A DNA stretch of 64,000 bases from contig CALXPL010000007.1 in the NCBI GenBank assembly GCA_944390275.1, forward strand, positions 29,595 through 93,594, given 5' to 3'. How positions within the stretch are numbered: position 1 is the stretch's first letter; every line of letters starts with the position of its first letter. Of the stretch, positions 1-64,000 are shown piece by piece. Origin of the DNA: an uncultured Alphaproteobacteria bacterium. GTDB lineage: Bacteria > Pseudomonadota > Alphaproteobacteria > RF32 > CAG-239. The notes beneath the pieces are model-generated. The model made no database searches and had not been told where the DNA came from. It saw only the letters and a list, made by a program, of their open reading frames with translations. Made by a program: the position numbers and the translations under genes.

Positions 1-124
1 TATTTCCTTTAATTTGTTTACGACTTGTTGTTTCAAATTCAACATCTTCAATTTTATTTCCGTTGATGATAACGACGCGTGTTTCTTCGGGTTGAGTATC
101 ATCAATAAGCATTCTTTTTACCAT
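1..124 (-). CDS. rne: Ribonuclease E/G, N-terminus (truncated by window edge; not in ORF track)
   Basis: Manual translation from ATG at 124: MVKRMLIDDTQPEETRVVIINGNKIEDVEFETTSRKQIKGN, the typical alphaproteobacterial RNase E start. AAGGAG RBS just upstream; divergent from amiC as in the conserved locus. Confidence 0.93.
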   Translation of the reverse strand, partial: MVKRMLIDDTQPEETRVVIINGNKIEDVEFETTSRKQIKGN

Positions 125-638
125 AATAAACTCCTTTCCGATTCTCAAAATAAAGTTTTGAGAATGGTATCAAAACAATCATATAGAAGGTAATATTCTG
201 AGAAAAATTTAAATGAGTCGTCAACCCAGAGACACACAAGAACAAGTTTCCTAATTGTAAAGAGATAAATTGAGGAAACAAAAACTTTAAATTTTTCATT
301 TTAGGCTTAATTATTTCTTGCTTATTTAGTGCCTAAAATGTAAGAATACACCCCTAAAAAACTTTCATAAACTGTTGCATGTAGAGAATGCATAACAACT
401 TCGACGCATCACAATAAAGTGTAAAGATAAAAACTTTATAAATTTGGTCGATAAACATACCAGCTTCTATGCATACAACAAGGATAGCATATACAATTTG
501 ATTTAAAACACAACATCATTTTACACAAATGCATAAATTTTTTTTATTAAGAGAATGGTAAGAAGTAGGGGATATAATTAAAAAGATAAAAGAATGCGAG
601 TAACAGCAAGCAGATACACAAAAGGGATAGAAACAGGG

Positions 639-1850
639 ATGAAAAGAGCCAAAAATATATTTTGGACAGTAATTATGGTGCTTATCATGATGATAAGCAG
701 TGTTTCTGCTGGTCAAATAAAATCGATGAGGATAGGTCAGGGAATAGGAAGTGTTCGTATAGTTTTTGATGCTGACAGTGAATTTGAATATAAGGCATTT
801 TTATTATCTGCGCCGTCACGTTTAGTGGTTGATGTTTATGATGTAAATGTAAATCAGAATATAGAAAGACAAATTTCCAAAAATAATTTAATTAGTTCCA
901 CACGACTAGGTGTTCTTGGCGAAAACGGAAAGAGAATAGTTTTTGATTTGGAAAAACCGGTTGTTATAAAGAAAGCCTTTATGTTAGCGCCGCAGAGTAA
1001 TTTTGGATGGCGTTTTGTCGTGGATATAGCGATAGCCTCAGAGCGTGAGTTTAAGTCAAAAGTAGGTACAGAATACGCTTTTACCAGTAGTGATAACGGC
1101 GGAAAAAAGAAAAGTTCGAGCACAAAAACAAGCAAAGCCAAAAGCAATTCAAATAAAAAATATGTGATAGTATTAGACCCCGGACATGGCGGAAAAGATC
1201 CGGGAGCAATAGGGTATTCGGGAGTCTATGAAAAGAATATTACGTTAGCTATGGGCAAAGAGTTAAAAGCCCAACTGGAAAAGAGCGGAAAATATAAAGT
1301 TTATTTAACCAGAAGTACGGATAAATTTATTCCGTTACGCGATAGAGTAAAAATAGCCAGAAAATATAATGCTGATTTGTTTTTATCGATTCATGCGGAT
1401 AGTGCCAAGAACAGGGATGCAAAAGGTTTGTCGGTTTATACCTTGTCTGAAACGGCATCAGATAAGGAAGCAGCGGCTTTGGCCGAAAGAGAAAATAAAG
1501 CGGATGTTATCGCTGGTTTGAACTTGGTTGAACATTCAAGAGAAGTATCGGACATATTAATAAATCTAGCACAAAGAGAAAGTATGAACCGCTCTTCGGA
1601 ATTTGCCGGTTTCATGGTTCAAGAAATGAAAAATTCGGTACAGATGGTTTCCAATACGCATCGTTTTGCCGGTTTTGCGGTTTTGAAAGCCCCCGATGTT
1701 CCGTCGGTATTGCTGGAAATGGGCTATCTTTCCAATCGTCAGGAAGAAAGATTATTAAAACAACAAACGTATCGCCGTAAATTAGTTTTAGCAACGCAAA
1801 GAGCAATAGACAGTTATTTTGAAAATATGAAACATGCTTCCGTATTTTAA
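639..1850 (+). CDS. amiC: N-acetylmuramoyl-L-alanine amidase (AMIN + Amidase_3)
   Basis: LDPGHGGKDPGA, SIHAD and VLLEMGYLSN motifs; N-terminal signal and AMIN-like region. ATG at 639 preferred over 594. Confidence 0.93.
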   Translation: MKRAKNIFWTVIMVLIMMISSVSAGQIKSMRIGQGIGSVRIVFDADSEFEYKAFLLSAPSRLVVDVYDVNVNQNIERQISKNNLISSTRLGVLGENGKRIVFDLEKPVVIKKAFMLAPQSNFGWRFVVDIAIASEREFKSKVGTEYAFTSSDNGGKKKSSSTKTSKAKSNSNKKYVIVLDPGHGGKDPGAIGYSGVYEKNITLAMGKELKAQLEKSGKYKVYLTRSTDKFIPLRDRVKIARKYNADLFLSIHADSAKNRDAKGLSVYTLSETASDKEAAALAERENKADVIAGLNLVEHSREVSDILINLAQRESMNRSSEFAGFMVQEMKNSVQMVSNTHRFAGFAVLKAPDVPSVLLEMGYLSNRQEERLLKQQTYRRKLVLATQRAIDSYFENMKHASVF

Positions 1851-1919
1851 GGATAAGGACAGGGAAAGATATTTAATAAAAGGTAAAAAACTTTTGCAAT
1901 TTATTTTAATTGTACTAAA

Positions 1920-4412
1920 TTGATAAAAAAGTCATTATATCTTTTATGGAAATATCTTATGTTTAAAACATTGACCACGCTGTTAAGCGCAGCATTCTTT
2001 TTTGCTGTAATAGGAATTATAGGATTACTTATCGGTTATTGGAAAATATCACAAGATTTACCGGATTATCACCAATTATCAGATTATGCACCACCGGTAA
2101 CCACGCGTTTATACGCCGGAGATGGTCAGTTATTAATGGAATACGCGGCTCAAAAAAGGTTGTTTGTACCGGAAAATCAAATTCCGGACAAAGTTAAAAA
2201 TGCTTTTATAGCGGCGGAAGATAAAAATTTTTACAATCATTCGGGAATAGATTTTATAGGGATTGCTCGTGCTGTCTTAGTAAATTTAAAGAATTTTGGT
2301 AGTGGACGTCGTCCGTCTGGAGCTTCGACAATTACCCAACAAGTTGCCAAAAACTTTTTCTTAAGTTCGGAAGTATCAATATTAAGAAAAATAAAAGAAG
2401 CAATTTTGTCGGTAAGAATGGAACAGGCATTTACCAAAGAACACATCTTGGAATTATACTTAAATGAGATTTATTTAGGCAACAGAGCCTATGGTGTGGC
2501 AGCGGCAGCTTTGAATTATTTTGGAAAGCCGTTGAATGAATTGGAACTGGAAGAGATAGCTTACTTGGCCGCCTTACCGAAAGGTCCGAATAATTACAAT
2601 CCCAAAACAAAATATGACAACGCAATAGCAAGAAGAAATTGGGTTTTAGGCAGAATGCAGGAAGACGGTTATATATCTGAGGAAGAAGCAGAAATAGCCA
2701 AAGCCAAGCCGTTAAAAGTAGTCGATAGAAGCGGAGAATTTGTAAAAAACGCGGACTACTTCAGCGAAGAAGTTCGCCGTGAAATACAAAAGAAATTTGG
2801 AGAAGATGCATTATACGAAGGCGGTTTGATAGTTCGAACGACATTAGATCCTCATCTTCAAGACATCGCAACGAGAGTATTTCGTGAAGAGATAAAAAAT
2901 TATGATATTCGTCACGGTTATCGCGGTCCGATAAGTCATTGGGATGGTGCCTCGACATATAATGAAAAATTAGAAAAAGCCGAATATCCTCAAGGATCAG
3001 AAAAAGATTGGGAAATAGCTGTTGTCACCGGAGTAAATGACAAAGAAGCGGTAATAAGAACAAAATCGGGAGCTTTGGGAAGTATTCCTTATGAATTGGT
3101 AAAATGGGCACGCAAGAATTTGCCGGAGCAAAGAATAGGTAACACCCCGAAAAACGTTAAAGAAGTTTTGCAAGAGGGTGATGTTATTTTGGTAGAAAAA
3201 ATAAGTCCGGCGGAAGCAAAGAAAAAGAAAGTTACCACAGATTCATACTATTTAAGACAAATTCCCAATGTCAACGGAGGGTTAATAGCCATGGATCCGC
3301 ATACGGGTAAGGTTTTGGCAATAGTAGGGGGGTATGATTTCAAACTTTCACAGTTTAATCGTGTTATTCAAGCTCGCCGCCAAACCGGCTCGTCATTTAA
3401 GCCGATAGTTTATTTAACGGCATTGGAAAACGGCTATTCTCCAACGGATTTAATTTTGGATGCGCCGTTTGTTTTAGACCAAGGCCCCGGATTGCCGAAA
3501 TGGAAACCTGTTAATTATTCGCGAAATTTTTCAGGGTTAACCACCTTGAGGCAAGGAGTGGAAAAGTCAAAGAATTTGATGACGGTAAGATTAGCTCAAG
3601 AAGTTGGTATGGATAAAGTAGCCGCGGAAGCGAAAAAGCTGGGGGTTAATAACAATCTTCCGGAATTGTTGTCCATGTCTTTAGGAGCGGGGGATACACG
3701 TTTGATAGATTTATCATCAGCTTATGCGGTAATGGTAAATGGCGGCAAGAAAGTAACTCCGTATTTTATTGAAAGAATACAAGATAGAAATGGTAAGACC
3801 ATATACAAACATGATAAACGCGTCTGCCAAGATTGTAAGGCAACGGAATGGAACAATCAAGACATACCGGAACTAGCTTCAAATCAAGAACAAATTGTCG
3901 ATAAATATGCTGCCTATCAAATGACCAGTATATTAGAAGGTGTCGCCATCAGAGGAACAGCCGCAAGATTAAGAGCGTTAAAGAAACATCTTGCCGGTAA
4001 AACGGGAACATCAAATGATAGTAAAGATGCGTGGTTTATAGGTTTTTCACCGGACTTAGTTGTTGGAACTTATGTCGGATTTGATGAACCGAGAAGTTTA
4101 GGTTCAAGAGAAACAGGTTCATCAGCCGCATTACCGATTTTTTATAGTTTCATGCAAGAAGCCTTAGCCGATAAAGCCGACATTCCGTTCCGAATTCCGG
4201 AAGGAATGAGATTGATGCGCGTTAATTACAATACGGGAAAACCGGCAACGCCGCAAGATAAATCCGTTATCGTAGAGGCTTTGCAGCCGGATTTTGACTT
4301 TGACCGAATGCGTCAAAAAGTAATCGGCGGCGGAGAAGATAGTGAAGAAGAAGGGGATAAAATTTTCTATGGAGAAGATAATACCGACTTTCAATTAGGA
4401 ACACAATATTAG
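1920..4412 (+). CDS. mrcA: Penicillin-binding protein 1A
   Basis: Transglycosylase motifs EDKNFYNH and GASTITQQVAKN; transpeptidase motifs SSFK, SKN and KTG. Confidence 0.96.
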   Translation: MIKKSLYLLWKYLMFKTLTTLLSAAFFFAVIGIIGLLIGYWKISQDLPDYHQLSDYAPPVTTRLYAGDGQLLMEYAAQKRLFVPENQIPDKVKNAFIAAEDKNFYNHSGIDFIGIARAVLVNLKNFGSGRRPSGASTITQQVAKNFFLSSEVSILRKIKEAILSVRMEQAFTKEHILELYLNEIYLGNRAYGVAAAALNYFGKPLNELELEEIAYLAALPKGPNNYNPKTKYDNAIARRNWVLGRMQEDGYISEEEAEIAKAKPLKVVDRSGEFVKNADYFSEEVRREIQKKFGEDALYEGGLIVRTTLDPHLQDIATRVFREEIKNYDIRHGYRGPISHWDGASTYNEKLEKAEYPQGSEKDWEIAVVTGVNDKEAVIRTKSGALGSIPYELVKWARKNLPEQRIGNTPKNVKEVLQEGDVILVEKISPAEAKKKKVTTDSYYLRQIPNVNGGLIAMDPHTGKVLAIVGGYDFKLSQFNRVIQARRQTGSSFKPIVYLTALENGYSPTDLILDAPFVLDQGPGLPKWKPVNYSRNFSGLTTLRQGVEKSKNLMTVRLAQEVGMDKVAAEAKKLGVNNNLPELLSMSLGAGDTRLIDLSSAYAVMVNGGKKVTPYFIERIQDRNGKTIYKHDKRVCQDCKATEWNNQDIPELASNQEQIVDKYAAYQMTSILEGVAIRGTAARLRALKKHLAGKTGTSNDSKDAWFIGFSPDLVVGTYVGFDEPRSLGSRETGSSAALPIFYSFMQEALADKADIPFRIPEGMRLMRVNYNTGKPATPQDKSVIVEALQPDFDFDRMRQKVIGGGEDSEEEGDKIFYGEDNTDFQLGTQY

Positions 4413-4423
4413 AAGGAATAGCC

Positions 4424-5540
4424 ATGAGAGCCGAAATAGAAGAAATAAGTATAAGAATTGAGCAATCATTAGCATTGCTGAGGAGGTCTCTTTGACTATG
4501 AAAATTCACTTCTTCGTATTGAGGAATTAAATGCCTTAACACAAGATGAAAAATTATGGCAAGATGCCGCGAAAGCGAAAAAACTCATGAGTGAAAAAAC
4601 GCGATTGGAAGAGGCGATATCTCATTATAATCAGTTGGAAAAGACACAAAGCGAATTAAAAGAATTGGCTGAATTAGCGGATTCAGAAAATGATGAAATG
4701 TTGCTCCAAGATATCATGACACAATTTCAAGATTTAGAAAAAGAGGCAAAGAGAGGAGAGTTAGAAGCCCTCTTGTCGGGAGAGGTCGATGCCAATGACG
4801 CCTACTTGGAAGTCCATGCGGGAAGTGGAGGTACGGAAGCTCAAGATTGGGCGGAAATGCTCTTAAGAATGTACACACGTTGGGCAGAGAGCCATAATTA
4901 TAAGGTTGAATATATTGAAGAAACGGAAGGCGATGTTGCCGGAATAAAGTCCGTTACCATAAAGATAAGCGGACATAATGCTTATGGCTGGTTAAAGTCA
5001 GAAACGGGGGTTCATCGTTTGGTAAGAATATCACCGTTTGACAGTGCGGGACGAAGACATACGAGTTTTGCGTCCATAGGTGTTTATCCGGTAATTGACG
5101 ATGAGATAGAAATTAACATAAATGAAGCCGATTGCAGGATAGATACTTACCGTTCATCGGGAGCCGGTGGACAACATATTAATAAAACCGATTCGGCAGT
5201 AAGAATCACGCATATTCCGACGGGAATAGTTGTTCAATGTCAAACGCAGCGTTCTCAATTTCAAAATAGAGAGAGTGCATGGAAAATGTTAAAGTCCCGT
5301 TTGTATGAAATAGAGTTGAAAAAGCGCGAAGAAAAAGAACAAAACATGAGAGATGCGCAAAGTGACATCGGTTGGGGATATCAAATACGTTCTTATGTTT
5401 TGCAACCCTATAAGATGGTAAAAGATTTAAGAACAGAAGTTGAAACCTCGGATTGCAAAGCGGTTCTAGATGGTGATATCGATTTGTTTTTGTCTGCGGC
5501 ATTGGCAAGCAAGGTAGGGCAATCATGCGAAGTTGGATAA
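4424..5540 (+). CDS. prfB: Peptide chain release factor 2, translated via programmed +1 frameshift
   Basis: ATG at 4424 gives MRAEIEEISIRIEQSLALLRRSL, ending at CTT TGA C (4490-4496). The +1 frame from 4494 joins the ORF carrying SPF and GGQ motifs. Confidence 0.97.
4481..4496 (+). promoter_or_regulatory. prfB +1 frameshift signal
   Basis: AGGAGG-TCT-CTT-TGA-C: internal SD, slippery CUU, UGA stop. Confidence 0.95.
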
Positions 5541-6352
5541 AGAGAATGCTCATAAGTTTATTGGTGCTTTATATTATTTTTTGCGGAAGTGTTTATTTTT
5601 TTCCGGAGTATTTTTTTTATAAGCCGTCATCGGAAAAATCGGATATAAACAAAGCACGAGAGGGTGGATTTTTAGCGGAAGAAGTAAATTATTACGCATC
5701 GGACGGAACGGAAGAATTAGCATGGTTTGTAAAGCCCCGAAACGATAAAAAGGTAATTTTATTTTTTCATGGCAACGCACATAATTTAGAAAGTTTTTAT
5801 TATAAACTTTTACCATTTGCAGAAGACGGTTATGGAATTTTTATGCCGGAATACCGAGGTTTTGGAGGACAGACAGGTAAAATTACCCAAAAGAATTTAG
5901 AGCAAGACGCCTTAGCGGCAATTCATTATTTGCGAGGACAAGGCTATAAGAATGAGAATATCATTGTTTATGGATTATCCTTGGGTTCACACATGGCCAT
6001 AAACACCGTTTATGAACTTCAAAGCAAAGGCGATTTTGCGGGATTGGTTTTGGAAGTTCCGTTTAACAATATTGTTGAAACCGCCAAAGCAGTAGTAAAA
6101 TTTCCGTTTCCTTACGATTTAATCATCAAGGACAAATATGAAAATCGAGAGATGATAGGAAAAATTAACACACCGATTTTGATACAAGGGGGAAGACAAG
6201 ATAAATTAGTTCCGGTAAAGTTGGCTGAAGATTTATATAAATATGCGCAAGAGCCGAAAAAGATTGAGATTTATGAGGACGGAACGCATAATGGATTGTA
6301 TCGATTAGAAAATTATAACAGTATAAAAAAATGGCTGGAAGAAAATAAATGA
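5525..6352 (+). CDS. Alpha/beta hydrolase (ABHD13/BEM46-like)
   Basis: FFHGNA, YRGFG, GLSLG nucleophile motif, D and H of the triad; N-terminal TM helix. Confidence 0.88.
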   Translation: MRSWIKRMLISLLVLYIIFCGSVYFFPEYFFYKPSSEKSDINKAREGGFLAEEVNYYASDGTEELAWFVKPRNDKKVILFFHGNAHNLESFYYKLLPFAEDGYGIFMPEYRGFGGQTGKITQKNLEQDALAAIHYLRGQGYKNENIIVYGLSLGSHMAINTVYELQSKGDFAGLVLEVPFNNIVETAKAVVKFPFPYDLIIKDKYENREMIGKINTPILIQGGRQDKLVPVKLAEDLYKYAQEPKKIEIYEDGTHNGLYRLENYNSIKKWLEENK

Positions 6353-9300
6353 AAAAGGTATCGAATAAAAAATATCGAGCATATAAGATACTAGATTATT
6401 TGGGAGTCTTTTTTCTGACGATTCTCATGCTGTTTTTATGGCAATTATACAAAGGCCCGATATCTGTTCCTTATTTAAAACCCTACATCATTAAAGCCTT
6501 AAACAGTGATGATTCGACCTATCAAGTCAGCGTCGATTCGGTAAACATAGAATTGGTACGTTCAATTCAACCGATAAAAATTATTGCGAATAATATTGTA
6601 TTTAAGAAAGCGGATGACAGTTTTATCGTCAATGCTCCCCGCACATCATTATCATTTAGTATTCGCGCCTTATTACGAGGAATAATCGCCCCCAGCGCCA
6701 TAGAGGTCGATTCTCCGAATATATATGTTTTTACCAACTATGGAATAGAAAGCGGGAAAATAAATGAAATTAATAAGAAAAAGTTAGAATATTATTTTCG
6801 CTCTGCGGAAGATTTTTTGGAAAGATTTAATTCCGATGATAAATATTATGCGGAAAGTTACATTAATCGTATAATAGTCAACAATGCCTCGGTAGAGTTT
6901 CATGAAGTAGATTTAGGACGTAAATGGGTAATGCCGGATGTTAATTATACATTTGAAAGAAATTTTGCCAATATCAGTACGGATATAAATGCATTAGTTA
7001 AGATAAAAGATAAAGTTTCCTCAGCCGGTTTAAATCTGACCTACCAAAATTATAATGATATGATGCAAATCAAGACTTATTTCAGCGATGTTATTCCGTC
7101 AGAATTAATAGGAAGTTTTTTAGAAGATGAAGTTAATCAAAAACTTTATAAGGTAAATCTTCCGATAAGCGGAGAATTACAAGCAAATATAGATTTTAAA
7201 GAAGTATTGAAATACAAAGATAAAATAGCGGATAATATCGATAAAGTCGTCAAAAAAGTTGATTTCAAAATTGAAGGCGGACAAGGTAATATCATGTTTA
7301 ATTCGGACGAAAGGATGAAATATGATATAAGTTCTTTTAATTTGCAGGGAAACATAATCGGAGGAATAGATAAAGTAGTAATCAAGAATGCCGATTTTGA
7401 TTTAAATGGATTAAAGACAAAGATAGGATTTGAAACCAAAGGGTTTAAGAAATATTTTTTAGAGAATTCGTTAAAAGATTTAGAGATAAAAGTAAGTGCT
7501 TGGATAAAAGAAGTAAAGTTTGATGATTTATCCAAATATTGGCCGCGTTATATAGTCGAGAGTGCTTGGTATTGGTGTAAGACGAGTTTATTTGTTGGCA
7601 AGGCGGAGAATGCAATATTTGAGTTTGATTTCGGTTATGATAAGAAACAAAAAGATATAGTTTTATCAAAATTAGATGGCAAAGTAGAAGTAAAAGATGC
7701 GGAAGTAAATTACTTGGCAGACATGCCGAATATAAAGAATGCTTACGGGCAAGCCTATTTCAGTTCGGATGAAATAAAAGTGGATATAGATAAAGGGTTA
7801 TCGGAAGGAGTAATTTTAACGGGAGGCTCTGTCCGCTTATATGATTTGAATAAAGCCAAAAGTTATGCGGACATCAAGTTGCAAATGGAATCAAGCGTAA
7901 AAGATGCGTTAAGATTAATTGATAATCCGCCGCTAAATTTTGTAAAAGACATGAACATACCCGCCGATAAATTAAGCGGAAATGCGGTAACGGATTTAGG
8001 CTTAAAGTTTGAATTAAAAGACAATTTGGGACCGAAAGATGTTAATGCCGATGTAAAAGTCGTTTTGAGTGATGTAACAATGACAAACATAGTACAAGAG
8101 AAAAATATTACATCAAAAAAATTAGACCTTTTGGTTACGAATAATAATTTAAGATTATCGGGAGAAGCGGTTTTTGATGAAATACCGATAAAGTTGGTAT
8201 GGGATGAAAACTTTAATAATAAGCAAAACAAATCAAATTATGAAATATCATTCCGCTACAATGATGAAATAAAGAAAAAATTGGGAATAGATATTGATAT
8301 CTTAAATCCGCCATATATAGAAGGCTATGCGGAAGTAAAGTCAATAGTTTCCGTCAGTTCGGATAATAAAGTGCAAGTTAATGTCGATGCGGATATTACG
8401 AATGCGTCCATAGATTACTCCTTTTTAGGCTTTCGTAAATTGCAAGGAGCGACAGGAAATATTAAGACAGAATTATCTTTTGCCGATAACAAATTAGTGT
8501 CAGTTCCGTTTTTTGCTTTATCGAAATATGATTTTAATTTGAAAGGCAAAATCAGTCTGGATAAGAAGGGAAAACCGCAAGTGATAGATATTTATGAAAT
8601 ATCGGGACCCAAAACGAATGCGAAAGCCAAGATAGATTTTTCAGAAGTTAATAAAAGTCCGAAAATTGATATTAATGTGTCAGGAATGGAGTATGATTTA
8701 AGTGAGTTTTTTGCACGCAGAGAAAGCGACAAGAAGGAATTGTTTAAGAAACCCTTGGCCGAAGTCGAAAAAGATGAACAAGATGCGTTGGAACAAGTAA
8801 CGAATACGGATATAAATATAGCCGTAAACAAACTATGGACAAACCCCAATGTACCGATAAGTAATTTTGCCGGAGTAGCAAAATTAAGGAATGGTATAGG
8901 GGTTTATGAAGTTCACATGATAGGCAACTACGGTAATAGTAAGCAAGTAAAACTGAAAGCAGATTATGTTCCGAAACCCAATAATGAGTTTTATTTATCA
9001 ATAGACAGTAACAATGCAGGCAGTACATTAAAGGTTTTGCGCATTTATGAGAATATGAGCGGAGGCAATTTAAAGATAGAAGCGAAAAGGAATGCGGATA
9101 AAGAATTTGTTGGACACGCTTCTATAAGAGATTTCAATATTCATAATACGCCTGTTTTAGCAAAATTGTTGACGGTTTCATCATTGACGGGGATGGTCGA
9201 TATGTTAACAGGTGAGGGTATTGCTTTTTCTCATTTTGATGCTCCGTTTGAGTATAAAGATAAAGTATTATCAGTCAAAGATAGTAAAGCCTTTGGCAAT

Positions 9301-9579
9301 GTACTCGGGATTACGATAAATGGTTCATATGATGTAAGGAGTGAAGCATTAAAGGGAGACGGTGTTATAGCACCAGCGTATAGTATTAATAGCTTTTTAG
9401 GAAAAATACCGGTAGTAGGCAATTTGTTAGCCGGAAAGGATGGAACGGTATTTGCGGCAAATTATACGGTTTCGGGAACAATAAATGATCCGCAAGTGAG
9501 TATAAATCCCTTATCGCTGCTTAGTCCGAGTTCCTTAAAAGATTTATTTTCGAATTTGTTTGGAAATCAAGATGAGTAG
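6349..9579 (+). CDS. AsmA-like/YhdP-family (DUF3971 + AsmA_2 C-terminus) envelope protein
   Basis: N-terminal TM anchor, about 1070 aa beta-rich body, C-terminal GVIAPAYSINSFLGKIPVVGNLLAG...NPLSLLSP pattern. Confidence 0.85.
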   Translation: MKKVSNKKYRAYKILDYLGVFFLTILMLFLWQLYKGPISVPYLKPYIIKALNSDDSTYQVSVDSVNIELVRSIQPIKIIANNIVFKKADDSFIVNAPRTSLSFSIRALLRGIIAPSAIEVDSPNIYVFTNYGIESGKINEINKKKLEYYFRSAEDFLERFNSDDKYYAESYINRIIVNNASVEFHEVDLGRKWVMPDVNYTFERNFANISTDINALVKIKDKVSSAGLNLTYQNYNDMMQIKTYFSDVIPSELIGSFLEDEVNQKLYKVNLPISGELQANIDFKEVLKYKDKIADNIDKVVKKVDFKIEGGQGNIMFNSDERMKYDISSFNLQGNIIGGIDKVVIKNADFDLNGLKTKIGFETKGFKKYFLENSLKDLEIKVSAWIKEVKFDDLSKYWPRYIVESAWYWCKTSLFVGKAENAIFEFDFGYDKKQKDIVLSKLDGKVEVKDAEVNYLADMPNIKNAYGQAYFSSDEIKVDIDKGLSEGVILTGGSVRLYDLNKAKSYADIKLQMESSVKDALRLIDNPPLNFVKDMNIPADKLSGNAVTDLGLKFELKDNLGPKDVNADVKVVLSDVTMTNIVQEKNITSKKLDLLVTNNNLRLSGEAVFDEIPIKLVWDENFNNKQNKSNYEISFRYNDEIKKKLGIDIDILNPPYIEGYAEVKSIVSVSSDNKVQVNVDADITNASIDYSFLGFRKLQGATGNIKTELSFADNKLVSVPFFALSKYDFNLKGKISLDKKGKPQVIDIYEISGPKTNAKAKIDFSEVNKSPKIDINVSGMEYDLSEFFARRESDKKELFKKPLAEVEKDEQDALEQVTNTDINIAVNKLWTNPNVPISNFAGVAKLRNGIGVYEVHMIGNYGNSKQVKLKADYVPKPNNEFYLSIDSNNAGSTLKVLRIYENMSGGNLKIEAKRNADKEFVGHASIRDFNIHNTPVLAKLLTVSSLTGMVDMLTGEGIAFSHFDAPFEYKDKVLSVKDSKAFGNVLGITINGSYDVRSEALKGDGVIAPAYSINSFLGKIPVVGNLLAGKDGTVFAANYTVSGTINDPQVSINPLSLLSPSSLKDLFSNLFGNQDE

Positions 9580-10045
9580 AGAGATTAGGATAGGATTGGA
9601 TTTTCATGGGGTAATAAACAGCAATCCGGATTATTTTAAAGCATTTACACAAGAGGCGATAGGGCGAGGATGGAAGATATATATAATAACCGGAGGTCCC
9701 TATGAAAAAGTAGCAACATATTTAAGAGAACATAAGATAGAATACAATCATTTATTTGCCATATTTGATTATTATCAGGAACAAGGTTTAGCAGAAATAC
9801 GAGCAGACGGAGAATTCAAGATAGAAAAGGCCTTATGGGATAAAACCAAAGCGACATATTGTCGAGAACATAAGATAGATATTCATATCGATGATAGTAA
9901 AGAATATAAGAAGAGTTTCAGTACGCCTTATTGTCGTTATGATGCAACGACACATGAATGCTTTTTAGATGTAGAGCATAAATTAGATTTATCCAAATCC
10001 ATATCGGCAACACTAGATAAGATTGAAAAATTTTTAAAGGAATAA
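9572..10045 (+). CDS. HAD-superfamily-like small protein
   Basis: IGLDFHGVI (motif I-like), IITG (motif II-like), IHIDDS (motif IV-like). Confidence 0.65.
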   Translation: MSREIRIGLDFHGVINSNPDYFKAFTQEAIGRGWKIYIITGGPYEKVATYLREHKIEYNHLFAIFDYYQEQGLAEIRADGEFKIEKALWDKTKATYCREHKIDIHIDDSKEYKKSFSTPYCRYDATTHECFLDVEHKLDLSKSISATLDKIEKFLKE

Positions 10046-10087
10046 TTTACGATATATTAAGAAAAGAGCATTAAAATGCGCCCGTAA

Positions 10088-10822
10088 TTGGAAGAAACAG
10101 GGCAAAAAAACAATATGTGTGAAATAACGGAAGAAATAGCGCATATTAATGGCATACCGAAAAAACTGGTAGTTTTTTTGCATGGCTATATAGATTGTGC
10201 GCAAACGGTAGATAAGATAATCAGTCCGAAGTTTGGTTTACTTGAAAATTATGCCATACATATTCCACAAGCCCCTCTAGTTTGTGAAATACACGAAAAA
10301 AAAAGACAGTGGTATTCGATGCATCAATTTGATCCGAATGATGAGCGCAAGACGGTTGCGACACTAGAGGAATGTATTCAGATATATGAGAAGATGAAAC
10401 TGGGGTTAGAAAGTGCTTATCACTATTTGCGTGCGTATATAGACAATTTGCTCAATGAGTATCAACTAGACTTAAAAGATTTGTATTTGTGTGGATTTTC
10501 ACAAGGAGCAATGTTGGCTTTATATACATCGCTTATGTTGGAAGAAAAAATTGGAGGCTGTGTTAGTTTTAGTGGTATAGTTGTTCCGGAAAAGTGGTTA
10601 TTAAAACACCATAAAAGCAGTCCAAAGGTTCTCCTCCTTCATGGGGATAAAGATAATTTAGTTCGTTTTTGTTCAATGGAGCATAGTAAAAAAGTATTAG
10701 AAACGATGGGATGTCAAGTTACAAATAAGACAGTCAAAGGCGAGCAACATCGCATTACAGATTCGGGCCTAGAAGATGCTCTAAAATTTATTTCTGAAAC
10801 TACAAAAAAGGGAGAGGATTAA
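10088..10822 (+). CDS. Phospholipase/carboxylesterase family hydrolase
   Basis: FLHGY, GFSQGA, LHGDKDNLV and a C-terminal His; ATG at 10115 is an alternative start. Confidence 0.9.
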   Translation: MEETGQKNNMCEITEEIAHINGIPKKLVVFLHGYIDCAQTVDKIISPKFGLLENYAIHIPQAPLVCEIHEKKRQWYSMHQFDPNDERKTVATLEECIQIYEKMKLGLESAYHYLRAYIDNLLNEYQLDLKDLYLCGFSQGAMLALYTSLMLEEKIGGCVSFSGIVVPEKWLLKHHKSSPKVLLLHGDKDNLVRFCSMEHSKKVLETMGCQVTNKTVKGEQHRITDSGLEDALKFISETTKKGED

Positions 10823-11825
10823 ACAATCCGCCGTTTTTAAGATAATCGTTTTCTTCGCGATTTATCTGAAGAGTGCTATATTGACCAAAATTTCTCTCAA
10901 AGATTTCCCCATAATTACCGATTTTAGCCAAAGCCATTTTAACCCAGTCGGGACGAAGACCAAACTGGTTCCATAATTTAGGATTAGCCCCAAGAAGATT
11001 TCTTTGAGAAGAATTTTTCAAGCCGATTTGCACCTTGATATTTTGAGAATTAATGCCATACATTTCCGCTAACTGAAGTGAGTTAATAATCCAACGAGCG
11101 ATAGATTGAAATTTAGGATTATCGCGAGCGACCAAGACATAAACAGGTTTAAGAGCTAAGTAGTCGGGAATAATTTTGACATCAGGATTGTCTTGAAAAT
11201 GTTTTTCCCAGACACCTTGTAAATAGATTTTATTACCGGTAAGCATTTGGCATCTGTTTAAGAGGAATGCTTGTTTTGCGCGTAATTCGGAATTAAAGGT
11301 AAGCATTTTTAAATTGAGGTCATGCTTATTGCTGAATTCTTCGACATTATTTGCGTCATTTGAGCCGGCAACAACACAGACCATTGCATTTTTGTAATCT
11401 TCCAGAGAATTAGATTGAGAAATTTGTCGAGCAAGAAAAATTTGTTTGTCATAATAGAGAACAGCGGCAGGGACGGCTTTTCCGCGAGCTTCTGCAGAAG
11501 CAGCCAAAGTTTGTCCTCCGAGCATAACATCGACTTGTCCGGTAGTTAGAGCATTTCCGGCTTGATCAGCACGGACATCAACCATTTGAAACTTATTAGT
11601 ATCGCCCAAAATAGCGGCGGCAAATGCTTTACAAATATCGACATCAAAACCTTTCCACATACCGTTTTCATCTTGAGAAGCAAAGGCGGGGGCATCGAGA
11701 TTTGTACCACACAAAACTTTTCCGCGAGAATTAATATAACGCAATCCGGCATCGGGGTTGATAGCAAGAGCGTTATGTGTAAGAAAAAAGCAACTAAAGA
11801 GCAATGTCGAAAGAATAAGTTTCAT
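10800..11825 (-). CDS. General L-amino acid ABC transporter substrate-binding protein (AapJ/BztA-like)
   Basis: GFDVDICKAFAAAILGD, GNYGEIFERNFG and NGGL...P motifs; signal peptide. Confidence 0.85.
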   Translation of the reverse strand: MKLILSTLLFSCFFLTHNALAINPDAGLRYINSRGKVLCGTNLDAPAFASQDENGMWKGFDVDICKAFAAAILGDTNKFQMVDVRADQAGNALTTGQVDVMLGGQTLAASAEARGKAVPAAVLYYDKQIFLARQISQSNSLEDYKNAMVCVVAGSNDANNVEEFSNKHDLNLKMLTFNSELRAKQAFLLNRCQMLTGNKIYLQGVWEKHFQDNPDVKIIPDYLALKPVYVLVARDNPKFQSIARWIINSLQLAEMYGINSQNIKVQIGLKNSSQRNLLGANPKLWNQFGLRPDWVKMALAKIGNYGEIFERNFGQYSTLQINREENDYLKNGGLFNPLPFL

Positions 11826-11884
11826 TTTATTAACCAATTTGTGTTAAACTAAAATAAATTAAGCACATAATAAGGCATTTTTTT

Positions 11885-12550
11885 ATGAAAAGTAAGTATT
11901 TTTTACAAGTTATCATATTTTGTTTTGCAGTTTTTTTTACAACGACGGCAAAAGCCGAACTTTTAAATTCTAAAGAGGCAAGAGAATGGGCGGAAGCTAA
12001 AGGAGAACAACTGTTACAAGCCTTTTCGGTTCAAAATATTTCAACGAAATATGCACTTTTAGATGAGCTTTTTTTAAATTATGTTGATTTAGATTATGTT
12101 GGACAATTTGTGGTTGGAAAATATTGGAAGGTAATGACACAAGAGCAACAACTTGAGTATCGAGAGTTATTTCGTCGTTATGCGTTAGGAGCCTATAAGA
12201 GTTTTCCGTTAGCATTTAATTACAAAATAAATTTTCAAATATTAAAAGCCTACGTAAACGGAAGTAATGCGGACGTAACGGCGCAACTTCATTTTGAAGG
12301 ATTGCCGGAGAATGATGCTTTACAGAATATCTTATTGGGATTTAAGTTGCACAAAGGGTTAGATGGAATAAAGATTCGCGATTTAATCTTGGGAGAGAGT
12401 AGTCTGATATTGTCCTATCGCCAAAAGTTTTACCAAATGATAGCGGCAGATGATGGGGAAATAGAGTGGTTTTTAGAAGATTTTCGCATTCAAATAGAGG
12501 CGATGGAAAGGACAAATGAACTTCGCGAAGAAGGGGAATATCCCTATTAA
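11885..12550 (+). CDS. MlaC/Ttg2D-family phospholipid-binding periplasmic protein
   Basis: Signal peptide; VDLDYVGQFVVGKYW...Q...Y..LF and IRDLILGESSLILSYRQKF patterns. Confidence 0.8.
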   Translation: MKSKYFLQVIIFCFAVFFTTTAKAELLNSKEAREWAEAKGEQLLQAFSVQNISTKYALLDELFLNYVDLDYVGQFVVGKYWKVMTQEQQLEYRELFRRYALGAYKSFPLAFNYKINFQILKAYVNGSNADVTAQLHFEGLPENDALQNILLGFKLHKGLDGIKIRDLILGESSLILSYRQKFYQMIAADDGEIEWFLEDFRIQIEAMERTNELREEGEYPY

Positions 12551-12638
12551 GATTAAAATGTAAAAAAAGGTTGAATTTATAAGGCAAAACATCTATTATC
12601 CACAATAGTTTTTTTTTATGCTGAAGTGAGATAATAAA

Positions 12639-13961
12639 ATGAGCAATATAAAAGTAAGATTCGCCCCCAGTCCGACAGGGTTTATGCACATAGGGAATAC
12701 GCGCACGGCGTTATTTAATTGGTTGCTGTCAATAAAGTTAGGCGGCAAGTTCATGTTAAGAATAGATGATACGGACACCTTACGTTCAAAAGCGGAATAT
12801 GAAGCGGCGATAAGAGATGCGTTAGAATGGTTAGGAATAAGCTGGAGCGAGGAGGCTCGCCAATCCGCACGAGTTGAAAGGTATAAAGAAGTAACAGAAA
12901 AGTTAAAATCCGAGGGAAGAATATATGCCTGCTATGAAACGCCTGAAGAATTGGAATTCATGCGTAAAAGACTATTGAATAAAGGGCTTCCTCCGATTTA
13001 TGACAGACAAGCTCTAAAGTTAACTCAAGAACAAAAAAGCAAATATGAAGCAGAGGGAAGGCGTCCGCACTACCGTTTTAAGCTAACGGACGGAGATATT
13101 GTTTGGAACGATTTAGTTCGAGGCGAGTGCCGTTATTCGGAAAAGAATTTAAGCGATCCGATAATAATAAGAGAAGACGGCAGCTTTTTGTATCACTTGC
13201 CGTCAGTAATAGATGATGCGGATTTTGGAATTACGCACATTGTACGAGGAGAAGATCACGTTACCAATACGGCAGCACAAATTCAAATGTTTGAAGCAGT
13301 AGGCGGAAAGATACCGACATTTGCTCATCTTCCGCTTTTGACGGGAAAAGAAGGAAAATTATCAAAACGATTAGGCAGCCTTGGCGTTAAAGAACTGCGA
13401 GCCGAAGGAGTCGAACCTATGGCGATATGTTCTTTCTTGGCCAAATTAGGAACATCGGATTCGATAGAACCTTATTATAGCTTTGAAGATTTGGCAGCGA
13501 CATTAGATTTTGGTAAAATAGGTCGAGCCCAACCAAAGTTTGATGAAGAAGAATTAAAGCATTTTAATCTTCATGTTGTTCACGCTATGCCCTATTCGGT
13601 AGTTAAACAACGTTGTCAGGTAAGCGAAGAATTTTGGAATGCTGTTCGTGGCAATTTGGAAAAAGTTTCGGATATTGAAACATGGTCGGAAGTATGCAAC
13701 GGAGAAATTACTCCGGTCATTGAAGATAAAGAGCTTTGCGAGCAAAGCGCAGAGTTATTGCCACCGGAACCATGGAATGAAAATACATTTAATGAATGGC
13801 TGACAGCCGTTAAAGCGGCTAGCGGAAAGAAAGGCAAAGAATTATTTCATCCGCTGAGAAAAGCCTTAACAGGTTTAGAAAATGGTCCGGAATTAAAGAT
13901 ATTATTGCCGTTTATCGGTAGAACAAAAGCCGCAAAGAGATTAAAAGGTGAAAAAGCCTAA
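12639..13961 (+). CDS. gltX: Glutamate--tRNA ligase
   Basis: VRFAPSPTGFMHIGN (HIGH), RIDDTD, IVRGEDH, KLSKR (KMSKS-like). Confidence 0.96.
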   Translation: MSNIKVRFAPSPTGFMHIGNTRTALFNWLLSIKLGGKFMLRIDDTDTLRSKAEYEAAIRDALEWLGISWSEEARQSARVERYKEVTEKLKSEGRIYACYETPEELEFMRKRLLNKGLPPIYDRQALKLTQEQKSKYEAEGRRPHYRFKLTDGDIVWNDLVRGECRYSEKNLSDPIIIREDGSFLYHLPSVIDDADFGITHIVRGEDHVTNTAAQIQMFEAVGGKIPTFAHLPLLTGKEGKLSKRLGSLGVKELRAEGVEPMAICSFLAKLGTSDSIEPYYSFEDLAATLDFGKIGRAQPKFDEEELKHFNLHVVHAMPYSVVKQRCQVSEEFWNAVRGNLEKVSDIETWSEVCNGEITPVIEDKELCEQSAELLPPEPWNENTFNEWLTAVKAASGKKGKELFHPLRKALTGLENGPELKILLPFIGRTKAAKRLKGEKA

Positions 13962-13982
13962 AAGGACAAGGAGAGAAAAACA

Positions 13983-15368
13983 ATGGTCGAGATATATTTG
14001 AACAACACATTGACACGTCGGAAAGAAAAGTTTACCCCGATAGATTCGTCTAATGTTCGGATGTATGTCTGTGGCCCGACAGTATATGATAAAGCTCATT
14101 TAGGCAATGCCAAGACACCGGTTTTATTTGATGTTTTGTACCGTCTTTTATGTCATGTTTACGGCAAAGAACACGTTACTTATGTTTCAAATATTACGGA
14201 TGTTGATGATAAAATACTCAACAAACATAAAGAGACCGGAAAACCGATTAGAGAAATAACGCAAGAAACTTATGACTGGTATATTGAGGATATGAAGAAA
14301 TTAAATGTTCTTGATCCGAATTACCGCCCGCGAGCAACGGAATATATCAATGAAATGATAGAATTAGTCAAAAGGCTTCTGGCAAACGGTCACGCTTATG
14401 AAGCGGCAGGTCATGTTTTATTCTCGGTAGATTCGATGCCGAATTATGGCTATTTGTCAGGCAGAAGCATGAAAGAAATGTTAGCGGGAGCGCGCATAGA
14501 AGTAGCGGATTATAAGAAAAATCCGGCGGATTTTGTTCTGTGGAAGCCCTCAGATGCCGATCAACCGGGATGGAACAGTCCTTGGGGATACGGAAGACCG
14601 GGCTGGCATTTGGAATGTTCGGCAATGAGTTCAAAATTGCTTGGCAATGATTTTGATATCCACGGCGGTGGTTCGGATTTGATTTTCCCCCATCATGAAA
14701 ATGAATGCGCACAATCTTGCTGTGCTTATGAGGGTTCAAAATTTGCACATTATTGGGTTCATGGCGGAATGCTGATGGTTGACGGTGTAAAGATGTCTAA
14801 ATCATTAGGAAATTTCTTTACCGTTGACGAGATATTGGCAAAAGTACCGGCAGAAGCCTTAAGATTACTGTTTTTAACAACGCATTATCACCAACCGTTT
14901 AATTTTACCATGGAAGGTTTGACCAATGCCAAATTAACTTTGGATAAATTTTATAATGCGTTAAGAAATGTCAAGGAAGTTGAAGTTAAAGCCGTTGAGC
15001 CGGATGAAAGAGTCGTCCAAGCCTTAGCGGATGATTTGAATACGCCGTTAGCCTTGTCTTATTTGCATGAGATTGTCAATAATCTAAATAAAGCGCAAAC
15101 GGAAGAAGAAAAGATACGTTGCAAATCCTTGTTGTTAAGCAGTGCATCAATGCTTGGTTTATTGTTTCAAGATGCAGAGGCATGGTTTAAAGGTGAAGCA
15201 AAAGCGGATGGTTTAACGGAAGAAGCAATAGAAACGCAAATCAAAGCTCGTGCAGAAGCCAAGAAGAACAAAGACTATGCTTTAGCGGATAAAATCCGCA
15301 ATGAGTTAAAAGAGCAGGGAATTGTTTTGGAAGACACGCCACAAGGCACGACATGGAAAAGGCTGTAA
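13983..15368 (+). CDS. cysS: Cysteine--tRNA ligase
   Basis: MYVCGPTVYD, HLGN, PGWHLECSAM, DIHGGGSDLIFPHHENE, KMSKSLGN. Confidence 0.98.
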   Translation: MVEIYLNNTLTRRKEKFTPIDSSNVRMYVCGPTVYDKAHLGNAKTPVLFDVLYRLLCHVYGKEHVTYVSNITDVDDKILNKHKETGKPIREITQETYDWYIEDMKKLNVLDPNYRPRATEYINEMIELVKRLLANGHAYEAAGHVLFSVDSMPNYGYLSGRSMKEMLAGARIEVADYKKNPADFVLWKPSDADQPGWNSPWGYGRPGWHLECSAMSSKLLGNDFDIHGGGSDLIFPHHENECAQSCCAYEGSKFAHYWVHGGMLMVDGVKMSKSLGNFFTVDEILAKVPAEALRLLFLTTHYHQPFNFTMEGLTNAKLTLDKFYNALRNVKEVEVKAVEPDERVVQALADDLNTPLALSYLHEIVNNLNKAQTEEEKIRCKSLLLSSASMLGLLFQDAEAWFKGEAKADGLTEEAIETQIKARAEAKKNKDYALADKIRNELKEQGIVLEDTPQGTTWKRL

Positions 15369-15372
15369 GAAC

Positions 15373-15774
15373 ATGGAAGAGTATGAACAACAAGTCTTAG
15401 AATGCCATAAGGCGATGGAGGTGGCGGTTTCCGAGCCGTATAGTGTTAATTTGCTGGAATTAAGACAACGTCTTTTACATGAAGAAATGAAAGAATTAGA
15501 TGTTGAATTTAACTCTTTAATTGAAGAATTGCAAAAGACAGGCAAGACCACTCATGAGACAAGAGTAAGAATGTTAAAAGAACTGGCAGATTTGCAGTAT
15601 GTATTAAGCGGGATGGTGGTTGCGTTGGGGCTACCGATGCAAGAGGCATTTAAGCGTGTACATCAAAGCAATATGTCCAAGTTGGTTGATGGAAAGCCCT
15701 TAAAGCGTGCTGATGGAAAATTTTTAAAGGGTCCGAATTACAAGCCGCCGTTTCTTGATGATTTATTGGAGTAA
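15373..15774 (+). CDS. MazG-like/PRA-PH-like nucleoside triphosphate pyrophosphohydrolase
   Basis: LLHEEMKE, LKELADLQYVLSG, VHQSNMSK...RADGKFLKGPNYKPP. Confidence 0.88.
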   Translation: MEEYEQQVLECHKAMEVAVSEPYSVNLLELRQRLLHEEMKELDVEFNSLIEELQKTGKTTHETRVRMLKELADLQYVLSGMVVALGLPMQEAFKRVHQSNMSKLVDGKPLKRADGKFLKGPNYKPPFLDDLLE

Positions 15775-15809
15775 AAAAAACACCTCTGATATAGGAAAAT
15801 TCAGAGGTG
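15775..15809 (-). terminator. Intrinsic terminator for the Cys-rich gene pair
   Basis: CACCTCTGA/TCAGAGGTG stem with a U-tract on the minus strand. Confidence 0.75.
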
Positions 15810-15843
15810 AAATTCGGAAAGAAACATCAAGAGCAATATGATA

Positions 15844-16632
15844 TTAAATTTTCATTACTGGGCGAACGTAATAATAAGAGCTATCCCAATATGTTTTGCT
15901 AAGTTGAGCCAAATAACAGTTAGGACTAGAATTATCAAATACCCAAGCATATTCTGCATCTACTTCTGACGATGACCAAAAATTTGTAAGAGTTGGAGGA
16001 CATAACGAAATAGAACTTGTCTTTGAAAATCCAACGTTAATATCACTGGCATATTTAATTGCTGTTCCCCAAATACCCGCTGATGGCAAACACCATTTTC
16101 CTTTGGTATTTTCTGCTCCCTCAGGGGCATAATTCTTGGCTGCCGCTGCCGCAGGATATTTCGATTCGCCTAAGGCTAACATGGCTTCTGTATTCTCGCA
16201 ACTGTTCAAATCACTTCCCGCAGTAAGAGATGATTCAAAATTTGTAATACCAGGAACATCAACCCTTTCCGTTGACCATTTACCAGCACTTAAATAAGAT
16301 AAGGCCATAATCCATTTTTCATGTGTAATTACATCATCATAAACAACAATTCCGATAGGAATACGTCCTGAAACTAATTCTTTTATGCAAGTCCCATCAT
16401 GATAATAAATAGAACCGTAGGTACAATCGGGGTTGTCAGATCCAAAATTGCAGCTTTCAGTTTTACAAGCCCATTTATCGCCAAACGGACATTTGATGCC
16501 GCCGTTTTCACAAGAGGTTTCAGTATAACCTAAACTTGCACAGTCTTGTGTCGCAACGCATTGTGCCAAAACATTGCCCACCGCAAAAGGAGCCGTTAAT
16601 AAAACCGAAGTCAATAAAGTAAATTTTCTCAT
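15844..16632 (-). CDS. Secreted Cys-rich protein with C-terminal DUF1566/C-type-lectin-like domain
   Basis: AAAGGAG RBS before ATG at 16632; signal peptide; N-terminal QDCASLGYTETSC..KCPF module; C-terminal WCLPS..., FWSSSE...AW...VRPV. Confidence 0.75.
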   Translation of the reverse strand: MRKFTLLTSVLLTAPFAVGNVLAQCVATQDCASLGYTETSCENGGIKCPFGDKWACKTESCNFGSDNPDCTYGSIYYHDGTCIKELVSGRIPIGIVVYDDVITHEKWIMALSYLSAGKWSTERVDVPGITNFESSLTAGSDLNSCENTEAMLALGESKYPAAAAAKNYAPEGAENTKGKWCLPSAGIWGTAIKYASDINVGFSKTSSISLCPPTLTNFWSSSEVDAEYAWVFDNSSPNCYLAQLSKTYWDSSYYYVRPVMKI

Positions 16633-16646
16633 TTCTTTTCTCCTTT

Positions 16647-17684
16647 CTAATCGAGGCAATAAACATAATTGGTATTGAACGGACATTTTACGGATGAGCC
16701 TTCACAGCTTTGTTGCGCATAGCCCAAAGCCGAACAATCTTGACTTAACGTGCAGAAATCAAAGCCGGAACAAACACATGCCCCTTGCGAAGCATTCCAT
16801 GTAAAACCGTTTGCACATTTACATTTAGCATATTTGTTGTCGCAAGAATTCCCATCTCCTCCCGAATACCCCGTGCCGGAGCAGGAATATTTGAAAGAAG
16901 TGGCACAAACACATTTCTTTTGCGAGGAACTCCATTCATAATTATTGGGACAGTTGCATTGAGTGTAAGAAGTGCCGTAATCATCGGAACAGGTACTTCC
17001 GCTTCCGCCTTGTGTGCCACAAGATGAGCCGGAAACATATTTTTGCGGGTCGCATTTAATTTTATATTTTTTGCCGTTGCACGATTGACATTCGCCGTTG
17101 CTCACATAACCCGACGGAATAGAGGTATATTTATAATCAGAACAGAGATTACAACATTCTTTATATTTACCGCCGCAGGAAGTCCCGACACCTTTCTCTC
17201 CAATAGACGTACCGCAAACTTGATTATATTCGGAAGAACATTCACAATCGGAATGATAAGAACTGTCATAAGGACAATAAGAAGACGGCTTACTACCTTC
17301 AGGACAAGGTGTATTGGTATAACCGGCTTGTTTACAAAGTTCTTCGGGTGTCCCGTGGTCATCAGGTTTTCCCCCGCCGCCATTTCCTCCGTTAGGGCTT
17401 TCAAGATTACCAAACCTGTCTTCCGAACAATTCCTAGTATCGGTAATAAAACACACCGAAGCGACTTTTTGTTCTTCTCCCGAACTGCTTAAATCATCAA
17501 AAAGGCGTGATGATAAATCAAGTCTTTGAAGAGTATGGCGTATGTGTGTGTGATGTGTGTGTAAAGTTTGGATGCCAGACTTTGGGGCGGATAAAGGTAT
17601 TTGTTCCGACGCATAAGTTAAATTTCCATTGTCAACAAATAAGCTGACAGCAGACAGTAATATGGTTTTTGAAATACTGTTCAT
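16647..17684 (-). CDS. Secreted Cys-rich repeat protein
   Basis: AAGGGG RBS; signal peptide; dense Cys/Gly/Ser/Tyr repeats, two C.C...(Y/F).W..SQ..CVC units, terminal QDCSALGY..SC..KCPF module. Confidence 0.75.
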   Translation of the reverse strand: MNSISKTILLSAVSLFVDNGNLTYASEQIPLSAPKSGIQTLHTHHTHIRHTLQRLDLSSRLFDDLSSSGEEQKVASVCFITDTRNCSEDRFGNLESPNGGNGGGGKPDDHGTPEELCKQAGYTNTPCPEGSKPSSYCPYDSSYHSDCECSSEYNQVCGTSIGEKGVGTSCGGKYKECCNLCSDYKYTSIPSGYVSNGECQSCNGKKYKIKCDPQKYVSGSSCGTQGGSGSTCSDDYGTSYTQCNCPNNYEWSSSQKKCVCATSFKYSCSGTGYSGGDGNSCDNKYAKCKCANGFTWNASQGACVCSGFDFCTLSQDCSALGYAQQSCEGSSVKCPFNTNYVYCLD

Positions 17685-17778
17685 CACATCCCCCTTGTTT
17701 ATCATCACGACTCTAATATAACATATTCTTTCGCTGTTTGCAATGCATATTTTTGATAAACATAGAGAAAAAAGACAT

Positions 17779-17803
17779 AAAAAAACCTCCCGAAAGGGAG
17801 GTT
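17779..17803 (-). terminator. Intrinsic terminator after MBOAT gene
   Basis: AACCTCCC-gaaa-GGGAGGTT with a minus-strand U-tract. Confidence 0.8.
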
Positions 17804-17819
17804 AAGAAAATGAAGATAC

Positions 17820-19226
17820 TTAAAATCGAAAATAAATAAAGGGATTATAAGTACTTGCCGCAAGGGAAATCGTTGATAAGAAGAACAGAATGAAAAGCCA
17901 AATATTAATCGCAGAGCGAAGCACTTTTCTTTCATATTTAACATTAAGTATATTCCGCATTAAAGGTAGTGACAAAGCAAATCCCACCAATAAAGCAATC
18001 AAAAACTTATAATTCAAGCCATAATCAAAATTAGGAAGGTTATGGTTATCAATAATCCCAAACATAACTTGAATATACTCACAAGCATAAGTAACGGTCG
18101 GTGAACGAAAGATAACCATTCCCAAACCAACGGCTAAAAGAGCATAAATATGGCGAAAGACAAGAAAATACCATTTTTTTATTTCATCTTTTCCCCATCC
18201 AAGAGCTTTTTCGATAACAATAAACAAAGCGTTCCAAGCACCCCAAGTAAAATAAACCCAACTTGCGCCATGCCAAATACCCGTAGCCAAAAAAACAAGA
18301 ATTAAATTGAGATAAGTTCTCTTTTTTCCTTTACGGTTGCCGCCTAAAGGAATGTAAAGATATTGTTTAAACCAGGTTGAGAGGGAGATATGCCATCTCT
18401 GCCAAAATTCTCCGATTGATTTTGAAATGTAGGGATAATTAAAGTTTTCCATAAATTTAAATCCAAACATTAACCCCAAACCGATAGCCATATCCGAATA
18501 GCCGCTAAAATCATAATAAAGTTGCAAGATATATGCTAAAGCGCCAATCCAGGCAATTCCTTGACTGAGGAGTTCGGTATCTTGAGCAAATACCTTATCG
18601 GCGACAACGGCTAAAGTATTCGCAAGCAAGACCTTTTTAGCCAATCCCATGATAAAGCGTTTGAAACCGATAATAACATTTTCAAATTTAACTTTACGAT
18701 TATCAATTTGATCGCAAACATCGTGATATTTGACAATAGGTCCGGCAACTAACTGAGGAAATAACACGATATATAAAGCAAGTTTGTAAATATCTTTTTG
18801 AGCTTTGACTTCACGACGATAGACATCAATCAGATAAGACATGGCTTGAAAAGTATAAAAAGAAATACCGATAGGCATAATCACATCAATAAAGTCAAAG
18901 TTGGTATTGAAAAGATTGTTAGCATTATCAACGATAAAGTTGAAATATTTGAAATAAATCAAGAAACCGAGGTTGACACAAATTGTTGCGACTAAAATAA
19001 GTTTTCTCTTTTTGCGGTTAAAAAAGCGAGCCATTTCGATAGCCCCGACATAATTGACAAGGATAGTCAAAATCATAATAGCCAAATAACGAGGTTCACC
19101 CCAAGCATAAAAGAGGATACTTGCGATAAGTAAAACATAGTTACGAATTTCTTTTTTCGAAAGCCCATAGATAGTAATAACCAAGGGCATAAAGACAAAT
19201 AAAAAGGTCATAGAACTAAAAAGCAT
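17820..19226 (-). CDS. MBOAT O-acyltransferase (AlgI/PatA/DltB-like)
   Basis: MLFSS..FL..F start, PIGISFYTFQAMSY, FPQLVAGPIV, YDFSGYSDMAIG, FWQRWHISLS, GIWHGA, C-terminal FIYFRF. Confidence 0.95.
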   Translation of the reverse strand: MLFSSMTFLFVFMPLVITIYGLSKKEIRNYVLLIASILFYAWGEPRYLAIMILTILVNYVGAIEMARFFNRKKRKLILVATICVNLGFLIYFKYFNFIVDNANNLFNTNFDFIDVIMPIGISFYTFQAMSYLIDVYRREVKAQKDIYKLALYIVLFPQLVAGPIVKYHDVCDQIDNRKVKFENVIIGFKRFIMGLAKKVLLANTLAVVADKVFAQDTELLSQGIAWIGALAYILQLYYDFSGYSDMAIGLGLMFGFKFMENFNYPYISKSIGEFWQRWHISLSTWFKQYLYIPLGGNRKGKKRTYLNLILVFLATGIWHGASWVYFTWGAWNALFIVIEKALGWGKDEIKKWYFLVFRHIYALLAVGLGMVIFRSPTVTYACEYIQVMFGIIDNHNLPNFDYGLNYKFLIALLVGFALSLPLMRNILNVKYERKVLRSAINIWLFILFFLSTISLAASTYNPFIYFRF

Positions 19227-19228
19227 GC

Positions 19229-20554
19229 TTAAATCTCCGGAGCATTGAGAACTTTTAAGCGGTCAAGAAGACGCTCTGTCGTTTGAATAATAAAGATATC
19301 AGGTTTTTGATTTAAAATGTCCTCTGCCATAAACGAGACATCGAAATCACGTCCGTATCCGGTATAGATATGTTGAAAGATACCAAAACTTTCGGCCATA
19401 TACCAATTCATTCGCAAGGTAAAACTATCGCCATAGATAACGGCATTAAGTTTTTTTGATTTATCACTATTGATGAAATCAAAAGTTTCAATACGACGCT
19501 CATCATCAAGGAAAGTGTGGGTAACGGAAGTTTTGGGATTTTTGACATTAAAGACATCATAAATCAAATCTTCTTTTGGGAAAGTATCATAAGCATTGAC
19601 ACCGAGAGCAGAGGCGATATCGACATCGGCTTCAAGTTTAGGAACAATATTAAAATCAGATTCTTTCATAATATAAAGGGAAGGAAAATCTTGTTTAATA
19701 CGTTTCATAAGTTTCGTATAAGCGACAAAAGCCCCGCGGTGATTCCAATGAGTTCCTGTTTTATAATAAAGGATATGATCTTTTTTGGCTTTCATGAGTT
19801 CATCATAAGCATAGACGACGGGTACATTAACATTATGACGAATATAATCATAAGTTTGTTGAATGCGTGAAAGTTCTTGTACTTTATCATAACCCTCGGG
19901 ATAATATTCAGGGTAAATGCGTTCTTTGTCAGGATTTATCAGCACATAAAATTTGATTCCGTTTTTCTGAGCCCATTTATTGACAGTTTCAAGATTTTGT
20001 TTTATTTCGGCTAATTCTTCCTCGGAGTAAAGATTTTTATTTTGAAAAGTTTCAACGGAATTCCAACGTTTTGTAAACAGCCAGTTTTCTTTTCCGGCCA
20101 TGGCGGTAGCATTTTTAAGATTACGGTCAATGAGACGTGAAATTTTGCTATGAATATTAATAAAGAAGTCGCGATTATTAAAGTGATCGTTGAACCAACT
20201 TTCAAAGTCGCGTCCGTAATTGAAATTAATTTTTCCGTTTTCGATTAACGGTTTATATTTTGCGAGATTGCGGTTTTCCTGAACGGAAACAAGCTCATGA
20301 TTAATATGGGAGGCCGGATAATACATAAAGGCGAGGACGCAGACGACAAAGACAATATCAATACGCGAATTTTTTTCGATAATTTTGAATTGAGCAAGAT
20401 AGTTAACGATTTTATACATGGCAAAAAAGCCCAAGGACAAGAAAATAACAAACATTTTCCAGTCAAAACTGTTCCAACCTTCGGGACAATAAAAGCGATA
20501 GGCCCAAACGAGAATAAGGCAGGTTAGTAGTATGGTGATAATTAAACGTTTCAT
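19229..20554 (-). CDS. AlgJ/AlgX-like (SGNH/DHHW) periplasmic O-acetyltransferase partner
   Basis: Two TM helices, GKENWLF, PDKERIYPEYYP, YYKTGTHWN..GA and YGDSF; directly upstream of the MBOAT gene. Confidence 0.85.
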   Translation of the reverse strand: MKRLIITILLTCLILVWAYRFYCPEGWNSFDWKMFVIFLSLGFFAMYKIVNYLAQFKIIEKNSRIDIVFVVCVLAFMYYPASHINHELVSVQENRNLAKYKPLIENGKINFNYGRDFESWFNDHFNNRDFFINIHSKISRLIDRNLKNATAMAGKENWLFTKRWNSVETFQNKNLYSEEELAEIKQNLETVNKWAQKNGIKFYVLINPDKERIYPEYYPEGYDKVQELSRIQQTYDYIRHNVNVPVVYAYDELMKAKKDHILYYKTGTHWNHRGAFVAYTKLMKRIKQDFPSLYIMKESDFNIVPKLEADVDIASALGVNAYDTFPKEDLIYDVFNVKNPKTSVTHTFLDDERRIETFDFINSDKSKKLNAVIYGDSFTLRMNWYMAESFGIFQHIYTGYGRDFDVSFMAEDILNQKPDIFIIQTTERLLDRLKVLNAPEI

Positions 20555-20709
20555 AATATATCCGAAAAAAATTAATAAGGCGAATAAACAAGACAGTTTT
20601 AAATAATCTGAGGCGAGATGTCAATTAACTTTAGAGAGTTATTCTTTAGAGTTTGTTAACCAGATTGGAATATAAAACAAGAGGGAAACAACAGAATAAG
20701 GAATGCAAC

Positions 20710-21300
20710 ATGAAAAAAGGTTTGCTTATGGCAGTAGCCGCCGGCTGTCTTTGTGCAACGCAGGCTAGCGCAAAAATATGGCATCCGTATGTCGGTGTCG
20801 ATTATGTTTATAATGATGCAAAATACGATTCGCCTTATGATAAACAATTGGCGGAAAAGTTTAATTCATTTTCAGGAAGCGTTGGTATAAAGGTTACAAC
20901 GAATTTAGCGGTCGAAGCGTTTTATCAGCAGTCCATGGATGAAAATAGAACAGGTTACAGCACCTATTTAATTAATGATGGCGTCGATTCTTCCGTAAAG
21001 ATTAAAGGTTACGGTGTTGATTTGGTAAGCGACATGATAAATTTGGATAAAATTGAAGTGTTGACATCACTAGGTATTGCGCAATATACAGCCGATGTTA
21101 ATCGCAATTACTATTACGGCGGAAAGATGATGAACATCAAAGATACCTATGATGGTACGGGAATTCGTTTTGGTCTGGGTGCTCAGGTAAATATTACGGA
21201 CAGCATTGGTGTAAGAGCGATGGCTCGATATGTTTTAACTGATGTTGAAGCCTTAAAAGATATGAAAGAAGTAACCGTAGGTTTAAGATATACATTTTAA
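20710..21300 (+). CDS. Outer membrane beta-barrel protein (OmpA-like 8-stranded)
   Basis: Signal peptide, alternating beta-strand pattern, C-terminal VGLRYTF. Confidence 0.85.
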   Translation: MKKGLLMAVAAGCLCATQASAKIWHPYVGVDYVYNDAKYDSPYDKQLAEKFNSFSGSVGIKVTTNLAVEAFYQQSMDENRTGYSTYLINDGVDSSVKIKGYGVDLVSDMINLDKIEVLTSLGIAQYTADVNRNYYYGGKMMNIKDTYDGTGIRFGLGAQVNITDSIGVRAMARYVLTDVEALKDMKEVTVGLRYTF

Positions 21301-21316
21301 AATTATAAAGGAAAAA

Positions 21317-21343
21317 AACCGGCAGAAATGCCGGCTTTTTTTT
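21317..21343 (+). terminator. Intrinsic terminator
   Basis: CCGGCA-gaaa-TGCCGG followed by T8. Confidence 0.85.
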
Positions 21344-21550
21344 GTGTGGCAAAAATATAAAACAATGACGTAGGATAAAAAAATACATATTTTTCACAAA
21401 AAGAAATATATGCTTGCAATTTTATTTAGATAAGTTACAATGCGCGCATAATAAATTTAGGCGCAAAAATATAAAAATAAGTCGTAAAAATAGTAAAGAA
21501 GGTGGCGACTTGTTTCTTTTGTATGGATAAAGGGAAGGCTGTAAAGAAAT

Positions 21551-22498
21551 ATGAAAACGATAGTCGTAACGGGAGGAACCGGATTTTTAGGTTCCAATTT
21601 ATGTGCGAGATTGATAAGAGAAGGAAATAAAGTTATCTGTGTCGATAATAACTATACGGGGCGTATGTCTAATATTGAAACTATCCTTAACAACCCGAAT
21701 TTTAAGTTTATAGAACATGACATAATAAATCCCTTAAAATTGGATGAAAAAATAGATCAAATATATAATTTAGCATGCCCGGCATCACCTCCGGCATATC
21801 AAGGCAAGGCGGCTATTCGTACAACAAAAACCTGCGTTTTTGGTGCGATAAACATGCTGGAATTGGCTAAAAAAAATCAAGCTACGATTCTGCAAGCCTC
21901 AACATCCGAAGTCTATGGAGAACCTCTGGTTCATCCTCAAGTGGAAACCTACCGCGGCAATGTAAATCCCAATGGCATAAGAGCTTGCTATGATGAAGGA
22001 AAACGTTGTGCCGAGAGTTTATTTTTTGACTATTGGCGTGAAGAAGGTGTTGATATAAAAGTCATAAGAATTTTCAACACATATGGACCAAACATGGATC
22101 CCAAAGATGGTCGAGTTGTCAGCAATTTTGTCTGCCAAGCCTTAAAAGGTGAGGATATTACGATATATGGTGATGGATCGCAAACACGTTCTTTTTGCTA
22201 TGTTGACGATTTAATAGAAGCCATGATAAGAATGATGAATTCTCCGAAAGATTTTACCGGACCGGTAAATACAGGAAATCCGGGAGAATTTACGGTTAAG
22301 GAATTGGCCGAGAAGGTCATTGCGAAGATAGGCGGCACTTCCAAGGTTGTTTATAAAGATTTGCCCAAAGATGATCCGACACAAAGACGTCCGGATATTA
22401 CCTTGGCAAAAAGCAAATTAGGTTGGGAACCAAAAATACAATTAGATGAAGGTTTGGATAAAACAATAGCATATTTTAAAACACAAATAGGAGCTTAA
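21551..22498 (+). CDS. UDP-glucuronate decarboxylase (UDP-xylose synthase)
   Basis: [58 protein letters not shown]. Confidence 0.94.
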
Positions 22499-22499
22499 A

Positions 22500-23798
22500 A
22501 TGAAAATAGGAATTATCGGTACAGGATATGTCGGACTGCCGACGGGAGTAGGCTTGGCAGAGCTGGGAAACGAAGTTATCTGTATTGATAGAGAGCAAAG
22601 CAAAATAGACCGTTTAAAAGCAGGAAAAATCACTTTATTTGAAGAAGGTTTGGAAGAGCTCTTTGAAAAGAATGTCAAAGAAGGCCGCATTAAATTTACG
22701 ACCTCGATGAAAGAAGGTGTCGAACATGCCGATTTGGTAATAATTGCCGTAGGAACGCCTCCGCATCCTGTAACGAAGGAAGCAGACATGAAATATATTC
22801 ATGCCGCAGCAACCGAATTGGCAGAATATTTAAAGGATTATACGGTCGTAGCAACAAAATCAACAGTTCCTGTCGGAACGGGAGATGATGTCGAAACCTT
22901 GATACGCAAGAAAAATCCGCAAGCAGATTTTGATGTTGTATCTTTGCCGGAATTCTTAAGAGAAGGCTTTGCCGTTCACGACTTTTTCCATCCGGACAGA
23001 ATAGTTGTTGGAGCTAATAGTGAAAAAGCCGCGAATGTTATAAAAGAATTATATAAACCCTTTGAGGGCAAAACAAATATGTTATTTGTGAAGAGACGTT
23101 CTTCCGAAACAATCAAATATGCATCAAATGCCTTTTTGGCAATTAAAATTCATTATATTAACGAAATGGCCAATTTCTGTGAAAAAGCAGGAGCCGACAT
23201 TTATGAAGTAGCCAAAGGTATGGGTTTGGATAGCCGAATTGGTAATAAGTTTTTAAACCCCGGACCGGGATACGGTGGAAGTTGTTTTCCGAAAGATACT
23301 AATGCCATGGCTTATATGGGACGTCGCAGCGGAGTTGATTTAAGTTTAATTGAAGCTGCGATAAAAGGCAATGACGCGCGTAAAGTTGAAATGGCAGAAA
23401 GAATTCTCGATTCGGTAAAAGACATTGATAATGCGGCAATCGGAGTTCTGGGATTAGCTTTCAAGGGCGGAACGGATGATTGCCGTGAAAGTCCGGCAAT
23501 GCAAATAATTTGCGAGTTGATTAACAAAGATGCTCAAATTAAGGCCTATGACCCGAAAGCAATGGAAAATGCCAAGTTATTGGTAGGCGACAAAATTTCT
23601 TACGCAACGGATATGTATGATGCCGCAAGAGCTGCCGATGTCTTGGTTATCTTGACCGAATGGGAAGATTTCAGAGGATTAGATTTGGTTCGCTTAAAGG
23701 GGATGATGAGACACCCGCGAATTGTCGATTTAAGAGATATGTTTGATCCAGAAGAAGTCCGTAGCTTAGGTTTTGAATATTCCTGCATAGGGAGATAA
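22500..23798 (+). CDS. ugd: UDP-glucose 6-dehydrogenase
   Basis: GTGYVG, IAVGTP, KSTVPVGT, PEFLREG, GYGGSCFPKD. Confidence 0.95.
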   Translation: MKIGIIGTGYVGLPTGVGLAELGNEVICIDREQSKIDRLKAGKITLFEEGLEELFEKNVKEGRIKFTTSMKEGVEHADLVIIAVGTPPHPVTKEADMKYIHAAATELAEYLKDYTVVATKSTVPVGTGDDVETLIRKKNPQADFDVVSLPEFLREGFAVHDFFHPDRIVVGANSEKAANVIKELYKPFEGKTNMLFVKRRSSETIKYASNAFLAIKIHYINEMANFCEKAGADIYEVAKGMGLDSRIGNKFLNPGPGYGGSCFPKDTNAMAYMGRRSGVDLSLIEAAIKGNDARKVEMAERILDSVKDIDNAAIGVLGLAFKGGTDDCRESPAMQIICELINKDAQIKAYDPKAMENAKLLVGDKISYATDMYDAARAADVLVILTEWEDFRGLDLVRLKGMMRHPRIVDLRDMFDPEEVRSLGFEYSCIGR

Positions 23799-23800
23799 AA

Positions 23801-24772
23801 ATGAAAAATATACTTGTCATGGGGGGAGCCGGCTATATCGGTTCCCATACGGTAAAACATTTGATGCAACAGGGGTATAATTGTATTGTTGCCGACAATT
23901 TAATATATGGACATAAAGAAGCCGTGCTTACACCGCATTTTGAAAAAGCGGATTTACTGGATAAGGCTTCCTTAAATGCAGTTTTTGATAAGTATGAGAT
24001 AGATGCGGTAATTCATTTTGCCGCATTTGCTTATGTCGGAGAGAGTGTTGAAAAGCCGCAAAAATATTATGAGAACAATGTTGTCGGAACATTGAATCTG
24101 TTGGATGTTATGTTGGCTCATAATGTAAAGAAAATAGTCTTTTCGAGTACTTGTGCCACCTATGGCGAACCGGTTTATGTTCCGATTAATGAAGAACATC
24201 CGCAACATCCGATAAATCCTTATGGCCGCACCAAATTGATGATTGAAGAAATATTCCAAGATTATGAGCGAGCCTACGGATTAAAGCACATAGCATTAAG
24301 ATATTTTAATGCAGCTGGCTGTTCAAAAGATGGAGAAATCGGAGAAAGCCATACTCCGGAAACACATCTAATTCCGCTGGTATTAAAAGCCATTAAAGGC
24401 GAAAGAAAAGATATCAAAGTTTTCGGAACAGATTATGACACACCGGATGGAACTTGTATTCGCGATTATATTCACGTTGAAGATTTAGCGCAGGCGCATA
24501 GATTAGCCGTTGAAAAATTAGATGAATACAGCGGTTGTATAAATCTGGGCACGGGCATAGGAACATCGGTAAAAGAAATCATAACTGCGGCCGAAAAAGT
24601 CAGCGGTAAAAAATGTCCGGTAGAATATAGTGAGCGTCGCGCTGGAGATCCGGCAAAACTCTATGCCGCCAATGAAAAAGCGAAAAAGATTTTAGGATGG
24701 AAGCCGGAATATACGAATATTGAAGAAATAATTAGAACGGCATGGAATTGGGAATTAAATAAAAGGTTTTAA
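23801..24772 (+). CDS. galE: UDP-glucose 4-epimerase
   Basis: GGAGYIGSH, HFAAFAYVGES, PYGRTK, LRYFNAAG, DGTCIRDYIHV. Confidence 0.95.
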   Translation: MKNILVMGGAGYIGSHTVKHLMQQGYNCIVADNLIYGHKEAVLTPHFEKADLLDKASLNAVFDKYEIDAVIHFAAFAYVGESVEKPQKYYENNVVGTLNLLDVMLAHNVKKIVFSSTCATYGEPVYVPINEEHPQHPINPYGRTKLMIEEIFQDYERAYGLKHIALRYFNAAGCSKDGEIGESHTPETHLIPLVLKAIKGERKDIKVFGTDYDTPDGTCIRDYIHVEDLAQAHRLAVEKLDEYSGCINLGTGIGTSVKEIITAAEKVSGKKCPVEYSERRAGDPAKLYAANEKAKKILGWKPEYTNIEEIIRTAWNWELNKRF

Positions 24773-24774
24773 GA

Positions 24775-25890
24775 ATGAAAAAAGTAAAAAATCTTATCGT
24801 TGGATGTGGTTTGTCCGGAATTGTTCTTGCTGAAAGATTAGCAGAAGATAAGAATGAAAGCGTATTGATAGTTGACAAGCGCGCTCATGTCGGCGGCAAC
24901 ATATACGATTATAAAGATAAAAACGGAATAACCATTCACCAATATGGACCTCATGTTTTTCATACGAACAATAAGGAAGTATGGGATTATTTAAGCCGTT
25001 TTACGGGGTGGCATAATTTTATGTATCGCGTAAAAGCGGTTTTAGATGGAAGGGAAGTAAACATTCCGTTTAATTTAGATAGTCTTCATAAAGTATTTCC
25101 TCCAAAATTAGCCGAGAAGTTAGAAAATAAACTAATAGAAAAATTTGGGTTTAACGTAAAAGTTCCGATATTGGAATTGAGAAAGTCTCAGGATTCTGAT
25201 TTAGAATTTTTGGCTCAGTACGTTTATGAAAAAGTTTTTCTCGGTTATACGGTAAAGCAATGGGGTGTAAAACCGGAAGATTTAGATGCTTCCGTAAGCG
25301 GACGTGTTCCGGTTTACGTTAGTCGTGATGACCGTTATTTTCAGGACAAATACCAAGCCATACCGGAAGACGGCTACACAAAGATGGTAGAAAGAATTAT
25401 TAATCATCCCAATATTGAAGTCCGTTTAAATACGGAATTTTCGCAAATAAAAGATGAGATAGAATATGAGAGATTGATATACAGCGGTCCGATAGACGAA
25501 TATTTTGATTACAAATTCGGAGAGCTCCCATATCGCAGTCTTGATTTGCAGTTTAGAGAATATAATAAGCCGTATTATCAAAGCGGCCCACAAATAAATT
25601 ATCCGGAAAATTATGATTTTACGCGAAGTGTAGAATATAAATATTATCTGGATGAGAATTCCGAAAAGACGGTCGTTTCTTTTGAATATCCGGAAGCCTT
25701 TGTTCAAGGTAAAAATGAACGCTACTATCCGATTCCTGATTCTGCCAATCAAGAATTATACAATAAATATTTAAACGAAGCCGAAAAAAATCCGAATATT
25801 TATTTTGTCGGAAGGTTAGGGGATTATAAATATTATAACATGGATCAAACCGTAGCCCGAGCTTTGGAATTGTATAAAAAGATAAAGTAG
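24775..25890 (+). CDS. glf: UDP-galactopyranose mutase
   Basis: VGCGLSG, GGNIYD, HQYGPHVFHT, LPYRSL, ERYYP, GRLGDYKYYNMDQ. Confidence 0.97.
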   Translation: MKKVKNLIVGCGLSGIVLAERLAEDKNESVLIVDKRAHVGGNIYDYKDKNGITIHQYGPHVFHTNNKEVWDYLSRFTGWHNFMYRVKAVLDGREVNIPFNLDSLHKVFPPKLAEKLENKLIEKFGFNVKVPILELRKSQDSDLEFLAQYVYEKVFLGYTVKQWGVKPEDLDASVSGRVPVYVSRDDRYFQDKYQAIPEDGYTKMVERIINHPNIEVRLNTEFSQIKDEIEYERLIYSGPIDEYFDYKFGELPYRSLDLQFREYNKPYYQSGPQINYPENYDFTRSVEYKYYLDENSEKTVVSFEYPEAFVQGKNERYYPIPDSANQELYNKYLNEAEKNPNIYFVGRLGDYKYYNMDQTVARALELYKKIK

Positions 25891-25913
25891 AGTTACAAAA
25901 AAGAAAAGAATAG

Positions 25914-25942
25914 AACAGCCCCAAAGGGCTGTTTATTTTTTT
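25914..25942 (+). terminator. Intrinsic terminator after glf
   Basis: AACAGCCC-caaa-GGGCTGTT followed by a T-rich run. Confidence 0.75.
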
Positions 25943-26151
25943 AAACATATCACACATAAAAGTAAGGGTTGTCAAAAATAAAAACTAGAGATTGTGTATA
26001 AGTAAAAATAAAAAAAATAAGGAAATCAATAGATTGAGAGGTTAAAGACAAAAGATAGTAAAACAAAAATAAATTAGCTTGCCTAAACCAAAATTTCATT
26101 TATGATGTGTAAAAAATAAAACTAGGTTTAAAATATACATTAGGAAAATAA

Positions 26152-27108
26152 ATGAAAAAAATAATGGTTACGGGGTGTGCCGGTTTTATAGGATCAAGCC
26201 TGACGGATAAATTATTATCAGAAGGAAAAGAAGTTATAGGAATAGATAACTTTAATGATTACTATGATGTAAAAATAAAAGAAGCTAATATTTTTCAAGC
26301 ACAACAAAATCCACATTTTAAATTATATAGAGTAGATATAGAAAACAAAGAAGACTTAGAAAAAGTATTTAAGAACGAAGAGATAGAAAGCATTGTTCAT
26401 CTTGCGGCAAGAGCCGGAGTAAGACCCTCAATAGAACATCCTTTAGAATATATAAAAACCAACATATTGGGTACCGGAAATATTTTAGAATTGATGAAAC
26501 AATATGGCATCAAAAAGTTAGTATTTGCCTCATCAAGTTCTGTTTATGGAAATTGTCAGGAAGAAAAGTTTCGCGAAGATATAAAGGTATCCAAGCCGAT
26601 ATCACCTTACGCGGCCACAAAATTATCTTGCGAAGGATTGTGTTATACATACAGTCATTTATATCAAATGCAAGTAATTTGCTTAAGATTTTTTACGGTA
26701 TATGGCCCGCGTCAAAGACCGGATTTAGCGATTAACAAATTTTCACGATTAATCGAGGCCGGAGAGAAAATACCGATGTATGGTGATGGCAGTAGTATGA
26801 GAGATTATACATACATAGACGATATTTTACAAGGAATAGAGGGCGCCATCAATTATAATCAGACAAACTATGAAATCATCAACATAGGAGGAGGCTCTCC
26901 AATAAGTTTAAGAACAATGATAGAGACATTGGAAGAAGTAATAGGGAAGCCTGCTCAGATAGAAGAATTGCCAATGCAAGCCGGAGATGTCAACAAGACG
27001 GTTTCGGATATAAGTAAAGCCCGATTACTTTTAGGATATAAGCCGAGTACGACATTTAAAAGCGGCATAGAACAATATAGGAAATGGAGAAAGAGTCATG
27101 TCAACTAA
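26152..27108 (+). CDS. UDP-glucuronate 4-epimerase-like SDR
   Basis: TGCAGFIG, HLAARAGVRPS, ASSSSVYG, PYAATK, RFFTVYGPRQRPD. Confidence 0.88.
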   Translation: MKKIMVTGCAGFIGSSLTDKLLSEGKEVIGIDNFNDYYDVKIKEANIFQAQQNPHFKLYRVDIENKEDLEKVFKNEEIESIVHLAARAGVRPSIEHPLEYIKTNILGTGNILELMKQYGIKKLVFASSSSVYGNCQEEKFREDIKVSKPISPYAATKLSCEGLCYTYSHLYQMQVICLRFFTVYGPRQRPDLAINKFSRLIEAGEKIPMYGDGSSMRDYTYIDDILQGIEGAINYNQTNYEIINIGGGSPISLRTMIETLEEVIGKPAQIEELPMQAGDVNKTVSDISKARLLLGYKPSTTFKSGIEQYRKWRKSHVN

Positions 27109-29059
27109 TCCCAGTGTTAAAATATTAGTAGGCTATCACAAAAAAGATAAATTATTAAAAGATGAAATATTAGTACCGATACATCTAGGTAGAGCATTGG
27201 CAACAGAAGCATCTAAAGACGGAGAGATGAGTCAAGAAGACTATCAATGGATGTTAGAAAACATGATAGGAGACGATACAGGAGAAAATATATCTCATCT
27301 GAATAGAATATTCAATGAAATGACAGGTATCTACTGGGCATGGAAAAATTATGATAAATTAGGCAATCCAGATTACATTGGTTTTATGCATTATCGAAGA
27401 TTATTTATATTTGATATGAGTATTTTAGAACAGCAAGTTGATAATGAGAATGGATGTTATAAAGTAAGAGGATGGAATGATGTCAATATTGATTCTTATA
27501 AGAATTCTATAAGCAGCATATTAAAAAAAGATACTGTTTGTGATATAATGATACCCCAAGCAAGAAAACAAGATATTAGTGTTAAAACACAATTTTTAGA
27601 ATCTCATCCTCATTTGGAAAATAATTTAAATATATTGCTAAAAATATTAGATGAAAATAAACAATATAAAGACATTAGTCAGAAATATTTTGAGGGAAAA
27701 GAGCAATATTGTTATAATATGTTTATAATGAAAAGAGAAGAATTCTTTCATTATTCGGATTTTATATTTAATATATTATTTAACTTATATCATCAGGTTA
27801 CAAAGCTTCCAGAGTTCGACAAATATAATGTAAATGACTTACGGTCAGTTGCTTTCTTGAGTGAAAGGTTAAGTGGTATATATTTCAAATCTCAAATACA
27901 CAAGTATAAAAATGATTATAAAGAACTTCCTATAGCATTTATAGAAAGTACTCAAGAAACTGTCATGCCATATTATTCTGAAAATAATATTCCAATTGTA
28001 ATGACAACAGATGAAAATTTTGTTCCTTATGTAGCTGTCACAATACAGTCGATAGTAAAGAATTCTTCAAGCAAAAATAATTATGACATTGTAGTTTTGC
28101 ATGATGGAATATCCGAAATTTCTAAAAAGCGTTTATTAGAAGTGATACAAGCAAAAAATAATTTTATTATACGATATATAGATATTCGTCCATATATAGA
28201 AAATTATACTTTAAAAAGTCGATTAAGACACATCAGTAAAGCAACATTTTATCGTTATGTAATACCAGATGTAATGCCACAATATAAAAAGGCAGTATAT
28301 TTAGATACAGATACAGTTGTTTTAAAGGATATCGCAAGTTTATACAACCAGAATATAGAAGGTTTTTATTTTGGAGCATGTCATGATGTGATAATTATGC
28401 AAAATATTGAGTTGGGAAAAAATAAACTCGATTATTTTGAAAATATAGTAAACATAAAAAATCCGTATGATTATTATTTTCAAGCAGGAGTACTGTTATT
28501 TAATATAGAATTAATGAGACAAGATAATATTGTTAAAAGTATGTTGGAAACAGCACAAGAAGGGATTTATATCTATTCTGGTCAGGATCCAATGAATAAA
28601 GTTTGTTGGAAAAAAACAAAATTTATATCCTATGAATGGAATTTTACAAATTTTATTGTTGAAGAAGGAAGTATTCAAAAAATTCCGAATAAATATTACG
28701 AAATGTATATTCAGACATCTTCTTCTCCAGCCATAATTCATTATGCTTCACATATCAAACCTTGGAATACTCCTAATTCGTATAAAGCTTCAGAATGGTG
28801 GAAGTATGCAAAGGAAACGCAATATTATGAAGAAATAATATATAAGAATGCTACTAAACGCATCATTCAAAAAGTAAATGAAAATATCGACATAGAAATA
28901 ATAAAGGAAGCATTTCATTATGGTAAAAGTAAGATAAAATACTGGCGATATAAAATTTTATCAAAGCTCACATGGGGTAAGAAGAAAAAAAGATATCGCC
29001 AAAAAAGAATAGAACTAAAACATAAATTACGCCAGATAAGAAAGTTTTTAAAAATATAA
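27098..29059 (+). CDS. Two-domain glycosyltransferase: DUF4422 (GT111-like) + GT8
   Basis: N-terminal ILVGYHK, GDDTGENISHLN...NEMTGIYWAWKN, IGFMHYRR; C-terminal ATFYR, YLDTD, FQAGVLL, QDPMN, IIHYASHIKPW. Confidence 0.88.
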   Translation: MSTNPSVKILVGYHKKDKLLKDEILVPIHLGRALATEASKDGEMSQEDYQWMLENMIGDDTGENISHLNRIFNEMTGIYWAWKNYDKLGNPDYIGFMHYRRLFIFDMSILEQQVDNENGCYKVRGWNDVNIDSYKNSISSILKKDTVCDIMIPQARKQDISVKTQFLESHPHLENNLNILLKILDENKQYKDISQKYFEGKEQYCYNMFIMKREEFFHYSDFIFNILFNLYHQVTKLPEFDKYNVNDLRSVAFLSERLSGIYFKSQIHKYKNDYKELPIAFIESTQETVMPYYSENNIPIVMTTDENFVPYVAVTIQSIVKNSSSKNNYDIVVLHDGISEISKKRLLEVIQAKNNFIIRYIDIRPYIENYTLKSRLRHISKATFYRYVIPDVMPQYKKAVYLDTDTVVLKDIASLYNQNIEGFYFGACHDVIIMQNIELGKNKLDYFENIVNIKNPYDYYFQAGVLLFNIELMRQDNIVKSMLETAQEGIYIYSGQDPMNKVCWKKTKFISYEWNFTNFIVEEGSIQKIPNKYYEMYIQTSSSPAIIHYASHIKPWNTPNSYKASEWWKYAKETQYYEEIIYKNATKRIIQKVNENIDIEIIKEAFHYGKSKIKYWRYKILSKLTWGKKKKRYRQKRIELKHKLRQIRKFLKI

Positions 29060-29118
29060 AAGATATAAATAGAATATGTAATTTTCAAATAGGCAATCAG
29101 AGAGTTAGAGACATATTA

Positions 29119-30210
29119 ATGAAGGACAAAAATATTAAAATAAATTATATTACGAAAGGAACAATAAATACAGGTTCAACAAGGTTACGAGTAATTAAGG
29201 TATCAGATATTTTAAAACATCGTAGCTTAAAGATTTTAATAAATGGCGATATTAAAAATTCTCACATTGTAATACTACAAAAAAGTTATCCTGTAAGTTT
29301 TTTATTTCAAAAATTTATAGAGTGTCGATTAGCAAATAAATATATAGTATTTGATATAGATGATTTTTTTCCGGAATTTTTACCTTTTGTAAAGTACTCA
29401 GATTGTGTGATTGTTTCAACAAATACTCTAAAGGATGTTTTAGCCCATTTAAATAGTAATATATTTGTTGTTGAAAATCCTATCGATATATTAAAAGAAA
29501 GAGATGTAAAAACTCAATTTTCAGAAGATATTAAAGTTTGTTGGTTCGGATATCATGTGAACAGCTATATTTTGAATAAGAAAAAGATTAATGATGTTAC
29601 AATTATATCTGATAAAGGCGATATTCTATGGAACGAAGATACAATAGATGAAAATATACAAAAGTTTGATTTATGTGTTATTCCTCAAGAAAAAAATATA
29701 CATACTTTATGCAAAACGCATTGTCGGATGTTAAAATGTTTGTATTTAGGAGTTCCTGTTTTGGTATCAGACATGCCTGAATATATTGAATTAGCGGAAA
29801 TTGTTCACTATCCAAAAGAATTTATCTTAAAAGATACTGATGATTGGAACGAAACAATAAAGAAAATAAAAAATAATCAGTTAAAATTATCATTTGATTT
29901 TTTGCAATGTCGAAAAATTTTATTAGAAAAATTTAATGCAGAAGTAATAGCTGAAAAATACTTTAATACTGTATATAATAATTATATAAAAAATCATACA
30001 AGTGCAAGTAAAAATACGTTAACAACGAAATTGTTAAGAGATTTTCAGTTAATAAATAATACAAAAAGACAAGCAAAAAAATACAAAAACACATATAGAT
30101 TAAAGTACATTTTTTCTTTTGGCAAAAAACGAGAAATATACAAACAACTATACTGTTTTTTTAAACAGCAGTTAAAACAGTCAAGAAATAGAGCCAAAGC
30201 GATACAATAA
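29119..30210 (+). CDS. Putative glycosyltransferase (GT-B/GT4-like)
   Basis: GSTRLR, VFDIDD, VCWFG, KCLYLGVPVLVS patterns; located in the glycan cluster. Confidence 0.65.
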   Translation: MKDKNIKINYITKGTINTGSTRLRVIKVSDILKHRSLKILINGDIKNSHIVILQKSYPVSFLFQKFIECRLANKYIVFDIDDFFPEFLPFVKYSDCVIVSTNTLKDVLAHLNSNIFVVENPIDILKERDVKTQFSEDIKVCWFGYHVNSYILNKKKINDVTIISDKGDILWNEDTIDENIQKFDLCVIPQEKNIHTLCKTHCRMLKCLYLGVPVLVSDMPEYIELAEIVHYPKEFILKDTDDWNETIKKIKNNQLKLSFDFLQCRKILLEKFNAEVIAEKYFNTVYNNYIKNHTSASKNTLTTKLLRDFQLINNTKRQAKKYKNTYRLKYIFSFGKKREIYKQLYCFFKQQLKQSRNRAKAIQ

Positions 30211-30241
30211 AGAAGCGATAAAGCCGGAAAGGGCTCAACTT

Positions 30242-33055
30242 TTAACCAAGCATCTTTTTGAGATATTTTGCCGTATAGCTTTGTTTTACTTTGGCGACCT
30301 CTTCGGGCATTCCTGAAGCCACAATTCGCCCACCGCCTTCGCCGCCTTCTGGTCCGATATCAATAATATAATCGGCAGTTTTAATGACATCGAGGTTATG
30401 CTCAATAACGATAACGGTATTACCTTGTTCAACCAAAGTATGTAACACTTTGAGCAAACGGTTAATATCTTCAAAATGCAAACCGGTCGTCGGTTCGTCA
30501 AGAACATAAAGAGTGCGACCGGTAGCACGTTTTGAAAGTTCTTTAGATAGCTTAATACGTTGAGCTTCGCCTCCCGAGAGAGTTGTAGCTTGTTGTCCAA
30601 GGTGGATGTAGTCCAAACCAACTTGTTTGAGTAAAGATAAGCGATTTTTAATAGAAGGAATAGCATCAAAAAATTTATAGGCCTCATCAACGGTCATATC
30701 AAGAACATCAGCGATTGATTTGTCTTTATATTTTATTTCCAAAGTTTCACGATTAAAACGCTTTCCGTGACATTCATCACATTCGACATAAACATCAGGG
30801 AGAAAATGCATTTCAATTTTGGTAACACCATCACCTTTACAGGCTTCACAACGCCCTCCGGCAATATTAAAAGAAAAGCGTCCGGCAGCGTATCCTCGAG
30901 CTTTTGCTTCGGGCAGGGCGGCAAACCAATCACGAATATTTGTAAACAAGCCGGTATAAGTTGCCGGATTTGAACGAGGTGTTCTTCCGATAGGAGATTG
31001 GTCAATATCAATCATTTTATCAATATTTTCAATCCCTTTAAGTTCAGCATAAATTCCGGTAGGTTCGCGACTTCCGTTTAATTCTTTGTTGATTGCTTTA
31101 CAGAGAGTTTCAAGAATAAGAGAAGATTTTCCCCCTCCGGATACTCCGGTAACACAGGTAAATGTTCCGAGCGGAATTTTAACATTGACATTTTTCAGAT
31201 TGTTCGTTTTAGCGCCTTTAAGTTCAATAAATTTGCCATTCCCTTTACGGCGTTTTTTAGGAACTTCAATTTTTTTATTACCGTTAAGATATTGAGCCGT
31301 CAAACTATTAGGATTTTTAAGCACATCGTCAACGGTACCGCAAGCTGTAACATGTCCTCCGTTATCTCCGGCTCCGGGGCCCATATCGACAAGATAATCA
31401 GCCGCCCGAATAGCATCTTCATCATGTTCGACAACAATAACACTGTTTCCGATATCACGAAGGTGAGTGAGCGTTTCAAGTAATTTGTCATTATCTCGTT
31501 GATGTAAACCGATAGAAGGTTCATCAAGCACATAGAGCACTCCGGTTAAGCCTGAACCGATTTGAGAAGCTAAGCGGATGCGTTGAGCTTCTCCGCCCGA
31601 AAGTGTACCGGATTGACGAGAAAGGGTAAGATAATTAAGACCGACATTATTCAGAAATTGCAAACGATCAATAATCTCTTTTAGAATTTTGTGAGCAATT
31701 TCAGCTTTTTTGGGAGGTAGTGTTTCTTCCACACCCTGAAACCAAGTTAAAGCAGAGCTAATGGATAAATCGCAGGCCTCCATGATATCCAACCCGTTTA
31801 TTTTAACGGCAAGGGCTTCAGGTTTAAGACGCTTTCCATGACAAAATTCGCACGGAGCGGCAGATTGATATTTAGAAAATTCTTCACGTATCCAAGAAGA
31901 TTCGGTTTCCAAAAAGCGTCGTTCCATATTAGGGATAACGCCTTCAAAAGGCTTGTCGGAAACGAAGCGAGAATAATACATGGGCACGCAAACATTTCCC
32001 GAACCGTAAAGGATAACTTTTTTAGCTTCTTCGGGTAAATCTTTCCAAGGAGTATGAACATCGATACGTAAAAAATCAGCCAAAGAATTCAGAGTTTGGG
32101 TATAAAAAGCGGAATGTCCGGTATTCCAAGGAGCAATAGCCCCTTGTTGGAGAGAAAGATTTTCGTTAGGGATAACAAGTTTGGGGTCCATATAAAGTTT
32201 TGCCCCGATACCATCGCAATGTGGACAAGCTCCGAAAACATTATTAAAGGAAAAAAGACGAGGTTCAATTTCTTCAATAGTAAAGCCGGAAACGGGACAA
32301 GCAAATTTTGAAGAAAAGATAGTTTTTTCGTGCGTTTCATAATTTTCGACATATAGGATACCGTCGCTAATTTTCAAAGCCGTTTCGACGGATTGTGTTA
32401 AACGCTCTTGAATTTCAGGTTTAATAGCCAAGCGATCAACAACGACTTCAATATCATGTTTAAGAGTTTTTGATAGAGCAGGAACGTCATCGAGATTGTA
32501 GATTTCACCATCGACTTTAACACGTTGGTAACCCTGTTTTTGCAGAGATTCGAATTCTTTTTTGAATTCACCTTTTTTTCCGCGAGCAATGGGAGCAAGA
32601 AGAAGAATTTTGGTAGCCGGAGGCATGGCAAGGATTCGATCAACCATTTGGGATACGGTTTGCGCTTCGATAGGAAGTCCGGTTGCCGGAGAATAAGGGG
32701 TACCGGCACGAGCCCAAAGCAAGCGCATATAGTCATAAATTTCGGTAACGGTACCGACGGTTGAACGAGGATTGTGAGAAGTTGTTTTCTGTTCAATAGA
32801 AATAGCCGGAGAGAGACCTTCAATCGAGTCGACATCTGGTTTTTTCATAAGTTCGAGAAATTGGCGGGCATAAGCGGAAAGGCTTTCGACATAACGCCTT
32901 TGCCCTTCAGCATAAATAGTGTCGAAGGCGAGGGACGATTTTCCGGAACCGGAAAGACCTGTAATAACGGTAAGTTTATTTTTTGGAAGGGTGATGTCGA
33001 TATTTTTTAGGTTATGCTCACGCGCGCCTTTAATTTCAATAAAATCATGTGCCAT
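30242..33055 (-). CDS. uvrA: Excinuclease ABC subunit A
   Basis: [19 protein letters not shown], two LSGGEAQRI signatures, zinc-finger cysteines. Confidence 0.99.
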
Positions 33056-33086
33056 TTTAATCTCCTGAAAGGAATATAGTATAAAA

Positions 33087-33101
33087 GAACAAAAATGCAA
33101 C
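33087..33101 (-). promoter_or_regulatory. Candidate alphaproteobacterial LexA (SOS) box upstream of uvrA
   Basis: GTTG-N7-GTTC on the minus strand, one mismatch to GTTC-N7-GTTC; overlaps a TTGCAT-16-TATATT promoter candidate. Confidence 0.55.
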
Positions 33102-33130
33102 AAAAAAAGGTAATGCGAAAAGCATTACCT
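33102..33130 (-). terminator. Intrinsic terminator after 159-aa ORFan
   Basis: AGGTAATGC/GCATTACCT stem with a minus-strand U7 tract. Confidence 0.85.
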
Positions 33131-33150
33131 TGATAAGAATTAAGAAAGAA

Positions 33151-33630
33151 TTATTTTTTGACATAGCTGATTTCTTTGTCATAGATAATAATTTCTTTAC
33201 CGTTTTTCATACCGGTAGTTTTCGTTTCCTGATACCAAACATAATCAGGATGTTCAGGCAACATAGGCACGTAATTTCCGTCTTCATTTTTGAACATATC
33301 CAAATCATCAAGGATAATCGGGTTAACGTTACTAGGTTCCACGATTTTTTCCTCAATAATTTTAATACTGCGATAGCGTAAAATCCCTTTGATGGCAATA
33401 GTCAATCTATTGTCTATTGTTTCATCATAATCAGGAGGAGTAACGACCCATTCAAGAACGAGTTTATGTTGCCCATCGATTTTAGGATTTTTACTGATAA
33501 GTTCGATTTCTGTTTGCACCAAATCGACTTTCCATGCAGATAAATCTTTGTTAGGATGTTCCGAGTTTGAGACGGCAATTTCTTTTACGGCGTTAGCATT
33601 GGCATAACGCAAAAAGTTTTTAAATTTCAT
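33151..33630 (-). CDS. Hypothetical protein (ORFan cassette 1)
   Basis: 159-aa ORF with its own promoter and terminator; no recognisable family. Confidence 0.75.
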   Translation of the reverse strand: MKFKNFLRYANANAVKEIAVSNSEHPNKDLSAWKVDLVQTEIELISKNPKIDGQHKLVLEWVVTPPDYDETIDNRLTIAIKGILRYRSIKIIEEKIVEPSNVNPIILDDLDMFKNEDGNYVPMLPEHPDYVWYQETKTTGMKNGKEIIIYDKEISYVKK

Positions 33631-33701
33631 ACAATTATAGAATTAAATTAATAATAAAGAAACATGAAAAAGAATATAGGCCTTGTCGAAAATTTTGTCA
33701 A
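33631..33701 (-). promoter_or_regulatory. Sigma70-type promoter and SD-less AT-rich leader
   Basis: TTGACA-17-TATATT, then ...TTATTAATTTAATTCTATAATTGT-ATG. Confidence 0.7.
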
Positions 33702-33795
33702 TACATATTTTTAAGAGAAAACTTGCAATTTATAAGAGAATAATGTAAACTCAAAAGGCTAAAGATAAAGGAATAGAAAAACAAAATCACAAAGA

Positions 33796-34911
33796 ATGAA
33801 GAAAAAAATAAGAAATAGTATTATTGGATTAATGTTTATTTTAAGCCCGATAAAAAGTGAAGCCTTAAATATTGCGGTAATAGCACCGCAGGAAGGGGTG
33901 TATCAAAAGTTTGGACAAGAAATAATATCAGGAGTACAAACGGCGGTAAATCATATTAATGCCAGCGGAGGCTTAAGAGGGGAAAAAATAAATTTAATTA
34001 CGGTAGATGACCAGTGCGATAATAATATTGCCATATCCACAGCACAAATGTTGGCTGTCAATATATCCGAAGCAGATAAGGTGGCCTTGGTGATAGGTCC
34101 GTATTGTTCAAATTTGTTGAAAGAAGTAACGGATATATATGGCAGAGCGAAAATTTTTGAGATTATTCCGATAGCGGTAAATAGTAAATTATTCACGGAT
34201 AAACCGGAAGGTTTAGTTACATTAGCGGGTTATACCGAGCAGCAAAGTGCCGATTTTTATCAATATTATAAGCAGCGTTTTTCAGGAGAAAAGGTAGCTC
34301 TGATATACGATAGTAATGATAGAGATACAATAGACATGGCAGCAGCGTTGCAGCAAGAATTTCAAAAGAACGGCAAATTAGATTTATTACAAGCCTATAG
34401 TTATGCTTCATTTGAGGATATTGAAGCCATGGCGGAAGAAGTATTAAAAGATAAACAGCATATTGCCTATATATTAGGCAATTCAGAACAAACGGCAGAG
34501 ATAGCCTCAGAATTGAAAGAAGAAAAGAAGGACTTTATAATCTTTACAAACAAATATGTCGCCCAAGAGGATTATGATAAAATAATGGGAAGGCAAGCAG
34601 ATGATATGTATTATTTTGGATTACCTTCATTAAAAGACAACCCGGATTTTGCGGGGACATTGGTTCATTTAAGACTGGCAGGAGTAGAGCCGGAAGGATT
34701 GGGCGTTTACGGCTATTCGGCAGTAAAGTTATGGGAAGAACTGGTAAAGGGGGCAGATTCTTTTGAATACGAAGAATTGGCAGCGGAATTAAAAAAAGGC
34801 AAGATAAGAACGACATGGGGAGAAGTAGAATTCAAGGACGGAGCTCCGGCAGATTCATTAAATTTCAGTATATACAAAAGGAATAACGGACAATATACAC
34901 AAGTCTATTAA
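33796..34911 (+). CDS. Branched-chain amino acid ABC transporter substrate-binding protein (LivK-like)
   Basis: IAVIAPQEG, AVNHINASGGLRGEKINLITVDDQCD, VIGPYCS. Confidence 0.88.
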   Translation: MKKKIRNSIIGLMFILSPIKSEALNIAVIAPQEGVYQKFGQEIISGVQTAVNHINASGGLRGEKINLITVDDQCDNNIAISTAQMLAVNISEADKVALVIGPYCSNLLKEVTDIYGRAKIFEIIPIAVNSKLFTDKPEGLVTLAGYTEQQSADFYQYYKQRFSGEKVALIYDSNDRDTIDMAAALQQEFQKNGKLDLLQAYSYASFEDIEAMAEEVLKDKQHIAYILGNSEQTAEIASELKEEKKDFIIFTNKYVAQEDYDKIMGRQADDMYYFGLPSLKDNPDFAGTLVHLRLAGVEPEGLGVYGYSAVKLWEELVKGADSFEYEELAAELKKGKIRTTWGEVEFKDGAPADSLNFSIYKRNNGQYTQVY

Positions 34912-34979
34912 TAAATATTTTAATCTAAAAAAAAGTGATTATACTAGGTGCAACATTAACAAAGATAAGGTAAAAAGAA

Positions 34980-35447
34980 ATGGCAGGAAGTATAAATAAA
35001 GTGATTTTGGTCGGCAACTTGGGAGCAGACCCGAAAGTCAGCAATACACAAAGCGGCACAAAGATTGTTAATTTGAGTGTAGCCACAACGGACACATGGA
35101 AAGACAAAACGTCTGGAGAAAGAAAAGACAGAACGGAATGGCACCGCGTTGTCATTTTCAATCCGCAATTAGCCGACATAGCGGAAAGATATCTCCGTAA
35201 AGGTTCAAAAGTTTATATTGAAGGACAGTTACAAACACGAAAATGGGAAGACAATAACGGTTCTGAAAGATATACCACCGAAATAGTTTTACAAAATTTC
35301 AGCGGCAATTTAACGCTTTTGGATGGTAAAGGAGACGGCGTTCCGGCGGGAGGCAATGATGTCTTTTCAGGTTCACCGACAGGAGGAGGCTGGGATAGCA
35401 GTTCGGCAGCCCCGTCAGCGGATTTGGATGATGATATACCGTTTTAA
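34980..35447 (+). CDS. ssb: Single-stranded DNA-binding protein
   Basis: MAGSINKVILVGNLGADP, TEWHRVVIF, C-terminal DLDDDIPF. Confidence 0.99.
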   Translation: MAGSINKVILVGNLGADPKVSNTQSGTKIVNLSVATTDTWKDKTSGERKDRTEWHRVVIFNPQLADIAERYLRKGSKVYIEGQLQTRKWEDNNGSERYTTEIVLQNFSGNLTLLDGKGDGVPAGGNDVFSGSPTGGGWDSSSAAPSADLDDDIPF

Positions 35448-35459
35448 GAAAAAAGAAGG

Positions 35460-35484
35460 AAGCACTCTGAGGAGTGCTTTTTTT
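35460..35484 (+). terminator. ssb terminator
   Basis: AAGCACTC-tgag-GAGTGCTT followed by a T-run. Confidence 0.85.
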
Positions 35485-35495
35485 GTAAGAGATTA

Positions 35496-35566
35496 TTGAC
35501 AAAAAAAGAAAATGTGCTATAAAAAAGCAAGCAAACAATTATTGTATCACATTTAAATTAATTATT
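35496..35566 (+). promoter_or_regulatory. Sigma70-type promoter and SD-less leader
   Basis: TTGACA-16-(TGc)TATAAA; leader ends TTTAAATTAATTATT-ATG. Confidence 0.7.
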
Positions 35567-36769
35567 ATGGGACTGAGAAAATTATTAGAACAAGCAAAGA
35601 CAAAAGACAAGATAAACAAGTGTCCGATGTCTGATTATGATGAAGCAATACTGTTCAAGATTCTAAAAGATGCCTATTTTGACAATATCGGATTTTGGGT
35701 TTTTGACTTTCGTCCGTATCAAGAGGATAAAAAGGTTAATCTGAAAAATGTTGAGATTTTTGTAGATTTGTATATTCAAGCACAACATTTGGAAAAATCA
35801 CTGTTATTAGGCTCTCCACGGCCGCATTTTATAGGGAAGATTGAAAATCTTCCAGAATTAAAACAATTCGGATTATCGGATTATTGGATAGAAATAAGCT
35901 GCCAAGACAGTAAAAATCTAGATGTTGATGTTTTAACATTATTGCCACAATTTATCGTAGGTTCACAGACGTTAAGTGATGAGCGATTTGTCAGAACATT
36001 TGATATATACCATTTCTTCATGAAGGTCGGAGAACAAAAGGAGAAGCAAGGCAAAGATTTTCTCCCGATGTTAAGATTGTTCAAAACAACGGCGCAAGAA
36101 TTATCAGATCTTGAAGAAGAGAAACATTATGAAGTTATTACGGCAGACGAAAACCTCTATAAGTATCTTCGCAGAGAAAGAGGGGAAAGTGAAAATTTCG
36201 TAACTTTTTTAAGAGATATACCGAGATTTTCACAAATACAATATGAAATAGGCGACTTTATAAGCCAAGATAACGGAATTTATAAAGACGTTAAAAAAGC
36301 GGTTATTGAAGGTCAAGAAGTATATGTTGCACCTGTTGAAACACCTCAAGCCGGAGATATCATAAAAGGAATTATGCTGGGAGAGGATCTCTATTTAAAT
36401 CTTTTGTACGAGGGACAACAAACTCTTTTTTATAAAGCAGAGAAACCACTCAGCGCAGAAGAGAAAAAGGTTCTTCATTTGCTTTGGGAAGATTTTTATG
36501 ATGTTATGGAGAAACATCAAAAGAAAATTGATAGTCAACTCCACAAATTAGGAATGCAATCACCACGAAAGCAATTAGAGGAAGAAAATAAAACATTGGT
36601 TATTAGTCGGAATGCGGATTATTTTCAACCTTTTGAGAATCAAAAAGATAAAGGTGTTATTTCCAAGACAGAAATAGTGAATACAGGCGTAAGCAAAGAA
36701 ATTCTGCAAAGGTTCGCTTTCATGATGGTTGGTACGGAATTGAACGGTTATTTCTTCAACAAGAAATAA
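35567..36769 (+). CDS. Hypothetical protein (ORFan cassette 2)
   Basis: 400-aa ORF between ssb and gyrA; no recognisable family. Confidence 0.8.
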   Translation: MGLRKLLEQAKTKDKINKCPMSDYDEAILFKILKDAYFDNIGFWVFDFRPYQEDKKVNLKNVEIFVDLYIQAQHLEKSLLLGSPRPHFIGKIENLPELKQFGLSDYWIEISCQDSKNLDVDVLTLLPQFIVGSQTLSDERFVRTFDIYHFFMKVGEQKEKQGKDFLPMLRLFKTTAQELSDLEEEKHYEVITADENLYKYLRRERGESENFVTFLRDIPRFSQIQYEIGDFISQDNGIYKDVKKAVIEGQEVYVAPVETPQAGDIIKGIMLGEDLYLNLLYEGQQTLFYKAEKPLSAEEKKVLHLLWEDFYDVMEKHQKKIDSQLHKLGMQSPRKQLEEENKTLVISRNADYFQPFENQKDKGVISKTEIVNTGVSKEILQRFAFMMVGTELNGYFFNKK

Positions 36770-36781
36770 AGAAAACACGGT

Positions 36782-36836
36782 ACGGCTCCCGAAGAATTTT
36801 GCTTAAAAGCGAAATGAAACAGGAGCCGTTTTTTTT
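36782..36836 (+). terminator. Terminator-like hairpin with long structured loop
   Basis: ACGGCTCC...GGAGCCGT followed by T7; 32-nt interior. Confidence 0.7.
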
Positions 36837-37014
36837 GCCCGTAGAGCGCAAGGACGTTAACGAATTAGAAAACAAAAAAAAGGGAAATCAATTTTAAGGC
36901 GGTTTTTTTGAGCATAGAGAGCAAATCGTGTTTATAAGTCGGTAAAAAAGCTGGTTAAAGCGAAGAGAAGTTGTTATATTAGGAGCAGTTTAGCAGATAA
37001 TGAAAAGGAAAAAG

Positions 37015-39834
37015 ATGACAGAAGAAACAGAAGAAATAAGCTCTCCGGTTAATGCGGAAGGAATAATGCCGGTAGAAATTTCGGAAGAAATGCGACGTTC
37101 TTATTTAGATTATGCCATGAGCGTAATTGTCGCAAGAGCGTTGCCGGATGTTCGCGATGGATTGAAACCGGTTCACCGCCGTATTATTTATGGCATGTAT
37201 GAAAACGGTTATGATTATAATAAACCTTATAGAAAATCGGCACGTATCGTCGGAGACGTTATGGGTAAATATCACCCCCACGGCGATGCCGCCATATATG
37301 AATCCATGGTTCGCATGGCTCAACCCTTTTCAATGCGTTTGCCATTGGTTGATGGTCAAGGAAACTTCGGTTCAATGGACGGAGACAGCGCGGCAGCCAT
37401 GCGTTATACGGAAGCCCGTTTAGAAAAAGTAGCCCATGCGTTAATTGAAGATATTGATAAAGATACGGTTGATTTTGTACCGAACTATGATGAAACCTTG
37501 CAAGAGCCATCGGTTTTACCGGCAAGATACCCCAATTTATTGGTAAACGGTGCCAATGGTATTGCCGTTGGTATGGCAACGAATATTCCGCCGCACAATT
37601 TGGGAGAAGTTCTTGATGCGTGCTGTGCTTATATTGATAATCCGGAAATAAGCATAGATGACTTAATAAATATTGTTCCGGGACCTGATTTCCCAACCGG
37701 AGGATTGATTTTAGGTTACGGCGGAGCAAAGTCAGCATATTATACGGGTCGCGGTTCGGTAATGATGCGAGCCAAATGCTCGATAGAAGAGCTAAGAAAA
37801 GATAAAGAAGCGATAATCGTTCATGAAATTCCGTATCAGGTTAACAAGGCGGCTATGATAAGCAAGATAGCCGAATTGGTAAAAGATAAAAAGATAGATG
37901 GAATATCAGAAATTCGCGATGAATCAGACCGCCATGGTGTTCGTGTTGTTATAGAAATCAAAAGAGATTTCCAACCGGATGTTATTTTAAACCAGCTCTA
38001 TAAATTTACACCGTTACAAACCAGCTTTGGAATGAATATGTTGGCAATCAACGGCGGTCGTCCGATGATGATGAATTTAAAAGACATCATATCGGCCTTT
38101 GTCAATTTTAGAGAAGAGGTAATTCGTCGCCGTACCATATATGAATTAAACAAAGCGCGTGATAGAGCGCATATATTGGTAGGATTGGCAATCGCTGTTG
38201 AAAATCTTGATCCGGTAATTGAATTAATCCGCACTTCACCCAGCCCTCAAGAAGCCAAAGATGCATTATTATCCAAGGCATGGCCGGCAGGAGAGGTTGA
38301 AGCATTGGTACAGTTGATAGATGAACCGGATAGAAAAGTAGAAAACGGTTATTATCATTTATCGGAAGACCAAGCCCGTGCAATATTAGATTTAAAATTG
38401 CAAAGATTGACCGGCTTGGAGAGAGACAAAATTCATCAAGAATTATACGGTTTAGGTGATGAAATTAAAGAATGTCTTTCAATTTTGGCTTCACGCGAAA
38501 AATTATTTGGCATAATGAGAGATGAATTCATAGCCATAAAAGATGAATATGCAACACCACGCCGTACAAAAATTGAAGATATAGAATATGATACGGACAT
38601 TGAATCTTTGATTCAAAGAGAAGAAATGGTTGTTACGGTAACCGAAGCCGGATATATCAAGCGCGTTCCGTTAAACGCTTACAAAGCACAGAAGCGCGGC
38701 GGTAAAGGTAAGGCGGGAATGGCAACCAAGGAAGAAGATTTCGTAACACGTTTGTTTGTTGCTTCAACACACACACCTGTTTTGTTCTTTTCTTCTAAAG
38801 GTCAAGTTTATAAAATGAAAGTTTATAAACTTCCGTTAGGTTCACCAACCTCGAAAGGCAAACCGTTTATTAATTTGTTACCATTAAGCGATGGCGAAAA
38901 CATTACAACCATTATGAAACTTCCAGAGAATGAGGAAGAGTGCAACAATATGTCCATAATGTTTGCGACCTCACAAGGAAATGTTCGCCGTAACTCTTTG
39001 ATGGATTTTGTAAACGTACAATCCAACGGTAAGATAGCGATGAAATTGGATGAGGGTGACAAATTGGTAAATGTCCGCATTTGTACGGAAGCAGAAGACG
39101 TCATGCTTGCGGCCAAGAGCGGAAAATGCATTCGTTTTCCTGTAACGGAAGTAAGAATGTTTGTTGGTCGAAACTCGACAGGTGTAAGAGGAATTAAGTT
39201 GGCTTCGGGAGATGAAGTTATTTCTATGTCGATATTAAACCATAGTGATGCCACATCAGAAGAAAGAGACGAGTACGGACGCGTTGTTTCAGCCATGAAG
39301 AGAATACAAGCGGAAAGAGGCGATGATACACCGGTCAAATTTGAAGAATGCGGAGTAGAATTAAGCGTCTTGACGGCTGAAAAATATGCAGAAATGAAAG
39401 CCAACGAGCAATTTATCCTTTCAGTCACCTCAACAGGTTATGGCAAGCGCACCTCGGCCTATGAATATCGAATCACGGGTAGGGGAGGTCAAGGAATAGC
39501 CAATATGGAGATGTCGGCAAGAAATAAAGAGATAGTCAGTTCGTTCCCGATAGAAGATGACAATCAGTTAATGATGGTAACGGACGGAGGCAAATTAATC
39601 CGCATGCCGGTAGGCGACATACGCATAGCCGGAAGAAAGACCCAAGGGGTTATTCTTTTCCGCACGGCAGAGAACGAGCGAGTAGTTTCGGTAACGAAGC
39701 TGGAAGCGGATGCCGGAGATGACGAGGAATTGGAAGAAGAAACCGGTTCTGAAGTCTTAGGCGATAGTGCGGTAGATAATGATGATTTGGTATCGGATGA
39801 AGTAACCGAGCCAAGCGTTGATCAAGCAGATTAA
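37015..39834 (+). CDS. gyrA: DNA gyrase subunit A
   Basis: [31 protein letters not shown], GyrA-box QKRGGKG, acidic tail. Confidence 0.99.
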
Positions 39835-39847
39835 CGAACTCAAAAAT

Positions 39848-39879
39848 AAAAAAACGAGGAAAAAATCCTCGTTTTTTTT
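39848..39879 (+). terminator. gyrA terminator
   Basis: AAAAAAACGAGGA-aaaaa-TCCTCGTTTTTTTT. Confidence 0.88.
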
Positions 39880-39880
39880 G

Positions 39881-39954
39881 TTGCAAATTTTGTCGAATAT
39901 GGTAAAGTAAAACGAAATTTTTATATTATTAATCAAAATAAATTATTATGAAAA
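39881..39954 (+). repeat. Promoter/leader direct repeat, copy 1
   Basis: TTGCAAATTTTGTCGAATATGGTAA...ATTATTATGAAAA; 65/74 identical to 40547-40620 by manual alignment. Confidence 0.92.
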
Positions 39955-40493
39955 CAATTACGCATGAAAAAGACGCTTACAAAAAATTTAAAACAGTAGC
40001 AAATTTGATTAATGGGCAAGTTTATGCCAAGAGTATGAAATGCAAAAGTTATTGCGGAGATTTTCTTGTCGGAAAAAACTACAATTTATGGGTTGCGGAA
40101 AGTTTGGATATTGATACAAAGCAGACCATGCTCTGTGTAATGATAATAGGAGACAAAATCAATGTTGTCTATGAACTTCCGGAATATATTTTTGAAGACG
40201 TAAGCCGAGCAGAAGATGTGAAGGGTTTTACCGATGAAGAGGGTAAGAAGTATATCAGGATCGAAAGCAAGTATGATAAAGATATAATTTTCAAAGATGA
40301 AGATTATATCAGATATGAACTGGCATGGGTTATAACGCATTGTTTGTATTTCAAAAAAGGAGAAGTCAACATTCGTTTTGAAGAAGGAACAGCCTATTTA
40401 AGCGGAAAAGTTATACAAGGCAATGAAGCTGAGTTATTCCGGTTGGCATGTATGGAAGAGCTAGGATGGACAATTAACTTTGCCATAGAGTAA
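39948..40493 (+). CDS. Hypothetical protein (ORFan cassette 3)
   Basis: 181-aa ORF with own promoter and terminator. Confidence 0.8.
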   Translation: MKTITHEKDAYKKFKTVANLINGQVYAKSMKCKSYCGDFLVGKNYNLWVAESLDIDTKQTMLCVMIIGDKINVVYELPEYIFEDVSRAEDVKGFTDEEGKKYIRIESKYDKDIIFKDEDYIRYELAWVITHCLYFKKGEVNIRFEEGTAYLSGKVIQGNEAELFRLACMEELGWTINFAIE

Positions 40494-40505
40494 TAAAAGC
40501 GTCAC

Positions 40506-40543
40506 AAAAGCAAAGATTCAACAAGAAGAATCTTTGCTTTTTT
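40506..40543 (+). terminator. Terminator between cassettes 3 and 4
   Basis: AAAAGCAAAGATTC/GAATCTTTGCTTTT stem followed by T's. Confidence 0.88.
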
Positions 40544-40546
40544 ATA

Positions 40547-40620
40547 TTGCAAATTTTGTCGAATATGGTAATGTGAAGCGAAATTACATTATTATTAATT
40601 AAAATAGATTATTATGAAAA
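40547..40620 (+). repeat. Promoter/leader direct repeat, copy 2
   Basis: First 25 bp identical to 39881-39905; same 67-nt distance from -35 to ATG. Confidence 0.92.
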
Positions 40621-41456
40621 GAGTAAATTTTTCAGAAAAAGGAGTAAGCAAAGAGTATAAAAACTCTAAGTTTATCGAATTAATTGGCAAGCCGACTTTT
40701 CGTCGTCTTATCTGTTGCGAGAGTTGGGGGGCAATTAATGGTGTCGGAGAAGACATTTTTGTTAAAGGGCAAAGCTACGACATCTGGATATGCAATGTCT
40801 ATAAAAAGAAGGAAGGTACCTTTGCTCATTATGTAGCTGTTCCCAAAATTATTGAGGAAAAGGGACATACCGAAAAATATCGTTATATTCTGCCGCAAAC
40901 GATATTTGGAAAGATTGATGATCGGGAAGAAGCAATTACAACACAGATAGAAGTAAACAAGCCGAAATTAGTTGTCAAGGATGAGCATATAGAGGAGTTG
41001 GAAACGGAAATTTGCAAGGAAAAATTTAAGTTAATTCCAGATTTCAATAATAGTTTTTTGCTCATTCCATCGTGGTATTTAAACAAAGAAGAGGTAGAAC
41101 AATACATCAAAGCAAAAGATGTTGAAGTTTTTTCTTCATCCACGGACAAGAAAACAAAATCAGCGGCTTATTGGTTAAAGTTATATCCACATCTTCCGCA
41201 GAAATATATGTTGATACCAAGAATATTCGGAACATCAACAAAAAATATGTTTATCGCATGGGAGATAAGGAGAAAGATGAACAAAAAAACGACATTAGCA
41301 ACTTACTTCAATATCTATAACGGATGTGAGGATTGCAATTGGCAAGATTTGGATATTCAATATCCGCTAGGCAACAACCAAAAGCAAGCTCAAGTAAAAA
41401 GGTTATATGTCCGGTATAGCAAGAAAAAAATTAATGTAAGTTTCAAAAGAATCTGA
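40614..41456 (+). CDS. Hypothetical protein (ORFan cassette 4)
   Basis: 280-aa basic ORF with own promoter and terminator. Confidence 0.8.
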   Translation: MKRVNFSEKGVSKEYKNSKFIELIGKPTFRRLICCESWGAINGVGEDIFVKGQSYDIWICNVYKKKEGTFAHYVAVPKIIEEKGHTEKYRYILPQTIFGKIDDREEAITTQIEVNKPKLVVKDEHIEELETEICKEKFKLIPDFNNSFLLIPSWYLNKEEVEQYIKAKDVEVFSSSTDKKTKSAAYWLKLYPHLPQKYMLIPRIFGTSTKNMFIAWEIRRKMNKKTTLATYFNIYNGCEDCNWQDLDIQYPLGNNQKQAQVKRLYVRYSKKKINVSFKRI

Positions 41457-41460
41457 AAAG

Positions 41461-41499
41461 AAGCGAAACCCACAAGGAACATCTTGTGGGTTTTGCTTT
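41461..41499 (+). terminator. Terminator after cassette 4
   Basis: AAGCGAAACCCACAAG/CTTGTGGGTTTTGCTT stem. Confidence 0.8.
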
Positions 41500-41579
41500 A
41501 TGAGAAAAGGAATTTTGTAAGGCTTGCAAATCAAAAAATATGACTTTATATTAAAAAAAGTAAGTTGAGGAGAAAAAGA

Positions 41580-42122
41580 ATGAAATTATATATATTTCGG
41601 CACGGGCAGACAGAGGGAAACCGTTTGCAAATATGTCAGACGGCGGATTTTGAGTTGAATGAGGAAGGAATAAAGCAAGCAGAACGTTTAAGAGATGATT
41701 TGGCCAAGATAAATTTGCCGATAATTTATGCCAGTCCGTTTAAGAGAGCCGAAATGACAGGAAGAATAGTTGCTTCTGCACACAAGACACCGGTAGAAAT
41801 ACGAGAAGGATTGGAAGAAATGCGCTTTGGTCAGGCGGAAGGCATGCTTGAAGCCGAAATGCCCAAAAAGTTTGGCGAAGAATTGTATCAACAACTGATA
41901 AATGTTCCCGAACCGCATTGGGACAGCAAAATACCGGAAGGAGAGAGCAAGAGGGAAGCCTTAGAGAGATTTAAGCGTAGTCTGGATAAGATAAAAAAGA
42001 TATGTCCCTATGACACAGCCGGAGTCGCAAGTCATGGACACATTATGAGAATTTTTTATTATGACCATTTTAAAGAAGATAAAAAATTTGAGAATTGTGA
42101 ATATTTTGAACTAGAAATATAG
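41580..42122 (+). CDS. Histidine phosphatase family protein
   Basis: FRHGQT, YASPFKRA, LEEMRFG, VASHGHI; GAGGAG RBS. Confidence 0.92.
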   Translation: MKLYIFRHGQTEGNRLQICQTADFELNEEGIKQAERLRDDLAKINLPIIYASPFKRAEMTGRIVASAHKTPVEIREGLEEMRFGQAEGMLEAEMPKKFGEELYQQLINVPEPHWDSKIPEGESKREALERFKRSLDKIKKICPYDTAGVASHGHIMRIFYYDHFKEDKKFENCEYFELEI

Positions 42123-42131
42123 GAGAGCAAA

Positions 42132-42473
42132 ATGCCCTTTGTAACCATAGACACAAACGTTAAAGTAAACGTAACCGATACGATGTTGGAAGAAGTAACG
42201 GATATCATAGTAAAAACGCTGCATAAGCCGGAAAATGCCGTTACGGTAAAAATCAATACGGGAGTAGTCATGGCTTTTGGCGGCAGCAGTAAGCCCCCTG
42301 GAGCATTGATTGAAGTAAAATCAATAGGCTACGGTAACAAGAAAGAAGAATTAGCTCAACAATTTTTGGATTTTGCTCAAACGTATTTTAATGCGGAAGG
42401 GCAATTTGTCGGGATTCACTTTGTTGATATGAAAGCGAATGATGTGTCTCATAATGGAGTGTTAATGGGATAA
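42132..42473 (+). CDS. MIF/phenylpyruvate tautomerase family protein
   Basis: Starts M-P-F (catalytic Pro1), TNV, KPE, MAFGGS..P, EVKSIG; 113 aa. Confidence 0.88.
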   Translation: MPFVTIDTNVKVNVTDTMLEEVTDIIVKTLHKPENAVTVKINTGVVMAFGGSSKPPGALIEVKSIGYGNKKEELAQQFLDFAQTYFNAEGQFVGIHFVDMKANDVSHNGVLMG

Positions 42474-42481
42474 AAAAGAAG

Positions 42482-42545
42482 TTGACATTTTTGTCTAAAA
42501 GGAGTAAAAAAGCAAAGATAGTAAATATAATTAAAATTTATAATT
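42482..42545 (+). promoter_or_regulatory. Sigma70-type promoter and SD-less leader
   Basis: TTGACA-TTTTTGTC...-TAAAAA (17-nt spacer); leader ends AATTAAAATTTATAATT-ATG. Confidence 0.65.
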
Positions 42546-43385
42546 ATGGAAAAAATTAATTTTTCAGCCAAAGAATGGCAGTGTGCAGAAAAAGTGTTAA
42601 ATGAATTTTCTTACCATACGGACTGCCTCCGCAATGGTCAGTTAACCGTGGAACCAAAATATATTGTTTGCATGGATGACGACGCAAGCTCGGCATTTTA
42701 TGCGGCAAAAGTCTATTTTGCCTGTAAAAAACAATATAAACATGAACCGTTGGTTCTATGTGTCGGCGGAAAAGGGATGCTGTCAAAATATCTGAATTAT
42801 GACGGCTGTTCCGAAGGAGAAAAATTGGCGCATGTTTGTCGCCGATTAGGTGTAAAAAGAGTAATGGTTTTGGACAAAGGCAACAATACGGGAGCCAATG
42901 TTAAAGAAATCATTGAAAACACGGAAAAGGGAGCCCCGATAATTTTTTGCCCGACCAAACGTTTAAGTTTACGTTTGGAACGCACGGTAAAATTCAGTAC
43001 GACACAATTTCCCGGAACAGAACCGTTGAACGCATGGTTCTATGTCGCACCGGAAACATTGGAAGATATGTTGCAAGCGCACAACGGCAAGGGACTGGCC
43101 GGAGGGTTAGCCTTGTTGTCGGAGTTAGCTTCGATTTATGAAAGGTTGCGGAGATACAAAAACATCTTTAATGCACCTTTGGAAAAGAAGCCCTCACAAG
43201 AGGGAGTAGAAGCCGCGGCATATCTGGAAAAACACTATCCGATAAAAATAAAACGCTTACCTTTATCTGCGCCGATACAATTTGTTAAAATGTATTGGGC
43301 GGTGATGACAGGGAAGAAAGCCGTTCAAGAAGACTTGGAAAAACATGTCGAAGAATGGCAAACCCGCGTTGAAGAAGGATTGTAA
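42546..43385 (+). CDS. YdcF/DUF218-like protein (cassette 5)
   Basis: LCVGGKG...SEGEKLAHVCRRLGV...DKGNNTGANVKE resembles the DUF218 core. Confidence 0.6.
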   Translation: MEKINFSAKEWQCAEKVLNEFSYHTDCLRNGQLTVEPKYIVCMDDDASSAFYAAKVYFACKKQYKHEPLVLCVGGKGMLSKYLNYDGCSEGEKLAHVCRRLGVKRVMVLDKGNNTGANVKEIIENTEKGAPIIFCPTKRLSLRLERTVKFSTTQFPGTEPLNAWFYVAPETLEDMLQAHNGKGLAGGLALLSELASIYERLRRYKNIFNAPLEKKPSQEGVEAAAYLEKHYPIKIKRLPLSAPIQFVKMYWAVMTGKKAVQEDLEKHVEEWQTRVEEGL

Positions 43386-43389
43386 AAAT

Positions 43390-43427
43390 AAAAAAAAGGT
43401 TGGATTATTATCCAACCTCTTTTTTTT
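43390..43427. terminator. Bidirectional terminator
   Basis: A-run, AGGTTGGAT/ATCCAACCT, T-run, between convergent genes. Confidence 0.85.
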
Positions 43428-43431
43428 GAGG

Positions 43432-44895
43432 TTAATTTGCAGAAACCAAACCATGGCTAAAGGCATAGATAGCCCAAAGAGCAATAATAACAAAAAGCCA
43501 AGCAAGTTTCTTTTCATCTTGAGAAAAGACAGGTTGGTCAGGAGCATTTTGTTTTCGTGCTTTAATAAAGACAGGAATGCCTAAAGCTAAAATAATGACC
43601 GCCAACATGGAATATTTAAGTCCGGCAGCATAGATTAGCCAAACAGCATAAGCCGAGCCGGCAATAGCTGTAAATAAAGCGATAGAACGTGAGGTTTCTG
43701 ATTTCTGAGGATATTCGCCGTCTGTGCAGAGTTTCCATAAATAAATGCAAGACATTAAATAAGCCGGTAAGACCATAACGCTGGTAATGTTAAGCATAAC
43801 TGACCAAGCGTTATTGGCAAAATAAACCAGGAACATACAAATTTGCATGGCGAAGCTGGTAATCCATAAGGAAGCGGAAGGCGAACCGACAGCATTTTCT
43901 TTCATGAATAATTTAGGAAAAGTACCGTTTTGAGCGGCAGCAAAAGGGATTTGAGCGGTTACAATAGTCCAAGCCAACCAACTACTTAAGACGGCAATAA
44001 GCAAGCCGATATTCATCAACCAAGCACCTTTTTTACCGATAATAAGTTCTAAGATACCAACGGTTGAAGGGTTAGCAATATTTTTGAGTTCGTCTTGATG
44101 CATATATCCGTAAGGAAGCATAGAGAGAAGGGCATAGATGATAAGACAAGAGATAAAGCCGAGAAAAGTAGCTTTACCGATATCTTTATAATCTTTAGCT
44201 TTGTCAGAGAGAACGACAGCGCCTTCAATACCGATAAAGGCCCAGAGTGTAACCATCATCGTACTTTTGATTTGAGTTCCGAGACTGCCTAAACTAGCCA
44301 AAGTTTTCGTAGATTCCCCCCAAAAGTCAAAATCAAATTTATCGGAATTAAAGACCACAGCCATAATTAAAATAAAAAGAAAGAGGGGAACAATTTTCAA
44401 GATAGTACCGATAAGATTAACGATACTAGCTTGCTGAACACCTTTAAGGATCATAAAATTAAATCCCCAAATAATAACGGAACCGCCGATAATTGAAGCA
44501 AAATTATTCCCACCGGCAAAATAGGGAGGAAAGAAATAATTAAGAGCATCCATTGTGATAACGGCATAACTGACATTACCGAAGACTTGGCAGAGCCAAT
44601 AAGACCAACCGATAGTAAAACCGGCATAAGCCCCAAAACCGGCACGGCTGTATGAGTAAATACCGGTAGTTAAATCAGGTTTCGTTAAAGAGAGAACCGA
44701 AAAAGTTTTGACAATAAAATAAATACCGATACCGGTAATGACCCAAGAGAGGAGAACGGCACCGGCAGAAGCACCGGCAGCCATATTTTGAGGCAAGCTG
44801 TAAATACCGCCGCCTAACATAGAGCTGACGACGATACAAGCCAAAGCGAAAACGCCTAGGCCTTTTTTGTTGGATTGAGAATTATTTTTTTGCAT
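43432..44895 (-). CDS. aaxC: Arginine/agmatine antiporter (APC family, chlamydial AaxC-like)
   Basis: SSMLGGGIYSLPQNMA, FTIGWSYWLCQVFGNVSYAVITMDALNYFFPPYFAGGN, TLWAFIGIEGAVV. Confidence 0.85.
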   Translation of the reverse strand: MQKNNSQSNKKGLGVFALACIVVSSMLGGGIYSLPQNMAAGASAGAVLLSWVITGIGIYFIVKTFSVLSLTKPDLTTGIYSYSRAGFGAYAGFTIGWSYWLCQVFGNVSYAVITMDALNYFFPPYFAGGNNFASIIGGSVIIWGFNFMILKGVQQASIVNLIGTILKIVPLFLFILIMAVVFNSDKFDFDFWGESTKTLASLGSLGTQIKSTMMVTLWAFIGIEGAVVLSDKAKDYKDIGKATFLGFISCLIIYALLSMLPYGYMHQDELKNIANPSTVGILELIIGKKGAWLMNIGLLIAVLSSWLAWTIVTAQIPFAAAQNGTFPKLFMKENAVGSPSASLWITSFAMQICMFLVYFANNAWSVMLNITSVMVLPAYLMSCIYLWKLCTDGEYPQKSETSRSIALFTAIAGSAYAVWLIYAAGLKYSMLAVIILALGIPVFIKARKQNAPDQPVFSQDEKKLAWLFVIIALWAIYAFSHGLVSAN

Positions 44896-44945
44896 GATAA
44901 ATTCCTGAAAAGAAAGCCCCGAAAGGAGATTCGGGGCTAGAGAGA

Positions 44946-45533
44946 TTACAAAGAAGCCGGAGCGGCATGTTCAAAATTTAAGAAACCCATAGCGGTTAAG
45001 CAATAACCGAATTGTTCAGTAATATTGATGTAATTATGCCACATTTGGAATTCGGAATGTTGTTCAACACCGCGTAGTTCAAGTTCATGACGCAAAGATT
45101 TGCGGAGCCACATTTCAGAATGACCTTTAGCAATTTCATCATCAATATGAGTATCAAAGTATTCAACATATTCAGCCGCCCAACCGCCGATAAGTTCGCC
45201 TTTTTTATTTTTTCCCCAGCAAACGCCGATACCAGTAGCAATAGCTTTGTGGTCATCACGACTTGCTCCGTTAGCCGCCATAATGACTTCCAGTACGGCA
45301 CCATGTTTGAATTGTTTTACGATTTTGTCATTGAGAGGAACGATTTTACCGAAAAGTTCTTTAGGCAAAACAGAAGTATAAGGAACAATGTTAAAGTTTT
45401 CGATACGGGCTTGCAACAAGGCAGAATCATAACAAAAAGTTTCAAAAGGTTGAGGAGGGATACCTTCATTAGCTTGTCCGGCACCGCCGGTAATAAAAGC
45501 AAAAGTAGGATAACGAACACCTTGAGTAGTCAT
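44946..45533 (-). CDS. aaxB: Pyruvoyl-dependent arginine decarboxylase (chlamydial AaxB-type)
   Basis: [34 protein letters not shown] with self-cleavage site T53-S54; [11 protein letters not shown]; 195 aa. Confidence 0.93.
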
Positions 45534-45706
45534 AATATTTCTCCCTAAAATGTTAAAAAATAAAAATTACTACTTTGATTTAATCATTTAAGAATTGATT
45601 TCAGGCGGAAGAAATATCCACAGCAAAATATTTTTTTTGAAAAGAGTAGAAATTTTGAAGAATTAGAATACATTATAAGAAAAGAATTAAAGTAAAGGAA
45701 AAAGAA

Positions 45707-46879
45707 ATGCAGCCGAATAAAAAAATTATGACCGGATTATTAAGTATTCTGTTAATAACAGGATGCCTTGAGAATGACAAAAACGCGACCAAAGAAACTG
45801 AAGGACTAAAAGTTCAGGCATTAAGGGTTGAAGCGAAAGATATTCCTTTAGATTTAGAATATTCAGCAAGAGCGCAAGGTTATAAACAAACACAAGTAAG
45901 AGCGCAAGTCGGCGGCATATTGTTAAAAAGACATTATAAAGAAGGCTCGCGAGTAAATGCCGGAGATGTATTGTTTGAAATAGATCCGGCACCGTATAAA
46001 GTAGCGCTATCCCAAGCCAAAGCTCATTTAGCGGAAGCCGAAGCCGAATACCAATCAGCACAGAGCGATTGGAAGAGAATTTCTACATTATACAAACAAA
46101 AAGTCGTTAGTGAAAAATCCAGAGATGATGCACAATCGGCATTAAATATGACAAAAGCAGCCGTTCAAGTAGCTCAAGCACAAGTAGAAAAAGCCGAGTT
46201 GGATTTAGGATATACAACGGTAACGGCCCCAATAAGCGGCATAACCAGTTTGGAAGATCAATCAGAGGGAAGTTTAATTTCGGTAAATGGCGATGCGGGA
46301 TTGTTAACGAGCATAACGCAGGTTGACCCGATTTATGTAATATTTAATGCTTCGGAAAGCGAGATTCTTTCATTAACAACGATGAATGATAAAGGCATGA
46401 TAGCTAATCCGGCTAAAGGCAAAGCGATTACGGCAAAAGTGAAATTAAGTAATGACAGTTATTATCCGTTAAACGGAAAAATTAATTTTATTAATCCGAC
46501 AATAGATGAAAATACGGGAACAATAAAACTTCGTGCGGTATTTCCAAATCCAGAGGGAAGATTACGTCCCGGACAATTTTTGCGTTTAGTAATGGAGGGC
46601 TTGATAAGAAAAGATGCGATAGTCGTACCTGAAGATGCGGTTATGCAAGGAGCAAAAGGACCTTTTGTTTATAAAATAAGTGATAAAGGAACAGTAGAAA
46701 TAGCGAATATAAAAACCGGATTTACAACACAAGAAGAAGGTTGGGTTGTTGATGAAGGATTAAAAGACGGAGATTTAGTAATTATTTCGGATTTAATGAA
46801 AATAAGACAAGGCATTCCGGTAAAAGCGGAAATCGTCAATGAACCGAAAAAAGAAGAAATTTTCGATGCCGACGTATAA
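45707..46879 (+). CDS. RND efflux periplasmic adaptor (AcrA-like MFP)
   Basis: Lipobox LLITGC, VRAQVGGIL, LFEIDPAPY, TVTAPISG, FPNPEGRLRPG. Confidence 0.93.
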   Translation: MQPNKKIMTGLLSILLITGCLENDKNATKETEGLKVQALRVEAKDIPLDLEYSARAQGYKQTQVRAQVGGILLKRHYKEGSRVNAGDVLFEIDPAPYKVALSQAKAHLAEAEAEYQSAQSDWKRISTLYKQKVVSEKSRDDAQSALNMTKAAVQVAQAQVEKAELDLGYTTVTAPISGITSLEDQSEGSLISVNGDAGLLTSITQVDPIYVIFNASESEILSLTTMNDKGMIANPAKGKAITAKVKLSNDSYYPLNGKINFINPTIDENTGTIKLRAVFPNPEGRLRPGQFLRLVMEGLIRKDAIVVPEDAVMQGAKGPFVYKISDKGTVEIANIKTGFTTQEEGWVVDEGLKDGDLVIISDLMKIRQGIPVKAEIVNEPKKEEIFDADV

Positions 46880-46911
46880 AGAATAATCACCATAAGTCAT
46901 AGGAAAGACAA

Positions 46912-49900
46912 ATGTTTTCAAAATTTTTTATTGAAAGACCCATATTCGCCACGGTAGTATCCTTGATTATTGTATTGTCAGGGCTTGTTTCCATGCAAGC
47001 CTTGCCTGTTGAACAATATCCGGATATCGTTCCGACAGAAATACAAATATCAGCAACCTATCCCGGAGCTACGGCAGAAGTTTTGGCAGATACGGTGGCC
47101 GCACCGATAGAACAAGAAGTAAACGGTGTGAAAAACATGATATATATGTACTCCAATTCAACATCAAGCGGTTATTTGACGATAGGTGTCGTCTTTGATA
47201 TTGGTACGGATCCGGATCAAGCAACGATAGATGTAAATAACAAAGTTCAAATGGCAACGCCGCAGCTACCGTCAGAAGTAACCAAAAACGGGGTAACAGT
47301 CGAACAAAAGTCGAATTCAATATTGCAAGTAGTCACGATGAAGTCGGATTCGGAAAGATATGATACGGTTTATGTATCAAATTATGCATTGTTGAATGTT
47401 TTGGATGAAATTAAAAGAATAAAGGGCGTTGGTAGTGCTTCGCTTTTTGCTTCGCAAGACTATTCGATGAGAATATGGCTCAGTCCGGATAAATTGGCTG
47501 ATTACGATTTGACGCCGCAAGATGTGATAAGTGCAATACAAGAACAAAATTCACAATTTGCTGCAGGGCAGTTTGGTCAAGAACCGATGGAAGAAGCGCA
47601 AACCTATACCTATTCGGTCAACACAAAAGGACGTTTAGTCAGTGCTGAAGAGTTTGGTAAGATAATTTTGAAAACAGATAATCAAGGGGGACTATTACTG
47701 TTAAGAGATGTTGCGCGCATTGAGTTGGGCGCGCAAGATTATAGTGTACGTTCAAAATTTAACGGCAAAGATGCGGTCGCATTTGCAATATATTTGCAAC
47801 CGGGAGCTAATGCTTTGGAAACGGCGGAGTTGGTAAAAGCCAAGATGGAAGAATTATCAAAAAGTTTTCCGGAAGGCATAAGTTATGAAATTCCTTACGA
47901 TACGACATTGTTCGTAACGGTTTCGATAAAAGAAGTAATTCATACATTTTTTGAAGCCGTTGTGTTGGTTGTATTGGTTGTTTATTTGTTCTTACAAAGT
48001 TTTCGAGCAACAATGATACCGATATTAGCGGTTCCGGTTTCGATTATCGGAGCATTTGCGGGAATGTATGTTTTAGGTTTTTCCATAAATTTATTAACCT
48101 TATTTGGATTGATATTAGCCATAGGAATTGTGGTTGATGATGCCATAATTGTTTTGGAAAATGTCGAAAGATTGATGAGTGAGGAAGGTCTATCTCCGAA
48201 AGAAGCGGCGATTAAGGCAATGCAGGAAGTATCAGGTCCGGTTATTGCCGTAGCCCTGGTATTGTCTTCGGTATTTTTGCCGATTGCTTTTTTAGGAGGT
48301 ATGACCGGAGTAATGTACAAACAATTTTCGGTAACGATAGCCGTATCCGTTGTTTTATCGGCATTAGTTGCTTTAAGTTTGACTCCATCATTATGTGCCT
48401 TAATTTTGAAAAAAGAGCATATTGTAAAAAAGAAGCATAATTTTTTCAGCTGGTTTGATACTTTTTTTGATAAGGTAACGGAAATTTATGCATCATTAGT
48501 CTTGGTTTTATTAAAATACCGCAAGACGGCATTACTCTGCTTTGCCGGAGTAATATTAGGAATTATATATTTATTAAAGATAATTCCGACCAGTTTGGTT
48601 CCGAATGAAGATATGGGAAGTTTGTTAATGTCCTATGATATGCCGCCGGCATCATCCTTATCAAGGACAACAACATTTACGGATAAAATAGCCGGAGAGG
48701 TCAAAGATAATCCCAATGTCGAAAATATCATTACGATAAATGGCTATAATATATTATCTTCAAGTCAAAATACCTATTCGGCAGTAAGTTTCATTACCTT
48801 ACAAGATTGGGATAAGAGAAAAGAAAAAGACCAATCAGCCACATCCTTGTCGCAAATTTTTACAGGGATAGGGATGAGCGGAGCAAAAGGAATAGGTTAT
48901 TCATTCAGTATGCCGCCCATAATGGGTTTGAGCATGACCGGAGGAATTGAGGGCTACATTCAAAACCGCGTAGGAAAAAGTCCGCAAGAATTAATGGATA
49001 AGACAAATGAATTTATAATACGAGCACAACAAGAACCGGCTTTGAAAAATGTCAAAACAACGTTTTCGGTAAATACACCGCAATACAGAATAGACTTAGA
49101 CCGCGTAAAAGCCAGTACGTTAGATATTCCGATAAACGCAGTTTATGCGGTAATGCAAGCGACATTTGGAAGTTTGTATGTCAATGATTTTACCTATTTA
49201 GGTAGAAATTTCCGAGTTAGTTTGCAGTCAGAATCAAAATTCAGACGCTCACCGGATGATTTAAGATATGTCTATGTAAAATCAAATAACGGAAGTTTAG
49301 TTCCTTTGTCAACATTGATAAAGGTTGAAAGGATTAACGGACCGGAATTAATAAATCGCTTTAACATTTTCCCTGCGGCAAAAGTATTGGCAGATCCTGC
49401 TCCGGGATATAGTTCGGGACAAGCCATAGACGCTATGGAAAAAGTAGCAGAAGAAGTATTGGGCGAAGATTATTCATTATCATGGACAGGTTCGGCTTAT
49501 CAAGAAAAACTGGCCGGAGGAGCATCAACACAAGCCTTTGTGTTTGGATTGATAATGATATTCTTGATTTTATCGGCACAATATGAAAAATGGTCATTAC
49601 CGTTTGTCGTTATATTGGCGGTTCCTTTTGGTGTTTTTGGAGCATTATTGGCGACATGGTTAAGAGGATTAGATAATGATTTGTACTTTCAAATCGGATT
49701 AGTAACCTTGATAGGACTTTCAGCTAAGAATGCCATTTTGATAGTTGAGTTTGCTGTCATGAAAGTCAAAGAAGGATTGACTTACGCGGATGCAGCGGTA
49801 GAAGCGGCTAAGTTAAGATTTCGTCCGATAGTTATGACATCCTTAGCTTTCACGTTTGGCGTATTGCCCTTGGCTATAAGTACGGGAGCAGGAGCAAATT

Positions 49901-50088
49901 GTCGTCATTCAATAGGAACGGGAATGATAGGCGGAATGTTGTTGTCAACATTCGTTTCGACAATATTTGTGCCAATGATATTTGCTCTGGTAGGAGAAAT
50001 TTTTGATGAAGAAAATATCATCAGAAGAAAGATACGGAAAAGAGCAATTAAACGTGGACGTCCGTTATTAAAAGACGTACGGCGATAA
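46912..50088 (+). CDS. RND multidrug efflux permease (AcrB/HAE1 family)
   Basis: FFIERPIFA, LAIGIVVDDAIIVLEN, LIGLSAKNAILIVEFA, RFRPIVMTSLAF. Confidence 0.96.
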   Translation: MFSKFFIERPIFATVVSLIIVLSGLVSMQALPVEQYPDIVPTEIQISATYPGATAEVLADTVAAPIEQEVNGVKNMIYMYSNSTSSGYLTIGVVFDIGTDPDQATIDVNNKVQMATPQLPSEVTKNGVTVEQKSNSILQVVTMKSDSERYDTVYVSNYALLNVLDEIKRIKGVGSASLFASQDYSMRIWLSPDKLADYDLTPQDVISAIQEQNSQFAAGQFGQEPMEEAQTYTYSVNTKGRLVSAEEFGKIILKTDNQGGLLLLRDVARIELGAQDYSVRSKFNGKDAVAFAIYLQPGANALETAELVKAKMEELSKSFPEGISYEIPYDTTLFVTVSIKEVIHTFFEAVVLVVLVVYLFLQSFRATMIPILAVPVSIIGAFAGMYVLGFSINLLTLFGLILAIGIVVDDAIIVLENVERLMSEEGLSPKEAAIKAMQEVSGPVIAVALVLSSVFLPIAFLGGMTGVMYKQFSVTIAVSVVLSALVALSLTPSLCALILKKEHIVKKKHNFFSWFDTFFDKVTEIYASLVLVLLKYRKTALLCFAGVILGIIYLLKIIPTSLVPNEDMGSLLMSYDMPPASSLSRTTTFTDKIAGEVKDNPNVENIITINGYNILSSSQNTYSAVSFITLQDWDKRKEKDQSATSLSQIFTGIGMSGAKGIGYSFSMPPIMGLSMTGGIEGYIQNRVGKSPQELMDKTNEFIIRAQQEPALKNVKTTFSVNTPQYRIDLDRVKASTLDIPINAVYAVMQATFGSLYVNDFTYLGRNFRVSLQSESKFRRSPDDLRYVYVKSNNGSLVPLSTLIKVERINGPELINRFNIFPAAKVLADPAPGYSSGQAIDAMEKVAEEVLGEDYSLSWTGSAYQEKLAGGASTQAFVFGLIMIFLILSAQYEKWSLPFVVILAVPFGVFGALLATWLRGLDNDLYFQIGLVTLIGLSAKNAILIVEFAVMKVKEGLTYADAAVEAAKLRFRPIVMTSLAFTFGVLPLAISTGAGANCRHSIGTGMIGGMLLSTFVSTIFVPMIFALVGEIFDEENIIRRKIRKRAIKRGRPLLKDVRR

Positions 50089-50094
50089 AAAAAG

Positions 50095-50126
50095 AAAACC
50101 GATAAAGAAAATTTATCGGTTTTTTT
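50095..50126 (+). terminator. Terminator after RND permease
   Basis: AAAACCGATAAA/TTTATCGGTTTT followed by T's. Confidence 0.8.
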
Positions 50127-50229
50127 GTTGAATTTAATAAAGATGATTAAGATAAGTCAAAGAAGATATAAAAAAACAACCCATATCCATAAAGAAAAGA
50201 ATAGGGTTGTTTTTTTCAAACTGTAAGAT

Positions 50230-50877
50230 TTAAGCAATATCGGCAATAACTTCGAGACTGATTATTTCATCAGGGTTAGAAACTTCGCCGTTATTTCCCG
50301 TTCCTTTTTTAATAGTATCGACATATTCCATTCCTGAAGTAACTTCACCCCATACGGTATATTGTCCGTTTAACCAATCACAGTCGGCAAAGCAAATAAA
50401 AAATTGACTGTCAGCAGAATCAGGAAGCATAGAACGAGCCATAGATACAGTACCTCTTTTGTGAGGGTGTTTATTAAATTCGGCTTTAAGTTTTTTACCG
50501 GAACCGCCGGTTCCATTTCCGTAAGGACAACCTGTTTGAGCCATAAATCCGTCAATAACGCGGTGGAATTTTAATCCGTTATAAAATCCGGCACGTACCA
50601 ACTCTTTAATTCGAGCGACGTGGTTTGGAGCAATATCCGGCAACATTTCAATAACGACTTCTCCGTCTTTTAGTTTGAGCAAAAGAGCATTTTCAGCATC
50701 TTTAACTTTATAAGAATGTTTTATCTTCTTTGCACGAGTCTGAGAGACGGAAAGTTTTTTTGTATCAGCGGATTTCAGGCTTTTCGTTTCGCTTTTTCCC
50801 AAAGATTTTGTTTGAGATTTTGCGAGTTTTGGAGTTTTTTCTTTTTTTTCATCAACAATTTTTTTAACGGCTTTCAT
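50230..50877 (-). CDS. Cyclophilin-type peptidyl-prolyl isomerase with Lys-rich N-terminal extension
   Basis: APNHVARIKEL, FHRVIDGFMAQTG, SMARS...SADSQFFICF, YTVWG. Confidence 0.93.
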   Translation of the reverse strand: MKAVKKIVDEKKEKTPKLAKSQTKSLGKSETKSLKSADTKKLSVSQTRAKKIKHSYKVKDAENALLLKLKDGEVVIEMLPDIAPNHVARIKELVRAGFYNGLKFHRVIDGFMAQTGCPYGNGTGGSGKKLKAEFNKHPHKRGTVSMARSMLPDSADSQFFICFADCDWLNGQYTVWGEVTSGMEYVDTIKKGTGNNGEVSNPDEIISLEVIADIA

Positions 50878-50962
50878 AAGACATAATCTCCATAAATTAA
50901 AGTTTACCTATAAAATAATATAGGTATTGAAATTTAAAAATACACTAATAAGAGAGAGAAAA

Positions 50963-51949
50963 TTATTTTTTTCTTTCGGGTTTGATTCCGGTTAGGATAA
51001 AATCAACTCTTTCTTCGGGAGAAAGGCGTTTAGGATAATATTTATCAACTTTTTTCAAAACTTTACCCAAGCCGATTCCGTTAGCAATCTGTACAGCCAA
51101 ACCGGGGCGAGCATTAAGTTCAAGCATCATCGGTCCTTTGTCGGCATCAAGGACAATATCGGCACCGAGATATCCTAAACCGGTCATTTCATAAGCCTTT
51201 GCTCCGATTAAGAGATGTTCGCGCCAAAAAGGAACTTCTATTTTAGATAAATCGGCACCGGTATCCGGATGATGAGTAATAGGCATATTGCGCATAACGG
51301 CTTTAAGGGTACGTCCGGTTTTAACATCAAGCCCGACCCCGACAGCTCCTTGGTGAAGATTGGCACGTCCGCCTGAAGCAGCTGTAGCCAAACGAGTCAT
51401 AGCCATAACGGGATAGCCTTTATAGACAATAACGCGTACGTCAGGAATACCTTGATAGCTATAATTATCAAAGATATGGCTGAAATTGACCATTTCTTCA
51501 ATCACGGCAGTATCATATTGACCACCTAAACTATACAATCCGCTGAGGGTGTTAGAAATATGTTGATAAATTTCTTTATAAGAAAGAATCCGTCCGGAAG
51601 GAGTTGTAAAGGTATTTAAGTCATGAGATTTTATCACAAGGACACCTTTTCCGCCGCTTCCGTGAGCGGGTTTAATAACGAAGGAATTCCAGTCTTTAAC
51701 CAGCTCTAAAAGTTTGTTAACTTCGTGTTGGTATTCGATAATTCCGATGAGGCGAGGGGTATTAATCCCATATTGCAGAGCCAAGGCTTTAGTCTGTACT
51801 TTATCATCGACCAAGGGATAAAGGTTACGTTTGTTAAGTTTGGCAATAAATTTAAAATTACGGCTATTCATACCGAGAATACCGGCATTACGGAGTTCGG
51901 CGGGAGAAGCAAAATATTTTGACAGCCATTGAAACATATTCAAAAACAT
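50963..51949 (-). CDS. Alpha-L-glutamate ligase-like ATP-grasp protein
   Basis: GILGMNSRN, LVDDKVQTK, VIKPAHGSGGKG, GIPDVRVIV, ANLHQGA, LELNARPGLAVQIAN. Confidence 0.92.
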   Translation of the reverse strand: MFLNMFQWLSKYFASPAELRNAGILGMNSRNFKFIAKLNKRNLYPLVDDKVQTKALALQYGINTPRLIGIIEYQHEVNKLLELVKDWNSFVIKPAHGSGGKGVLVIKSHDLNTFTTPSGRILSYKEIYQHISNTLSGLYSLGGQYDTAVIEEMVNFSHIFDNYSYQGIPDVRVIVYKGYPVMAMTRLATAASGGRANLHQGAVGVGLDVKTGRTLKAVMRNMPITHHPDTGADLSKIEVPFWREHLLIGAKAYEMTGLGYLGADIVLDADKGPMMLELNARPGLAVQIANGIGLGKVLKKVDKYYPKRLSPEERVDFILTGIKPERKK

Positions 51950-51951
51950 CC

Positions 51952-53484
51952 TTATTTAACAAGAGGGCGAAAACGTTTTAATTCCGTTAAGCGGTAGCCG
52001 GTATAAGTTCCCAAGAGCATAACAAGGAACAAAATAACCAGATTCAACTCGTTAAAAGCAAACATAATATAACGAATGGTTTCGTTGCAAATAATAAAAT
52101 AAGTAAGGATAGCGGCAATCATACTGAATAAAATTTGTCTTCCGGCATTAAAAGGACCTTCTTCTTCCCAAGTAATGGAAGCGCGCTCAATAACCCAAGC
52201 CATAATAATGATAGGGAAGGAAGCAGCGGAAGCGGTAATATTTGTATTGAAGTGGTAACCATAAACAGTCATAGCCTGAATGATGAGAATGACACAAATA
52301 ACCACGGCGGATATTCTCGGAACGAGGAGCAGGTTCAGTTTTGAGAAGAGCGTACGAATCAGCAAACCGATAGAAATAATAATAGCAAAACAAATGAGTC
52401 CGGGGATAAGACCTGTTTTCACCAAAGCCATAGCCAAGAGCATAGGAGTAAAAGTACCCATCGTTTGTAAACCGATAACATTACGGATAAGAGCGATAAC
52501 CAGAATAGCCAGAGGGAAAATCATGAGCCATTTTATTGTATTTTGTTCATTAACGGGTAAGTTATAGATAGAATTTTCAAAATTTTTGCTGTCATCGGCA
52601 ATTTTTGCACGTTTTCCGGCTAAGTCGAAAGAAGTTGTAACCGATTTGAGAACGGAGAATTTAACGGAAGAATCAAAGCCGCCTTCAAGGTCGAGCAAAG
52701 AATTTCCGCCGCGTTGAAAGATAATAAAGTCAGCCGGCAAACCGATTTGACCGGTAGTAAGATTATACAATTTCCAACGGTTGCCGATATAGGCTTCTAA
52801 CATGAGGTCGGGAGCAAAAGATTTTTTATCTTCAGCCAATTTAATACCGCGAGCCAAACGAGAAGGAATCCCTTTATAAGAGAGCAAACGTTCGATTGTC
52901 TCGGCAACGATTTTCGGTGTTTTTTTCATGGGTAAAAAAGCAACGACGGTTGGTTCGGGTGGAACTTGATTAAACAAGCGAATAAGTTGTTGCGGTAAGT
53001 CGCCTTGAAATTTTTTAGCAAGTTCGAGAAGTTCGTTAGCGATTGCTTCGGTTTGTTCGCTGTAAACAGGTTTTTCGGGAGTTGGAGGAAGAGGGGCTTC
53101 AACTTTTCCTTTAGCCGATTCGTTATCAAAAAGGAGAATACGATAATAGACGTTTTGCAAACCATCGCGAGGTTGAGAAGTTAAGATGAGTCTTCCGTTT
53201 TCTTTAGAAGATTTATACCCAGCAGCCACAATATCTTCATCAAGAATTTTATAATCATCGCTGCTGACGGGAGTAGCCAAAGAGATTTTGACGGGAGAAC
53301 CATCCGCTTCATATTGAATATTAGCTTCAATAGTCCAGACATTAGTTTTGTCTTTTGGAGCGAAAGAAAACCCCCAGTAGCGGACTTTATAATAAGCGGA
53401 ATAAGCGGCATAAGCAACAGAGAACAAGAGCATCAAAGAAATGATAAAACGTACGGTACATAATCTTTTAAGTCTGTAAAGCAT
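51952..53484 (-). CDS. Inactive transglutaminase domain fused to 7TM (UUP1-like) membrane protein
   Basis: Periplasmic domain followed by RNVIGLQTMGTFTPMLLA, LLLVPRISAV, FPIIIMAWVIER, LGTYTGYRLTELKRF. Confidence 0.88.
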   Translation of the reverse strand: MLYRLKRLCTVRFIISLMLLFSVAYAAYSAYYKVRYWGFSFAPKDKTNVWTIEANIQYEADGSPVKISLATPVSSDDYKILDEDIVAAGYKSSKENGRLILTSQPRDGLQNVYYRILLFDNESAKGKVEAPLPPTPEKPVYSEQTEAIANELLELAKKFQGDLPQQLIRLFNQVPPEPTVVAFLPMKKTPKIVAETIERLLSYKGIPSRLARGIKLAEDKKSFAPDLMLEAYIGNRWKLYNLTTGQIGLPADFIIFQRGGNSLLDLEGGFDSSVKFSVLKSVTTSFDLAGKRAKIADDSKNFENSIYNLPVNEQNTIKWLMIFPLAILVIALIRNVIGLQTMGTFTPMLLAMALVKTGLIPGLICFAIIISIGLLIRTLFSKLNLLLVPRISAVVICVILIIQAMTVYGYHFNTNITASAASFPIIIMAWVIERASITWEEEGPFNAGRQILFSMIAAILTYFIICNETIRYIMFAFNELNLVILFLVMLLGTYTGYRLTELKRFRPLVK

Positions 53485-53504
53485 AAGAGAGACCTTATAT
53501 AAAA

Positions 53505-54047
53505 TTAGTTAAGAGTGTTGGAAAGCGAAGTATCGACGATAGCGCGTCCGGTTAAGATATTTCGACCGATAAGGGCTTGGTATTCAAATTTTTCGCGGTC
53601 AGCGAGGTTAAAACGGACACCGGTAATAATTTCTTTTCCGAATTTGACTTCCATATCGACGGCATAACGCTTTTCATGTTCATTAATGCGTTTAATATCA
53701 ACGACTTTTTGGATTTTCTTTTCAAAATGGTGCATTTCACCGTTTTCGCGATTAACAAGGTCAAAAGCGACCCATTTTTCTCCGTCGCGCTCGAATTTTT
53801 TAATATTTTTGGCATCAATGGACGACATTTCGGCACCGGTATCAATGCGAGCTTGAAAAGGTGTCTTCATTGGAAGAAAATAGATAGGTTCGGTTTCACC
53901 GATAATGCCTAAAGAGTGTCGAGGAGTTTTTTTAACTTCGACAGCGGGGACGATTTCGGGGCGCACGGTCTGCTGAGTTGAGCAGGCAGAGAGAAAGGCA
54001 AAAGAAAACATTGCAAAAAACATATAAATATATTTCATTTTTTTCAA
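53505..54047 (-). CDS. RimK-associated 'ATP-dependent Zn protease'/retropepsin-like lipoprotein
   Basis: Lipobox FLSAC, ARIDTGA, FNLADR, ALIGRNIL. Confidence 0.88.
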   Translation of the reverse strand: MKKMKYIYMFFAMFSFAFLSACSTQQTVRPEIVPAVEVKKTPRHSLGIIGETEPIYFLPMKTPFQARIDTGAEMSSIDAKNIKKFERDGEKWVAFDLVNRENGEMHHFEKKIQKVVDIKRINEHEKRYAVDMEVKFGKEIITGVRFNLADREKFEYQALIGRNILTGRAIVDTSLSNTLN

Positions 54048-54172
54048 TTCTTTAATAACTTGTTAAACAAATTCTAAGTAATTTAGAAACAAATTCATAG
54101 AAATGTAAAGTTAAATTTGTTTCTCCTGTGAACAGGAGTTGATAACTTATGTTGTAAAAGGTACTTGAAGGA

Positions 54173-55084
54173 ATGAACATAAAAGAGGCAGAGAGGAAAG
54201 CAAAGATAGCAAGGATACGCATGTATAGAAAAATAAGACAGATAAAAGCGTATCGACGAAAAGTTGAAATAAATGCACTCGCGGCGAAGATGTTGACCTA
54301 TATAAGCATACCGGCATTTGCGGCATGCACACCGTTAACCGCGGCAGAAAATACATTAACGGATGGAAGTTTAGGATTTACGACATCACATGATTTGAAG
54401 ACATATTCCATGATGTTGACACTTATGGGAAAATATGATGTGAAGACGGCGGTACAAGATATTGTTCAGAAAGATAACGAAGAATTTTTACAAGCATTGC
54501 ATGAACAGTATAATGATATAAAGAGTAAAGGAGCGGGAAGACGAGCCTATGTTCAGAGTTTGTTTGGCAATATAAACTATTGTAACATGGCGGTTATAAG
54601 AGTTTTGAAACAAACAAGTTCGGATTATATGAATCAATTTTTGGAAGAAATGGAAAATCCGGCACTATGTTCGGCATTTGTAAGTTATGTGCAAAAAAAC
54701 TATCCGGATTGTATTCGTTATGAAAGAAATTTGAGTACGGATAAATTGCATAAAGGAGATATTGTCGTAACCCAAGTTCCGAGAGGAAGGACGGCAAGAG
54801 GAAATACCGCTACGGGAAATCATACCGTAACGTATGAAGGAGAAAAGTTTTTGAGTTTTAACTCGGAAAGCAAGTATGATGTGAGCGGAAAAGGCTATAT
54901 AATTAGTATGAATAAAATTCGCGAAAAGGCCTTGGAAGAAAAAATAAAGGGGATGAGCAAACAAGAAACGGTTTCTTATTTAGTAGGTCTGTATGCCAAG
55001 AAAGATAATAAGACACAAGAAAAAGTAACGAGTAACGACCAATATAAGATTGCTCAAGTAGCGTTAAGACAACGGGCAAGATAA
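54173..55084 (+). CDS. Hypothetical protein, possible NlpC/P60/CHAP-like cysteine hydrolase
   Basis: NYCNMAV...GDIVV...NHTVTY ordering; AAGGA RBS. Confidence 0.5.
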   Translation: MNIKEAERKAKIARIRMYRKIRQIKAYRRKVEINALAAKMLTYISIPAFAACTPLTAAENTLTDGSLGFTTSHDLKTYSMMLTLMGKYDVKTAVQDIVQKDNEEFLQALHEQYNDIKSKGAGRRAYVQSLFGNINYCNMAVIRVLKQTSSDYMNQFLEEMENPALCSAFVSYVQKNYPDCIRYERNLSTDKLHKGDIVVTQVPRGRTARGNTATGNHTVTYEGEKFLSFNSESKYDVSGKGYIISMNKIREKALEEKIKGMSKQETVSYLVGLYAKKDNKTQEKVTSNDQYKIAQVALRQRAR

Positions 55085-55092
55085 AAAAATAT

Positions 55093-55168
55093 TTGACAAA
55101 TCTTTGTCCAAGATGTAGGTTTCAACTAATTAAGTATCATTATGTTTAACATTATAATTCTTTAAGCT
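55093..55168 (+). promoter_or_regulatory. Sigma70-type promoter and SD-less leader
   Basis: TTGACA-17-TAGGTT containing the GACAAA-TC-TTTGTC inverted repeat. Confidence 0.6.
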
Positions 55169-55396
55169 ATGGACAAACAGAAAGTTATGGAAAATTTATT
55201 TCCGGATTATGTCGAAACCATCCGTTCTCGCAACCTTCAACCTTATAAGGGGACGATAATATTGCCTTGCCGCCACCGTGTTGAACATTGCCTGATAATT
55301 TCGATACATGAACTTCTTCATTTGGTGTATGAAGAAGCCAGCGAAGAAAAGCACAGTTATGTGTATCGTGGCGAGCAAGTCATAGCGGAACAGTAA
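55169..55396 (+). CDS. Small hypothetical protein (ORFan cassette 6)
   Basis: 75-aa ORF with own promoter and terminator. Confidence 0.65.
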   Translation: MDKQKVMENLFPDYVETIRSRNLQPYKGTIILPCRHRVEHCLIISIHELLHLVYEEASEEKHSYVYRGEQVIAEQ

Positions 55397-55402
55397 AAGA
55401 AG

Positions 55403-55442
55403 AAACAGGATTTTTCCGAGAGAAGGAAAATCCTGTTTTTTT
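55403..55442. terminator. Bidirectional terminator
   Basis: AAACAGGATTTTTCC/GGAAAATCCTGTTT followed by a T-run. Confidence 0.85.
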
Positions 55443-55443
55443 G

Positions 55444-57525
55444 TTATCCGGCCAAATAAGTGCGCACGGCATCATCTTGTTCAAATAAATAAAGTAAAAT
55501 ACGAAGAGCTTGCCCGCGAGGGGTTGTTAAAGAGCAATCGGTTTCGACAATCATTTTGGCATCTTTGTTTGCGGTATAGAGCAAGTCTTTATGCAAGCTC
55601 ATATCGGCAATTTTAAATTCGCTGAAACCGGATTGTCGGTTACCGAGCAATTCACCGCCACCGCGAAGTTCAAGGTCTTTTTCGGCAATTTCAAAACCAT
55701 CTTCGGTTTTACGCATAATGTCCAAACGCGAGCGAGAAGTATCCGAGAGGGGATAGCCATACAAGAGCAGGCAGTTAGAGGCTTGAAAACCGCGTTTGAT
55801 ACGTCCGCGGAGTTGGTGGAGTTGCGCCAGACCGAAACGTTCGGCTTGTTCAATAATCATCAGGGTTGCTTCAGGGACATTAACACCGACTTCAATAACG
55901 GTAGTTGCGACTAATAAAGTAATTTCACCGGATTTGAATTTTTCCATAATAGCATCTTTTTCGGTTTCTTTCATACGCCCATGTACCATGCCGACTTTAT
56001 TTCCGAATAATTTTTGTAAGGATTGGAATCTTTCTTCGGCAGCGGCTAAATCAGTTTTTTCAGATTCTTCGACCAAAGGACAAACCCAATAAGCACGGCA
56101 TCCGCTGTCAAGTTTTCGTTTAAGTCCGGCAACAACATCTTGAAGTTTAGAGAGGGGCAGGACGCGTGTATCGACAGGTTTACGGCCGGCAGGAACTTCA
56201 TCAATTTTTGAATATTCCATATCTCCGTAAGCCGTAAGGACGAGGGTTCTGGGAATAGGGGTTGCGGTCATCACCAGAATATCGGCATTATTGCCTTTAT
56301 TCGAAAGGGCTAATCTCTGTTGAACACCGAAACGATGTTGTTCATCAACAACAATACAAGCTAAATCCTTAAAAGCAACATCATCAACAAACAGAGCGTG
56401 TGTTCCGATAAGAATATCGATTTTTCCGTCTGCCAAATCTTCAAGAATAAGTTTTCGAGATTTTCCTTTGACACGACCGGTGAGAAGTTCGGCTCGGACT
56501 TCCAGTTTATCACACAAAGGCTTAATGGTTTCGAGATGTTGTTTGGCAAGAATTTCCGTAGGAGCCATAATAGCGGCTTGAGCTCCGCATTCAACGGCAT
56601 TAAGCATGGTAAGCAAAGCGACGATTGTTTTTCCGGAGCCGACATCTCCTTGTAAGAGACGGAGCATTTTATAGGATGATTCCATATCGGCTGAAATTTC
56701 ATCTAAAACTCTTTTCTGAGCATTTGTTAAAGAAAAGGGAAGATCAGCAAGAACCTTCTGACGTAAATGACCGTCGCCTTTAAGCGATCTGCCGACTTGT
56801 TTTCTTACTTTTTGACGCACCAGAGCCAAAGCCAACTGATTAGCCAAAAGCTCATCATAAGCGAGCCGCTTTTTATGAAGAGAATTCGGTTCAATATCGG
56901 CAAGAGATTTCGGAAAATGGGCTTGAAGCAAAGCCGAACGGAAGGAAGGAAAGTTATGAGTTTTTTGAAAATTAGGTTCCAACCATTCGGGAAAATCAGG
57001 CACACGAGCCAAAGCCTCACGAGCTAATTTTCCAAGCATTTTGTTTGAAACACCGGCAGTAAGAGGATAAACGGGTTCAATTCCGATAATTTTTTGAGCA
57101 TCTTCGGGACGAACGATATAATCGGGATGTGTCATTTGTTTCATCCCGTTAAAAGATTCGATTTTTCCGCTAATAAAACGAGTTGCTCCAACGGGAAGGT
57201 TTTTGGCAATAGAGTCGCCATACACTTTAAAAAAGTTAATAATCATTTGTCCGCTGTCATCTTCGACCAGAATACGATAAGGTTGTTTTTTTGTTTTCTG
57301 AGGGAAATGTTCAACGACACGAACCGAAAGCGAAGCGATTTTTCCTTCTTGAGCTTGAGCGATGGTCGGAATATAAGTCCTGTCAATTAAAGAATAGGGA
57401 AGGTGCCATAAAATATCAACGGTTTTCGGACCACAGAGTTTAATAATTAATTTTTCAAATTTTGAGCCAATACCTTTAAGGGAGGCAATATCCGTAAACA
57501 AAGGAAACAAAATCTGCGGGCGCAT
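55444..57525 (-). CDS. recG: ATP-dependent DNA helicase RecG
   Basis: LLQGDVGSGKT, VDEQHRFGV, MTATPIPRTL, FGLAQLHQLRGR. Confidence 0.98.
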   Translation of the reverse strand: MRPQILFPLFTDIASLKGIGSKFEKLIIKLCGPKTVDILWHLPYSLIDRTYIPTIAQAQEGKIASLSVRVVEHFPQKTKKQPYRILVEDDSGQMIINFFKVYGDSIAKNLPVGATRFISGKIESFNGMKQMTHPDYIVRPEDAQKIIGIEPVYPLTAGVSNKMLGKLAREALARVPDFPEWLEPNFQKTHNFPSFRSALLQAHFPKSLADIEPNSLHKKRLAYDELLANQLALALVRQKVRKQVGRSLKGDGHLRQKVLADLPFSLTNAQKRVLDEISADMESSYKMLRLLQGDVGSGKTIVALLTMLNAVECGAQAAIMAPTEILAKQHLETIKPLCDKLEVRAELLTGRVKGKSRKLILEDLADGKIDILIGTHALFVDDVAFKDLACIVVDEQHRFGVQQRLALSNKGNNADILVMTATPIPRTLVLTAYGDMEYSKIDEVPAGRKPVDTRVLPLSKLQDVVAGLKRKLDSGCRAYWVCPLVEESEKTDLAAAEERFQSLQKLFGNKVGMVHGRMKETEKDAIMEKFKSGEITLLVATTVIEVGVNVPEATLMIIEQAERFGLAQLHQLRGRIKRGFQASNCLLLYGYPLSDTSRSRLDIMRKTEDGFEIAEKDLELRGGGELLGNRQSGFSEFKIADMSLHKDLLYTANKDAKMIVETDCSLTTPRGQALRILLYLFEQDDAVRTYLAG

Positions 57526-57623
57526 AAATAAAAACTTTCACGAAATGATTAAAGAAAACAGTTGCTATTGCGAGATATTGTATATATTTTAGAAAGAGAT
57601 GTAAACAACAAAGAATCAAGATA

Positions 57624-60600
57624 ATGAACAGAGAACTTGCCCAACGAGAAAATTATACGATTTCTTCGGTAGCAGACGGCAGTGAAGCCTTTTTATTAAA
57701 ACAAATTGCCGAAGAATTACGTCAATCAAAACAAAACAACAATAGCCAAGACATATTATATATAGCCAGCGATGGAATATCTTTGGAAAAGACGGCAGAA
57801 GTTTTGTCACGTTTGGCACCGGAAATTCAAATATTAAAATTTCCGGCATGGGATACGGTTCCGTATGATCGAGTATCCCCGAATGTTAATATAATAGCGG
57901 AAAGAATAGCGGCATTGGCCGAGTTGTCCGAAAATCCGCAAAGCAAAGAGCCGCGTATTGTTATTTCAAGCGTGGGAGCTGTGTTGCAAAAATTGCCGCC
58001 CAAGAAAATCTTTTTAAATGCGGTAAGGGAAATTAAAGTTGGCGGAAAATTGGATTTCAATAATTTTCAACATTATGCGGTTATCAACGGCTATAATCGA
58101 GTTGAGCAGGTTTACGAACCGGGAGAATACGCAATTCGAGGAGATATAATTGATATCTATCCGGTCGGAACCAAAGAACCGTTAAGAATAGATTTGTTTG
58201 ATGATGAAGTTGAAAAAATAAGAACATTCGACGTGATGTCGCAGCGAACCACGGGAGAATTGTCAAGTTATTGTTTTCAAGTCATGAACGAAGTTGTTAT
58301 AGACAATAACACAATAAAAAATTTCCGTACGAAGTATCGCGAAACCTTCGGAGCAGATTGTCAAAAGGATGAGTTATACGAAGCCATATCTTCGGGGCAG
58401 AAATACATGGGGATGGAACAATGGCTTCCTCTGTTTTATGAAGATGAACTTCCGGATATATTCGCATATATGCCGCAAGCCAAAATAATTGTCGGTAAAA
58501 ATGTCAGCGATGCGGCACAAGCCAAAGCCGATAGCATATTTGACTATTATCAGGCACGTATGGAGGCACTGAAAATAAAATCGGATACGGAAGTCGATAC
58601 CTACCGTCCGCTTAATCCGGATAGGCTTTATATCAATAACCAAGAATTTGCCGAAAAACTAAAACAAAAGGGCGCGATTTATTTTAGCGGTTTAAGTACA
58701 CCGAGCGGAGCCGATACGTTGAATGTCGGAATTGTTCCGGGTCGAGATTTTGCTCATGCTAAAAATATAAATGCCTCAGAGGTTTATAGCGAATTAAAAG
58801 CGTATTTACATGAAAATCAAAAATTAAAAAGAATAATCGGGTGTTATAGCGAGGGTTCGCGCGAAAGACTTTTTTCACTGATGAGCGAACACGACATAAA
58901 CGATATAACATTTGCGGAAAGTTGGAAAGAGGCGGAAGAAAAAGCACGTCATAAAAAAGTAGTTATGATGTTGTTAAACATTACGCATGGATTTCGGAGT
59001 CTTAACGAAAAACAAGGTGGTCTTTGCCTAATCAGTGAGCAAGATATTTTAGGAGAAAGACAACAACACCGTAGCAAAAAAGTAAGTTCAAAAGATTTCA
59101 TAGCCGATATAGGCTCTCTGAATATCGGAGAATTAGTTGTTCATATCGAACATGGTATCGGAAAATTTTTAGGTTTGGAAAACATCATGGCGGGAGGAGC
59201 TCCGCATGATTGTCTGAAAATATTATATGCCAATGATTCAAAACTTTTTGTTCCGGTTGAAAATATAGATGTCTTGTCACGTTATGGGAAAGAAGATGAG
59301 AATATAGCTTTGGATACCTTAGGCGGAGCGGCATGGCAAGCCAAGAAAGCTCGGGTAAAAGAAAAAATAAGGGAAATAGCTTATCAGTTAATTAAAATAG
59401 CGGCGGAAAGACAATTAAAGAAAGCCGAAAATTTTGTTCCGCCGGAAGGCTTGTATGATGAATTTTGCTCAAAATTTCCCTATACGGAGACAGAGGATCA
59501 ACTTCATGCCATATCCGATGTCTTAGCCGATTTAAATGCCGGAATACCAATGGACAGACTTGTCTGCGGCGATGTTGGATTCGGAAAAACGGAAGTGGCG
59601 TTAAGAGCTGCATTTAGCGTTGCGGCCTCGGGAGCGCAAGTAGCATTGATAGTGCCGACAACACTTTTGGCAAGACAACATTATTATAATTTCAAACAAA
59701 GATTAGAAGGTTTTCCGATAAATGTAAAAATGTTATCGCGATTTGTCACTCCCAAAGAGAGCAAAGAAGTAAAAGCGGGATTAGAAAACGGCAGTGTCGA
59801 TATTGTTATCGGCACGCACGCGCTGTTGGCAAAAGATTTGAAGTTTTCTAATTTAGGATTGTTGATAATTGATGAGGAACAACGCTTTGGTGTTGCTCAT
59901 AAAGAAAAATTAAAAGCCTTAAAGTCATCGGTTCATGTCTTGACACTTACGGCAACTCCGATACCGAGAACATTACAGCTTTCGTTAACGGGAGTAAAAC
60001 AGTTGAGCGTCATAGCAACTCCGCCAGTTGACCGATTGGCGGCTCGAACATTTGTTATGCCGTTTGATAAGGTAATGATAAAAGAAGCGATATATCGAGA
60101 AAAATTCAGAAATGGTCAGACATTTTTTGTTTGCCCGCGTGTTTCGGATATATTTGGTGTTGAAAAGGAGTTGCGGGAGTTAGTTCCGGATATTAAAATT
60201 TTGGTTGCGCACGGACAAATGCCGACAAGTAAGTTGGAAGATGTTATGAATGATTTTGCCGATGGTAAAGGAGATTTATTGCTATCGACAACGATAATCG
60301 AGTCGGGAATTGATATGCCGACGGTAAATACGATGATTGTTTATCGCGCGGATATGTTTGGTTTGGCACAATTATACCAATTAAGGGGTCGCATAGGTCG
60401 TTCAAAGGTAAGAGGATATTGTTATTTTACGGTTCCCAAGCAAAAACATTTAAATCCGGTGGCGGAAAGACGCTTAAGCATATTACAAGCCTTAGATACG
60501 TTGGGAGCAGGTTTTTCCTTGGCCAGTCATGATATGGATATTCGAGGTTCAGGTAATGTATTGGGAGAGGAACAATCAGGGCATATTAAAGACGTCGGTA

Positions 60601-61136
60601 TAGCGTTGTATCAGCATATGCTTGAAGAAGAAATCATGCGCATAAAGTCAGGAGAAGTAGAAACAAGCGAAGATACGGGAGTTCAAGAATGGTCTCCGCA
60701 AATCAGTACGGGAATACCGATTATGATACCGGAAGATTATGTTCGCGATTTAGGAGTAAGGCTAGGATTATACAAGCGTATCGGCGATATAAAAGACAAA
60801 GAGTCGTTGTTAGACATGAGAGAAGAGTTGATAGATCGTTTTGGTAAGATACCGGAAGCGGTAGAAAATTTGTTGAAGACGGTAGAAATCAAACAACTTT
60901 GTTATAAGGCAAATATAGAAAAAATAGATGCAGGCAGCAAAGGAGCGTTAATCGGGTTTCATAACAACAAGTTTAGCAATCCCGAGGCATTGCTGGATTA
61001 TATAGCAAGGCAAGGAGGAAGTATAAAAATACGACCGGATCAAAAAATATTGGTGGAGCGCAATATGGAGAATTATGGAACGCGAATAGAAACGGTAAAG
61101 AAAGTGGTTGAAAAATTAGTTTCAATGGTGGGGTAA
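57624..61136 (+). CDS. mfd: Transcription-repair coupling factor
   Basis: VVHIEHGIGKF, CGDVGFGKTEVA, IDEEQRFGV, GLAQLYQLRGRIGRS, TRCF C-terminus. Confidence 0.99.
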   Translation: MNRELAQRENYTISSVADGSEAFLLKQIAEELRQSKQNNNSQDILYIASDGISLEKTAEVLSRLAPEIQILKFPAWDTVPYDRVSPNVNIIAERIAALAELSENPQSKEPRIVISSVGAVLQKLPPKKIFLNAVREIKVGGKLDFNNFQHYAVINGYNRVEQVYEPGEYAIRGDIIDIYPVGTKEPLRIDLFDDEVEKIRTFDVMSQRTTGELSSYCFQVMNEVVIDNNTIKNFRTKYRETFGADCQKDELYEAISSGQKYMGMEQWLPLFYEDELPDIFAYMPQAKIIVGKNVSDAAQAKADSIFDYYQARMEALKIKSDTEVDTYRPLNPDRLYINNQEFAEKLKQKGAIYFSGLSTPSGADTLNVGIVPGRDFAHAKNINASEVYSELKAYLHENQKLKRIIGCYSEGSRERLFSLMSEHDINDITFAESWKEAEEKARHKKVVMMLLNITHGFRSLNEKQGGLCLISEQDILGERQQHRSKKVSSKDFIADIGSLNIGELVVHIEHGIGKFLGLENIMAGGAPHDCLKILYANDSKLFVPVENIDVLSRYGKEDENIALDTLGGAAWQAKKARVKEKIREIAYQLIKIAAERQLKKAENFVPPEGLYDEFCSKFPYTETEDQLHAISDVLADLNAGIPMDRLVCGDVGFGKTEVALRAAFSVAASGAQVALIVPTTLLARQHYYNFKQRLEGFPINVKMLSRFVTPKESKEVKAGLENGSVDIVIGTHALLAKDLKFSNLGLLIIDEEQRFGVAHKEKLKALKSSVHVLTLTATPIPRTLQLSLTGVKQLSVIATPPVDRLAARTFVMPFDKVMIKEAIYREKFRNGQTFFVCPRVSDIFGVEKELRELVPDIKILVAHGQMPTSKLEDVMNDFADGKGDLLLSTTIIESGIDMPTVNTMIVYRADMFGLAQLYQLRGRIGRSKVRGYCYFTVPKQKHLNPVAERRLSILQALDTLGAGFSLASHDMDIRGSGNVLGEEQSGHIKDVGIALYQHMLEEEIMRIKSGEVETSEDTGVQEWSPQISTGIPIMIPEDYVRDLGVRLGLYKRIGDIKDKESLLDMREELIDRFGKIPEAVENLLKTVEIKQLCYKANIEKIDAGSKGALIGFHNNKFSNPEALLDYIARQGGSIKIRPDQKILVERNMENYGTRIETVKKVVEKLVSMVG

Positions 61137-61137
61137 T

Positions 61138-61830
61138 ATGGCAGAAGAAATAATATCGTGCAAACTTCCGTTTTTTAATTTGATAGCGAATTTGCTTTAT
61201 AACAATAACTTGCATGAAGAAGCGATTGCGATAAAGAATGTCTGGAAAAAGGGAAGCAATTTATATTTTAATGTATATTTTTACAATTCGCATCAAAGTC
61301 GAATATTGGATAGCAGTTATTTTCATGATATTTATGATTTGGATACAGACAGATATTATAAGGATATGGAAGTATTTTATTTAGATTTTATCAGTATTCA
61401 AAAATTACATAAAGAACAATCGATGCAAGAAAGCAAAGCGGAGCGGATAGAAAACAGTTATAATTATTTGGAAAGCCTGCGTTCAGAAATTACAATATTA
61501 GCATTTTTTGCGCGATTAACCAAAAGATTTCAGAGTATAAAGAACAATGTCATATCGGATTATATAAAAAGGCGTCAACCCAAGTATGTAACAATGAGTG
61601 AGCAATATGTTGATGCTTATGTTAAATCAATACTTCCGAGCAAGGATTTATTTTATGAAGCATTACATAATTTAAAATACAAGAGTGCGAAAGAGATAGA
61701 AGATTTAGTTTACGAGGCAGTTAAAATAAGTGTAAGTGATGGAACAATACATTATGATGAAAAAATCTACTTGGCAGAATTATTGCAAAGATTACGAGAT
61801 GAAGGAATTGAGCCGAGTATAGAATTTTAA
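61138..61830 (+). CDS. Hypothetical protein with TerB-like C-terminal domain
   Basis: C-terminal ISVSDGTIHYDEKIYLAEL; N-terminus weakly WYL-like; starts 1 nt after the mfd stop. Confidence 0.55.
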   Translation: MAEEIISCKLPFFNLIANLLYNNNLHEEAIAIKNVWKKGSNLYFNVYFYNSHQSRILDSSYFHDIYDLDTDRYYKDMEVFYLDFISIQKLHKEQSMQESKAERIENSYNYLESLRSEITILAFFARLTKRFQSIKNNVISDYIKRRQPKYVTMSEQYVDAYVKSILPSKDLFYEALHNLKYKSAKEIEDLVYEAVKISVSDGTIHYDEKIYLAELLQRLRDEGIEPSIEF

Positions 61831-61835
61831 GAATC

Positions 61836-61863
61836 AAAAAAGCCCGAAAAGATTTCGGGCTTT
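61836..61863. terminator. Bidirectional terminator
   Basis: AAAAAAGCCCGAAA-aga-TTTCGGGCTTT. Confidence 0.8.
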
Positions 61864-61882
61864 GAGAATAAATCAAACATTA

Positions 61883-62341
61883 TTACATGGATGGGGAATT
61901 ATTTGAGAAAGGCATATAAGTACCGACGCCCCCGAAATAGCGTTCAAAAAACCCTGGGGTATTACCAAGAGTTTGAGTTTCATCGGTACTAACGGCGACA
62001 GTTTTACCGTTTTCACGATTTAAGCGTTGAATTTCCTCAACTTTATTTTCTTCATTAAAACGAATGATAAGAATATCACGTTGAATTTCTTCAGGTTTAA
62101 AGAAAGCAATACGTTTTACTTCGGCAGACATATAAATCCACACATTACGGTCTAAGGAGACGACGTTAGAAGGAGCCCCGAGGTTAGAAAAGACATCTTC
62201 TTTCGATTGACCGAGCTGAACTTTATCGATTCTTTCATTAGAAGGCATATTTCCGTTGTAAGAAGTAAACCAATCTTTTGCGCATGAAGTTGTTGAAAGA
62301 ACGAGAATAAAAGCGAGTAAGCATACTTTCTTTATTGACAT
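61883..62341 (-). CDS. bamE: Outer membrane protein assembly factor BamE
   Basis: Lipoprotein signal, GNMPS, LGQSKEDV..LGAPS, WIYMS, ILIIRFNEENKV. Confidence 0.9.
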   Translation of the reverse strand: MSIKKVCLLAFILVLSTTSCAKDWFTSYNGNMPSNERIDKVQLGQSKEDVFSNLGAPSNVVSLDRNVWIYMSAEVKRIAFFKPEEIQRDILIIRFNEENKVEEIQRLNRENGKTVAVSTDETQTLGNTPGFFERYFGGVGTYMPFSNNSPSM

Positions 62342-62399
62342 AATGACAGTAACCTCTTAATTAATAAACAAAAAAGACTATAACATAAGGAAAAAATTA

Positions 62400-62918
62400 A
62401 TGCAAAATTTTTTTTCATATCGCCTGCAAGTAGATAGATTACCTCAGCAAGAGCAACATTATCGGTTAAGAGCGGATAAGGAAGATTGTGCAAAGATACG
62501 AGAAATATTAAAAGTACCGGCGGTAAAATCTTTTTCATCGGATATAAACTTAAAGTTCAACCAAAAGGAACATAGAATAAGGTTATGGGGAAGGGTAGAA
62601 GCCGAGTTAGAATTGGAGAGCGTCATCAGTTTAGAGCTTTTTGATAAGAAGTATGAGACAGATTTTGAGTTAGAGTATGATACGGAAGCAACGTTAAAGA
62701 GTCAGCGTCAAGAGGAAGAAGAGTTAAGTATAGAGGATAATATACCGGACGTTGTTATAAATGGAACGATAGATTTAGCGGATATTTCGATAGAGCAAAT
62801 AGCGTTAATCATGGAAGATTACCCGCGAAAAGAAGGAGAGAGATTCGAGTTTCGCTCAGAATTTAAAGAGGAAGAAAATCGCAAAAATCCCTTTGAAGTA
62901 CTTAAAAAATTGAAATAA
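62400..62918 (+). CDS. YceD/DUF177 family protein
   Basis: ESVISLE, IDLADISIEQIAL...YPRK, NPFEVLKKLK; upstream of rpmF-plsX. Confidence 0.88.
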   Translation: MQNFFSYRLQVDRLPQQEQHYRLRADKEDCAKIREILKVPAVKSFSSDINLKFNQKEHRIRLWGRVEAELELESVISLELFDKKYETDFELEYDTEATLKSQRQEEEELSIEDNIPDVVINGTIDLADISIEQIALIMEDYPRKEGERFEFRSEFKEEENRKNPFEVLKKLK

Positions 62919-63067
62919 ATGAAAATAAAACTTGCAAAAAAAGAAAATATTGGATAAAAAGACAGCTAGCAAATAAAAGCAACGTCATTTTAAGGGTTGA
63001 TTTTTAAAATCAAATCCGTTAATAATGTCGGAAGAAAAGTAATATTAATAACCAAGAGTATAAGAAA

Positions 63068-63256
63068 ATGGCTACACCAAAGAAGAAAGTATCAAAGTCT
63101 CGTCGCGACATGCGCCGCTCCCATCAAGCATTAGAGAGCAATTCTTATATGGAATGCCCAAATTGCGGAGAGTTGAAGAGACCACATCATGTATGCCCGA
63201 AATGCGGACAATATGATAAGCGTGAAGTTGTTGCACAAAAGACAACCAACGAATAA
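63068..63256 (+). CDS. rpmF: 50S ribosomal protein L32
   Basis: [24 protein letters not shown]...HHVCPKCG. Confidence 0.98.
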
Positions 63257-63283
63257 TAAAAACACAAAATAATGGAGCAGGTT

Positions 63284-64000
63284 TTGTCAAATAATCTGGT
63301 AATATCCATAGACGCGATGGGGGGAGATAATTCCCCTCGAGTCGTTATAGAAGGGCTTGCAATAGCCGCACAAAAGAATGCCGATGCAAGATTTCTGTTA
63401 TACGGAGATGAGCAACAAGTTAAGGCGTTACTGAAAAATTATCCCACCTTGTCGAAAGTATGCGAAGTAAGGCACGCAAGCGAAGTTGTTCATAATGAAG
63501 ATAAGCCCTCGGCAGTTATTCGCAATCGCAATACCAGTATGTTCATGGCCATAAATGCGGTTAAACAGGGGGAAGCTCAAGCAGTAGTTTCCGCCGGAAA
63601 TACCGGAGCATTAATGGCAATATCAAAATTAACGCTCAAGACCATACAAAAAATACATCGTCCTGCGATAGTAACGATAATGCCGCATCGCACAGGTAAA
63701 TATGTAATGTTGGATTTAGGAGCGAATACGGAATGTAATTCACTAAATTTGTCAGAATTTGCCTTAATGGGAAACATATTTGCAAAACATGCTTTAGGCA
63801 TTTCTCGTCCTCGCGTAGCTCTTTTAAATATCGGAGCCGAGGAAATGAAGGGCAAAGAAGAGATACATGAAGCCGCCAAGATAATTCGCAAAGCAAAATT
63901 AGATATAGATTTTATCGGATATATAGAACCGCATGAGATTCCGGAAGGAAAAGCCGATGTAATTGTAACAGACGGTTTTACGGGAAATATAGCCTTGAAG
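63284..64000 (+). CDS. plsX: Phosphate acyltransferase PlsX (truncated by window edge; not in ORF track)
   Basis: Manual translation: SNNLVISIDAMGGDNSP, VSAGNTGALM, LDLGANTEC, LLNIGAEEMKG, VIVTDGFTGNIALK. TTG start at 63284 follows GGAG. Confidence 0.96.
   Translation, partial: MSNNLVISIDAMGGDNSPRVVIEGLAIAAQKNADARFLLYGDEQQVKALLKNYPTLSKVCEVRHASEVVHNEDKPSAVIRNRNTSMFMAINAVKQGEAQAVVSAGNTGALMAISKLTLKTIQKIHRPAIVTIMPHRTGKYVMLDLGANTECNSLNLSEFALMGNIFAKHALGISRPRVALLNIGAEEMKGKEEIHEAAKIIRKAKLDIDFIGYIEPHEIPEGKADVIVTDGFTGNIALK

Follow-up and report, generated by a model that had tools for sequence, protein, structure and literature searches.

Six dispersed genes in the window (the whole 64,000-nucleotide stretch of DNA analysed here) are best explained, with a probability that we put at about 60%, as vertically inherited, resident monocistronic genes that have an expression architecture in common and that probably initiate translation independently of a Shine-Dalgarno (SD) sequence. 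The architecture is non-random and conserved across species, and the genes that carry it are residents under purifying selection.

Architecture of the six units

The original prediction described six ORFs, each with its own promoter and terminator, and all six were found where it had placed them (Table 1), with an exact TTGACA or TTGCAA -35 box 64–76 nt before the ATG in every case (6/6). A weak -10 box lies 16–17 nt 3' of each -35 box and, because these -10 boxes are weak, a generic promoter scan flagged only one of the six units (33701-33673). The claim that each gene ends in its own terminator also held, as a stable hairpin followed by a T-tract is present after all six ORFs (z = -4.2 to -8.7), and so did the adjacency of three -35 boxes to an upstream terminator: that of ORF181 begins directly after the T-run of the gyrA terminator, that of ORF280 5 nt past the upstream hairpin, and that of ORF400 approximately 10 nt past the T-run of the ssb terminator. 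The same terminator-then-TTGCAx layout is seen at uvrA and at the phosphatase gene, yet these two have short leaders with AGGAG/GAGGAG. Outside the hexamers, conservation between the units is weak, save among ORF181, ORF280 and ORF279.

Table 1. Coordinates of the six units and their predicted elements in the window; -35 offsets are counted from the ATG.
Unit	Feature	Coordinates	Strand	Details
ORF159	unit	33100..33701	-	ORF 33630-33151 (159 aa)
ORF159	promoter (predicted)	-35 33701-33696; -10 33678-33673	-	-35 TTGACA (offset -71); -10 TATATT
ORF159	A/T leader	~33666-33631	-	contains ATTATTAAT and TATAATT
ORF159	terminator	33131-33100	-	hairpin and T-tract; abuts uvrA promoter TTGCAT
ORF400	unit	35496..36837	+	ORF 35567-36769 (400 aa)
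ORF400	promoter (predicted)	-35 35496-35501; -10 35518-35523	+	-35 TTGACA (offset -71); -10 TATAAA
ORF400	leader	~35530-35566	+	
ORF400	terminator	36782-36837	+	
ORF181	unit	39881..40547	+	ORF 39948-40493 (181 aa)
ORF181	promoter (predicted)	-35 39881-39886; -10 ends at 39908	+	-35 TTGCAA (offset -67); extended -10 TGgTAAAGT
gyrA	terminator	39848-39880		directly 5' of ORF181 -35
ORF181	leader	~39915-39947	+	carries ATTATTAAT
ORF181	terminator	40506-40547	+	
ORF280	unit	40547..41499	+	ORF 40614-41456 (280 aa)
ORF280	promoter (predicted)	-35 40547-40552; -10 ends at 40574	+	-35 TTGCAA (offset -67); extended -10 TGgTAATGT
ORF280	leader	~40581-40613	+	
ORF280	terminator	41460-41499	+	
ORF279	unit	42482..43427	+	ORF 42546-43385 (279 aa)
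ORF279	promoter (predicted)	-35 42482-42487; -10 42505-42510	+	-35 TTGACA (offset -64); -10 TAAAAA
ORF279	leader	~42517-42545	+	carries ATAATTAA and TATAATT
ORF279	terminator	43397-43427		common to convergent permease gene
ORF75	unit	55093..55442	+	ORF 55169-55396 (75 aa)
ORF75	promoter (predicted)	-35 55093-55098; -10 55116-55121	+	-35 TTGACA (offset -76); -10 TAGGTT
ORF75	leader	~55128-55168	+	carries ATTATGTTTAAC and TATAATT
ORF75	terminator	55399-55442		convergent with recG 3' end

Distribution of the genes and the ORF279 family

None of the six ORFs matched a Pfam/NCBIfam family at E <= 0.01 (0/6). ORF159 has seven homologue clusters only, with an orthologue of 69% identity in L001, a contig that also encodes an orthologue of ORF181 (38% identity). 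ORF400 has only two representatives among 1.84 billion clusters, both more than 90% identical, and a weak homologue (25%) at the same junction in contig L012. For ORF280, just four homologue clusters were retrieved among 5.8 billion proteins; it is frameshifted in strain contig L085 and is the only one of the six with a PHROG match, a weak one (phrog_35594, unknown function, E = 3.7e-4).

ORF279 has orthologues in eight other species (42–63% identity), in differing neighbourhoods, all of which retain TTGACA/TTGCAT between -55 and -76 together with an A/T leader devoid of anti-SD complementarity, mostly with ATTATT(AA). ORF279 is a clade-wide family in which promoter and leader travel with the gene, and MEKINF is the ancestral N-terminus of this family. 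It had been described as DUF218-like and the other five products as ORFans; the latter designation stands, the five having no family match, and the former needs qualification, since ORF279 itself gave no match to the DUF218 (PF02698) HMM even at E <= 10, and two homologues did, L012:10062-10970 (E = 1.6e-6, 28.5 bits, cut-off 27.6) and P0037 (precomputed match). The predicted structure (pLDDT 90) has a Rossmann-like alpha/beta core, with no significant match of the model in the PDB. Through the matches of its homologues, ORF279 may be regarded as a putative, divergent DUF218-like protein.

Leaders and initiation of translation

The six leaders consist of A and T only, or almost so, and their best duplex with the 16S anti-SD sequence lies between +0.4 and +2.9 kcal/mol, which amounts to no pairing; in most neighbouring core genes this value is -4 to -8 kcal/mol, and GGAG, AGGA or AAGG is visible. 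Both observations agree with the original prediction, which had noted leaders without SD in the units and SD sites in many genes around them. The predicted promoters at -64 to -76 imply a 5' UTR of 27–40 nt, which is the predicted leader length, and the TATAAT that stands only 1–3 nt from the ATG would be too close for a leaderless start.

Work on A/U-rich enhancers of Escherichia coli has addressed SD-independent initiation via ribosomal protein S1. Non-SD initiation on unstructured A/U-rich 5' UTRs has been attributed to this protein, and the weakly structured initiation regions published for non-SD genes are consistent with the units (PMC5397173), where the mean folding energy from -30 to +20 is -1.3 kcal/mol versus -2.6 kcal/mol in 35 other genes (p = 0.05), a gap that is marginal because the whole AT-rich genome folds weakly. 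The units resemble non-SD leadered genes in having no anti-SD complementarity, an A/U-only leader and a weakly structured start, and their predicted 5' UTR would set them apart from leaderless mRNAs. They differ from non-SD leadered genes in being a minority, the core genes of this genome having clear GGAG-type SDs, in being tied to strong TTGACA promoters and lineage-restricted genes, and in a soft signature, ATTATT(AA)/TATAATT, that persists across genera.

Of 17 independent leaders, 12 contain ATTATT, versus a shuffle 95th percentile of 9. The ATTATT(AA) signature and a match between the ORF280 and ORF279 5' ends (37/46, described below) are more specific than "unstructured A/U" demands, and both would be compatible with a dedicated factor or with transfer of modules. 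A dedicated trans-acting factor would bind the ATTATT(AA)/TATAATT element (cf. ATTATTAA), around transcript positions +8 to +25, and co-regulate these lineage-specific genes; it could be a DNA-binding repressor, a nucleoid silencer (MucR/H-NS-like), an RNA-binding protein or an sRNA, and the absence of an SD would be part of the control, which is compatible with SD-independent initiation. We regard such a regulon as rather unlikely. The motif is enriched beyond composition and is kept in ORF279 orthologues though other intergenic sequence is unalignable, but it is soft, information-poor and anchored to the -35 box no better than to the ATG; it has no palindromic symmetry, and a TTGACA..TTTGTC palindrome is not conserved in ORF279 orthologues. 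Matches to the Fur, CtrA and IHF consensus sequences are not in excess over shuffles and no regulator gene was identified, even if the 5' modules are closer to one another than to upstream regions of core genes. MucR-type silencers of AT-rich DNA do occur in alphaproteobacteria (PMC7710501), but the module ORFs have no higher AT content than the genome and have the GC and GC3 of core genes, which does not fit the targets of a xenogeneic silencer of the MucR/H-NS type, horizontally acquired DNA with an AT content above that of the genome. As for the co-regulated, S1-dependent class that had been envisaged, its sequence part holds, SD-less A/U leaders being conserved in orthologues, while co-regulation and S1 dependence stay putative.

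Residency and local recombination

Strain contexts were looked up through ssb (indexed in 124 collection blocks) and ORF75 (105 blocks). ORF159, ORF400 and ORF181 occupy the same sites in every contig long enough to include them (8 strain-level contexts), ORF280 and ORF279 do so in all four contigs extending that far, and ORF75 in 7 strain-level contexts; no swapped or empty allele was seen at the six sites in these 8 + 7 contexts. AT enrichment is confined to the 30–40 nt leader. The within-species dN/dS of module genes is 0–0.23, as in core genes and, in comparisons between species, ORF159 and ORF280 have the same dN as livK. Neither a sequence common to the 3' ends or terminators nor flanking repeats were detected, and no recombinase or integrase domain is present in the 53 window ORFs (0/53). 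The original prediction had offered, as one of two readings, an integrase-less gene-acquisition or shuffling system, to be recognised by empty sites or swapped ORFs at the junctions of different strains. Within the species neither was seen at these junctions, and a mobile cassette system is not supported, given the resident sites, the native composition, the low dN/dS, the unrelated 3' ends, the lack of a recombinase in the window and the clade-wide ORF279 family.

The events that we observed are purely local: tandem duplication of cassettes, a single gene conversion of a leader and a single case of similar 5' ends. The ORF280 unit duplicates the ORF181 unit in tandem, with 87% identity between their 5' modules across 83 nt, and tandem whole-cassette duplicates exist in three lineages (window ORF181/ORF280, L005 12955/13431 and L010 15088/15687). 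In L085, the ORF181 leader was converted to the ORF280 type, beside a strain-variable insertion of three genes that have canonical SDs and lack the module. Over the leader and first nine codons, ORF280 matches ORF279, to which it is unrelated, at 37/46 positions (background maximum 29), with z = 8.2 for the whole 5' module; since MEKINF is ancestral to the ORF279 family, this shared 5' end reflects at most one old partial duplication.

These traces bring to mind the promoter-early stem-loops (PeSLs) of T4-type phages, conserved repeats that demonstrably mediate indels between near-identical phages (PMC2839356, PMC4122927), with the stem-loop within or overlapping the promoter and a motif that ends in an SD and the start codon (PMC2839356). 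By analogy, promoter-leader and adjacent terminator would form a portable repeat, through which homologous recombination duplicates, swaps and captures ORFs. The units share with PeSLs a sigma70-consensus promoter that adjoins a stem-loop terminator and mainly precedes ORFans, and neighbouring copies may have recombined in places, as in the L085 conversion; besides the duplicates and the ORF280/ORF279 match, such a repeat could also account for junctions where other species have either no ORF or one that bears a module but is not homologous. Nevertheless, we consider it improbable: the hairpins are terminators of the upstream genes, unrelated in sequence, no SD is present, the units reside in a bacterial chromosome without strain-level shuffling at the six sites, and non-paralogous modules are too dissimilar for homologous recombination (z = 0–3; the hexamer and a few bases). 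Synteny in the clade is generally low; at the ssb/gyrA junction, the window and L001 have modules that can hardly be aligned (z = 2.2). The native composition, the module-free L085 insertion and the ancestral MEKINF are further points against it.

Two other known systems were compared and do not fit the units. Integron cassettes are promoterless, end in attC and require an integrase and attI. The units are likewise small, single-ORF, often ORFans and sometimes in arrays, but they have their own promoter and terminator, no common 3' repeat, and no integrase among the 53 ORFs of the window. Morons, self-contained promoter-ORF-terminator units in prophages (term used in PMC7067206), are similar in that each unit comprises one ORF, its promoter and a factor-independent terminator, set between unrelated genes. 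However, the units lie outside prophages, as their neighbours are uvrA, ssb, gyrA and recG, their base composition is core-like in GC and GC3, the PHROG match is single and weak, and a scan for the module pattern in viral contigs returned unrelated matches only.

Recurrence in the clade

In 297 kb of clade DNA, seven of eight near-pure A/T leaders had an exact -35 box between -63 and -75, and the same combination was absent from 1.1 Mb of other proteobacteria. The genome that contains the window has a seventh unit (L165 4688-5431), which lies a short way upstream of the window. Module-module alignments gave a mean z of 3.2, versus 0.6 and 0.3 in the controls (p = 5e-5 and 5e-7). A comparison of ORFans with core genes, proposed in the original prediction, supported an enrichment: in the window, all six module ORFs lack a Pfam family versus 9/47 of the others (hypergeometric p ~2e-4, calculated by hand) and, in seven other species, the architecture precedes 4/29 no-Pfam versus 1/85 Pfam genes (Fisher p = 0.015). 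Lineage-specificity does not account for the architecture, since 25 of these 29 no-Pfam genes have normal SDs. The class makes up about 5–12% of the genes sampled, mostly lineage-restricted, in about 0.45 Mb of clade sequence rather than whole genomes, with genes beyond the supplied ORF tables called by a longest-ORF heuristic.

That chance A/T runs and TTGACA-like hexamers of an AT-rich genome were selected as lookalikes is already largely refuted and extremely improbable, for although promoter-like sites overall are not clearly more frequent than in shuffles (75 versus 59.5 +/- 8.4; 49 versus 39 +/- 6.1) and an nhmmer leader HMM was uninformative, the constant spacing of an exact -35 box in seven of eight strictly defined leaders (chance estimated at ~0.04 per leader), the conservation of the architecture in ORF279 orthologues of eight species, the module similarity above controls and the no-Pfam association replicated in an independent gene set all speak against it.

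A resident way of expressing lineage-specific genes

Judged from gyrA relatives, the host is a low-GC, RF32-like gut alphaproteobacterium and, under the preferred reading, that of resident genes with a common expression architecture, the units are its ordinary resident genes. We infer promoter activity, transcription start sites and the S1/unstructured-leader mechanism as follows: a strong housekeeping-sigma promoter, with a TTGACAAA -35 box and often an extended TGn -10, would start a transcript with the predicted 27–40 nt, almost all A/U, SD-less 5' UTR; the 30S subunit would load on this unstructured leader, probably via S1, and most likely take the first accessible AUG without SD pairing, and the intrinsic terminator of each unit would close it. 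The likeness of the modules would be due in part to shared constraint and in part to local duplication (ORF181, ORF280 and the ORF279 5' end). The architecture is a real, inherited way to express lineage-specific genes.

Architecture of the Units

The six stand-alone ORFs of the original prediction were all found in the window. As had been claimed, a TTGACA or TTGCAA, exact in every case, lies at -64 to -76 relative to the ATG, and the final 25-35 nt ahead of each ATG are nearly all A/T; a weak -10 box follows 16-17 nt past the -35 box (extended by TGn in two cases). The Shine-Dalgarno (SD) sequence is indeed absent from all six, the best anti-SD duplex (+0.4 to +2.9 kcal/mol) corresponding to no pairing, while most other genes reach -4 to -8 kcal/mol, with GGAG, AGGA or AAGG visible. 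A hairpin and T-tract, the predicted terminator of its own, lies 3' of every ORF (folding z -4.2 to -8.7), and in the three cases in which the promoter had been placed close behind a terminator, the -35 box starts 0 (ORF181), 5 (ORF280) and ~10 nt (ORF400) after it. A generic promoter scan reported one of the six unit promoters and no clear enrichment of promoter-like sites overall. Leaderless transcripts starting from the ATG-proximal TATAAT were rejected: no more than 1-3 nt separate the end of the hexamer from the ATG, too short a distance. The observation of six promoter/SD-less-leader units is confirmed and is extended here.

A seventh unit was noticed on the same contig, ~5 kb before the window begins, with a 247-aa no-Pfam ORF, a -35 box TAGACAAAA and an SD-less leader (AATTATTGTTCCAC...TTTTTTTAATT) similar to that of ORF400 (AATTATTGTATCAC...).

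Coordinates of the units and of other features in the window and in comparison loci
Feature	Sequence	Position	Strand
ORF159 unit	window	33100-33701	-
ORF400 unit	window	35496-36837	+
ORF181 unit	window	39881-40547	+
ORF280 unit	window	40547-41499	+
ORF279 unit	window	42482-43427	+
ORF75 unit	window	55093-55442	+
Seventh unit	L165	4688-5431	-
gyrA	window	37015-39834	
uvrA promoter	window	33055-33103	-
Histidine-phosphatase promoter	window	41524-41580	+
Operon inserted between gyrA and ORF181	L085 (also L086-L088)	15077-18231	
Paralogues of inserted operon	window	15844-17708	-
ORF181/ORF280 region	L085	18232-19898	
ORF279-family neighbourhoods	L168, L170-L175	~10001	
Glycosyltransferase block	window	26152-30210	
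Glycosyltransferase block	L081-L088	1-5233	
ATP-grasp/protease operon	window	50963-54047	-
Arginine decarboxylase/permease pair	window	43432-45533	-

Genomic Setting and Gene Products

The window has a GC content of ~37%. The best match of its GyrA is that of uncultured Azospirillum sp. UMGS63 (94%), one of the uncultured low-GC gut Alphaproteobacteria, and at 77-85% come a number of "Alphaproteobacteria bacterium" MAGs as well as Candidatus Scatocola; the source is probably an RF32-like member of this gut group. In ERZ24773345 NODE_346 (97.6 kb; loci L082, L160 and L165) every compared gene is identical to the window.

None of the six unit ORFs was matched in Pfam, NCBIfam or PADLOC. The product of ORF279 had been described as DUF218-like; its own sequence misses DUF218, and two homologues match it. 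Its structure model (pLDDT 90) has a Rossmann-like alpha/beta core with no significant neighbour in the PDB; the ORF280 model is unusable (pLDDT 37.6). Taxonomic breadth is very narrow for ORF280, ORF400 and ORF159 (4, 2 and 7 clusters, respectively); the family of ORF279 spans the clade and has 31 clusters.

Distribution of the Architecture and Leader Signature

A Pfam family is missing from 6/6 module ORFs versus 9/47 other window ORFs (hand hypergeometric ~2e-4). As an independent set, 114 called genes of seven other species were taken, the query family left out; the start is SD-less in 4/29 no-Pfam genes versus 1/85 Pfam genes (Fisher p = 0.015), and a normal SD is present in most no-Pfam genes. 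Core genes that have a promoter to themselves, such as uvrA and the histidine phosphatase, also show a terminator followed by TTGCAx, but with short leaders carrying AGGAG or GAGGAG. In these two genes consensus-like promoters lie directly behind the preceding terminator, and the predicted leaders (~10 and ~20 nt, respectively) start at or near the SD. Since both share the layout, promoter-after-terminator packing is a general trait of this compact genome, and the distinctive part is the SD-less A/U leader only.

Under a strict, reader-independent definition (no more than one G/C among the 24 nt preceding an ATG opening at least 60 codons), eight sites were obtained in the clade DNA (297 kb), seven of them with exact TTGACA or TTGCAA at -63 to -75, the chance of a -35 box being, by our estimate, ~0.04 per strict site; the same A/T-leader definition gave no sites in other proteobacterial loci (1.1 Mb). 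Between 30 and 58 kb, the direct repeats with the largest family are the leader/start regions of four units out of the six, and the 46-nt leader/start of ORF280 has its best window matches in ORF279 (37/46), ORF181 (32/46) and ORF400 (30/46), the background maximum being 29. Pairs of 5' modules (promoter, leader and first codons) align locally with a mean z of 3.2, versus 0.6 for core-core and 0.3 for module-core pairs (p = 5e-5 and 5e-7, respectively). ATTATT is present in 12 of 17 independent leaders (95th percentile of the shuffles, 9), and TTATTAA and TATAATT in 8 of 17 each. The leader signature is thus genuine but soft. An nhmmer profile of the leaders held too little information, recovering its own members at E ~1-9; automated scoring of the ATTATTAA motif position gave promoter anchoring no better than ATG anchoring, so that the promoter anchoring perceived by eye was not upheld, and the ATTATT(AA) motif has no symmetry.

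Sites for Fur, CtrA and IHF were discarded, showing no excess in the leaders over shuffles. A palindromic operator over the -35 box (TTGACAAA..TTTGTC), seen in 4-5 window promoters, is not conserved in ORF279 orthologues; the uvrA promoter has a similar spacer, and we treat the pattern as a promoter-spacer preference.

Expression of the Units

Because these are conserved, selected ORFs without any upstream SD, their translation would begin SD-independently. Their initiation regions have almost no structure (mean folding energy -1.3, against -2.6 kcal/mol in other genes; p = 0.05), in agreement with analyses of non-SD genes (PMC5397173). Judging from E. coli biology, ribosomes would be loaded onto the A/U tract via S1. 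A dedicated factor could conceivably recognize ATTATT(AA). Of the two explanations originally proposed, that of a co-regulated S1-dependent class fared better: the SD-less A/U leaders are conserved, and an SD-independent, possibly co-regulated class is the best supported reading.

In eight other species ORF279 has orthologues in differing neighbourhoods; each of them retains TTGACA/TTGCAT (-55 to -76) together with an A/T leader free of SD, most with ATTATT(AA). Since promoter and leader are kept while the neighbourhoods differ, the architecture is a conserved trait of the gene and accompanies it across genera. The neighbours of the ORF279 family differ in every species examined (among them RND pump, MacB, autotransporter, def and acetyltransferase); either the clade has very little synteny or the stand-alone unit relocates.

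Local Variation and Genomic Stability

Other species have at the uvrA/livK, ssb/gyrA and gyrA-downstream junctions either nothing or ORFs with little or no homology, many of them with a 5' module of the same kind. Whole-unit tandem duplicates were found in three lineages, and four of the eight strain contexts (L085-L088) have a three-gene operon inserted between gyrA and ORF181. The inserted operon encodes Cys-rich secreted repeat proteins with a signal peptide and has canonical AAGGAG SDs; its window paralogues (62% and 33% identity) have a similar upstream GTTATATTAGAGTC element. In L085 ORF181 has exactly the ORF280-type leader, pointing to gene conversion between the tandem modules; ORF280 carries a frameshift there and is called from an internal start (246 aa). 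The leader and first nine codons are common to ORF280 and ORF279; the ORF279 family has MEKINF as its ancestral N-terminus, so that, if a transfer occurred, the 5' end of ORF280 came from that of ORF279. The observed changes are local duplication and conversion events, and non-paralogous modules share too little identity for homologous recombination. A swap of ORFs behind a conserved module at ssb/gyrA (window versus comparison locus L001) was rejected, the alignment being weak and out of register (z = 2.2).

One may hypothesize that RF32-type gut alphaproteobacteria have a portable 5' module (promoter, A/U leader and first codons), copies of which, made by partial duplication, seed lineage-specific genes or capture them, with a dedicated leader-binding factor to read the module; ORF280, its 5' end taken over from the older ORF279 family, would be an example. 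We consider this unlikely, at roughly one chance in eight. If true, it would be a chromosomal counterpart of the promoter-early stem-loops (PeSLs) of T4-type phages and a concrete way for orphan genes to gain expression signals.

The other original explanation, an integrase-less gene-acquisition or shuffling system, is not supported: the units occupy the same sites, with native GC and GC3 and no recombinases or flanking repeats. A comparison of the junctions among strains, for empty sites or swapped ORFs, had been proposed; ORF159, ORF400 and ORF181 keep their sites in every contig that extends to them (8 distinct strain-level contexts), as do ORF280 and ORF279 in the four strain contigs reaching that far, and ORF75 is in place in 7 strain-level contexts. 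GC and GC3 of the unit ORFs equal core-gene values. Within-species dN/dS, used because between-species dS is saturated, is 0-0.23, similar to neighbours, and ORF159 and ORF280 have the same between-species dN as livK. The unit terminators are unrelated in sequence and no repeats flank the units; no tRNAs were found, and Pfam identified no recombinases among the window ORFs. The evidence says that the units are neither mobile nor newly acquired.

A phage origin was dismissed, with one weak PHROG match among the six (ORF280, family of unknown function, E = 3.7e-4) and 69 unrelated, chance-like matches, mostly with SD or without ORF, in a viral-contig scan for TTGACAAAA-N45-62-TATAATTATG; so were defence systems (no PADLOC matches), RNA elements of known type (no Rfam family) and integration sites at tRNA genes (no tRNAs).

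Other Loci in the Window

Upstream of uvrA, a glycosyltransferase block of 25-30% GC encodes DUF4422+GT8 and a 363-aa no-Pfam protein; it varies by strain (653 + 363 aa versus 301 + 946 + 371 aa versus others) and looks like a variable surface-glycan locus. Another operon encodes a sugar-transfer-type ATP-grasp protein, a 7TM-inactive transglutaminase fusion and a RimB-like zinc protease. An amino-acid permease gene and the gene of a pyruvoyl-dependent arginine decarboxylase lie side by side and may make up a decarboxylase/antiporter module; the pair is absent at the corresponding position in comparison locus L168 and present in L169.

Relation to Known Systems and Significance

The units probably work like non-SD leadered genes. 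They resemble phage morons in form, but have no prophage context and a native base composition; they differ from PeSLs (PMC2839356) in having no conserved embedded stem-loop, no SD and no strain-level shuffling observed at the unit sites, and from integron cassettes in having their own promoter, no shared 3' repeat such as attC and no integrase among the window ORFs. A new mobile-element or gene-acquisition mechanism is not revealed. SD-independent initiation and stand-alone transcription units are already known; the new point is modest and lies in the combination of core genes with clear SDs and a minority of mostly lineage-restricted genes with a predicted strong promoter, an A/U leader, no SD and a soft conserved signature. 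If confirmed, this would give a sequence handle on a distinct expression class in uncultured but common human-gut bacteria, and a natural test case for the recognition of non-SD leaders.

What the first reader, a model, noticed from the sequence alone, without database searches (positions are those of the whole stretch)
39881..40620. 74-bp promoter/leader direct repeat in front of two barely related proteins
Seen in sequence: 39881-39954 and 40547-40620 align without gaps at 65/74 (first 25 bp identical), each directly after a terminator. The downstream 181-aa and 280-aa proteins share at most one short motif (FLVGKNYNLWV versus FVKGQSYDIWI). Inference: either the regulatory module was reused to capture different ORFs, or a tandem duplication occurred with the coding sequence diverging much faster than the promoter. 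Recombination between the repeats would excise cassette 3 as a 666-bp unit.
Basis: partly seen in the sequence, partly recalled or inferred. Interest (0 to 1): 0.68.

Follow-up and report, generated by a model that had tools for sequence, protein, structure and literature searches.

The report
Duplicated promoter kept alike by gene conversion
Two neighbouring genes of unknown function in an uncultured gut alphaproteobacterium are old, diverged tandem duplicates, and their promoter-plus-leader regions have stayed nearly identical because they are constrained and are repeatedly copied onto each other; this is a clear but mechanistically ordinary case.

Summary
Positions 39881-39954 and 40547-40620 match at 65/74 without gaps, the first 25 nt are identical, they lie 666 bp apart, and each follows an intrinsic terminator. 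Each copy reads as a sigma-70-type promoter (TTGCAA, 16 nt, TGnTAAAGT or TGnTAATGT) followed by an unstructured, AU-rich leader of about 33 nt with no Shine-Dalgarno sequence.

The two proteins are not unrelated. A 22-sequence profile of the p280 family matches the p181 family over about 100 N-terminal residues (hhalign 95.9%, E 5e-9), while unrelated neighbours score under 2%. Both genes are under purifying selection (dN/dS 0.16 and 0.10). The pair already exists in relatives whose synonymous sites are saturated.

The regulatory copies evolve in concert. In seven assemblies of the same species (about 98.4% identical) the two copies are 74/74 identical. All nine window differences lie in 39906-39941, and each turns copy 1 into copy 2 (P 7e-7 or lower).

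The promoter box TTGCAAATTTTGTC(A/G)AA survives in relatives with only 25% protein identity. I found no integrase, no attC-like site and no 666-bp deletion or circle junction, although read depth was too low to exclude rare events.

Verdict: ancient tandem paralogues whose promoter/leader is homogenised by gene conversion. It is a known kind of process and of modest interest.

The parts
37000..39834 (+). gyrA, the conserved left anchor of the locus
   Evidence: The ORF is. Precomputed Pfam domains DNA_topoisoIV and DNA_gyraseA_C are recorded for its orthologues in related loci. Members of the p280 family lie downstream of gyrA in L005, L032, L034, L036 and L038.
39848..39878 (+). Intrinsic terminator hairpin of gyrA. 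Conspecific strains have a 3.4-kb insertion in place of 39834-39870.
   Evidence: Terminator scan; sequence; breakpoints at window 39833/39871.
39881..39954 (+). Repeat copy 1, the promoter and leader of p181. -35 TTGCAA 39881-39886; TGn 39900-39902; -10 TAAAGT 39903-39908; inferred transcription start about 39914-39917; AU-rich leader without Shine-Dalgarno sequence up to the ATG at 39948.
   Evidence: The leader is unstructured and has no Rfam match above threshold. The nine sites that differ from copy 2 lie in 39906-39941.
39948..40493 (+). p181, a 181-aa protein of unknown function and the fast-evolving paralogue. Its N-terminal residues about 6-107 are homologous to the p280 family.
   Evidence: Orthologues at 77% (L001) and 38% (232-aa protein of L005/L014/L015). 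hhalign against A7: 95.9%. dN/dS 0.16. No hit in Pfam, NCBIfam, PHROGs or PADLOC.
40506..40541 (+). Intrinsic terminator of p181
40547..40620 (+). Repeat copy 2, the promoter and leader of p280. -35 TTGCAA 40547-40552; TGn 40566-40568; -10 TAATGT 40569-40574; ATG at 40614.
   Evidence: The box TTGNAANTTTTGTCNAA is present upstream of the orthologue in 14 of the 15 related loci held at that point. It also stands in front of family members with 25% protein identity.
40614..41456 (+). p280, a 280-aa protein of unknown function. It belongs to a small uncharacterised family: 27 cluster representatives matched at E up to 1e-3.
   Evidence: dN/dS 0.10. A metatranscriptome contig lies on 40681-40866.
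40726..40731 (+). G6 run inside p280. Six of eight conspecific assemblies have G5, which is a frameshift.
   Evidence: P0016 is the frameshifted product.
41466..41493 (+). Terminator-like hairpin after p280
42482..42573 (+). A more diverged look-alike module in front of the unrelated p279 gene. It has TTGACATTTTTGTCTAA, the leader end TTAAAATTTATAATTATG, and its first nine codons resemble those of p280.
   Evidence: (D1). p279 is not homologous to the p280 family.
35496..35569 (+). Look-alike promoter and leader in front of the unrelated 400-aa ORFan: TTGACA, 16 nt, TATAAA, with the leader end TTTAAATTAATTATTATG.
   Evidence: Not homologous to the p280 family.

Best explanation
p181 (39948-40493) and p280 (40614-41456) are ancient tandem paralogues of an uncharacterised protein family. 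The family is restricted to uncultured gut alphaproteobacteria and usually sits just downstream of gyrA.

**Transcription units.** Each gene is its own unit. It has a sigma-70-type promoter with an extended -10 (TTGCAA, 16 nt, TGnTAAAGT or TGnTAATGT), an unstructured AU-rich leader of about 33 nt with no Shine-Dalgarno sequence, the ORF, and then an intrinsic terminator.

**What happened to the coding sequences.** After the duplication they diverged until only the N-terminal domain of about 100 residues is recognisable by profile comparison.

**Why the 74-bp regulatory module stayed almost identical.** Two reasons apply.
- It is functionally constrained. A 17-nt box covering the -35 element and the spacer, plus the TGnTA of the extended -10, is conserved in relatives whose proteins are only 25-35% identical. 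This suggests a shared regulator or promoter-recognition determinant.
- The two copies recombine with each other by non-reciprocal gene conversion. The module is the only stretch of homology left, so conversion tracts are confined to it.

**Shown.** The repeat; the N-terminal homology; purifying selection on both genes; the conversion signature among strains; conservation of the box.

**Inferred.** The promoter and transcription-start assignment; leader function (Shine-Dalgarno-independent, possibly S1-dependent initiation); co-regulation of the two genes; RecA dependence of the conversion.
For: **The repeat.**
- Two hits against none expected; 83 nt at 87% identity, spacing 666.
- It is the outlier among 780 pairs of gene starts.

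**Paralogy of the two proteins.**
- hhalign of the p181 family rises as the p280 profile is deepened: 23.9% (A2), 44.2% (A6), then 95.9% with E 5e-9 over 100 columns starting near residue 6 (A7).
- The controls p279 and p400 score 1.7% and 0.3%.
- hmmsearch with the A7 profile gives p181 17.7 bits and the 232-aa orthologue 22.9 bits, against about -1 for the controls.
- The predicted order of secondary-structure elements agrees, though both models have low confidence.

**Age of the pair.** The order gyrA, p181 orthologue (232 aa, 38% identity), p280 orthologue (68%), His_Phos_1 (histidine phosphatase) gene, MIF gene is kept in L005, L014 and L015. Synonymous sites there are saturated (pS about 0.8).

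**Both genes are functional.** dN/dS is 0.16 and 0.10.

**Gene conversion.**
- Seven conspecific assemblies (L021-L026 and L028, about 98.4% identical) have copy 1 equal to copy 2 at 74/74.
- All nine differences in 39906-39941 change copy 1 into copy 2. The only other substitution up to 40895 is at 40056 (L021 also carries the G-run indel at 40726). Binomial P is 7e-7 to 2e-11.
- Against the sister lineage L001 the site patterns form a mosaic: 2 follow orthology, 1 follows paralogy, and 4 are 'cross' sites clustered in the centre. Cross-copy identities (88%) are as high as or higher than orthologous ones (82%, 89%).
- Both haplotypes were assembled independently in several runs. A Nanopore read spans gyrA, the insert, copy 1, p181 and copy 2.

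**Constraint on the module.**
- The box TTGNAANTTTTGTCNAA stands upstream of the orthologue in 14 of 15 related loci.
- It is present in L020 (34% protein identity), L032 (25%) and L036.
- TGnTA lies at a fixed distance from the -35 in all of them.

**The leader.** It is unstructured (z +0.9) and matches no Rfam family above threshold. Most other genes in the window have Shine-Dalgarno-like sequences.
Against: - The promoter scores only 8/12 against the plain TTGACA/TATAAT consensus, so the scanner did not list it.
- No transcription start site was measured. RNA data were too sparse.
- The homology covers only the N-terminal third to half of the proteins. The C-terminal parts show no detectable similarity, so a domain-level fusion or replacement cannot be excluded.
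- The AlphaFold models were poor (pLDDT 54 and 38), so there is no structural confirmation.
- The converted haplotype always also carries a 3.4-kb insertion that ends at the left edge of copy 1. The 'conversion' may therefore have been part of one larger ectopic recombination event rather than a simple intrachromosomal conversion.
- No trans-acting factor for the conserved box is known.
Confidence: 0.72

Rival explanations
1. Module capture: a portable promoter/leader unit was placed in front of unrelated ORFs by recruitment, not by gene duplication. On this reading p181 and p280 share only regulatory DNA and perhaps a short N-terminal tag.
For: The C-terminal parts of p181 and p280 show no similarity. 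Genes that are clearly unrelated (p279, p400, the 159-aa ORF at 33151-33630, and several ORFans in relatives) carry look-alike leaders ending in TTAAAATnnATTATTATG or containing TATTATTAA. p280 and p279 share 46 nt at 80% identity across the start codon (family D1).
Against: The N-terminal homology extends over about 100 residues, far beyond the repeat, which ends 4 nt after the ATG. The pair is syntenic and old. The p280/p279 similarity in codons 2-10 is matched by other, unrelated pairs of genes with Lys-rich N-termini.
Confidence: 0.12
2. Excisable cassette: the 74-bp direct repeats are recombination sites. The 666-bp unit (module plus p181 plus terminator) is excised or re-inserted as a mobile cassette, in the manner of an integron.
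For: The direct repeats are 666 bp apart and are 74/74 identical in many strains. That is enough homology for occasional RecA-dependent or slippage-mediated deletion (general knowledge). p181 is absent from some related species, L003 and L034.
Against: No skipping joint or circle junction appears in 3 raw-read runs or in the contigs of 6 other DNA runs. No deletion allele appears among about 12 conspecific or sister contigs. No Pfam integrase or recombinase domain was found among the 26 window proteins scanned. The repeats carry a promoter and lie 5' of the ORFs, unlike attC sites. In L003 the slot holds a different gene on the opposite strand, not a clean repeat-to-repeat deletion.
Confidence: 0.04
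3. Selection only: the two modules are alike purely because the same regulator and RNA polymerase contacts are conserved, with no recombination between the copies.
For: The -35/spacer box and TGnTA are conserved across very distant relatives.
Against: Nine clustered differences within a background that is about 98.4% identical overall (98.7-99.6% outside copy 1), every one changing copy 1 into the state of copy 2, including leader positions that vary freely between species. The site pattern against L001 is a mosaic.
Confidence: 0.08
4. Assembly artefact: the near-identical copies were collapsed or swapped by metagenome assemblers, so the apparent strain difference is not real.
For: The repeat is longer than typical assembler k-mers, and mixed strains coexist in some samples (run X9).
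Against: The same two haplotypes recur in many independent assemblies from different studies and pipelines. The window-type copy 1 is found unchanged in runs X1, X5 and X13. One Nanopore read carries gyrA, the insert, copy 1, p181 and copy 2 in a single molecule.
Confidence: 0.03

Closest known systems
Concerted evolution of duplicated bacterial genes by gene conversion (for example the tufA/tufB pair of Salmonella; PMC5485169)
   Same: Sequence is transferred non-reciprocally between two copies in one chromosome. This keeps them more alike than their age predicts, and the tracts are bounded by the ends of the homology.
   Different: Here the converted segment is only the 74-83-bp promoter/leader. 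The coding sequences have diverged beyond the reach of recombination. The copies are direct repeats 666 bp apart rather than distant genes.
Borrelia burgdorferi 'upstream homology box' gene family (ospE/ospF-related erp genes; Marconi et al. 1996, J Bacteriol 178:5615, as listed in the references of PMC10016077)
   Same: A highly conserved upstream regulatory block stands in front of paralogous genes whose coding regions are much more divergent. Recombination among family members has been reported.
   Different: Those genes are plasmid or prophage-borne surface lipoproteins with many copies, and their operator-binding regulators are known. Here there are two chromosomal copies next to gyrA, no signal peptide is evident in the N-terminal sequences (not run through a predictor), the function is unknown and no regulator is known. 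I did not test membership; this is an analogy only.
Integron gene cassettes
   Same: Compact units of one ORF arranged in a row, and variable content of the slot between species.
   Different: There is no intI and no attC. Each unit has its own promoter and terminator. The repeats are 5' regulatory DNA. No excision products were found. It is not a member.
AU-rich translational-enhancer leaders without a Shine-Dalgarno sequence, thought to be bound by ribosomal protein S1 (general knowledge)
   Same: An unstructured, A/U-rich 5' UTR without a Shine-Dalgarno sequence lies directly before the ATG.
   Different: Function was not measured here. A recurrent TATTATTAA motif 12-28 nt upstream of the start codon is shared by several unrelated ORFan genes of this clade. 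To my knowledge it has not been described.

Membership tests
Tandem paralogues with concerted evolution of a shared segment | The flanked genes are homologous, that is, they derive from a duplication | tested here: met
   hhalign A3 against A7: 95.9%, E 5e-9, 100 columns. HMM scores 17.7 and 22.9 bits against about -1 for controls. Controls at 1.7% and 0.3%. The homology is limited to the N-terminal domain.
Tandem paralogues with concerted evolution of a shared segment | Paralogous copies within a genome are as similar as, or more similar than, orthologous copies between genomes; changes are clustered and directional | tested here: met
   74/74 identity in seven conspecific assemblies against 65/74 in the window. 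The nine differences are clustered (P 7e-7 or lower) and all point towards copy 2. Mosaic site patterns against L001.
Tandem paralogues with concerted evolution of a shared segment | The mechanism is homologous recombination (dependent on RecA) | not testable with these tools
   This needs genetics in a cultured strain.
Sigma-70-type promoter with extended -10 | -35 and -10 hexamers 16-18 nt apart, with TGn before the -10 | tested here: met
   TTGCAA, 16 nt, TGG, then TAAAGT or TAATGT. This is 8/12 to the consensus, below the 9/12 threshold of the scanner. TTG and TGnTA lie at fixed spacing in orthologous promoters.
Sigma-70-type promoter with extended -10 | Transcription starts 6-9 nt downstream of the -10 | tested here: inconclusive
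   The RNA contigs are too sparse. One 151-nt piece starts at 39919.
Integron cassette array | An integron integrase (intI) lies next to the array | tested here: not met
   No Pfam integrase or recombinase domain among the 26 window proteins scanned between 20.6 and 62.9 kb. The neighbours are uvrA, ssb, gyrA, recG and mfd.
Integron cassette array | attC imperfect inverted repeats at the 3' end of each promoterless cassette | tested here: not met
   The 3' ends are plain, unrelated terminator hairpins. The shared sequence is a direct repeat 5' of the ORFs and contains a promoter.
Integron cassette array | Excised circles or deletion junctions | tested here: inconclusive
   No joints in any run, but raw-read depth was about 5x and contigs drop rare variants.
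Cis-regulatory RNA leader (riboswitch, attenuator or known sRNA) | A conserved secondary structure or a match to an Rfam family | tested here: not met
   The only matches are below threshold and fall on the terminator (E 0.08-0.5, 27-29 bits against gathering scores of 48-55). The leaders fold no better than shuffled sequence (z +0.9).
MITE or REP-type mobile repeat | Terminal inverted repeats or a palindromic structure, with many dispersed copies | tested here: not met
   Only two copies in 64 kb, in the same orientation. No inverted-repeat arms were reported at the repeat. No hit in JGI metagenome contigs. The five genome-contig hits to the promoter box are three gut alphaproteobacterial genomes, at or near the p280-family locus (UMGS63, S36M_St_32, HGM16780), plus two Clostridia MAGs that I did not examine further.

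The most novel reading that the evidence does not exclude
The conserved 17-nt box (TTGCAAATTTTGTC(A/G)AA) and the shared TATTATTAA leader may mark a dedicated regulon of fast-evolving ORFan genes in gut alphaproteobacteria. On this reading the module is an operator for an unknown regulator and also a portable patch of homology. Ectopic recombination at that patch would reshuffle genes in the variable slot downstream of gyrA. The 3.4-kb insertion of Cys-rich secreted-protein genes, which ends exactly at the module and travels together with the converted copy, would be one such event.
Probability: 0.15. Interest if true: 0.55.

Novelty: new member of a known kind. Interest (0 to 1): 0.3.

Why it matters
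This is a compact natural example of regulatory DNA and coding DNA of duplicated genes following different evolutionary rules. The proteins drift apart, while the promoter/leader is held together by constraint and by gene conversion that can be seen among strains of one species.

It also flags three things for follow-up:
- a small, uncharacterised protein family tied to the gyrA neighbourhood of uncultured gut alphaproteobacteria;
- an unusually conserved promoter box, which would be a good bait for finding its regulator;
- a possible translation-initiation signal without a Shine-Dalgarno sequence, shared by several ORFan genes.

None of this changes a general concept.

Tried and rejected
**Function of the proteins.**
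- Pfam, NCBIfam, PHROGs and PADLOC scans of p181, p280, p279, p400 and p159 gave nothing usable. The only PHROG hit is to a family of unknown function at E 4e-4.
- A profile search of PDB sequences gave only a chance-level hit.
- The AlphaFold2 models rest on shallow alignments and have low confidence (pLDDT 54 and 38). Foldseek on the better one gave no match at E 1e-3 or lower. Structure therefore could not be used to test the homology.

**RNA explanations.** The Rfam scan found no family above threshold. The leaders show no structure. I rejected the riboswitch and sRNA ideas.

**Excision.** Read and contig laying found no joints. RNA runs were too sparse to map a transcription start.

**Other copies elsewhere.** The scan of JGI metagenome contigs for the 25-mer found nothing. 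The GTDB genome scan found the box in three gut alphaproteobacterial genomes, at or near the p280-family locus, plus two Clostridia MAGs that I did not follow up and take as probable chance matches.

**Known binding-site consensuses.** I compared the box by eye, from memory, with FNR/FixK boxes (TTGA-N6-TCAA), CtrA boxes (TTAA-N7-TTAA), PmrA-type repeats, and ECF or RpoH promoters. The spacing or sequence does not fit any of them. These are not formal tests.

Full report
**1. The observation.**

The 25-mer TTGCAAATTTTGTCGAATATGGTAA occurs exactly twice in the 64-kb window, at 39881 and 40547, both on the + strand. None was expected in shuffled sequence. The ungapped match extends to 83 nt (39872-39954 and 40538-40620, 87%), with a start-to-start spacing of 666.

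Each copy follows a terminator-like hairpin: 39848-39878 after gyrA and 40506-40541 after the 181-aa ORF. The match ends 4 nt after the start codons at 39948 and 40614.

As an empirical control I compared all 780 pairs of gene starts in the window, anchored at the start codon. This pair is the clear outlier, at 0.92 identity in the -67 to -31 part (z 7.3) and 0.80 in the last 40 nt (z 5.4).

**2. Anatomy.**

Each copy reads TTGCAA, 16 nt, TGG, then TAAAGT (copy 1) or TAATGT (copy 2), which is a sigma-70-type promoter with an extended -10. It matches the plain consensus at only 8/12, so the generic scanner did not list it. The assignment therefore rests on comparison with relatives. TTG and TGnTA stand at the same distance from each other in front of every orthologue I recovered.

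Downstream lies a leader of about 33 nt that is 85-93% A+T over the last 40 nt, has no Shine-Dalgarno sequence, and ends in TTAAAATnnATTATTATG. It folds no better than shuffled sequence (z about +0.9). No Rfam family matches it above threshold. Most other genes in the window, including the next two (a histidine-phosphatase-family gene, Pfam His_Phos_1, and a MIF-family gene), do have Shine-Dalgarno-like sequences.

**3. Organism and context.**

The window is a chromosomal core region containing uvrA, ssb, gyrA, an RND efflux pump, recG and mfd. It belongs to an uncultured alphaproteobacterium found in chicken gut metagenomes. Its relatives come from assemblies deposited as 'uncultured Azospirillum sp. 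UMGS63', 'Alphaproteobacteria bacterium HGM16780' and similar. No integrase or other mobile-element gene appeared among the 26 window proteins I scanned.

**4. The two proteins are paralogues.**

Both proteins are orphans in the large databases: 2-3 clusters for p181 and 4 for p280.

An exhaustive HMM search with the p280 alignment found 27 cluster representatives. Most are 230-250 aa long, and the library carries no names or annotation for them. I then compared the p181 family (A3) with successively deeper p280 profiles:

| p280 profile | Sequences | hhalign probability | E-value |
|---|---|---|---|
| A2 | 5 | 23.9% | 8e-4 |
| A6 | 6 | 44.2% | 2e-4 |
| A7 | 22 | 95.9% | 5e-9 |

The A7 match covers 100 columns, aligning p181 residues 6-107 with p280 residues 7-143. 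The unrelated neighbours p279 and p400 score 1.7% and 0.3% against the same profile. hmmsearch with the A7 profile gives 17.7 bits for p181 and 22.9 bits for its 232-aa orthologue, against about -1 for the controls.

The two genes therefore share a homologous N-terminal domain. Their C-terminal parts show no detectable relation. The AlphaFold models were too poor to add anything (pLDDT 54 and 38) beyond a matching order of predicted elements.

**5. The pair is old and both genes are functional.**

The order gyrA, p181 orthologue, p280 orthologue, histidine-phosphatase gene, MIF gene is kept in L005, L014 and L015. There p181 is 38% and p280 68% identical to their orthologues, and synonymous sites are saturated (pS about 0.8). 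Against the sister lineage L001, dN/dS is 0.16 for p181 and 0.10 for p280. This is ordinary purifying selection, with p181 evolving about three times faster at non-synonymous sites.

More distant family members also lie downstream of gyrA. They sit in arrays of variable content: none, one or several extra small ORFs, some of which are partial paralogues (L032, L034, L036, L038).

**6. The regulatory copies evolve in concert.**

Eight contigs of the same species (L021-L028) align to window 39871-43500 at about 98.4% identity. In the seven in which copy 1 is complete, it is identical to copy 2 at 74/74.

All nine differences between the window and these strains in this region lie in 39906-39941, and each converts copy 1 into the copy-2 state. 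The only other substitution before 40895 is at 40056; L021 also carries the G-run indel at 40726. The binomial P for the clustering is 7e-7 to 2e-11.

The sister lineage L001 shares the copy-1-specific states at two positions, in the -10 (TAAAGT) and at TAAATT. The window form is therefore ancestral at these sites and the other strains are the converted ones.

Between the window and L001 the four sequences are about equidistant (80-89%). Two sites follow orthology, one follows paralogy, and four 'cross' sites cluster in the centre. This mosaic is expected from repeated exchange.

Both haplotypes recur in independent runs. One Nanopore read covers gyrA, the insert, copy 1, p181 and copy 2, which argues against an assembly artefact.

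**7. Constraint.**

The box TTGNAANTTTTGTCNAA stands upstream of the p280 orthologue in 14 of 15 related loci. It is still TTGCAAATTTTGTCAAA in L020 (protein 34% identical) and in L032 (25%), and TTGAAGAATTTGTCAAA in L036.

This conservation of the spacer as well as the -35 element is stronger than that of the protein. It suggests a bound factor, but I could not match the box to any consensus I know.

**8. The excision idea.**

No read or contig joins the two repeats. I checked three raw-read runs (one of which laid no reads) and the contigs of six other DNA runs. None of the roughly twelve conspecific or sister contigs lacks the 666-bp unit.

The raw-read depth was only about 5x, so rare deletions between 74-bp repeats remain possible. 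They would be expected at a low rate from general knowledge of homologous recombination. Nothing points to a programmed cassette system.

**9. Verdict.**

The best explanation is ancient tandem paralogues, each with its own promoter, leader and terminator. The 5' regulatory module is kept nearly identical by functional constraint and by gene conversion confined to the only homology left.

It works like the known cases of concerted evolution (tuf genes, PMC5485169). It also resembles families with a conserved upstream block and divergent ORFs, such as the Borrelia 'upstream homology box' genes listed in the references of PMC10016077. It is a new example of a known kind. The protein family and the conserved box are uncharacterised.

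Noticed in passing
window 40726-40731 (inside p280): The G6 run is G5 in 6 of 8 conspecific assemblies (L021, L022, L024-L027). This frameshifts p280, so gene callers report a 246-aa remnant. L023 and L028 keep G6. A 139-aa frameshift product (P0016) is a cluster representative in the protein library. This could be phase variation or a widespread pseudogene allele.
   Followed up: partly
window 39834-39870; L021 2462-5924: Conspecific strains carry a 3.4-kb insertion of three minus-strand genes (421, 270 and 347 aa). They encode Cys-rich proteins with signal-peptide-like N-termini and have no Pfam hit. The insertion lies between the gyrA stop and copy 1 and replaces the gyrA terminator. Its right end abuts the T-run before the module, and it always travels with the converted copy 1. 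Both haplotypes coexist in run X9. Part of the insert is 69% identical in DNA to window 16614-17780.
   Followed up: partly
window 33631-33705 (-), 35496-35569, 42482-42548; also L003, L005, L029, L032, L035, L036, L038: Several unrelated ORFan genes (159, 400 and 279 aa here, and many in relatives) share the same architecture: a strong TTGACA-type promoter, then a leader of about 40 nt with no Shine-Dalgarno sequence and a TATTATTAA motif 12-28 nt before the ATG. Housekeeping neighbours have Shine-Dalgarno sequences. This may be a clade-specific initiation or regulatory signal.
   Followed up: partly
window 42528-42573 versus 40596-40641: p279 is unrelated to p280 over its length (hhalign 1.7%), yet it shares 46 nt at 80% identity across the start codon. 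This includes the N-terminal peptide (MEKINFSAKEW against MKRVNFSEKGV), which is also the p280-family N-terminal motif (M..INLSE.EV). It may be a captured 5' end, or chance among Lys-rich N-termini.
   Followed up: partly
window 15844-17708 (-); L003 3337-3963, 10682-12619; L005 9671-10495, 14422-15294; L020 1395-2714: A fluid family of Cys-rich proteins with signal-peptide-like N-termini recurs at changing positions around the gyrA locus in different species. A shared motif is CPFG.(Y/T)W.C. None has a Pfam hit.
   Followed up: no
window 39948-41456 versus 37792-39834 (comparison with L001): Synonymous divergence between the window and the sister lineage L001 is very uneven: dS 0.08 in the gyrA 3' part, 0.75 in p181 and 0.41 in p280. 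This suggests recombination with divergent lineages or locally accelerated change in the ORFan pair.
   Followed up: no
window 43432-45533 (-): A pyruvoyl-dependent arginine decarboxylase gene (Pfam PvlArgDC) lies next to an amino-acid permease gene. This pairing resembles the chlamydial aaxB/aaxC acid-resistance module (comparison from memory) and would fit a gut lifestyle.
   Followed up: no
window 26000-30000: G+C falls to 26-30% in a block of sugar-modifying genes: an NAD-dependent epimerase/dehydratase, a DUF4422 plus GT8 glycosyltransferase, and a 363-aa ORF with no Pfam hit. It is probably a horizontally exchanged surface-polysaccharide segment.
   Followed up: no
window 50963-54047 (-): A conserved trio of genes: an ATP-grasp protein (ATPgrasp_ST), an inactive transglutaminase fused to a 7TM domain, and a putative ATP-dependent Zn protease. 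The ATP-grasp and transglutaminase-7TM genes also lie next to each other in L003.
   Followed up: no

What the first reader, a model, noticed from the sequence alone, without database searches (positions are those of the whole stretch)
43432..45533. Chlamydia-type arginine decarboxylase/antiporter (aaxB-aaxC) in an alphaproteobacterium
Seen in sequence: the 195-aa protein carries [33 protein letters not shown] and [11 protein letters not shown], which match my recollection of chlamydial AaxB, with an intact Thr-Ser self-cleavage site. It is followed by an AaxC-like antiporter in the same order as chlamydial aaxABC, but with no aaxA porin. Established: AaxBC exchanges arginine for agmatine and consumes protons. 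Inference: horizontal sharing with Chlamydiae; may provide acid resistance, host arginine depletion and agmatine release.
Basis: partly seen in the sequence, partly recalled or inferred. Interest (0 to 1): 0.65.

Follow-up and report, generated by a model that had tools for sequence, protein, structure and literature searches.

The report
Arginine decarboxylase–antiporter pair, gut alphaproteobacterium
The window carries an intact two-gene module (a self-cleaving arginine decarboxylase plus an arginine/agmatine exchanger) of the same family as chlamydial aaxBC. It is not a rare transfer: it is a conserved, long-resident feature of hundreds of uncultured animal-gut bacteria.

Summary
On the minus strand, a 195-aa pyruvoyl-dependent arginine decarboxylase (45533..44946) is followed after 50 nt by a 487-aa basic-amino-acid/polyamine antiporter (44895..43432). 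They are 70% and 59% identical to AaxB and AaxC of a real Chlamydia crocodili aaxABC locus. The Thr53-Ser54 cleavage site and the catalytic Asp36, Asn48 and Glu121 are intact. The predicted fold matches the M. jannaschii enzyme.

At least 237 species-level genomes carry AaxB-type genes. Most are uncultured gut or rumen Alphaproteobacteria. Others are Elusimicrobia, Opitutales, Desulfovibrionaceae (including Bilophila wadsworthia) and Chlamydiaceae. aaxB sits directly upstream of aaxC in all 154 loci with room to tell.

The window's copy falls in an alphaproteobacteria-only clade of 133 species (100% bootstrap). It has host-like base composition, conserved chromosomal neighbours and strong purifying selection. 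It is therefore an old resident, not a recent exchange with Chlamydiae.

There is no aaxA porin in the window. Relatives often carry an AaxA-like OprB porin, either adjacent or elsewhere in the genome.

The most likely function is proton-consuming arginine-to-agmatine conversion coupled to exchange. This is a new member of a known kind, of modest interest.

The parts
45534..45706 (-). 5' intergenic region shared with the divergently transcribed RND efflux operon. It must hold the aaxB promoter, which is not assigned.
   Evidence: Sequence read. The consensus scan found no convincing minus-strand sigma-70 site here. A metatranscriptome contig (run X26) spans 45464-45723.
45541..45546 (-). Shine-Dalgarno sequence AGGGAG, 7 nt before the aaxB ATG
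   Evidence: Read directly from the sequence.
44946..45533 (-). aaxB: pyruvoyl-dependent arginine decarboxylase proenzyme, 195 aa
   Evidence: PF01862 at 87.2 bits against a cut-off of 22.7. 70% identity to C. crocodili AaxB. AlphaFold model pLDDT 96.4; best structural matches are M. jannaschii PvlArgDC 2qqd/1n2m, E 1e-13, target-normalised TM about 0.8. dN/dS 0.015-0.07.
45372..45377 (-). Codons for Thr53-Ser54, the predicted self-cleavage site. Ser54 would become the pyruvoyl group.
   Evidence: Invariant in 159 of 159 homologues. Aligns with Ser52-Ser53 of M. jannaschii PvlArgDC. Chlamydial AaxB cleaves at Ser53 (PMC2720952).
44915..44938 (-). Intercistronic GC-rich stem-loop (AGCCCCGAA-loop-TTCGGGGCT) followed by a T-rich run. 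It looks like a terminator and sits between aaxB and aaxC.
   Evidence: Terminator scan. A comparable hairpin occurs in 71 of 114 related loci with a spacer of 40 nt or more, against 14 of 570 shuffled spacers. With a T-rich tail the counts are 51 of 114 against 2 of 570.
44903..44906 (-). Shine-Dalgarno-like AGGA, 7 nt before the aaxC ATG
   Evidence: Read directly from the sequence.
43432..44895 (-). aaxC: inner-membrane arginine/agmatine antiporter of the basic amino acid/polyamine antiporter family, 487 aa
   Evidence: TIGR00905 at 537 bits against a cut-off of 409. PF13520 E 3e-56. 59% identity to C. crocodili AaxC. Best solved relative is E. coli AdiC, E 3e-32, with AdiC Tyr93, Asn101, Trp202, Glu208 and Trp293 conserved as Tyr99, Asn107, Trp218, Glu224 and Trp309. 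dN/dS 0.05-0.16.
43390..43425 (.). Bidirectional intrinsic terminator shared with the convergent gene 42546-43385
   Evidence: A 16-pair and a 9-pair stem flanked by A and T runs on both strands.

Best explanation
A two-gene arginine:agmatine exchange module.

Inferred from orthology:
- AaxB is made as a proenzyme that cuts itself between Thr53 and Ser54. This turns Ser54 into a covalently bound pyruvoyl cofactor.
- The mature enzyme decarboxylates cytoplasmic L-arginine to agmatine and CO2, consuming one proton.
- AaxC imports arginine (+1) in exchange for agmatine (+2).
- Each cycle therefore removes a cytoplasmic proton and exports one net positive charge. That raises internal pH and builds membrane potential.
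- In this genome-reduced gut bacterium the module most likely gives tolerance to acid and short-chain-acid stress, and possibly some energy conservation. It would release agmatine into the gut lumen.

Inferred from the sequence: a terminator-like hairpin between the two genes probably holds the transporter at a lower level than the enzyme.

Shown here: gene anatomy, family membership, conserved catalytic residues, fold, universal aaxB-aaxC linkage, purifying selection and long residence in the alphaproteobacterial lineage.
For: - Family and fold.
- Identity to a genuine chlamydial aaxABC locus: 70% for AaxB and 59% for AaxC.
- AaxB-type proteins, including the chlamydial ones, form a clade with 100% bootstrap against the nearest other PvlArgDC relatives, which are at most 55% identical.
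- Asp36, Asn48, Thr53-Ser54 and Glu121 are invariant. Gly116 matches chlamydial Gly115, which is needed for self-cleavage (PMC2720952).
- aaxB lies directly upstream of aaxC in 154 of 154 loci with room to tell.
- AdiC gating and substrate-binding residues are conserved in AaxC.
- dN/dS is far below 1 for both genes.
- RNA-run contigs cover both genes.
- No agmatine-consuming genes lie within about 6 kb in about 200 loci, and none is in the window.
- The biochemistry of C. pneumoniae AaxB and AaxC is summarised in PMC2720952.
Against: - No activity was measured. PMC2720952 shows that one missense change can stop AaxB self-cleavage and that a few substitutions can inactivate AaxC, so sequence alone cannot prove function.
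- AaxC scores below the curated cut-offs of every substrate-specific NCBIfam model: ArcD 488 of 591, histidine/histamine 445 of 725, AdiC 150 of 574. Its substrate pair therefore rests on orthology with chlamydial AaxC.
- The physiological role (acid tolerance, energy conservation or agmatine supply) is not resolved.
- The RNA evidence is low-depth contigs without strand information.
Confidence: 0.8

Rival explanations
1. Polyamine biosynthesis. AaxB mainly supplies agmatine for the cell's own putrescine and spermidine synthesis, and AaxC serves as an arginine importer or a putrescine exporter.
For: In the cultured alphaproteobacterium Lichenicola cladoniae, a plasmid carries antiporter, PvlArgDC, aguB and aguA in a row next to an IS5 transposase. 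From general knowledge, pyruvoyl arginine decarboxylases serve polyamine synthesis in archaea.
Against: No aguA or aguB homologue lies within about 6 kb of aaxBC in about 200 gut loci, nor anywhere in the window. The Lichenicola antiporter is only 45% identical to AaxC and lies upstream of the decarboxylase, so it is a different variant. The invariant aaxB-aaxC linkage fits an exchange cycle.
Confidence: 0.12
2. Recent horizontal exchange with Chlamydiae. This genome acquired chlamydial aaxBC, or donated it directly.
For: 70% and 59% identity and the same gene order as in Chlamydia. The family is patchily spread over several phyla.
Against: The window sits in an alphaproteobacteria-only clade of 133 taxa with 100% bootstrap, and Chlamydia branch elsewhere. 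GC and GC3 are within 1 sd of the window's genes. Flanking RND genes are conserved in about 45 species. dS is saturated even against the closest species. No mobile-element genes lie nearby. The chlamydial aaxA-aaxB-aaxC order is shared with Elusimicrobia (37 of 37), not with this lineage.
Confidence: 0.03
3. A different substrate pair, for example arginine/ornithine (ArcD-like) or histidine/histamine exchange, with a decarboxylase of altered specificity.
For: The best substrate-specific NCBIfam scores for AaxC are the ArcD and histidine/histamine models, both below cut-off. Gut Bacteroidota combine aaxB, an antiporter and hdcA in one cluster (PMC8465708).
Against: The AaxB-type clade is tight (at least 67% identity) and includes the biochemically characterised chlamydial arginine decarboxylases (PMC2720952). 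No hdcA or arc genes are in the window.
Confidence: 0.05

Closest known systems
Chlamydial AaxB/AaxC of the aaxABC arginine:agmatine exchange system (C. pneumoniae CPn1032/CPn1031; here C. crocodili locus L081)
   Same: Same orthologous family: 70% (AaxB) and 59% (AaxC) identity. Protein lengths are the same or nearly so: 195 aa for AaxB, and 487 against 486 aa for AaxC. Same Thr-Ser cleavage site, and same aaxB-then-aaxC order on one strand.
   Different: No aaxA porin upstream. A 50-nt spacer with a terminator-like hairpin replaces the 8-9 nt chlamydial spacer. The host is a free-living gut-lumen bacterium rather than an intracellular pathogen. The window's genes belong to a separate alphaproteobacterial subclade.
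E. coli AdiA/AdiC arginine-dependent acid resistance system
   Same: Same overall logic: arginine decarboxylation plus arginine/agmatine antiport. AaxC and AdiC are homologous APC-superfamily transporters with conserved Tyr93, Asn101, Trp202, Glu208 and Trp293 equivalents.
   Different: AdiA is a large PLP-dependent enzyme unrelated to the pyruvoyl enzyme. AaxC scores 150 bits against the AdiC equivalog cut-off of 574, so it is not an AdiC orthologue. There is no AdiY-type regulator nearby.
Archaeal pyruvoyl-dependent arginine decarboxylase PdaD (M. jannaschii, PDB 1n2m/2qqd)
   Same: Same fold (target-normalised TM about 0.8). Same catalytic residues: Asp35, Asn47, Ser53 and Glu109 correspond to Asp36, Asn48, Ser54 and Glu121.
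   Different: Only about 20% identity. The window protein is far below the PdaD equivalog cut-offs: 33 of 107 and 32 of 207 bits. PdaD is a polyamine-biosynthesis enzyme not linked to an antiporter. AaxB-type proteins are about 30 residues longer.
Lichenicola cladoniae plasmid cluster (NZ_CP053710: antiporter, PvlArgDC, aguB, aguA, IS5)
   Same: An AaxB-type decarboxylase (67% identity) in an alphaproteobacterium, next to a basic amino acid/polyamine antiporter.
   Different: The gene order is reversed and the antiporter is only 45% identical. The cluster is coupled to the agmatine deiminase pathway, is plasmid-borne and is flanked by IS elements.
aaxA-aaxB-aaxC operons of gut Elusimicrobia
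   Same: Same family: AaxB about 77% and AaxC about 65% identical to the window's. Same animal-gut habitat.
   Different: All 37 Elusimicrobia loci have an aaxA porin gene on the same strand directly upstream, as in Chlamydia. The window has none.

Membership tests
Pyruvoyl-dependent arginine decarboxylase (Pfam PF01862) | Sequence match above the curated Pfam threshold over the whole domain | tested here: met
   87.2 bits against a cut-off of 22.7; residues 9-182 cover profile positions 2-158 of 161.
Pyruvoyl-dependent arginine decarboxylase (Pfam PF01862) | Serine at the self-cleavage site that becomes the pyruvoyl group, plus the Asn and Glu needed for cleavage and catalysis and the Asp of the substrate pocket | tested here: met
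   Thr53-Ser54, Asn48, Glu121 and Asp36 align with M. jannaschii Ser52-Ser53, Asn47, Glu109 and Asp35. All are invariant in 159 homologues.
Pyruvoyl-dependent arginine decarboxylase (Pfam PF01862) | The fold of the solved enzyme | tested here: met
   AlphaFold model pLDDT 96.4, pTM 0.90. The top nine Foldseek hits are all M. jannaschii PvlArgDC, E about 1e-13, target-normalised TM 0.78-0.83. The next hit is pyruvoyl histidine decarboxylase at E 3e-3.
Pyruvoyl-dependent arginine decarboxylase (Pfam PF01862) | Autocatalytic cleavage and arginine decarboxylase activity | not testable with these tools
   Needs expression, an immunoblot for the small N-terminal and larger C-terminal fragments, and an enzyme assay.
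Archaeal-type PdaD equivalogs (TIGR00286, NF009064) | Score above the NCBIfam equivalog cut-off | tested here: not met
   33 bits against 106.95, and 31.6 bits against 207. It is not filed as PdaD; it belongs to a separate AaxB-type subfamily.
AaxB-type subfamily (chlamydial AaxB orthologues) | Monophyly with chlamydial AaxB to the exclusion of other PvlArgDC relatives, and high identity | tested here: met
   159 AaxB-type sequences, including 4 Chlamydia, separate from 7 outgroups with 100% bootstrap. Identity within the clade is at least 67%, against at most 55% to the nearest other clusters. Trp118 in GGWAAEY is present in 159 of 159 sequences; outgroups have Tyr or Phe.
AaxB-type subfamily (chlamydial AaxB orthologues) | Gly at chlamydial position 115. 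Arg at this position blocks self-cleavage in C. trachomatis D. | tested here: met
   Window Gly116 aligns with chlamydial Gly115 (PMC2720952).
Basic amino acid/polyamine antiporter family (TIGR00905, TC 2.A.3.2) | Score above the subfamily cut-off over the full length | tested here: met
   537.1 bits against 409.05; residues 8-484 cover profile positions 4-471 of 473.
AaxC (chlamydial arginine/agmatine antiporter) | Close orthology with characterised AaxC, and genetic linkage to aaxB | tested here: met
   59% identity over 459 aa to C. crocodili AaxC. aaxC lies directly downstream of aaxB in 154 of 154 loci.
AaxC (chlamydial arginine/agmatine antiporter) | Arginine/agmatine exchange activity | not testable with these tools
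   Needs uptake or counterflow assays.
ArcD arginine/ornithine antiporter (TIGR03810) and AdiC (NF007929) | Score above the equivalog cut-off | tested here: not met
   ArcD 488.2 against 591; AdiC 149.9 against 574; histidine/histamine 445.2 against 725.
aaxABC three-gene operon | An OprB-family porin gene, aaxA, directly upstream of aaxB | tested here: not met
   The AaxA profile has no hit in the window (best E 0.19). The gene upstream of aaxB is a divergent RND membrane-fusion protein. The window's form is the two-gene aaxBC variant, as in 111 of the 140 related alphaproteobacterial loci that have at least 1.5 kb of sequence upstream of aaxB.

The most novel reading that the evidence does not exclude
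aaxBC is a near-universal, vertically inherited core module of the uncultured, genome-reduced gut Alphaproteobacteria (the RF32-like order). There it would serve as an energy-conserving decarboxylation/antiport cycle and a major microbial source of luminal agmatine. Animal-gut bacteria would be the reservoir from which the Chlamydiaceae ancestor took aaxABC. The best candidate donors are Elusimicrobia, which share the exact aaxA-aaxB-aaxC order, or the aaxA-linked alphaproteobacterial subclade.
Probability: 0.3. Interest if true: 0.55.

Novelty: new member of a known kind. Interest (0 to 1): 0.3.

Why it matters
The genes themselves are ordinary. NCBI already labels them as a pyruvoyl-dependent arginine decarboxylase in related MAGs, and the system is characterised in Chlamydia. 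The useful point is ecological.

- An acid-resistance and agmatine-export module so far studied in an intracellular pathogen turns out to be a standard feature of hundreds of uncultured gut species across several phyla.
- This gives a candidate source for luminal agmatine, a metabolite that feeds cross-species putrescine production in the gut (PMC6021145).
- It gives a handle on the physiology of the uncultured, genome-reduced RF32 lineage (PMC13155120).
- It gives a concrete donor pool for the horizontally acquired chlamydial aaxABC (PMC2720952).
- Bilophila wadsworthia ATCC 49260 carries the pair and could serve as a culturable test organism.

Tried and rejected
- phmmer of AaxB against PDB sequences found nothing relevant. 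A profile was needed.
- Rfam and tRNA scans of the window gave nothing, so there was no RNA marker for taxonomy.
- No phage carries an AaxB homologue. Only one plasmid does.
- The two primary biochemical papers (PMC2576674, PMC2168457) are not held. Their content is cited through the summary in PMC2720952.
- My first hairpin criterion (a T-run after the last stem of the minimum-free-energy fold) was flawed and undercounted. An explicit stem search with shuffled controls replaced it.
- The AaxB-only rooted tree does not resolve where Chlamydia branch; they fall at the base, possibly through long-branch attraction. The concatenated trees place them either with Elusimicrobia, Opitutales, Mailhella and five aaxA-linked alphaproteobacterial loci (15-taxon split, 100% bootstrap) or near the base when rooted on Lichenicola. 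I therefore do not name a donor.
- The chlamydial probe used was a sequence recalled from memory. It served only to fetch real loci, and no conclusion rests on it.
- No convincing sigma-70 promoter was found upstream of aaxB.
Full report
**What is in the sequence**

On the minus strand there is a 195-aa ORF (45533..44946), a 50-nt spacer, and a 487-aa ORF (44895..43432). These are exactly the coordinates given.
- The first ORF is preceded by AGGGAG and the second by AGGA.
- The spacer holds a 9-bp GC-rich stem-loop followed by a T-rich run (44938..44915).
- A bidirectional terminator follows the second gene (43425..43390).
- Upstream and divergent lies an RND efflux pair: a membrane-fusion protein (45707-46879) and a pump (46912-50088). 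Downstream and convergent lies a 279-aa protein with no family match.

**The decarboxylase**

- The 195-aa protein matches Pfam PF01862 (pyruvoyl-dependent arginine decarboxylase) at 87 bits against a cut-off of 22.7.
- It is far below the NCBIfam equivalogs for the archaeal enzyme (33 of 107 bits). It is therefore a diverged subfamily.
- A profile of the subfamily and its relatives aligns to the solved M. jannaschii enzyme. Asp36, Asn48, Thr53-Ser54 and Glu121 correspond to Asp35, Asn47, Ser52-Ser53 and Glu109. All are invariant in 159 homologues.
- An AlphaFold model (pLDDT 96.4) finds only that enzyme as a strong structural match: E about 1e-13, target-normalised TM about 0.8.

**The transporter**

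- The 487-aa protein passes the basic amino acid/polyamine antiporter subfamily model (537 bits against 409).
- It passes none of the substrate-specific equivalogs: ArcD 488 of 591, histidine/histamine 445 of 725, AdiC 150 of 574.
- Its best solved relative is E. coli AdiC (E 3e-32). AdiC Tyr93, Asn101, Trp202, Glu208 and Trp293 are conserved as Tyr99, Asn107, Trp218, Glu224 and Trp309.

**Comparison with real chlamydial genes**

I used a recalled chlamydial sequence only as a probe, and fetched genuine loci from Chlamydia genomes.
- In C. crocodili (L081) the order is aaxA (449 aa, OprB-family porin), aaxB (195 aa), aaxC (486 aa).
- The window's proteins are 70% and 59% identical to AaxB and AaxC.
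- Window Gly116 matches chlamydial Gly115, whose change to Arg blocks self-cleavage in C. trachomatis D (PMC2720952).
- The observation therefore holds.

**Distribution**

- The exact protein is on 18 metagenome contigs. The window's DNA is in chicken-gut metagenomes.
- Three scans of one-genome-per-species collections found 186, 237 and 153 species with relatives.
- Most are uncultured gut and rumen Alphaproteobacteria, with labels such as 'Proteobacteria bacterium CAG:495' and 'Azospirillum sp. 51_20'. From memory these belong to the RF32 order, which PMC13155120 describes as genome-reduced and widespread in animal guts.
- Other carriers are about 40 Elusimicrobia, Opitutales/Verrucomicrobiota, Desulfovibrionaceae (including cultured Bilophila wadsworthia ATCC 49260), a Chlamydiaceae MAG and Chlamydia.
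- In 1.84 billion cluster representatives, the nearest full-length proteins outside this group are only 51-55% identical.
- aaxB lies directly upstream of aaxC in 154 of 154 loci with room to tell.

**Phylogeny and residence**

- AaxB-type proteins, including the chlamydial ones, separate from outgroups with 100% bootstrap.
- In neighbour-joining trees of concatenated AaxB and AaxC, the window groups with two MAGs (L001 and L002, 95% AaxB identity). It lies inside an alphaproteobacteria-only clade of 133 taxa with 100% support. That clade includes one contig binned as Bacteroidaceae, probably misbinned.
- Chlamydia branch elsewhere. In one analysis they group with Elusimicrobia, Opitutales, Mailhella and five aaxA-linked alphaproteobacterial loci (15-taxon split, 100%). 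Rooted on a distant member, they fall near the base. I do not consider the donor resolved.
- GC and GC3 of both genes lie within one standard deviation of the window's genes.
- The RND neighbours recur in about 45 species, and gyrA lies within 6 kb in 14.
- dS is saturated even against the closest species, while dN/dS is 0.015-0.07 for aaxB and 0.05-0.16 for aaxC.
- No mobile-element genes are nearby.
- The pair is therefore an old, selected resident of this lineage.

**The porin**

- A profile of 26 AaxA homologues finds nothing in the window.
- All 4 Chlamydia and all 37 Elusimicrobia loci have aaxA on the same strand directly upstream. Of the alphaproteobacterial loci, 29 have a divergent aaxA next to aaxB, and 111 have none adjacent, like the window.
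- AaxA-like OprB porins are nevertheless common in these MAGs. Of the 80 best matches, 39 lie away from aaxBC, often in assemblies whose aaxBC lacks an adjacent porin.
- 'No aaxA' is therefore true of the window, not necessarily of the genome.

**Mechanism**

By orthology with the characterised C. pneumoniae system (PMC2720952):
- AaxB self-cleaves at Ser54 to make its pyruvoyl cofactor and converts arginine to agmatine, consuming a proton.
- AaxC exchanges external arginine for internal agmatine.
- From established knowledge of decarboxylase/antiporter systems such as AdiA/AdiC, each cycle alkalinises the cytoplasm and exports one net positive charge.

The intercistronic hairpin is conserved in position but not in sequence. 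It occurs in 71 of 114 loci against 14 of 570 shuffles. This suggests partial termination or transcript stabilisation that favours the enzyme over the transporter; that reading is an inference.

Contigs from RNA runs, two of which are labelled metatranscriptomic (X26, X30), cover parts of both genes; one X26 contig also covers the leader. Depth is low. This is weak evidence of expression.

**Rivals**

- Polyamine synthesis is suggested by a Lichenicola plasmid cluster with aguB and aguA. No such genes lie near aaxBC in about 200 gut loci or in the window, and the Lichenicola antiporter is only 45% identical.
- A different substrate pair is unlikely, given the tightness of the clade.
- Recent exchange with Chlamydiae is contradicted by the tree, the base composition and the synteny.

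**Novelty**

- The system is known, and related MAG genes are already annotated as pyruvoyl-dependent arginine decarboxylase.
- aaxB-type genes have been noted in gut Bacteroidota (PMC8465708), and short pyruvoyl arginine decarboxylases in gut bacteria (PMC12484125).
- I found no paper describing their near-ubiquity in gut Alphaproteobacteria, or the shared aaxABC order of Elusimicrobia and Chlamydia.
- The window's locus is a new member of a known kind.

Noticed in passing
Loci L129, L259-L322 (Elusimicrobia) compared with L081-L084 (Chlamydia): All 37 gut Elusimicrobia loci carry aaxA-aaxB-aaxC on one strand, the same three-gene order as Chlamydia. Alphaproteobacteria have aaxA divergent or absent. 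This bears on where the chlamydial operon came from.
   Followed up: partly
window 44915-44938, and the aaxB-aaxC spacers of L001-L158: A terminator-like GC-rich hairpin between aaxB and aaxC is conserved in position but varies in sequence. It occurs in 71 of 114 loci against 14 of 570 shuffles. It is absent where the spacer is under 20 nt, as in Chlamydia.
   Followed up: partly
L287 (Bilophila wadsworthia ATCC 49260, NZ_JNJP01000001), aaxB at about 2820-3404 and aaxC at about 3495-4943: A cultured human gut pathobiont carries an intact aaxBC pair (AaxB 75% and AaxC 62% identical to the window's) without an adjacent aaxA. It could serve as an experimental model.
   Followed up: partly
L242 (Lichenicola cladoniae plasmid NZ_CP053710, 216001-226048): A plasmid-borne cluster reads: PLP Orn/Lys/Arg decarboxylase, outer-membrane beta-barrel, antiporter, AaxB-type decarboxylase, aguB, aguA, IS5 transposase. 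It is a mobile variant coupled to putrescine synthesis.
   Followed up: partly
Proteins P0134, P0135, P0142, P0146, P0151, P0167 and P0136-P0138: The nearest non-AaxB relatives (38-47% identity) carry signal-peptide or lipoprotein-like N-termini, or N-terminal extensions of 160-290 residues. This suggests secreted or membrane-anchored pyruvoyl decarboxylases of unknown role.
   Followed up: no
window 27098-30210: A low-GC island (GC 0.25-0.27, 2.7-3.4 sd below the window's genes) encodes a DUF4422 + GT8 glycosyltransferase and a 363-aa ORF with no family match. It sits inside a sugar-nucleotide and surface-polysaccharide gene block (21551-30210) and is probably a horizontally acquired, variable surface-glycan segment.
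   Followed up: no
window 50963-54047 (minus strand): A three-gene cluster: a RimK-related alpha-L-glutamate ligase-like ATP-grasp protein (TIGR02291), a 7TM protein fused to an inactive transglutaminase, and a RimB-like putative zinc protease. It is a conserved module of unknown function.
   Followed up: no
window 39948-41456 and 42132-42473: Two adjacent ORFs (181 and 280 aa) have no family match. The first has no homologue in any of 158 related loci. Next to them lie a histidine phosphatase and an MIF/tautomerase-family protein.
   Followed up: no
L250 (uncultured Chlamydiaceae MAG, CAUWIK010000001): A metagenomic Chlamydiaceae genome has aaxABC, but with AaxB only 78% and AaxC only 64% identical to C. 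crocodili. It is much more divergent than the cultured Chlamydia species are from each other.
   Followed up: no
L148, L262, L265, L279 (bins labelled Bacteroidaceae, Spirochaetes, Muribaculaceae, Limosilactobacillus): aaxBC loci on short contigs in bins with unlikely taxon labels cluster with alphaproteobacterial or Elusimicrobia copies. They are probably binning errors rather than real hosts.
   Followed up: no
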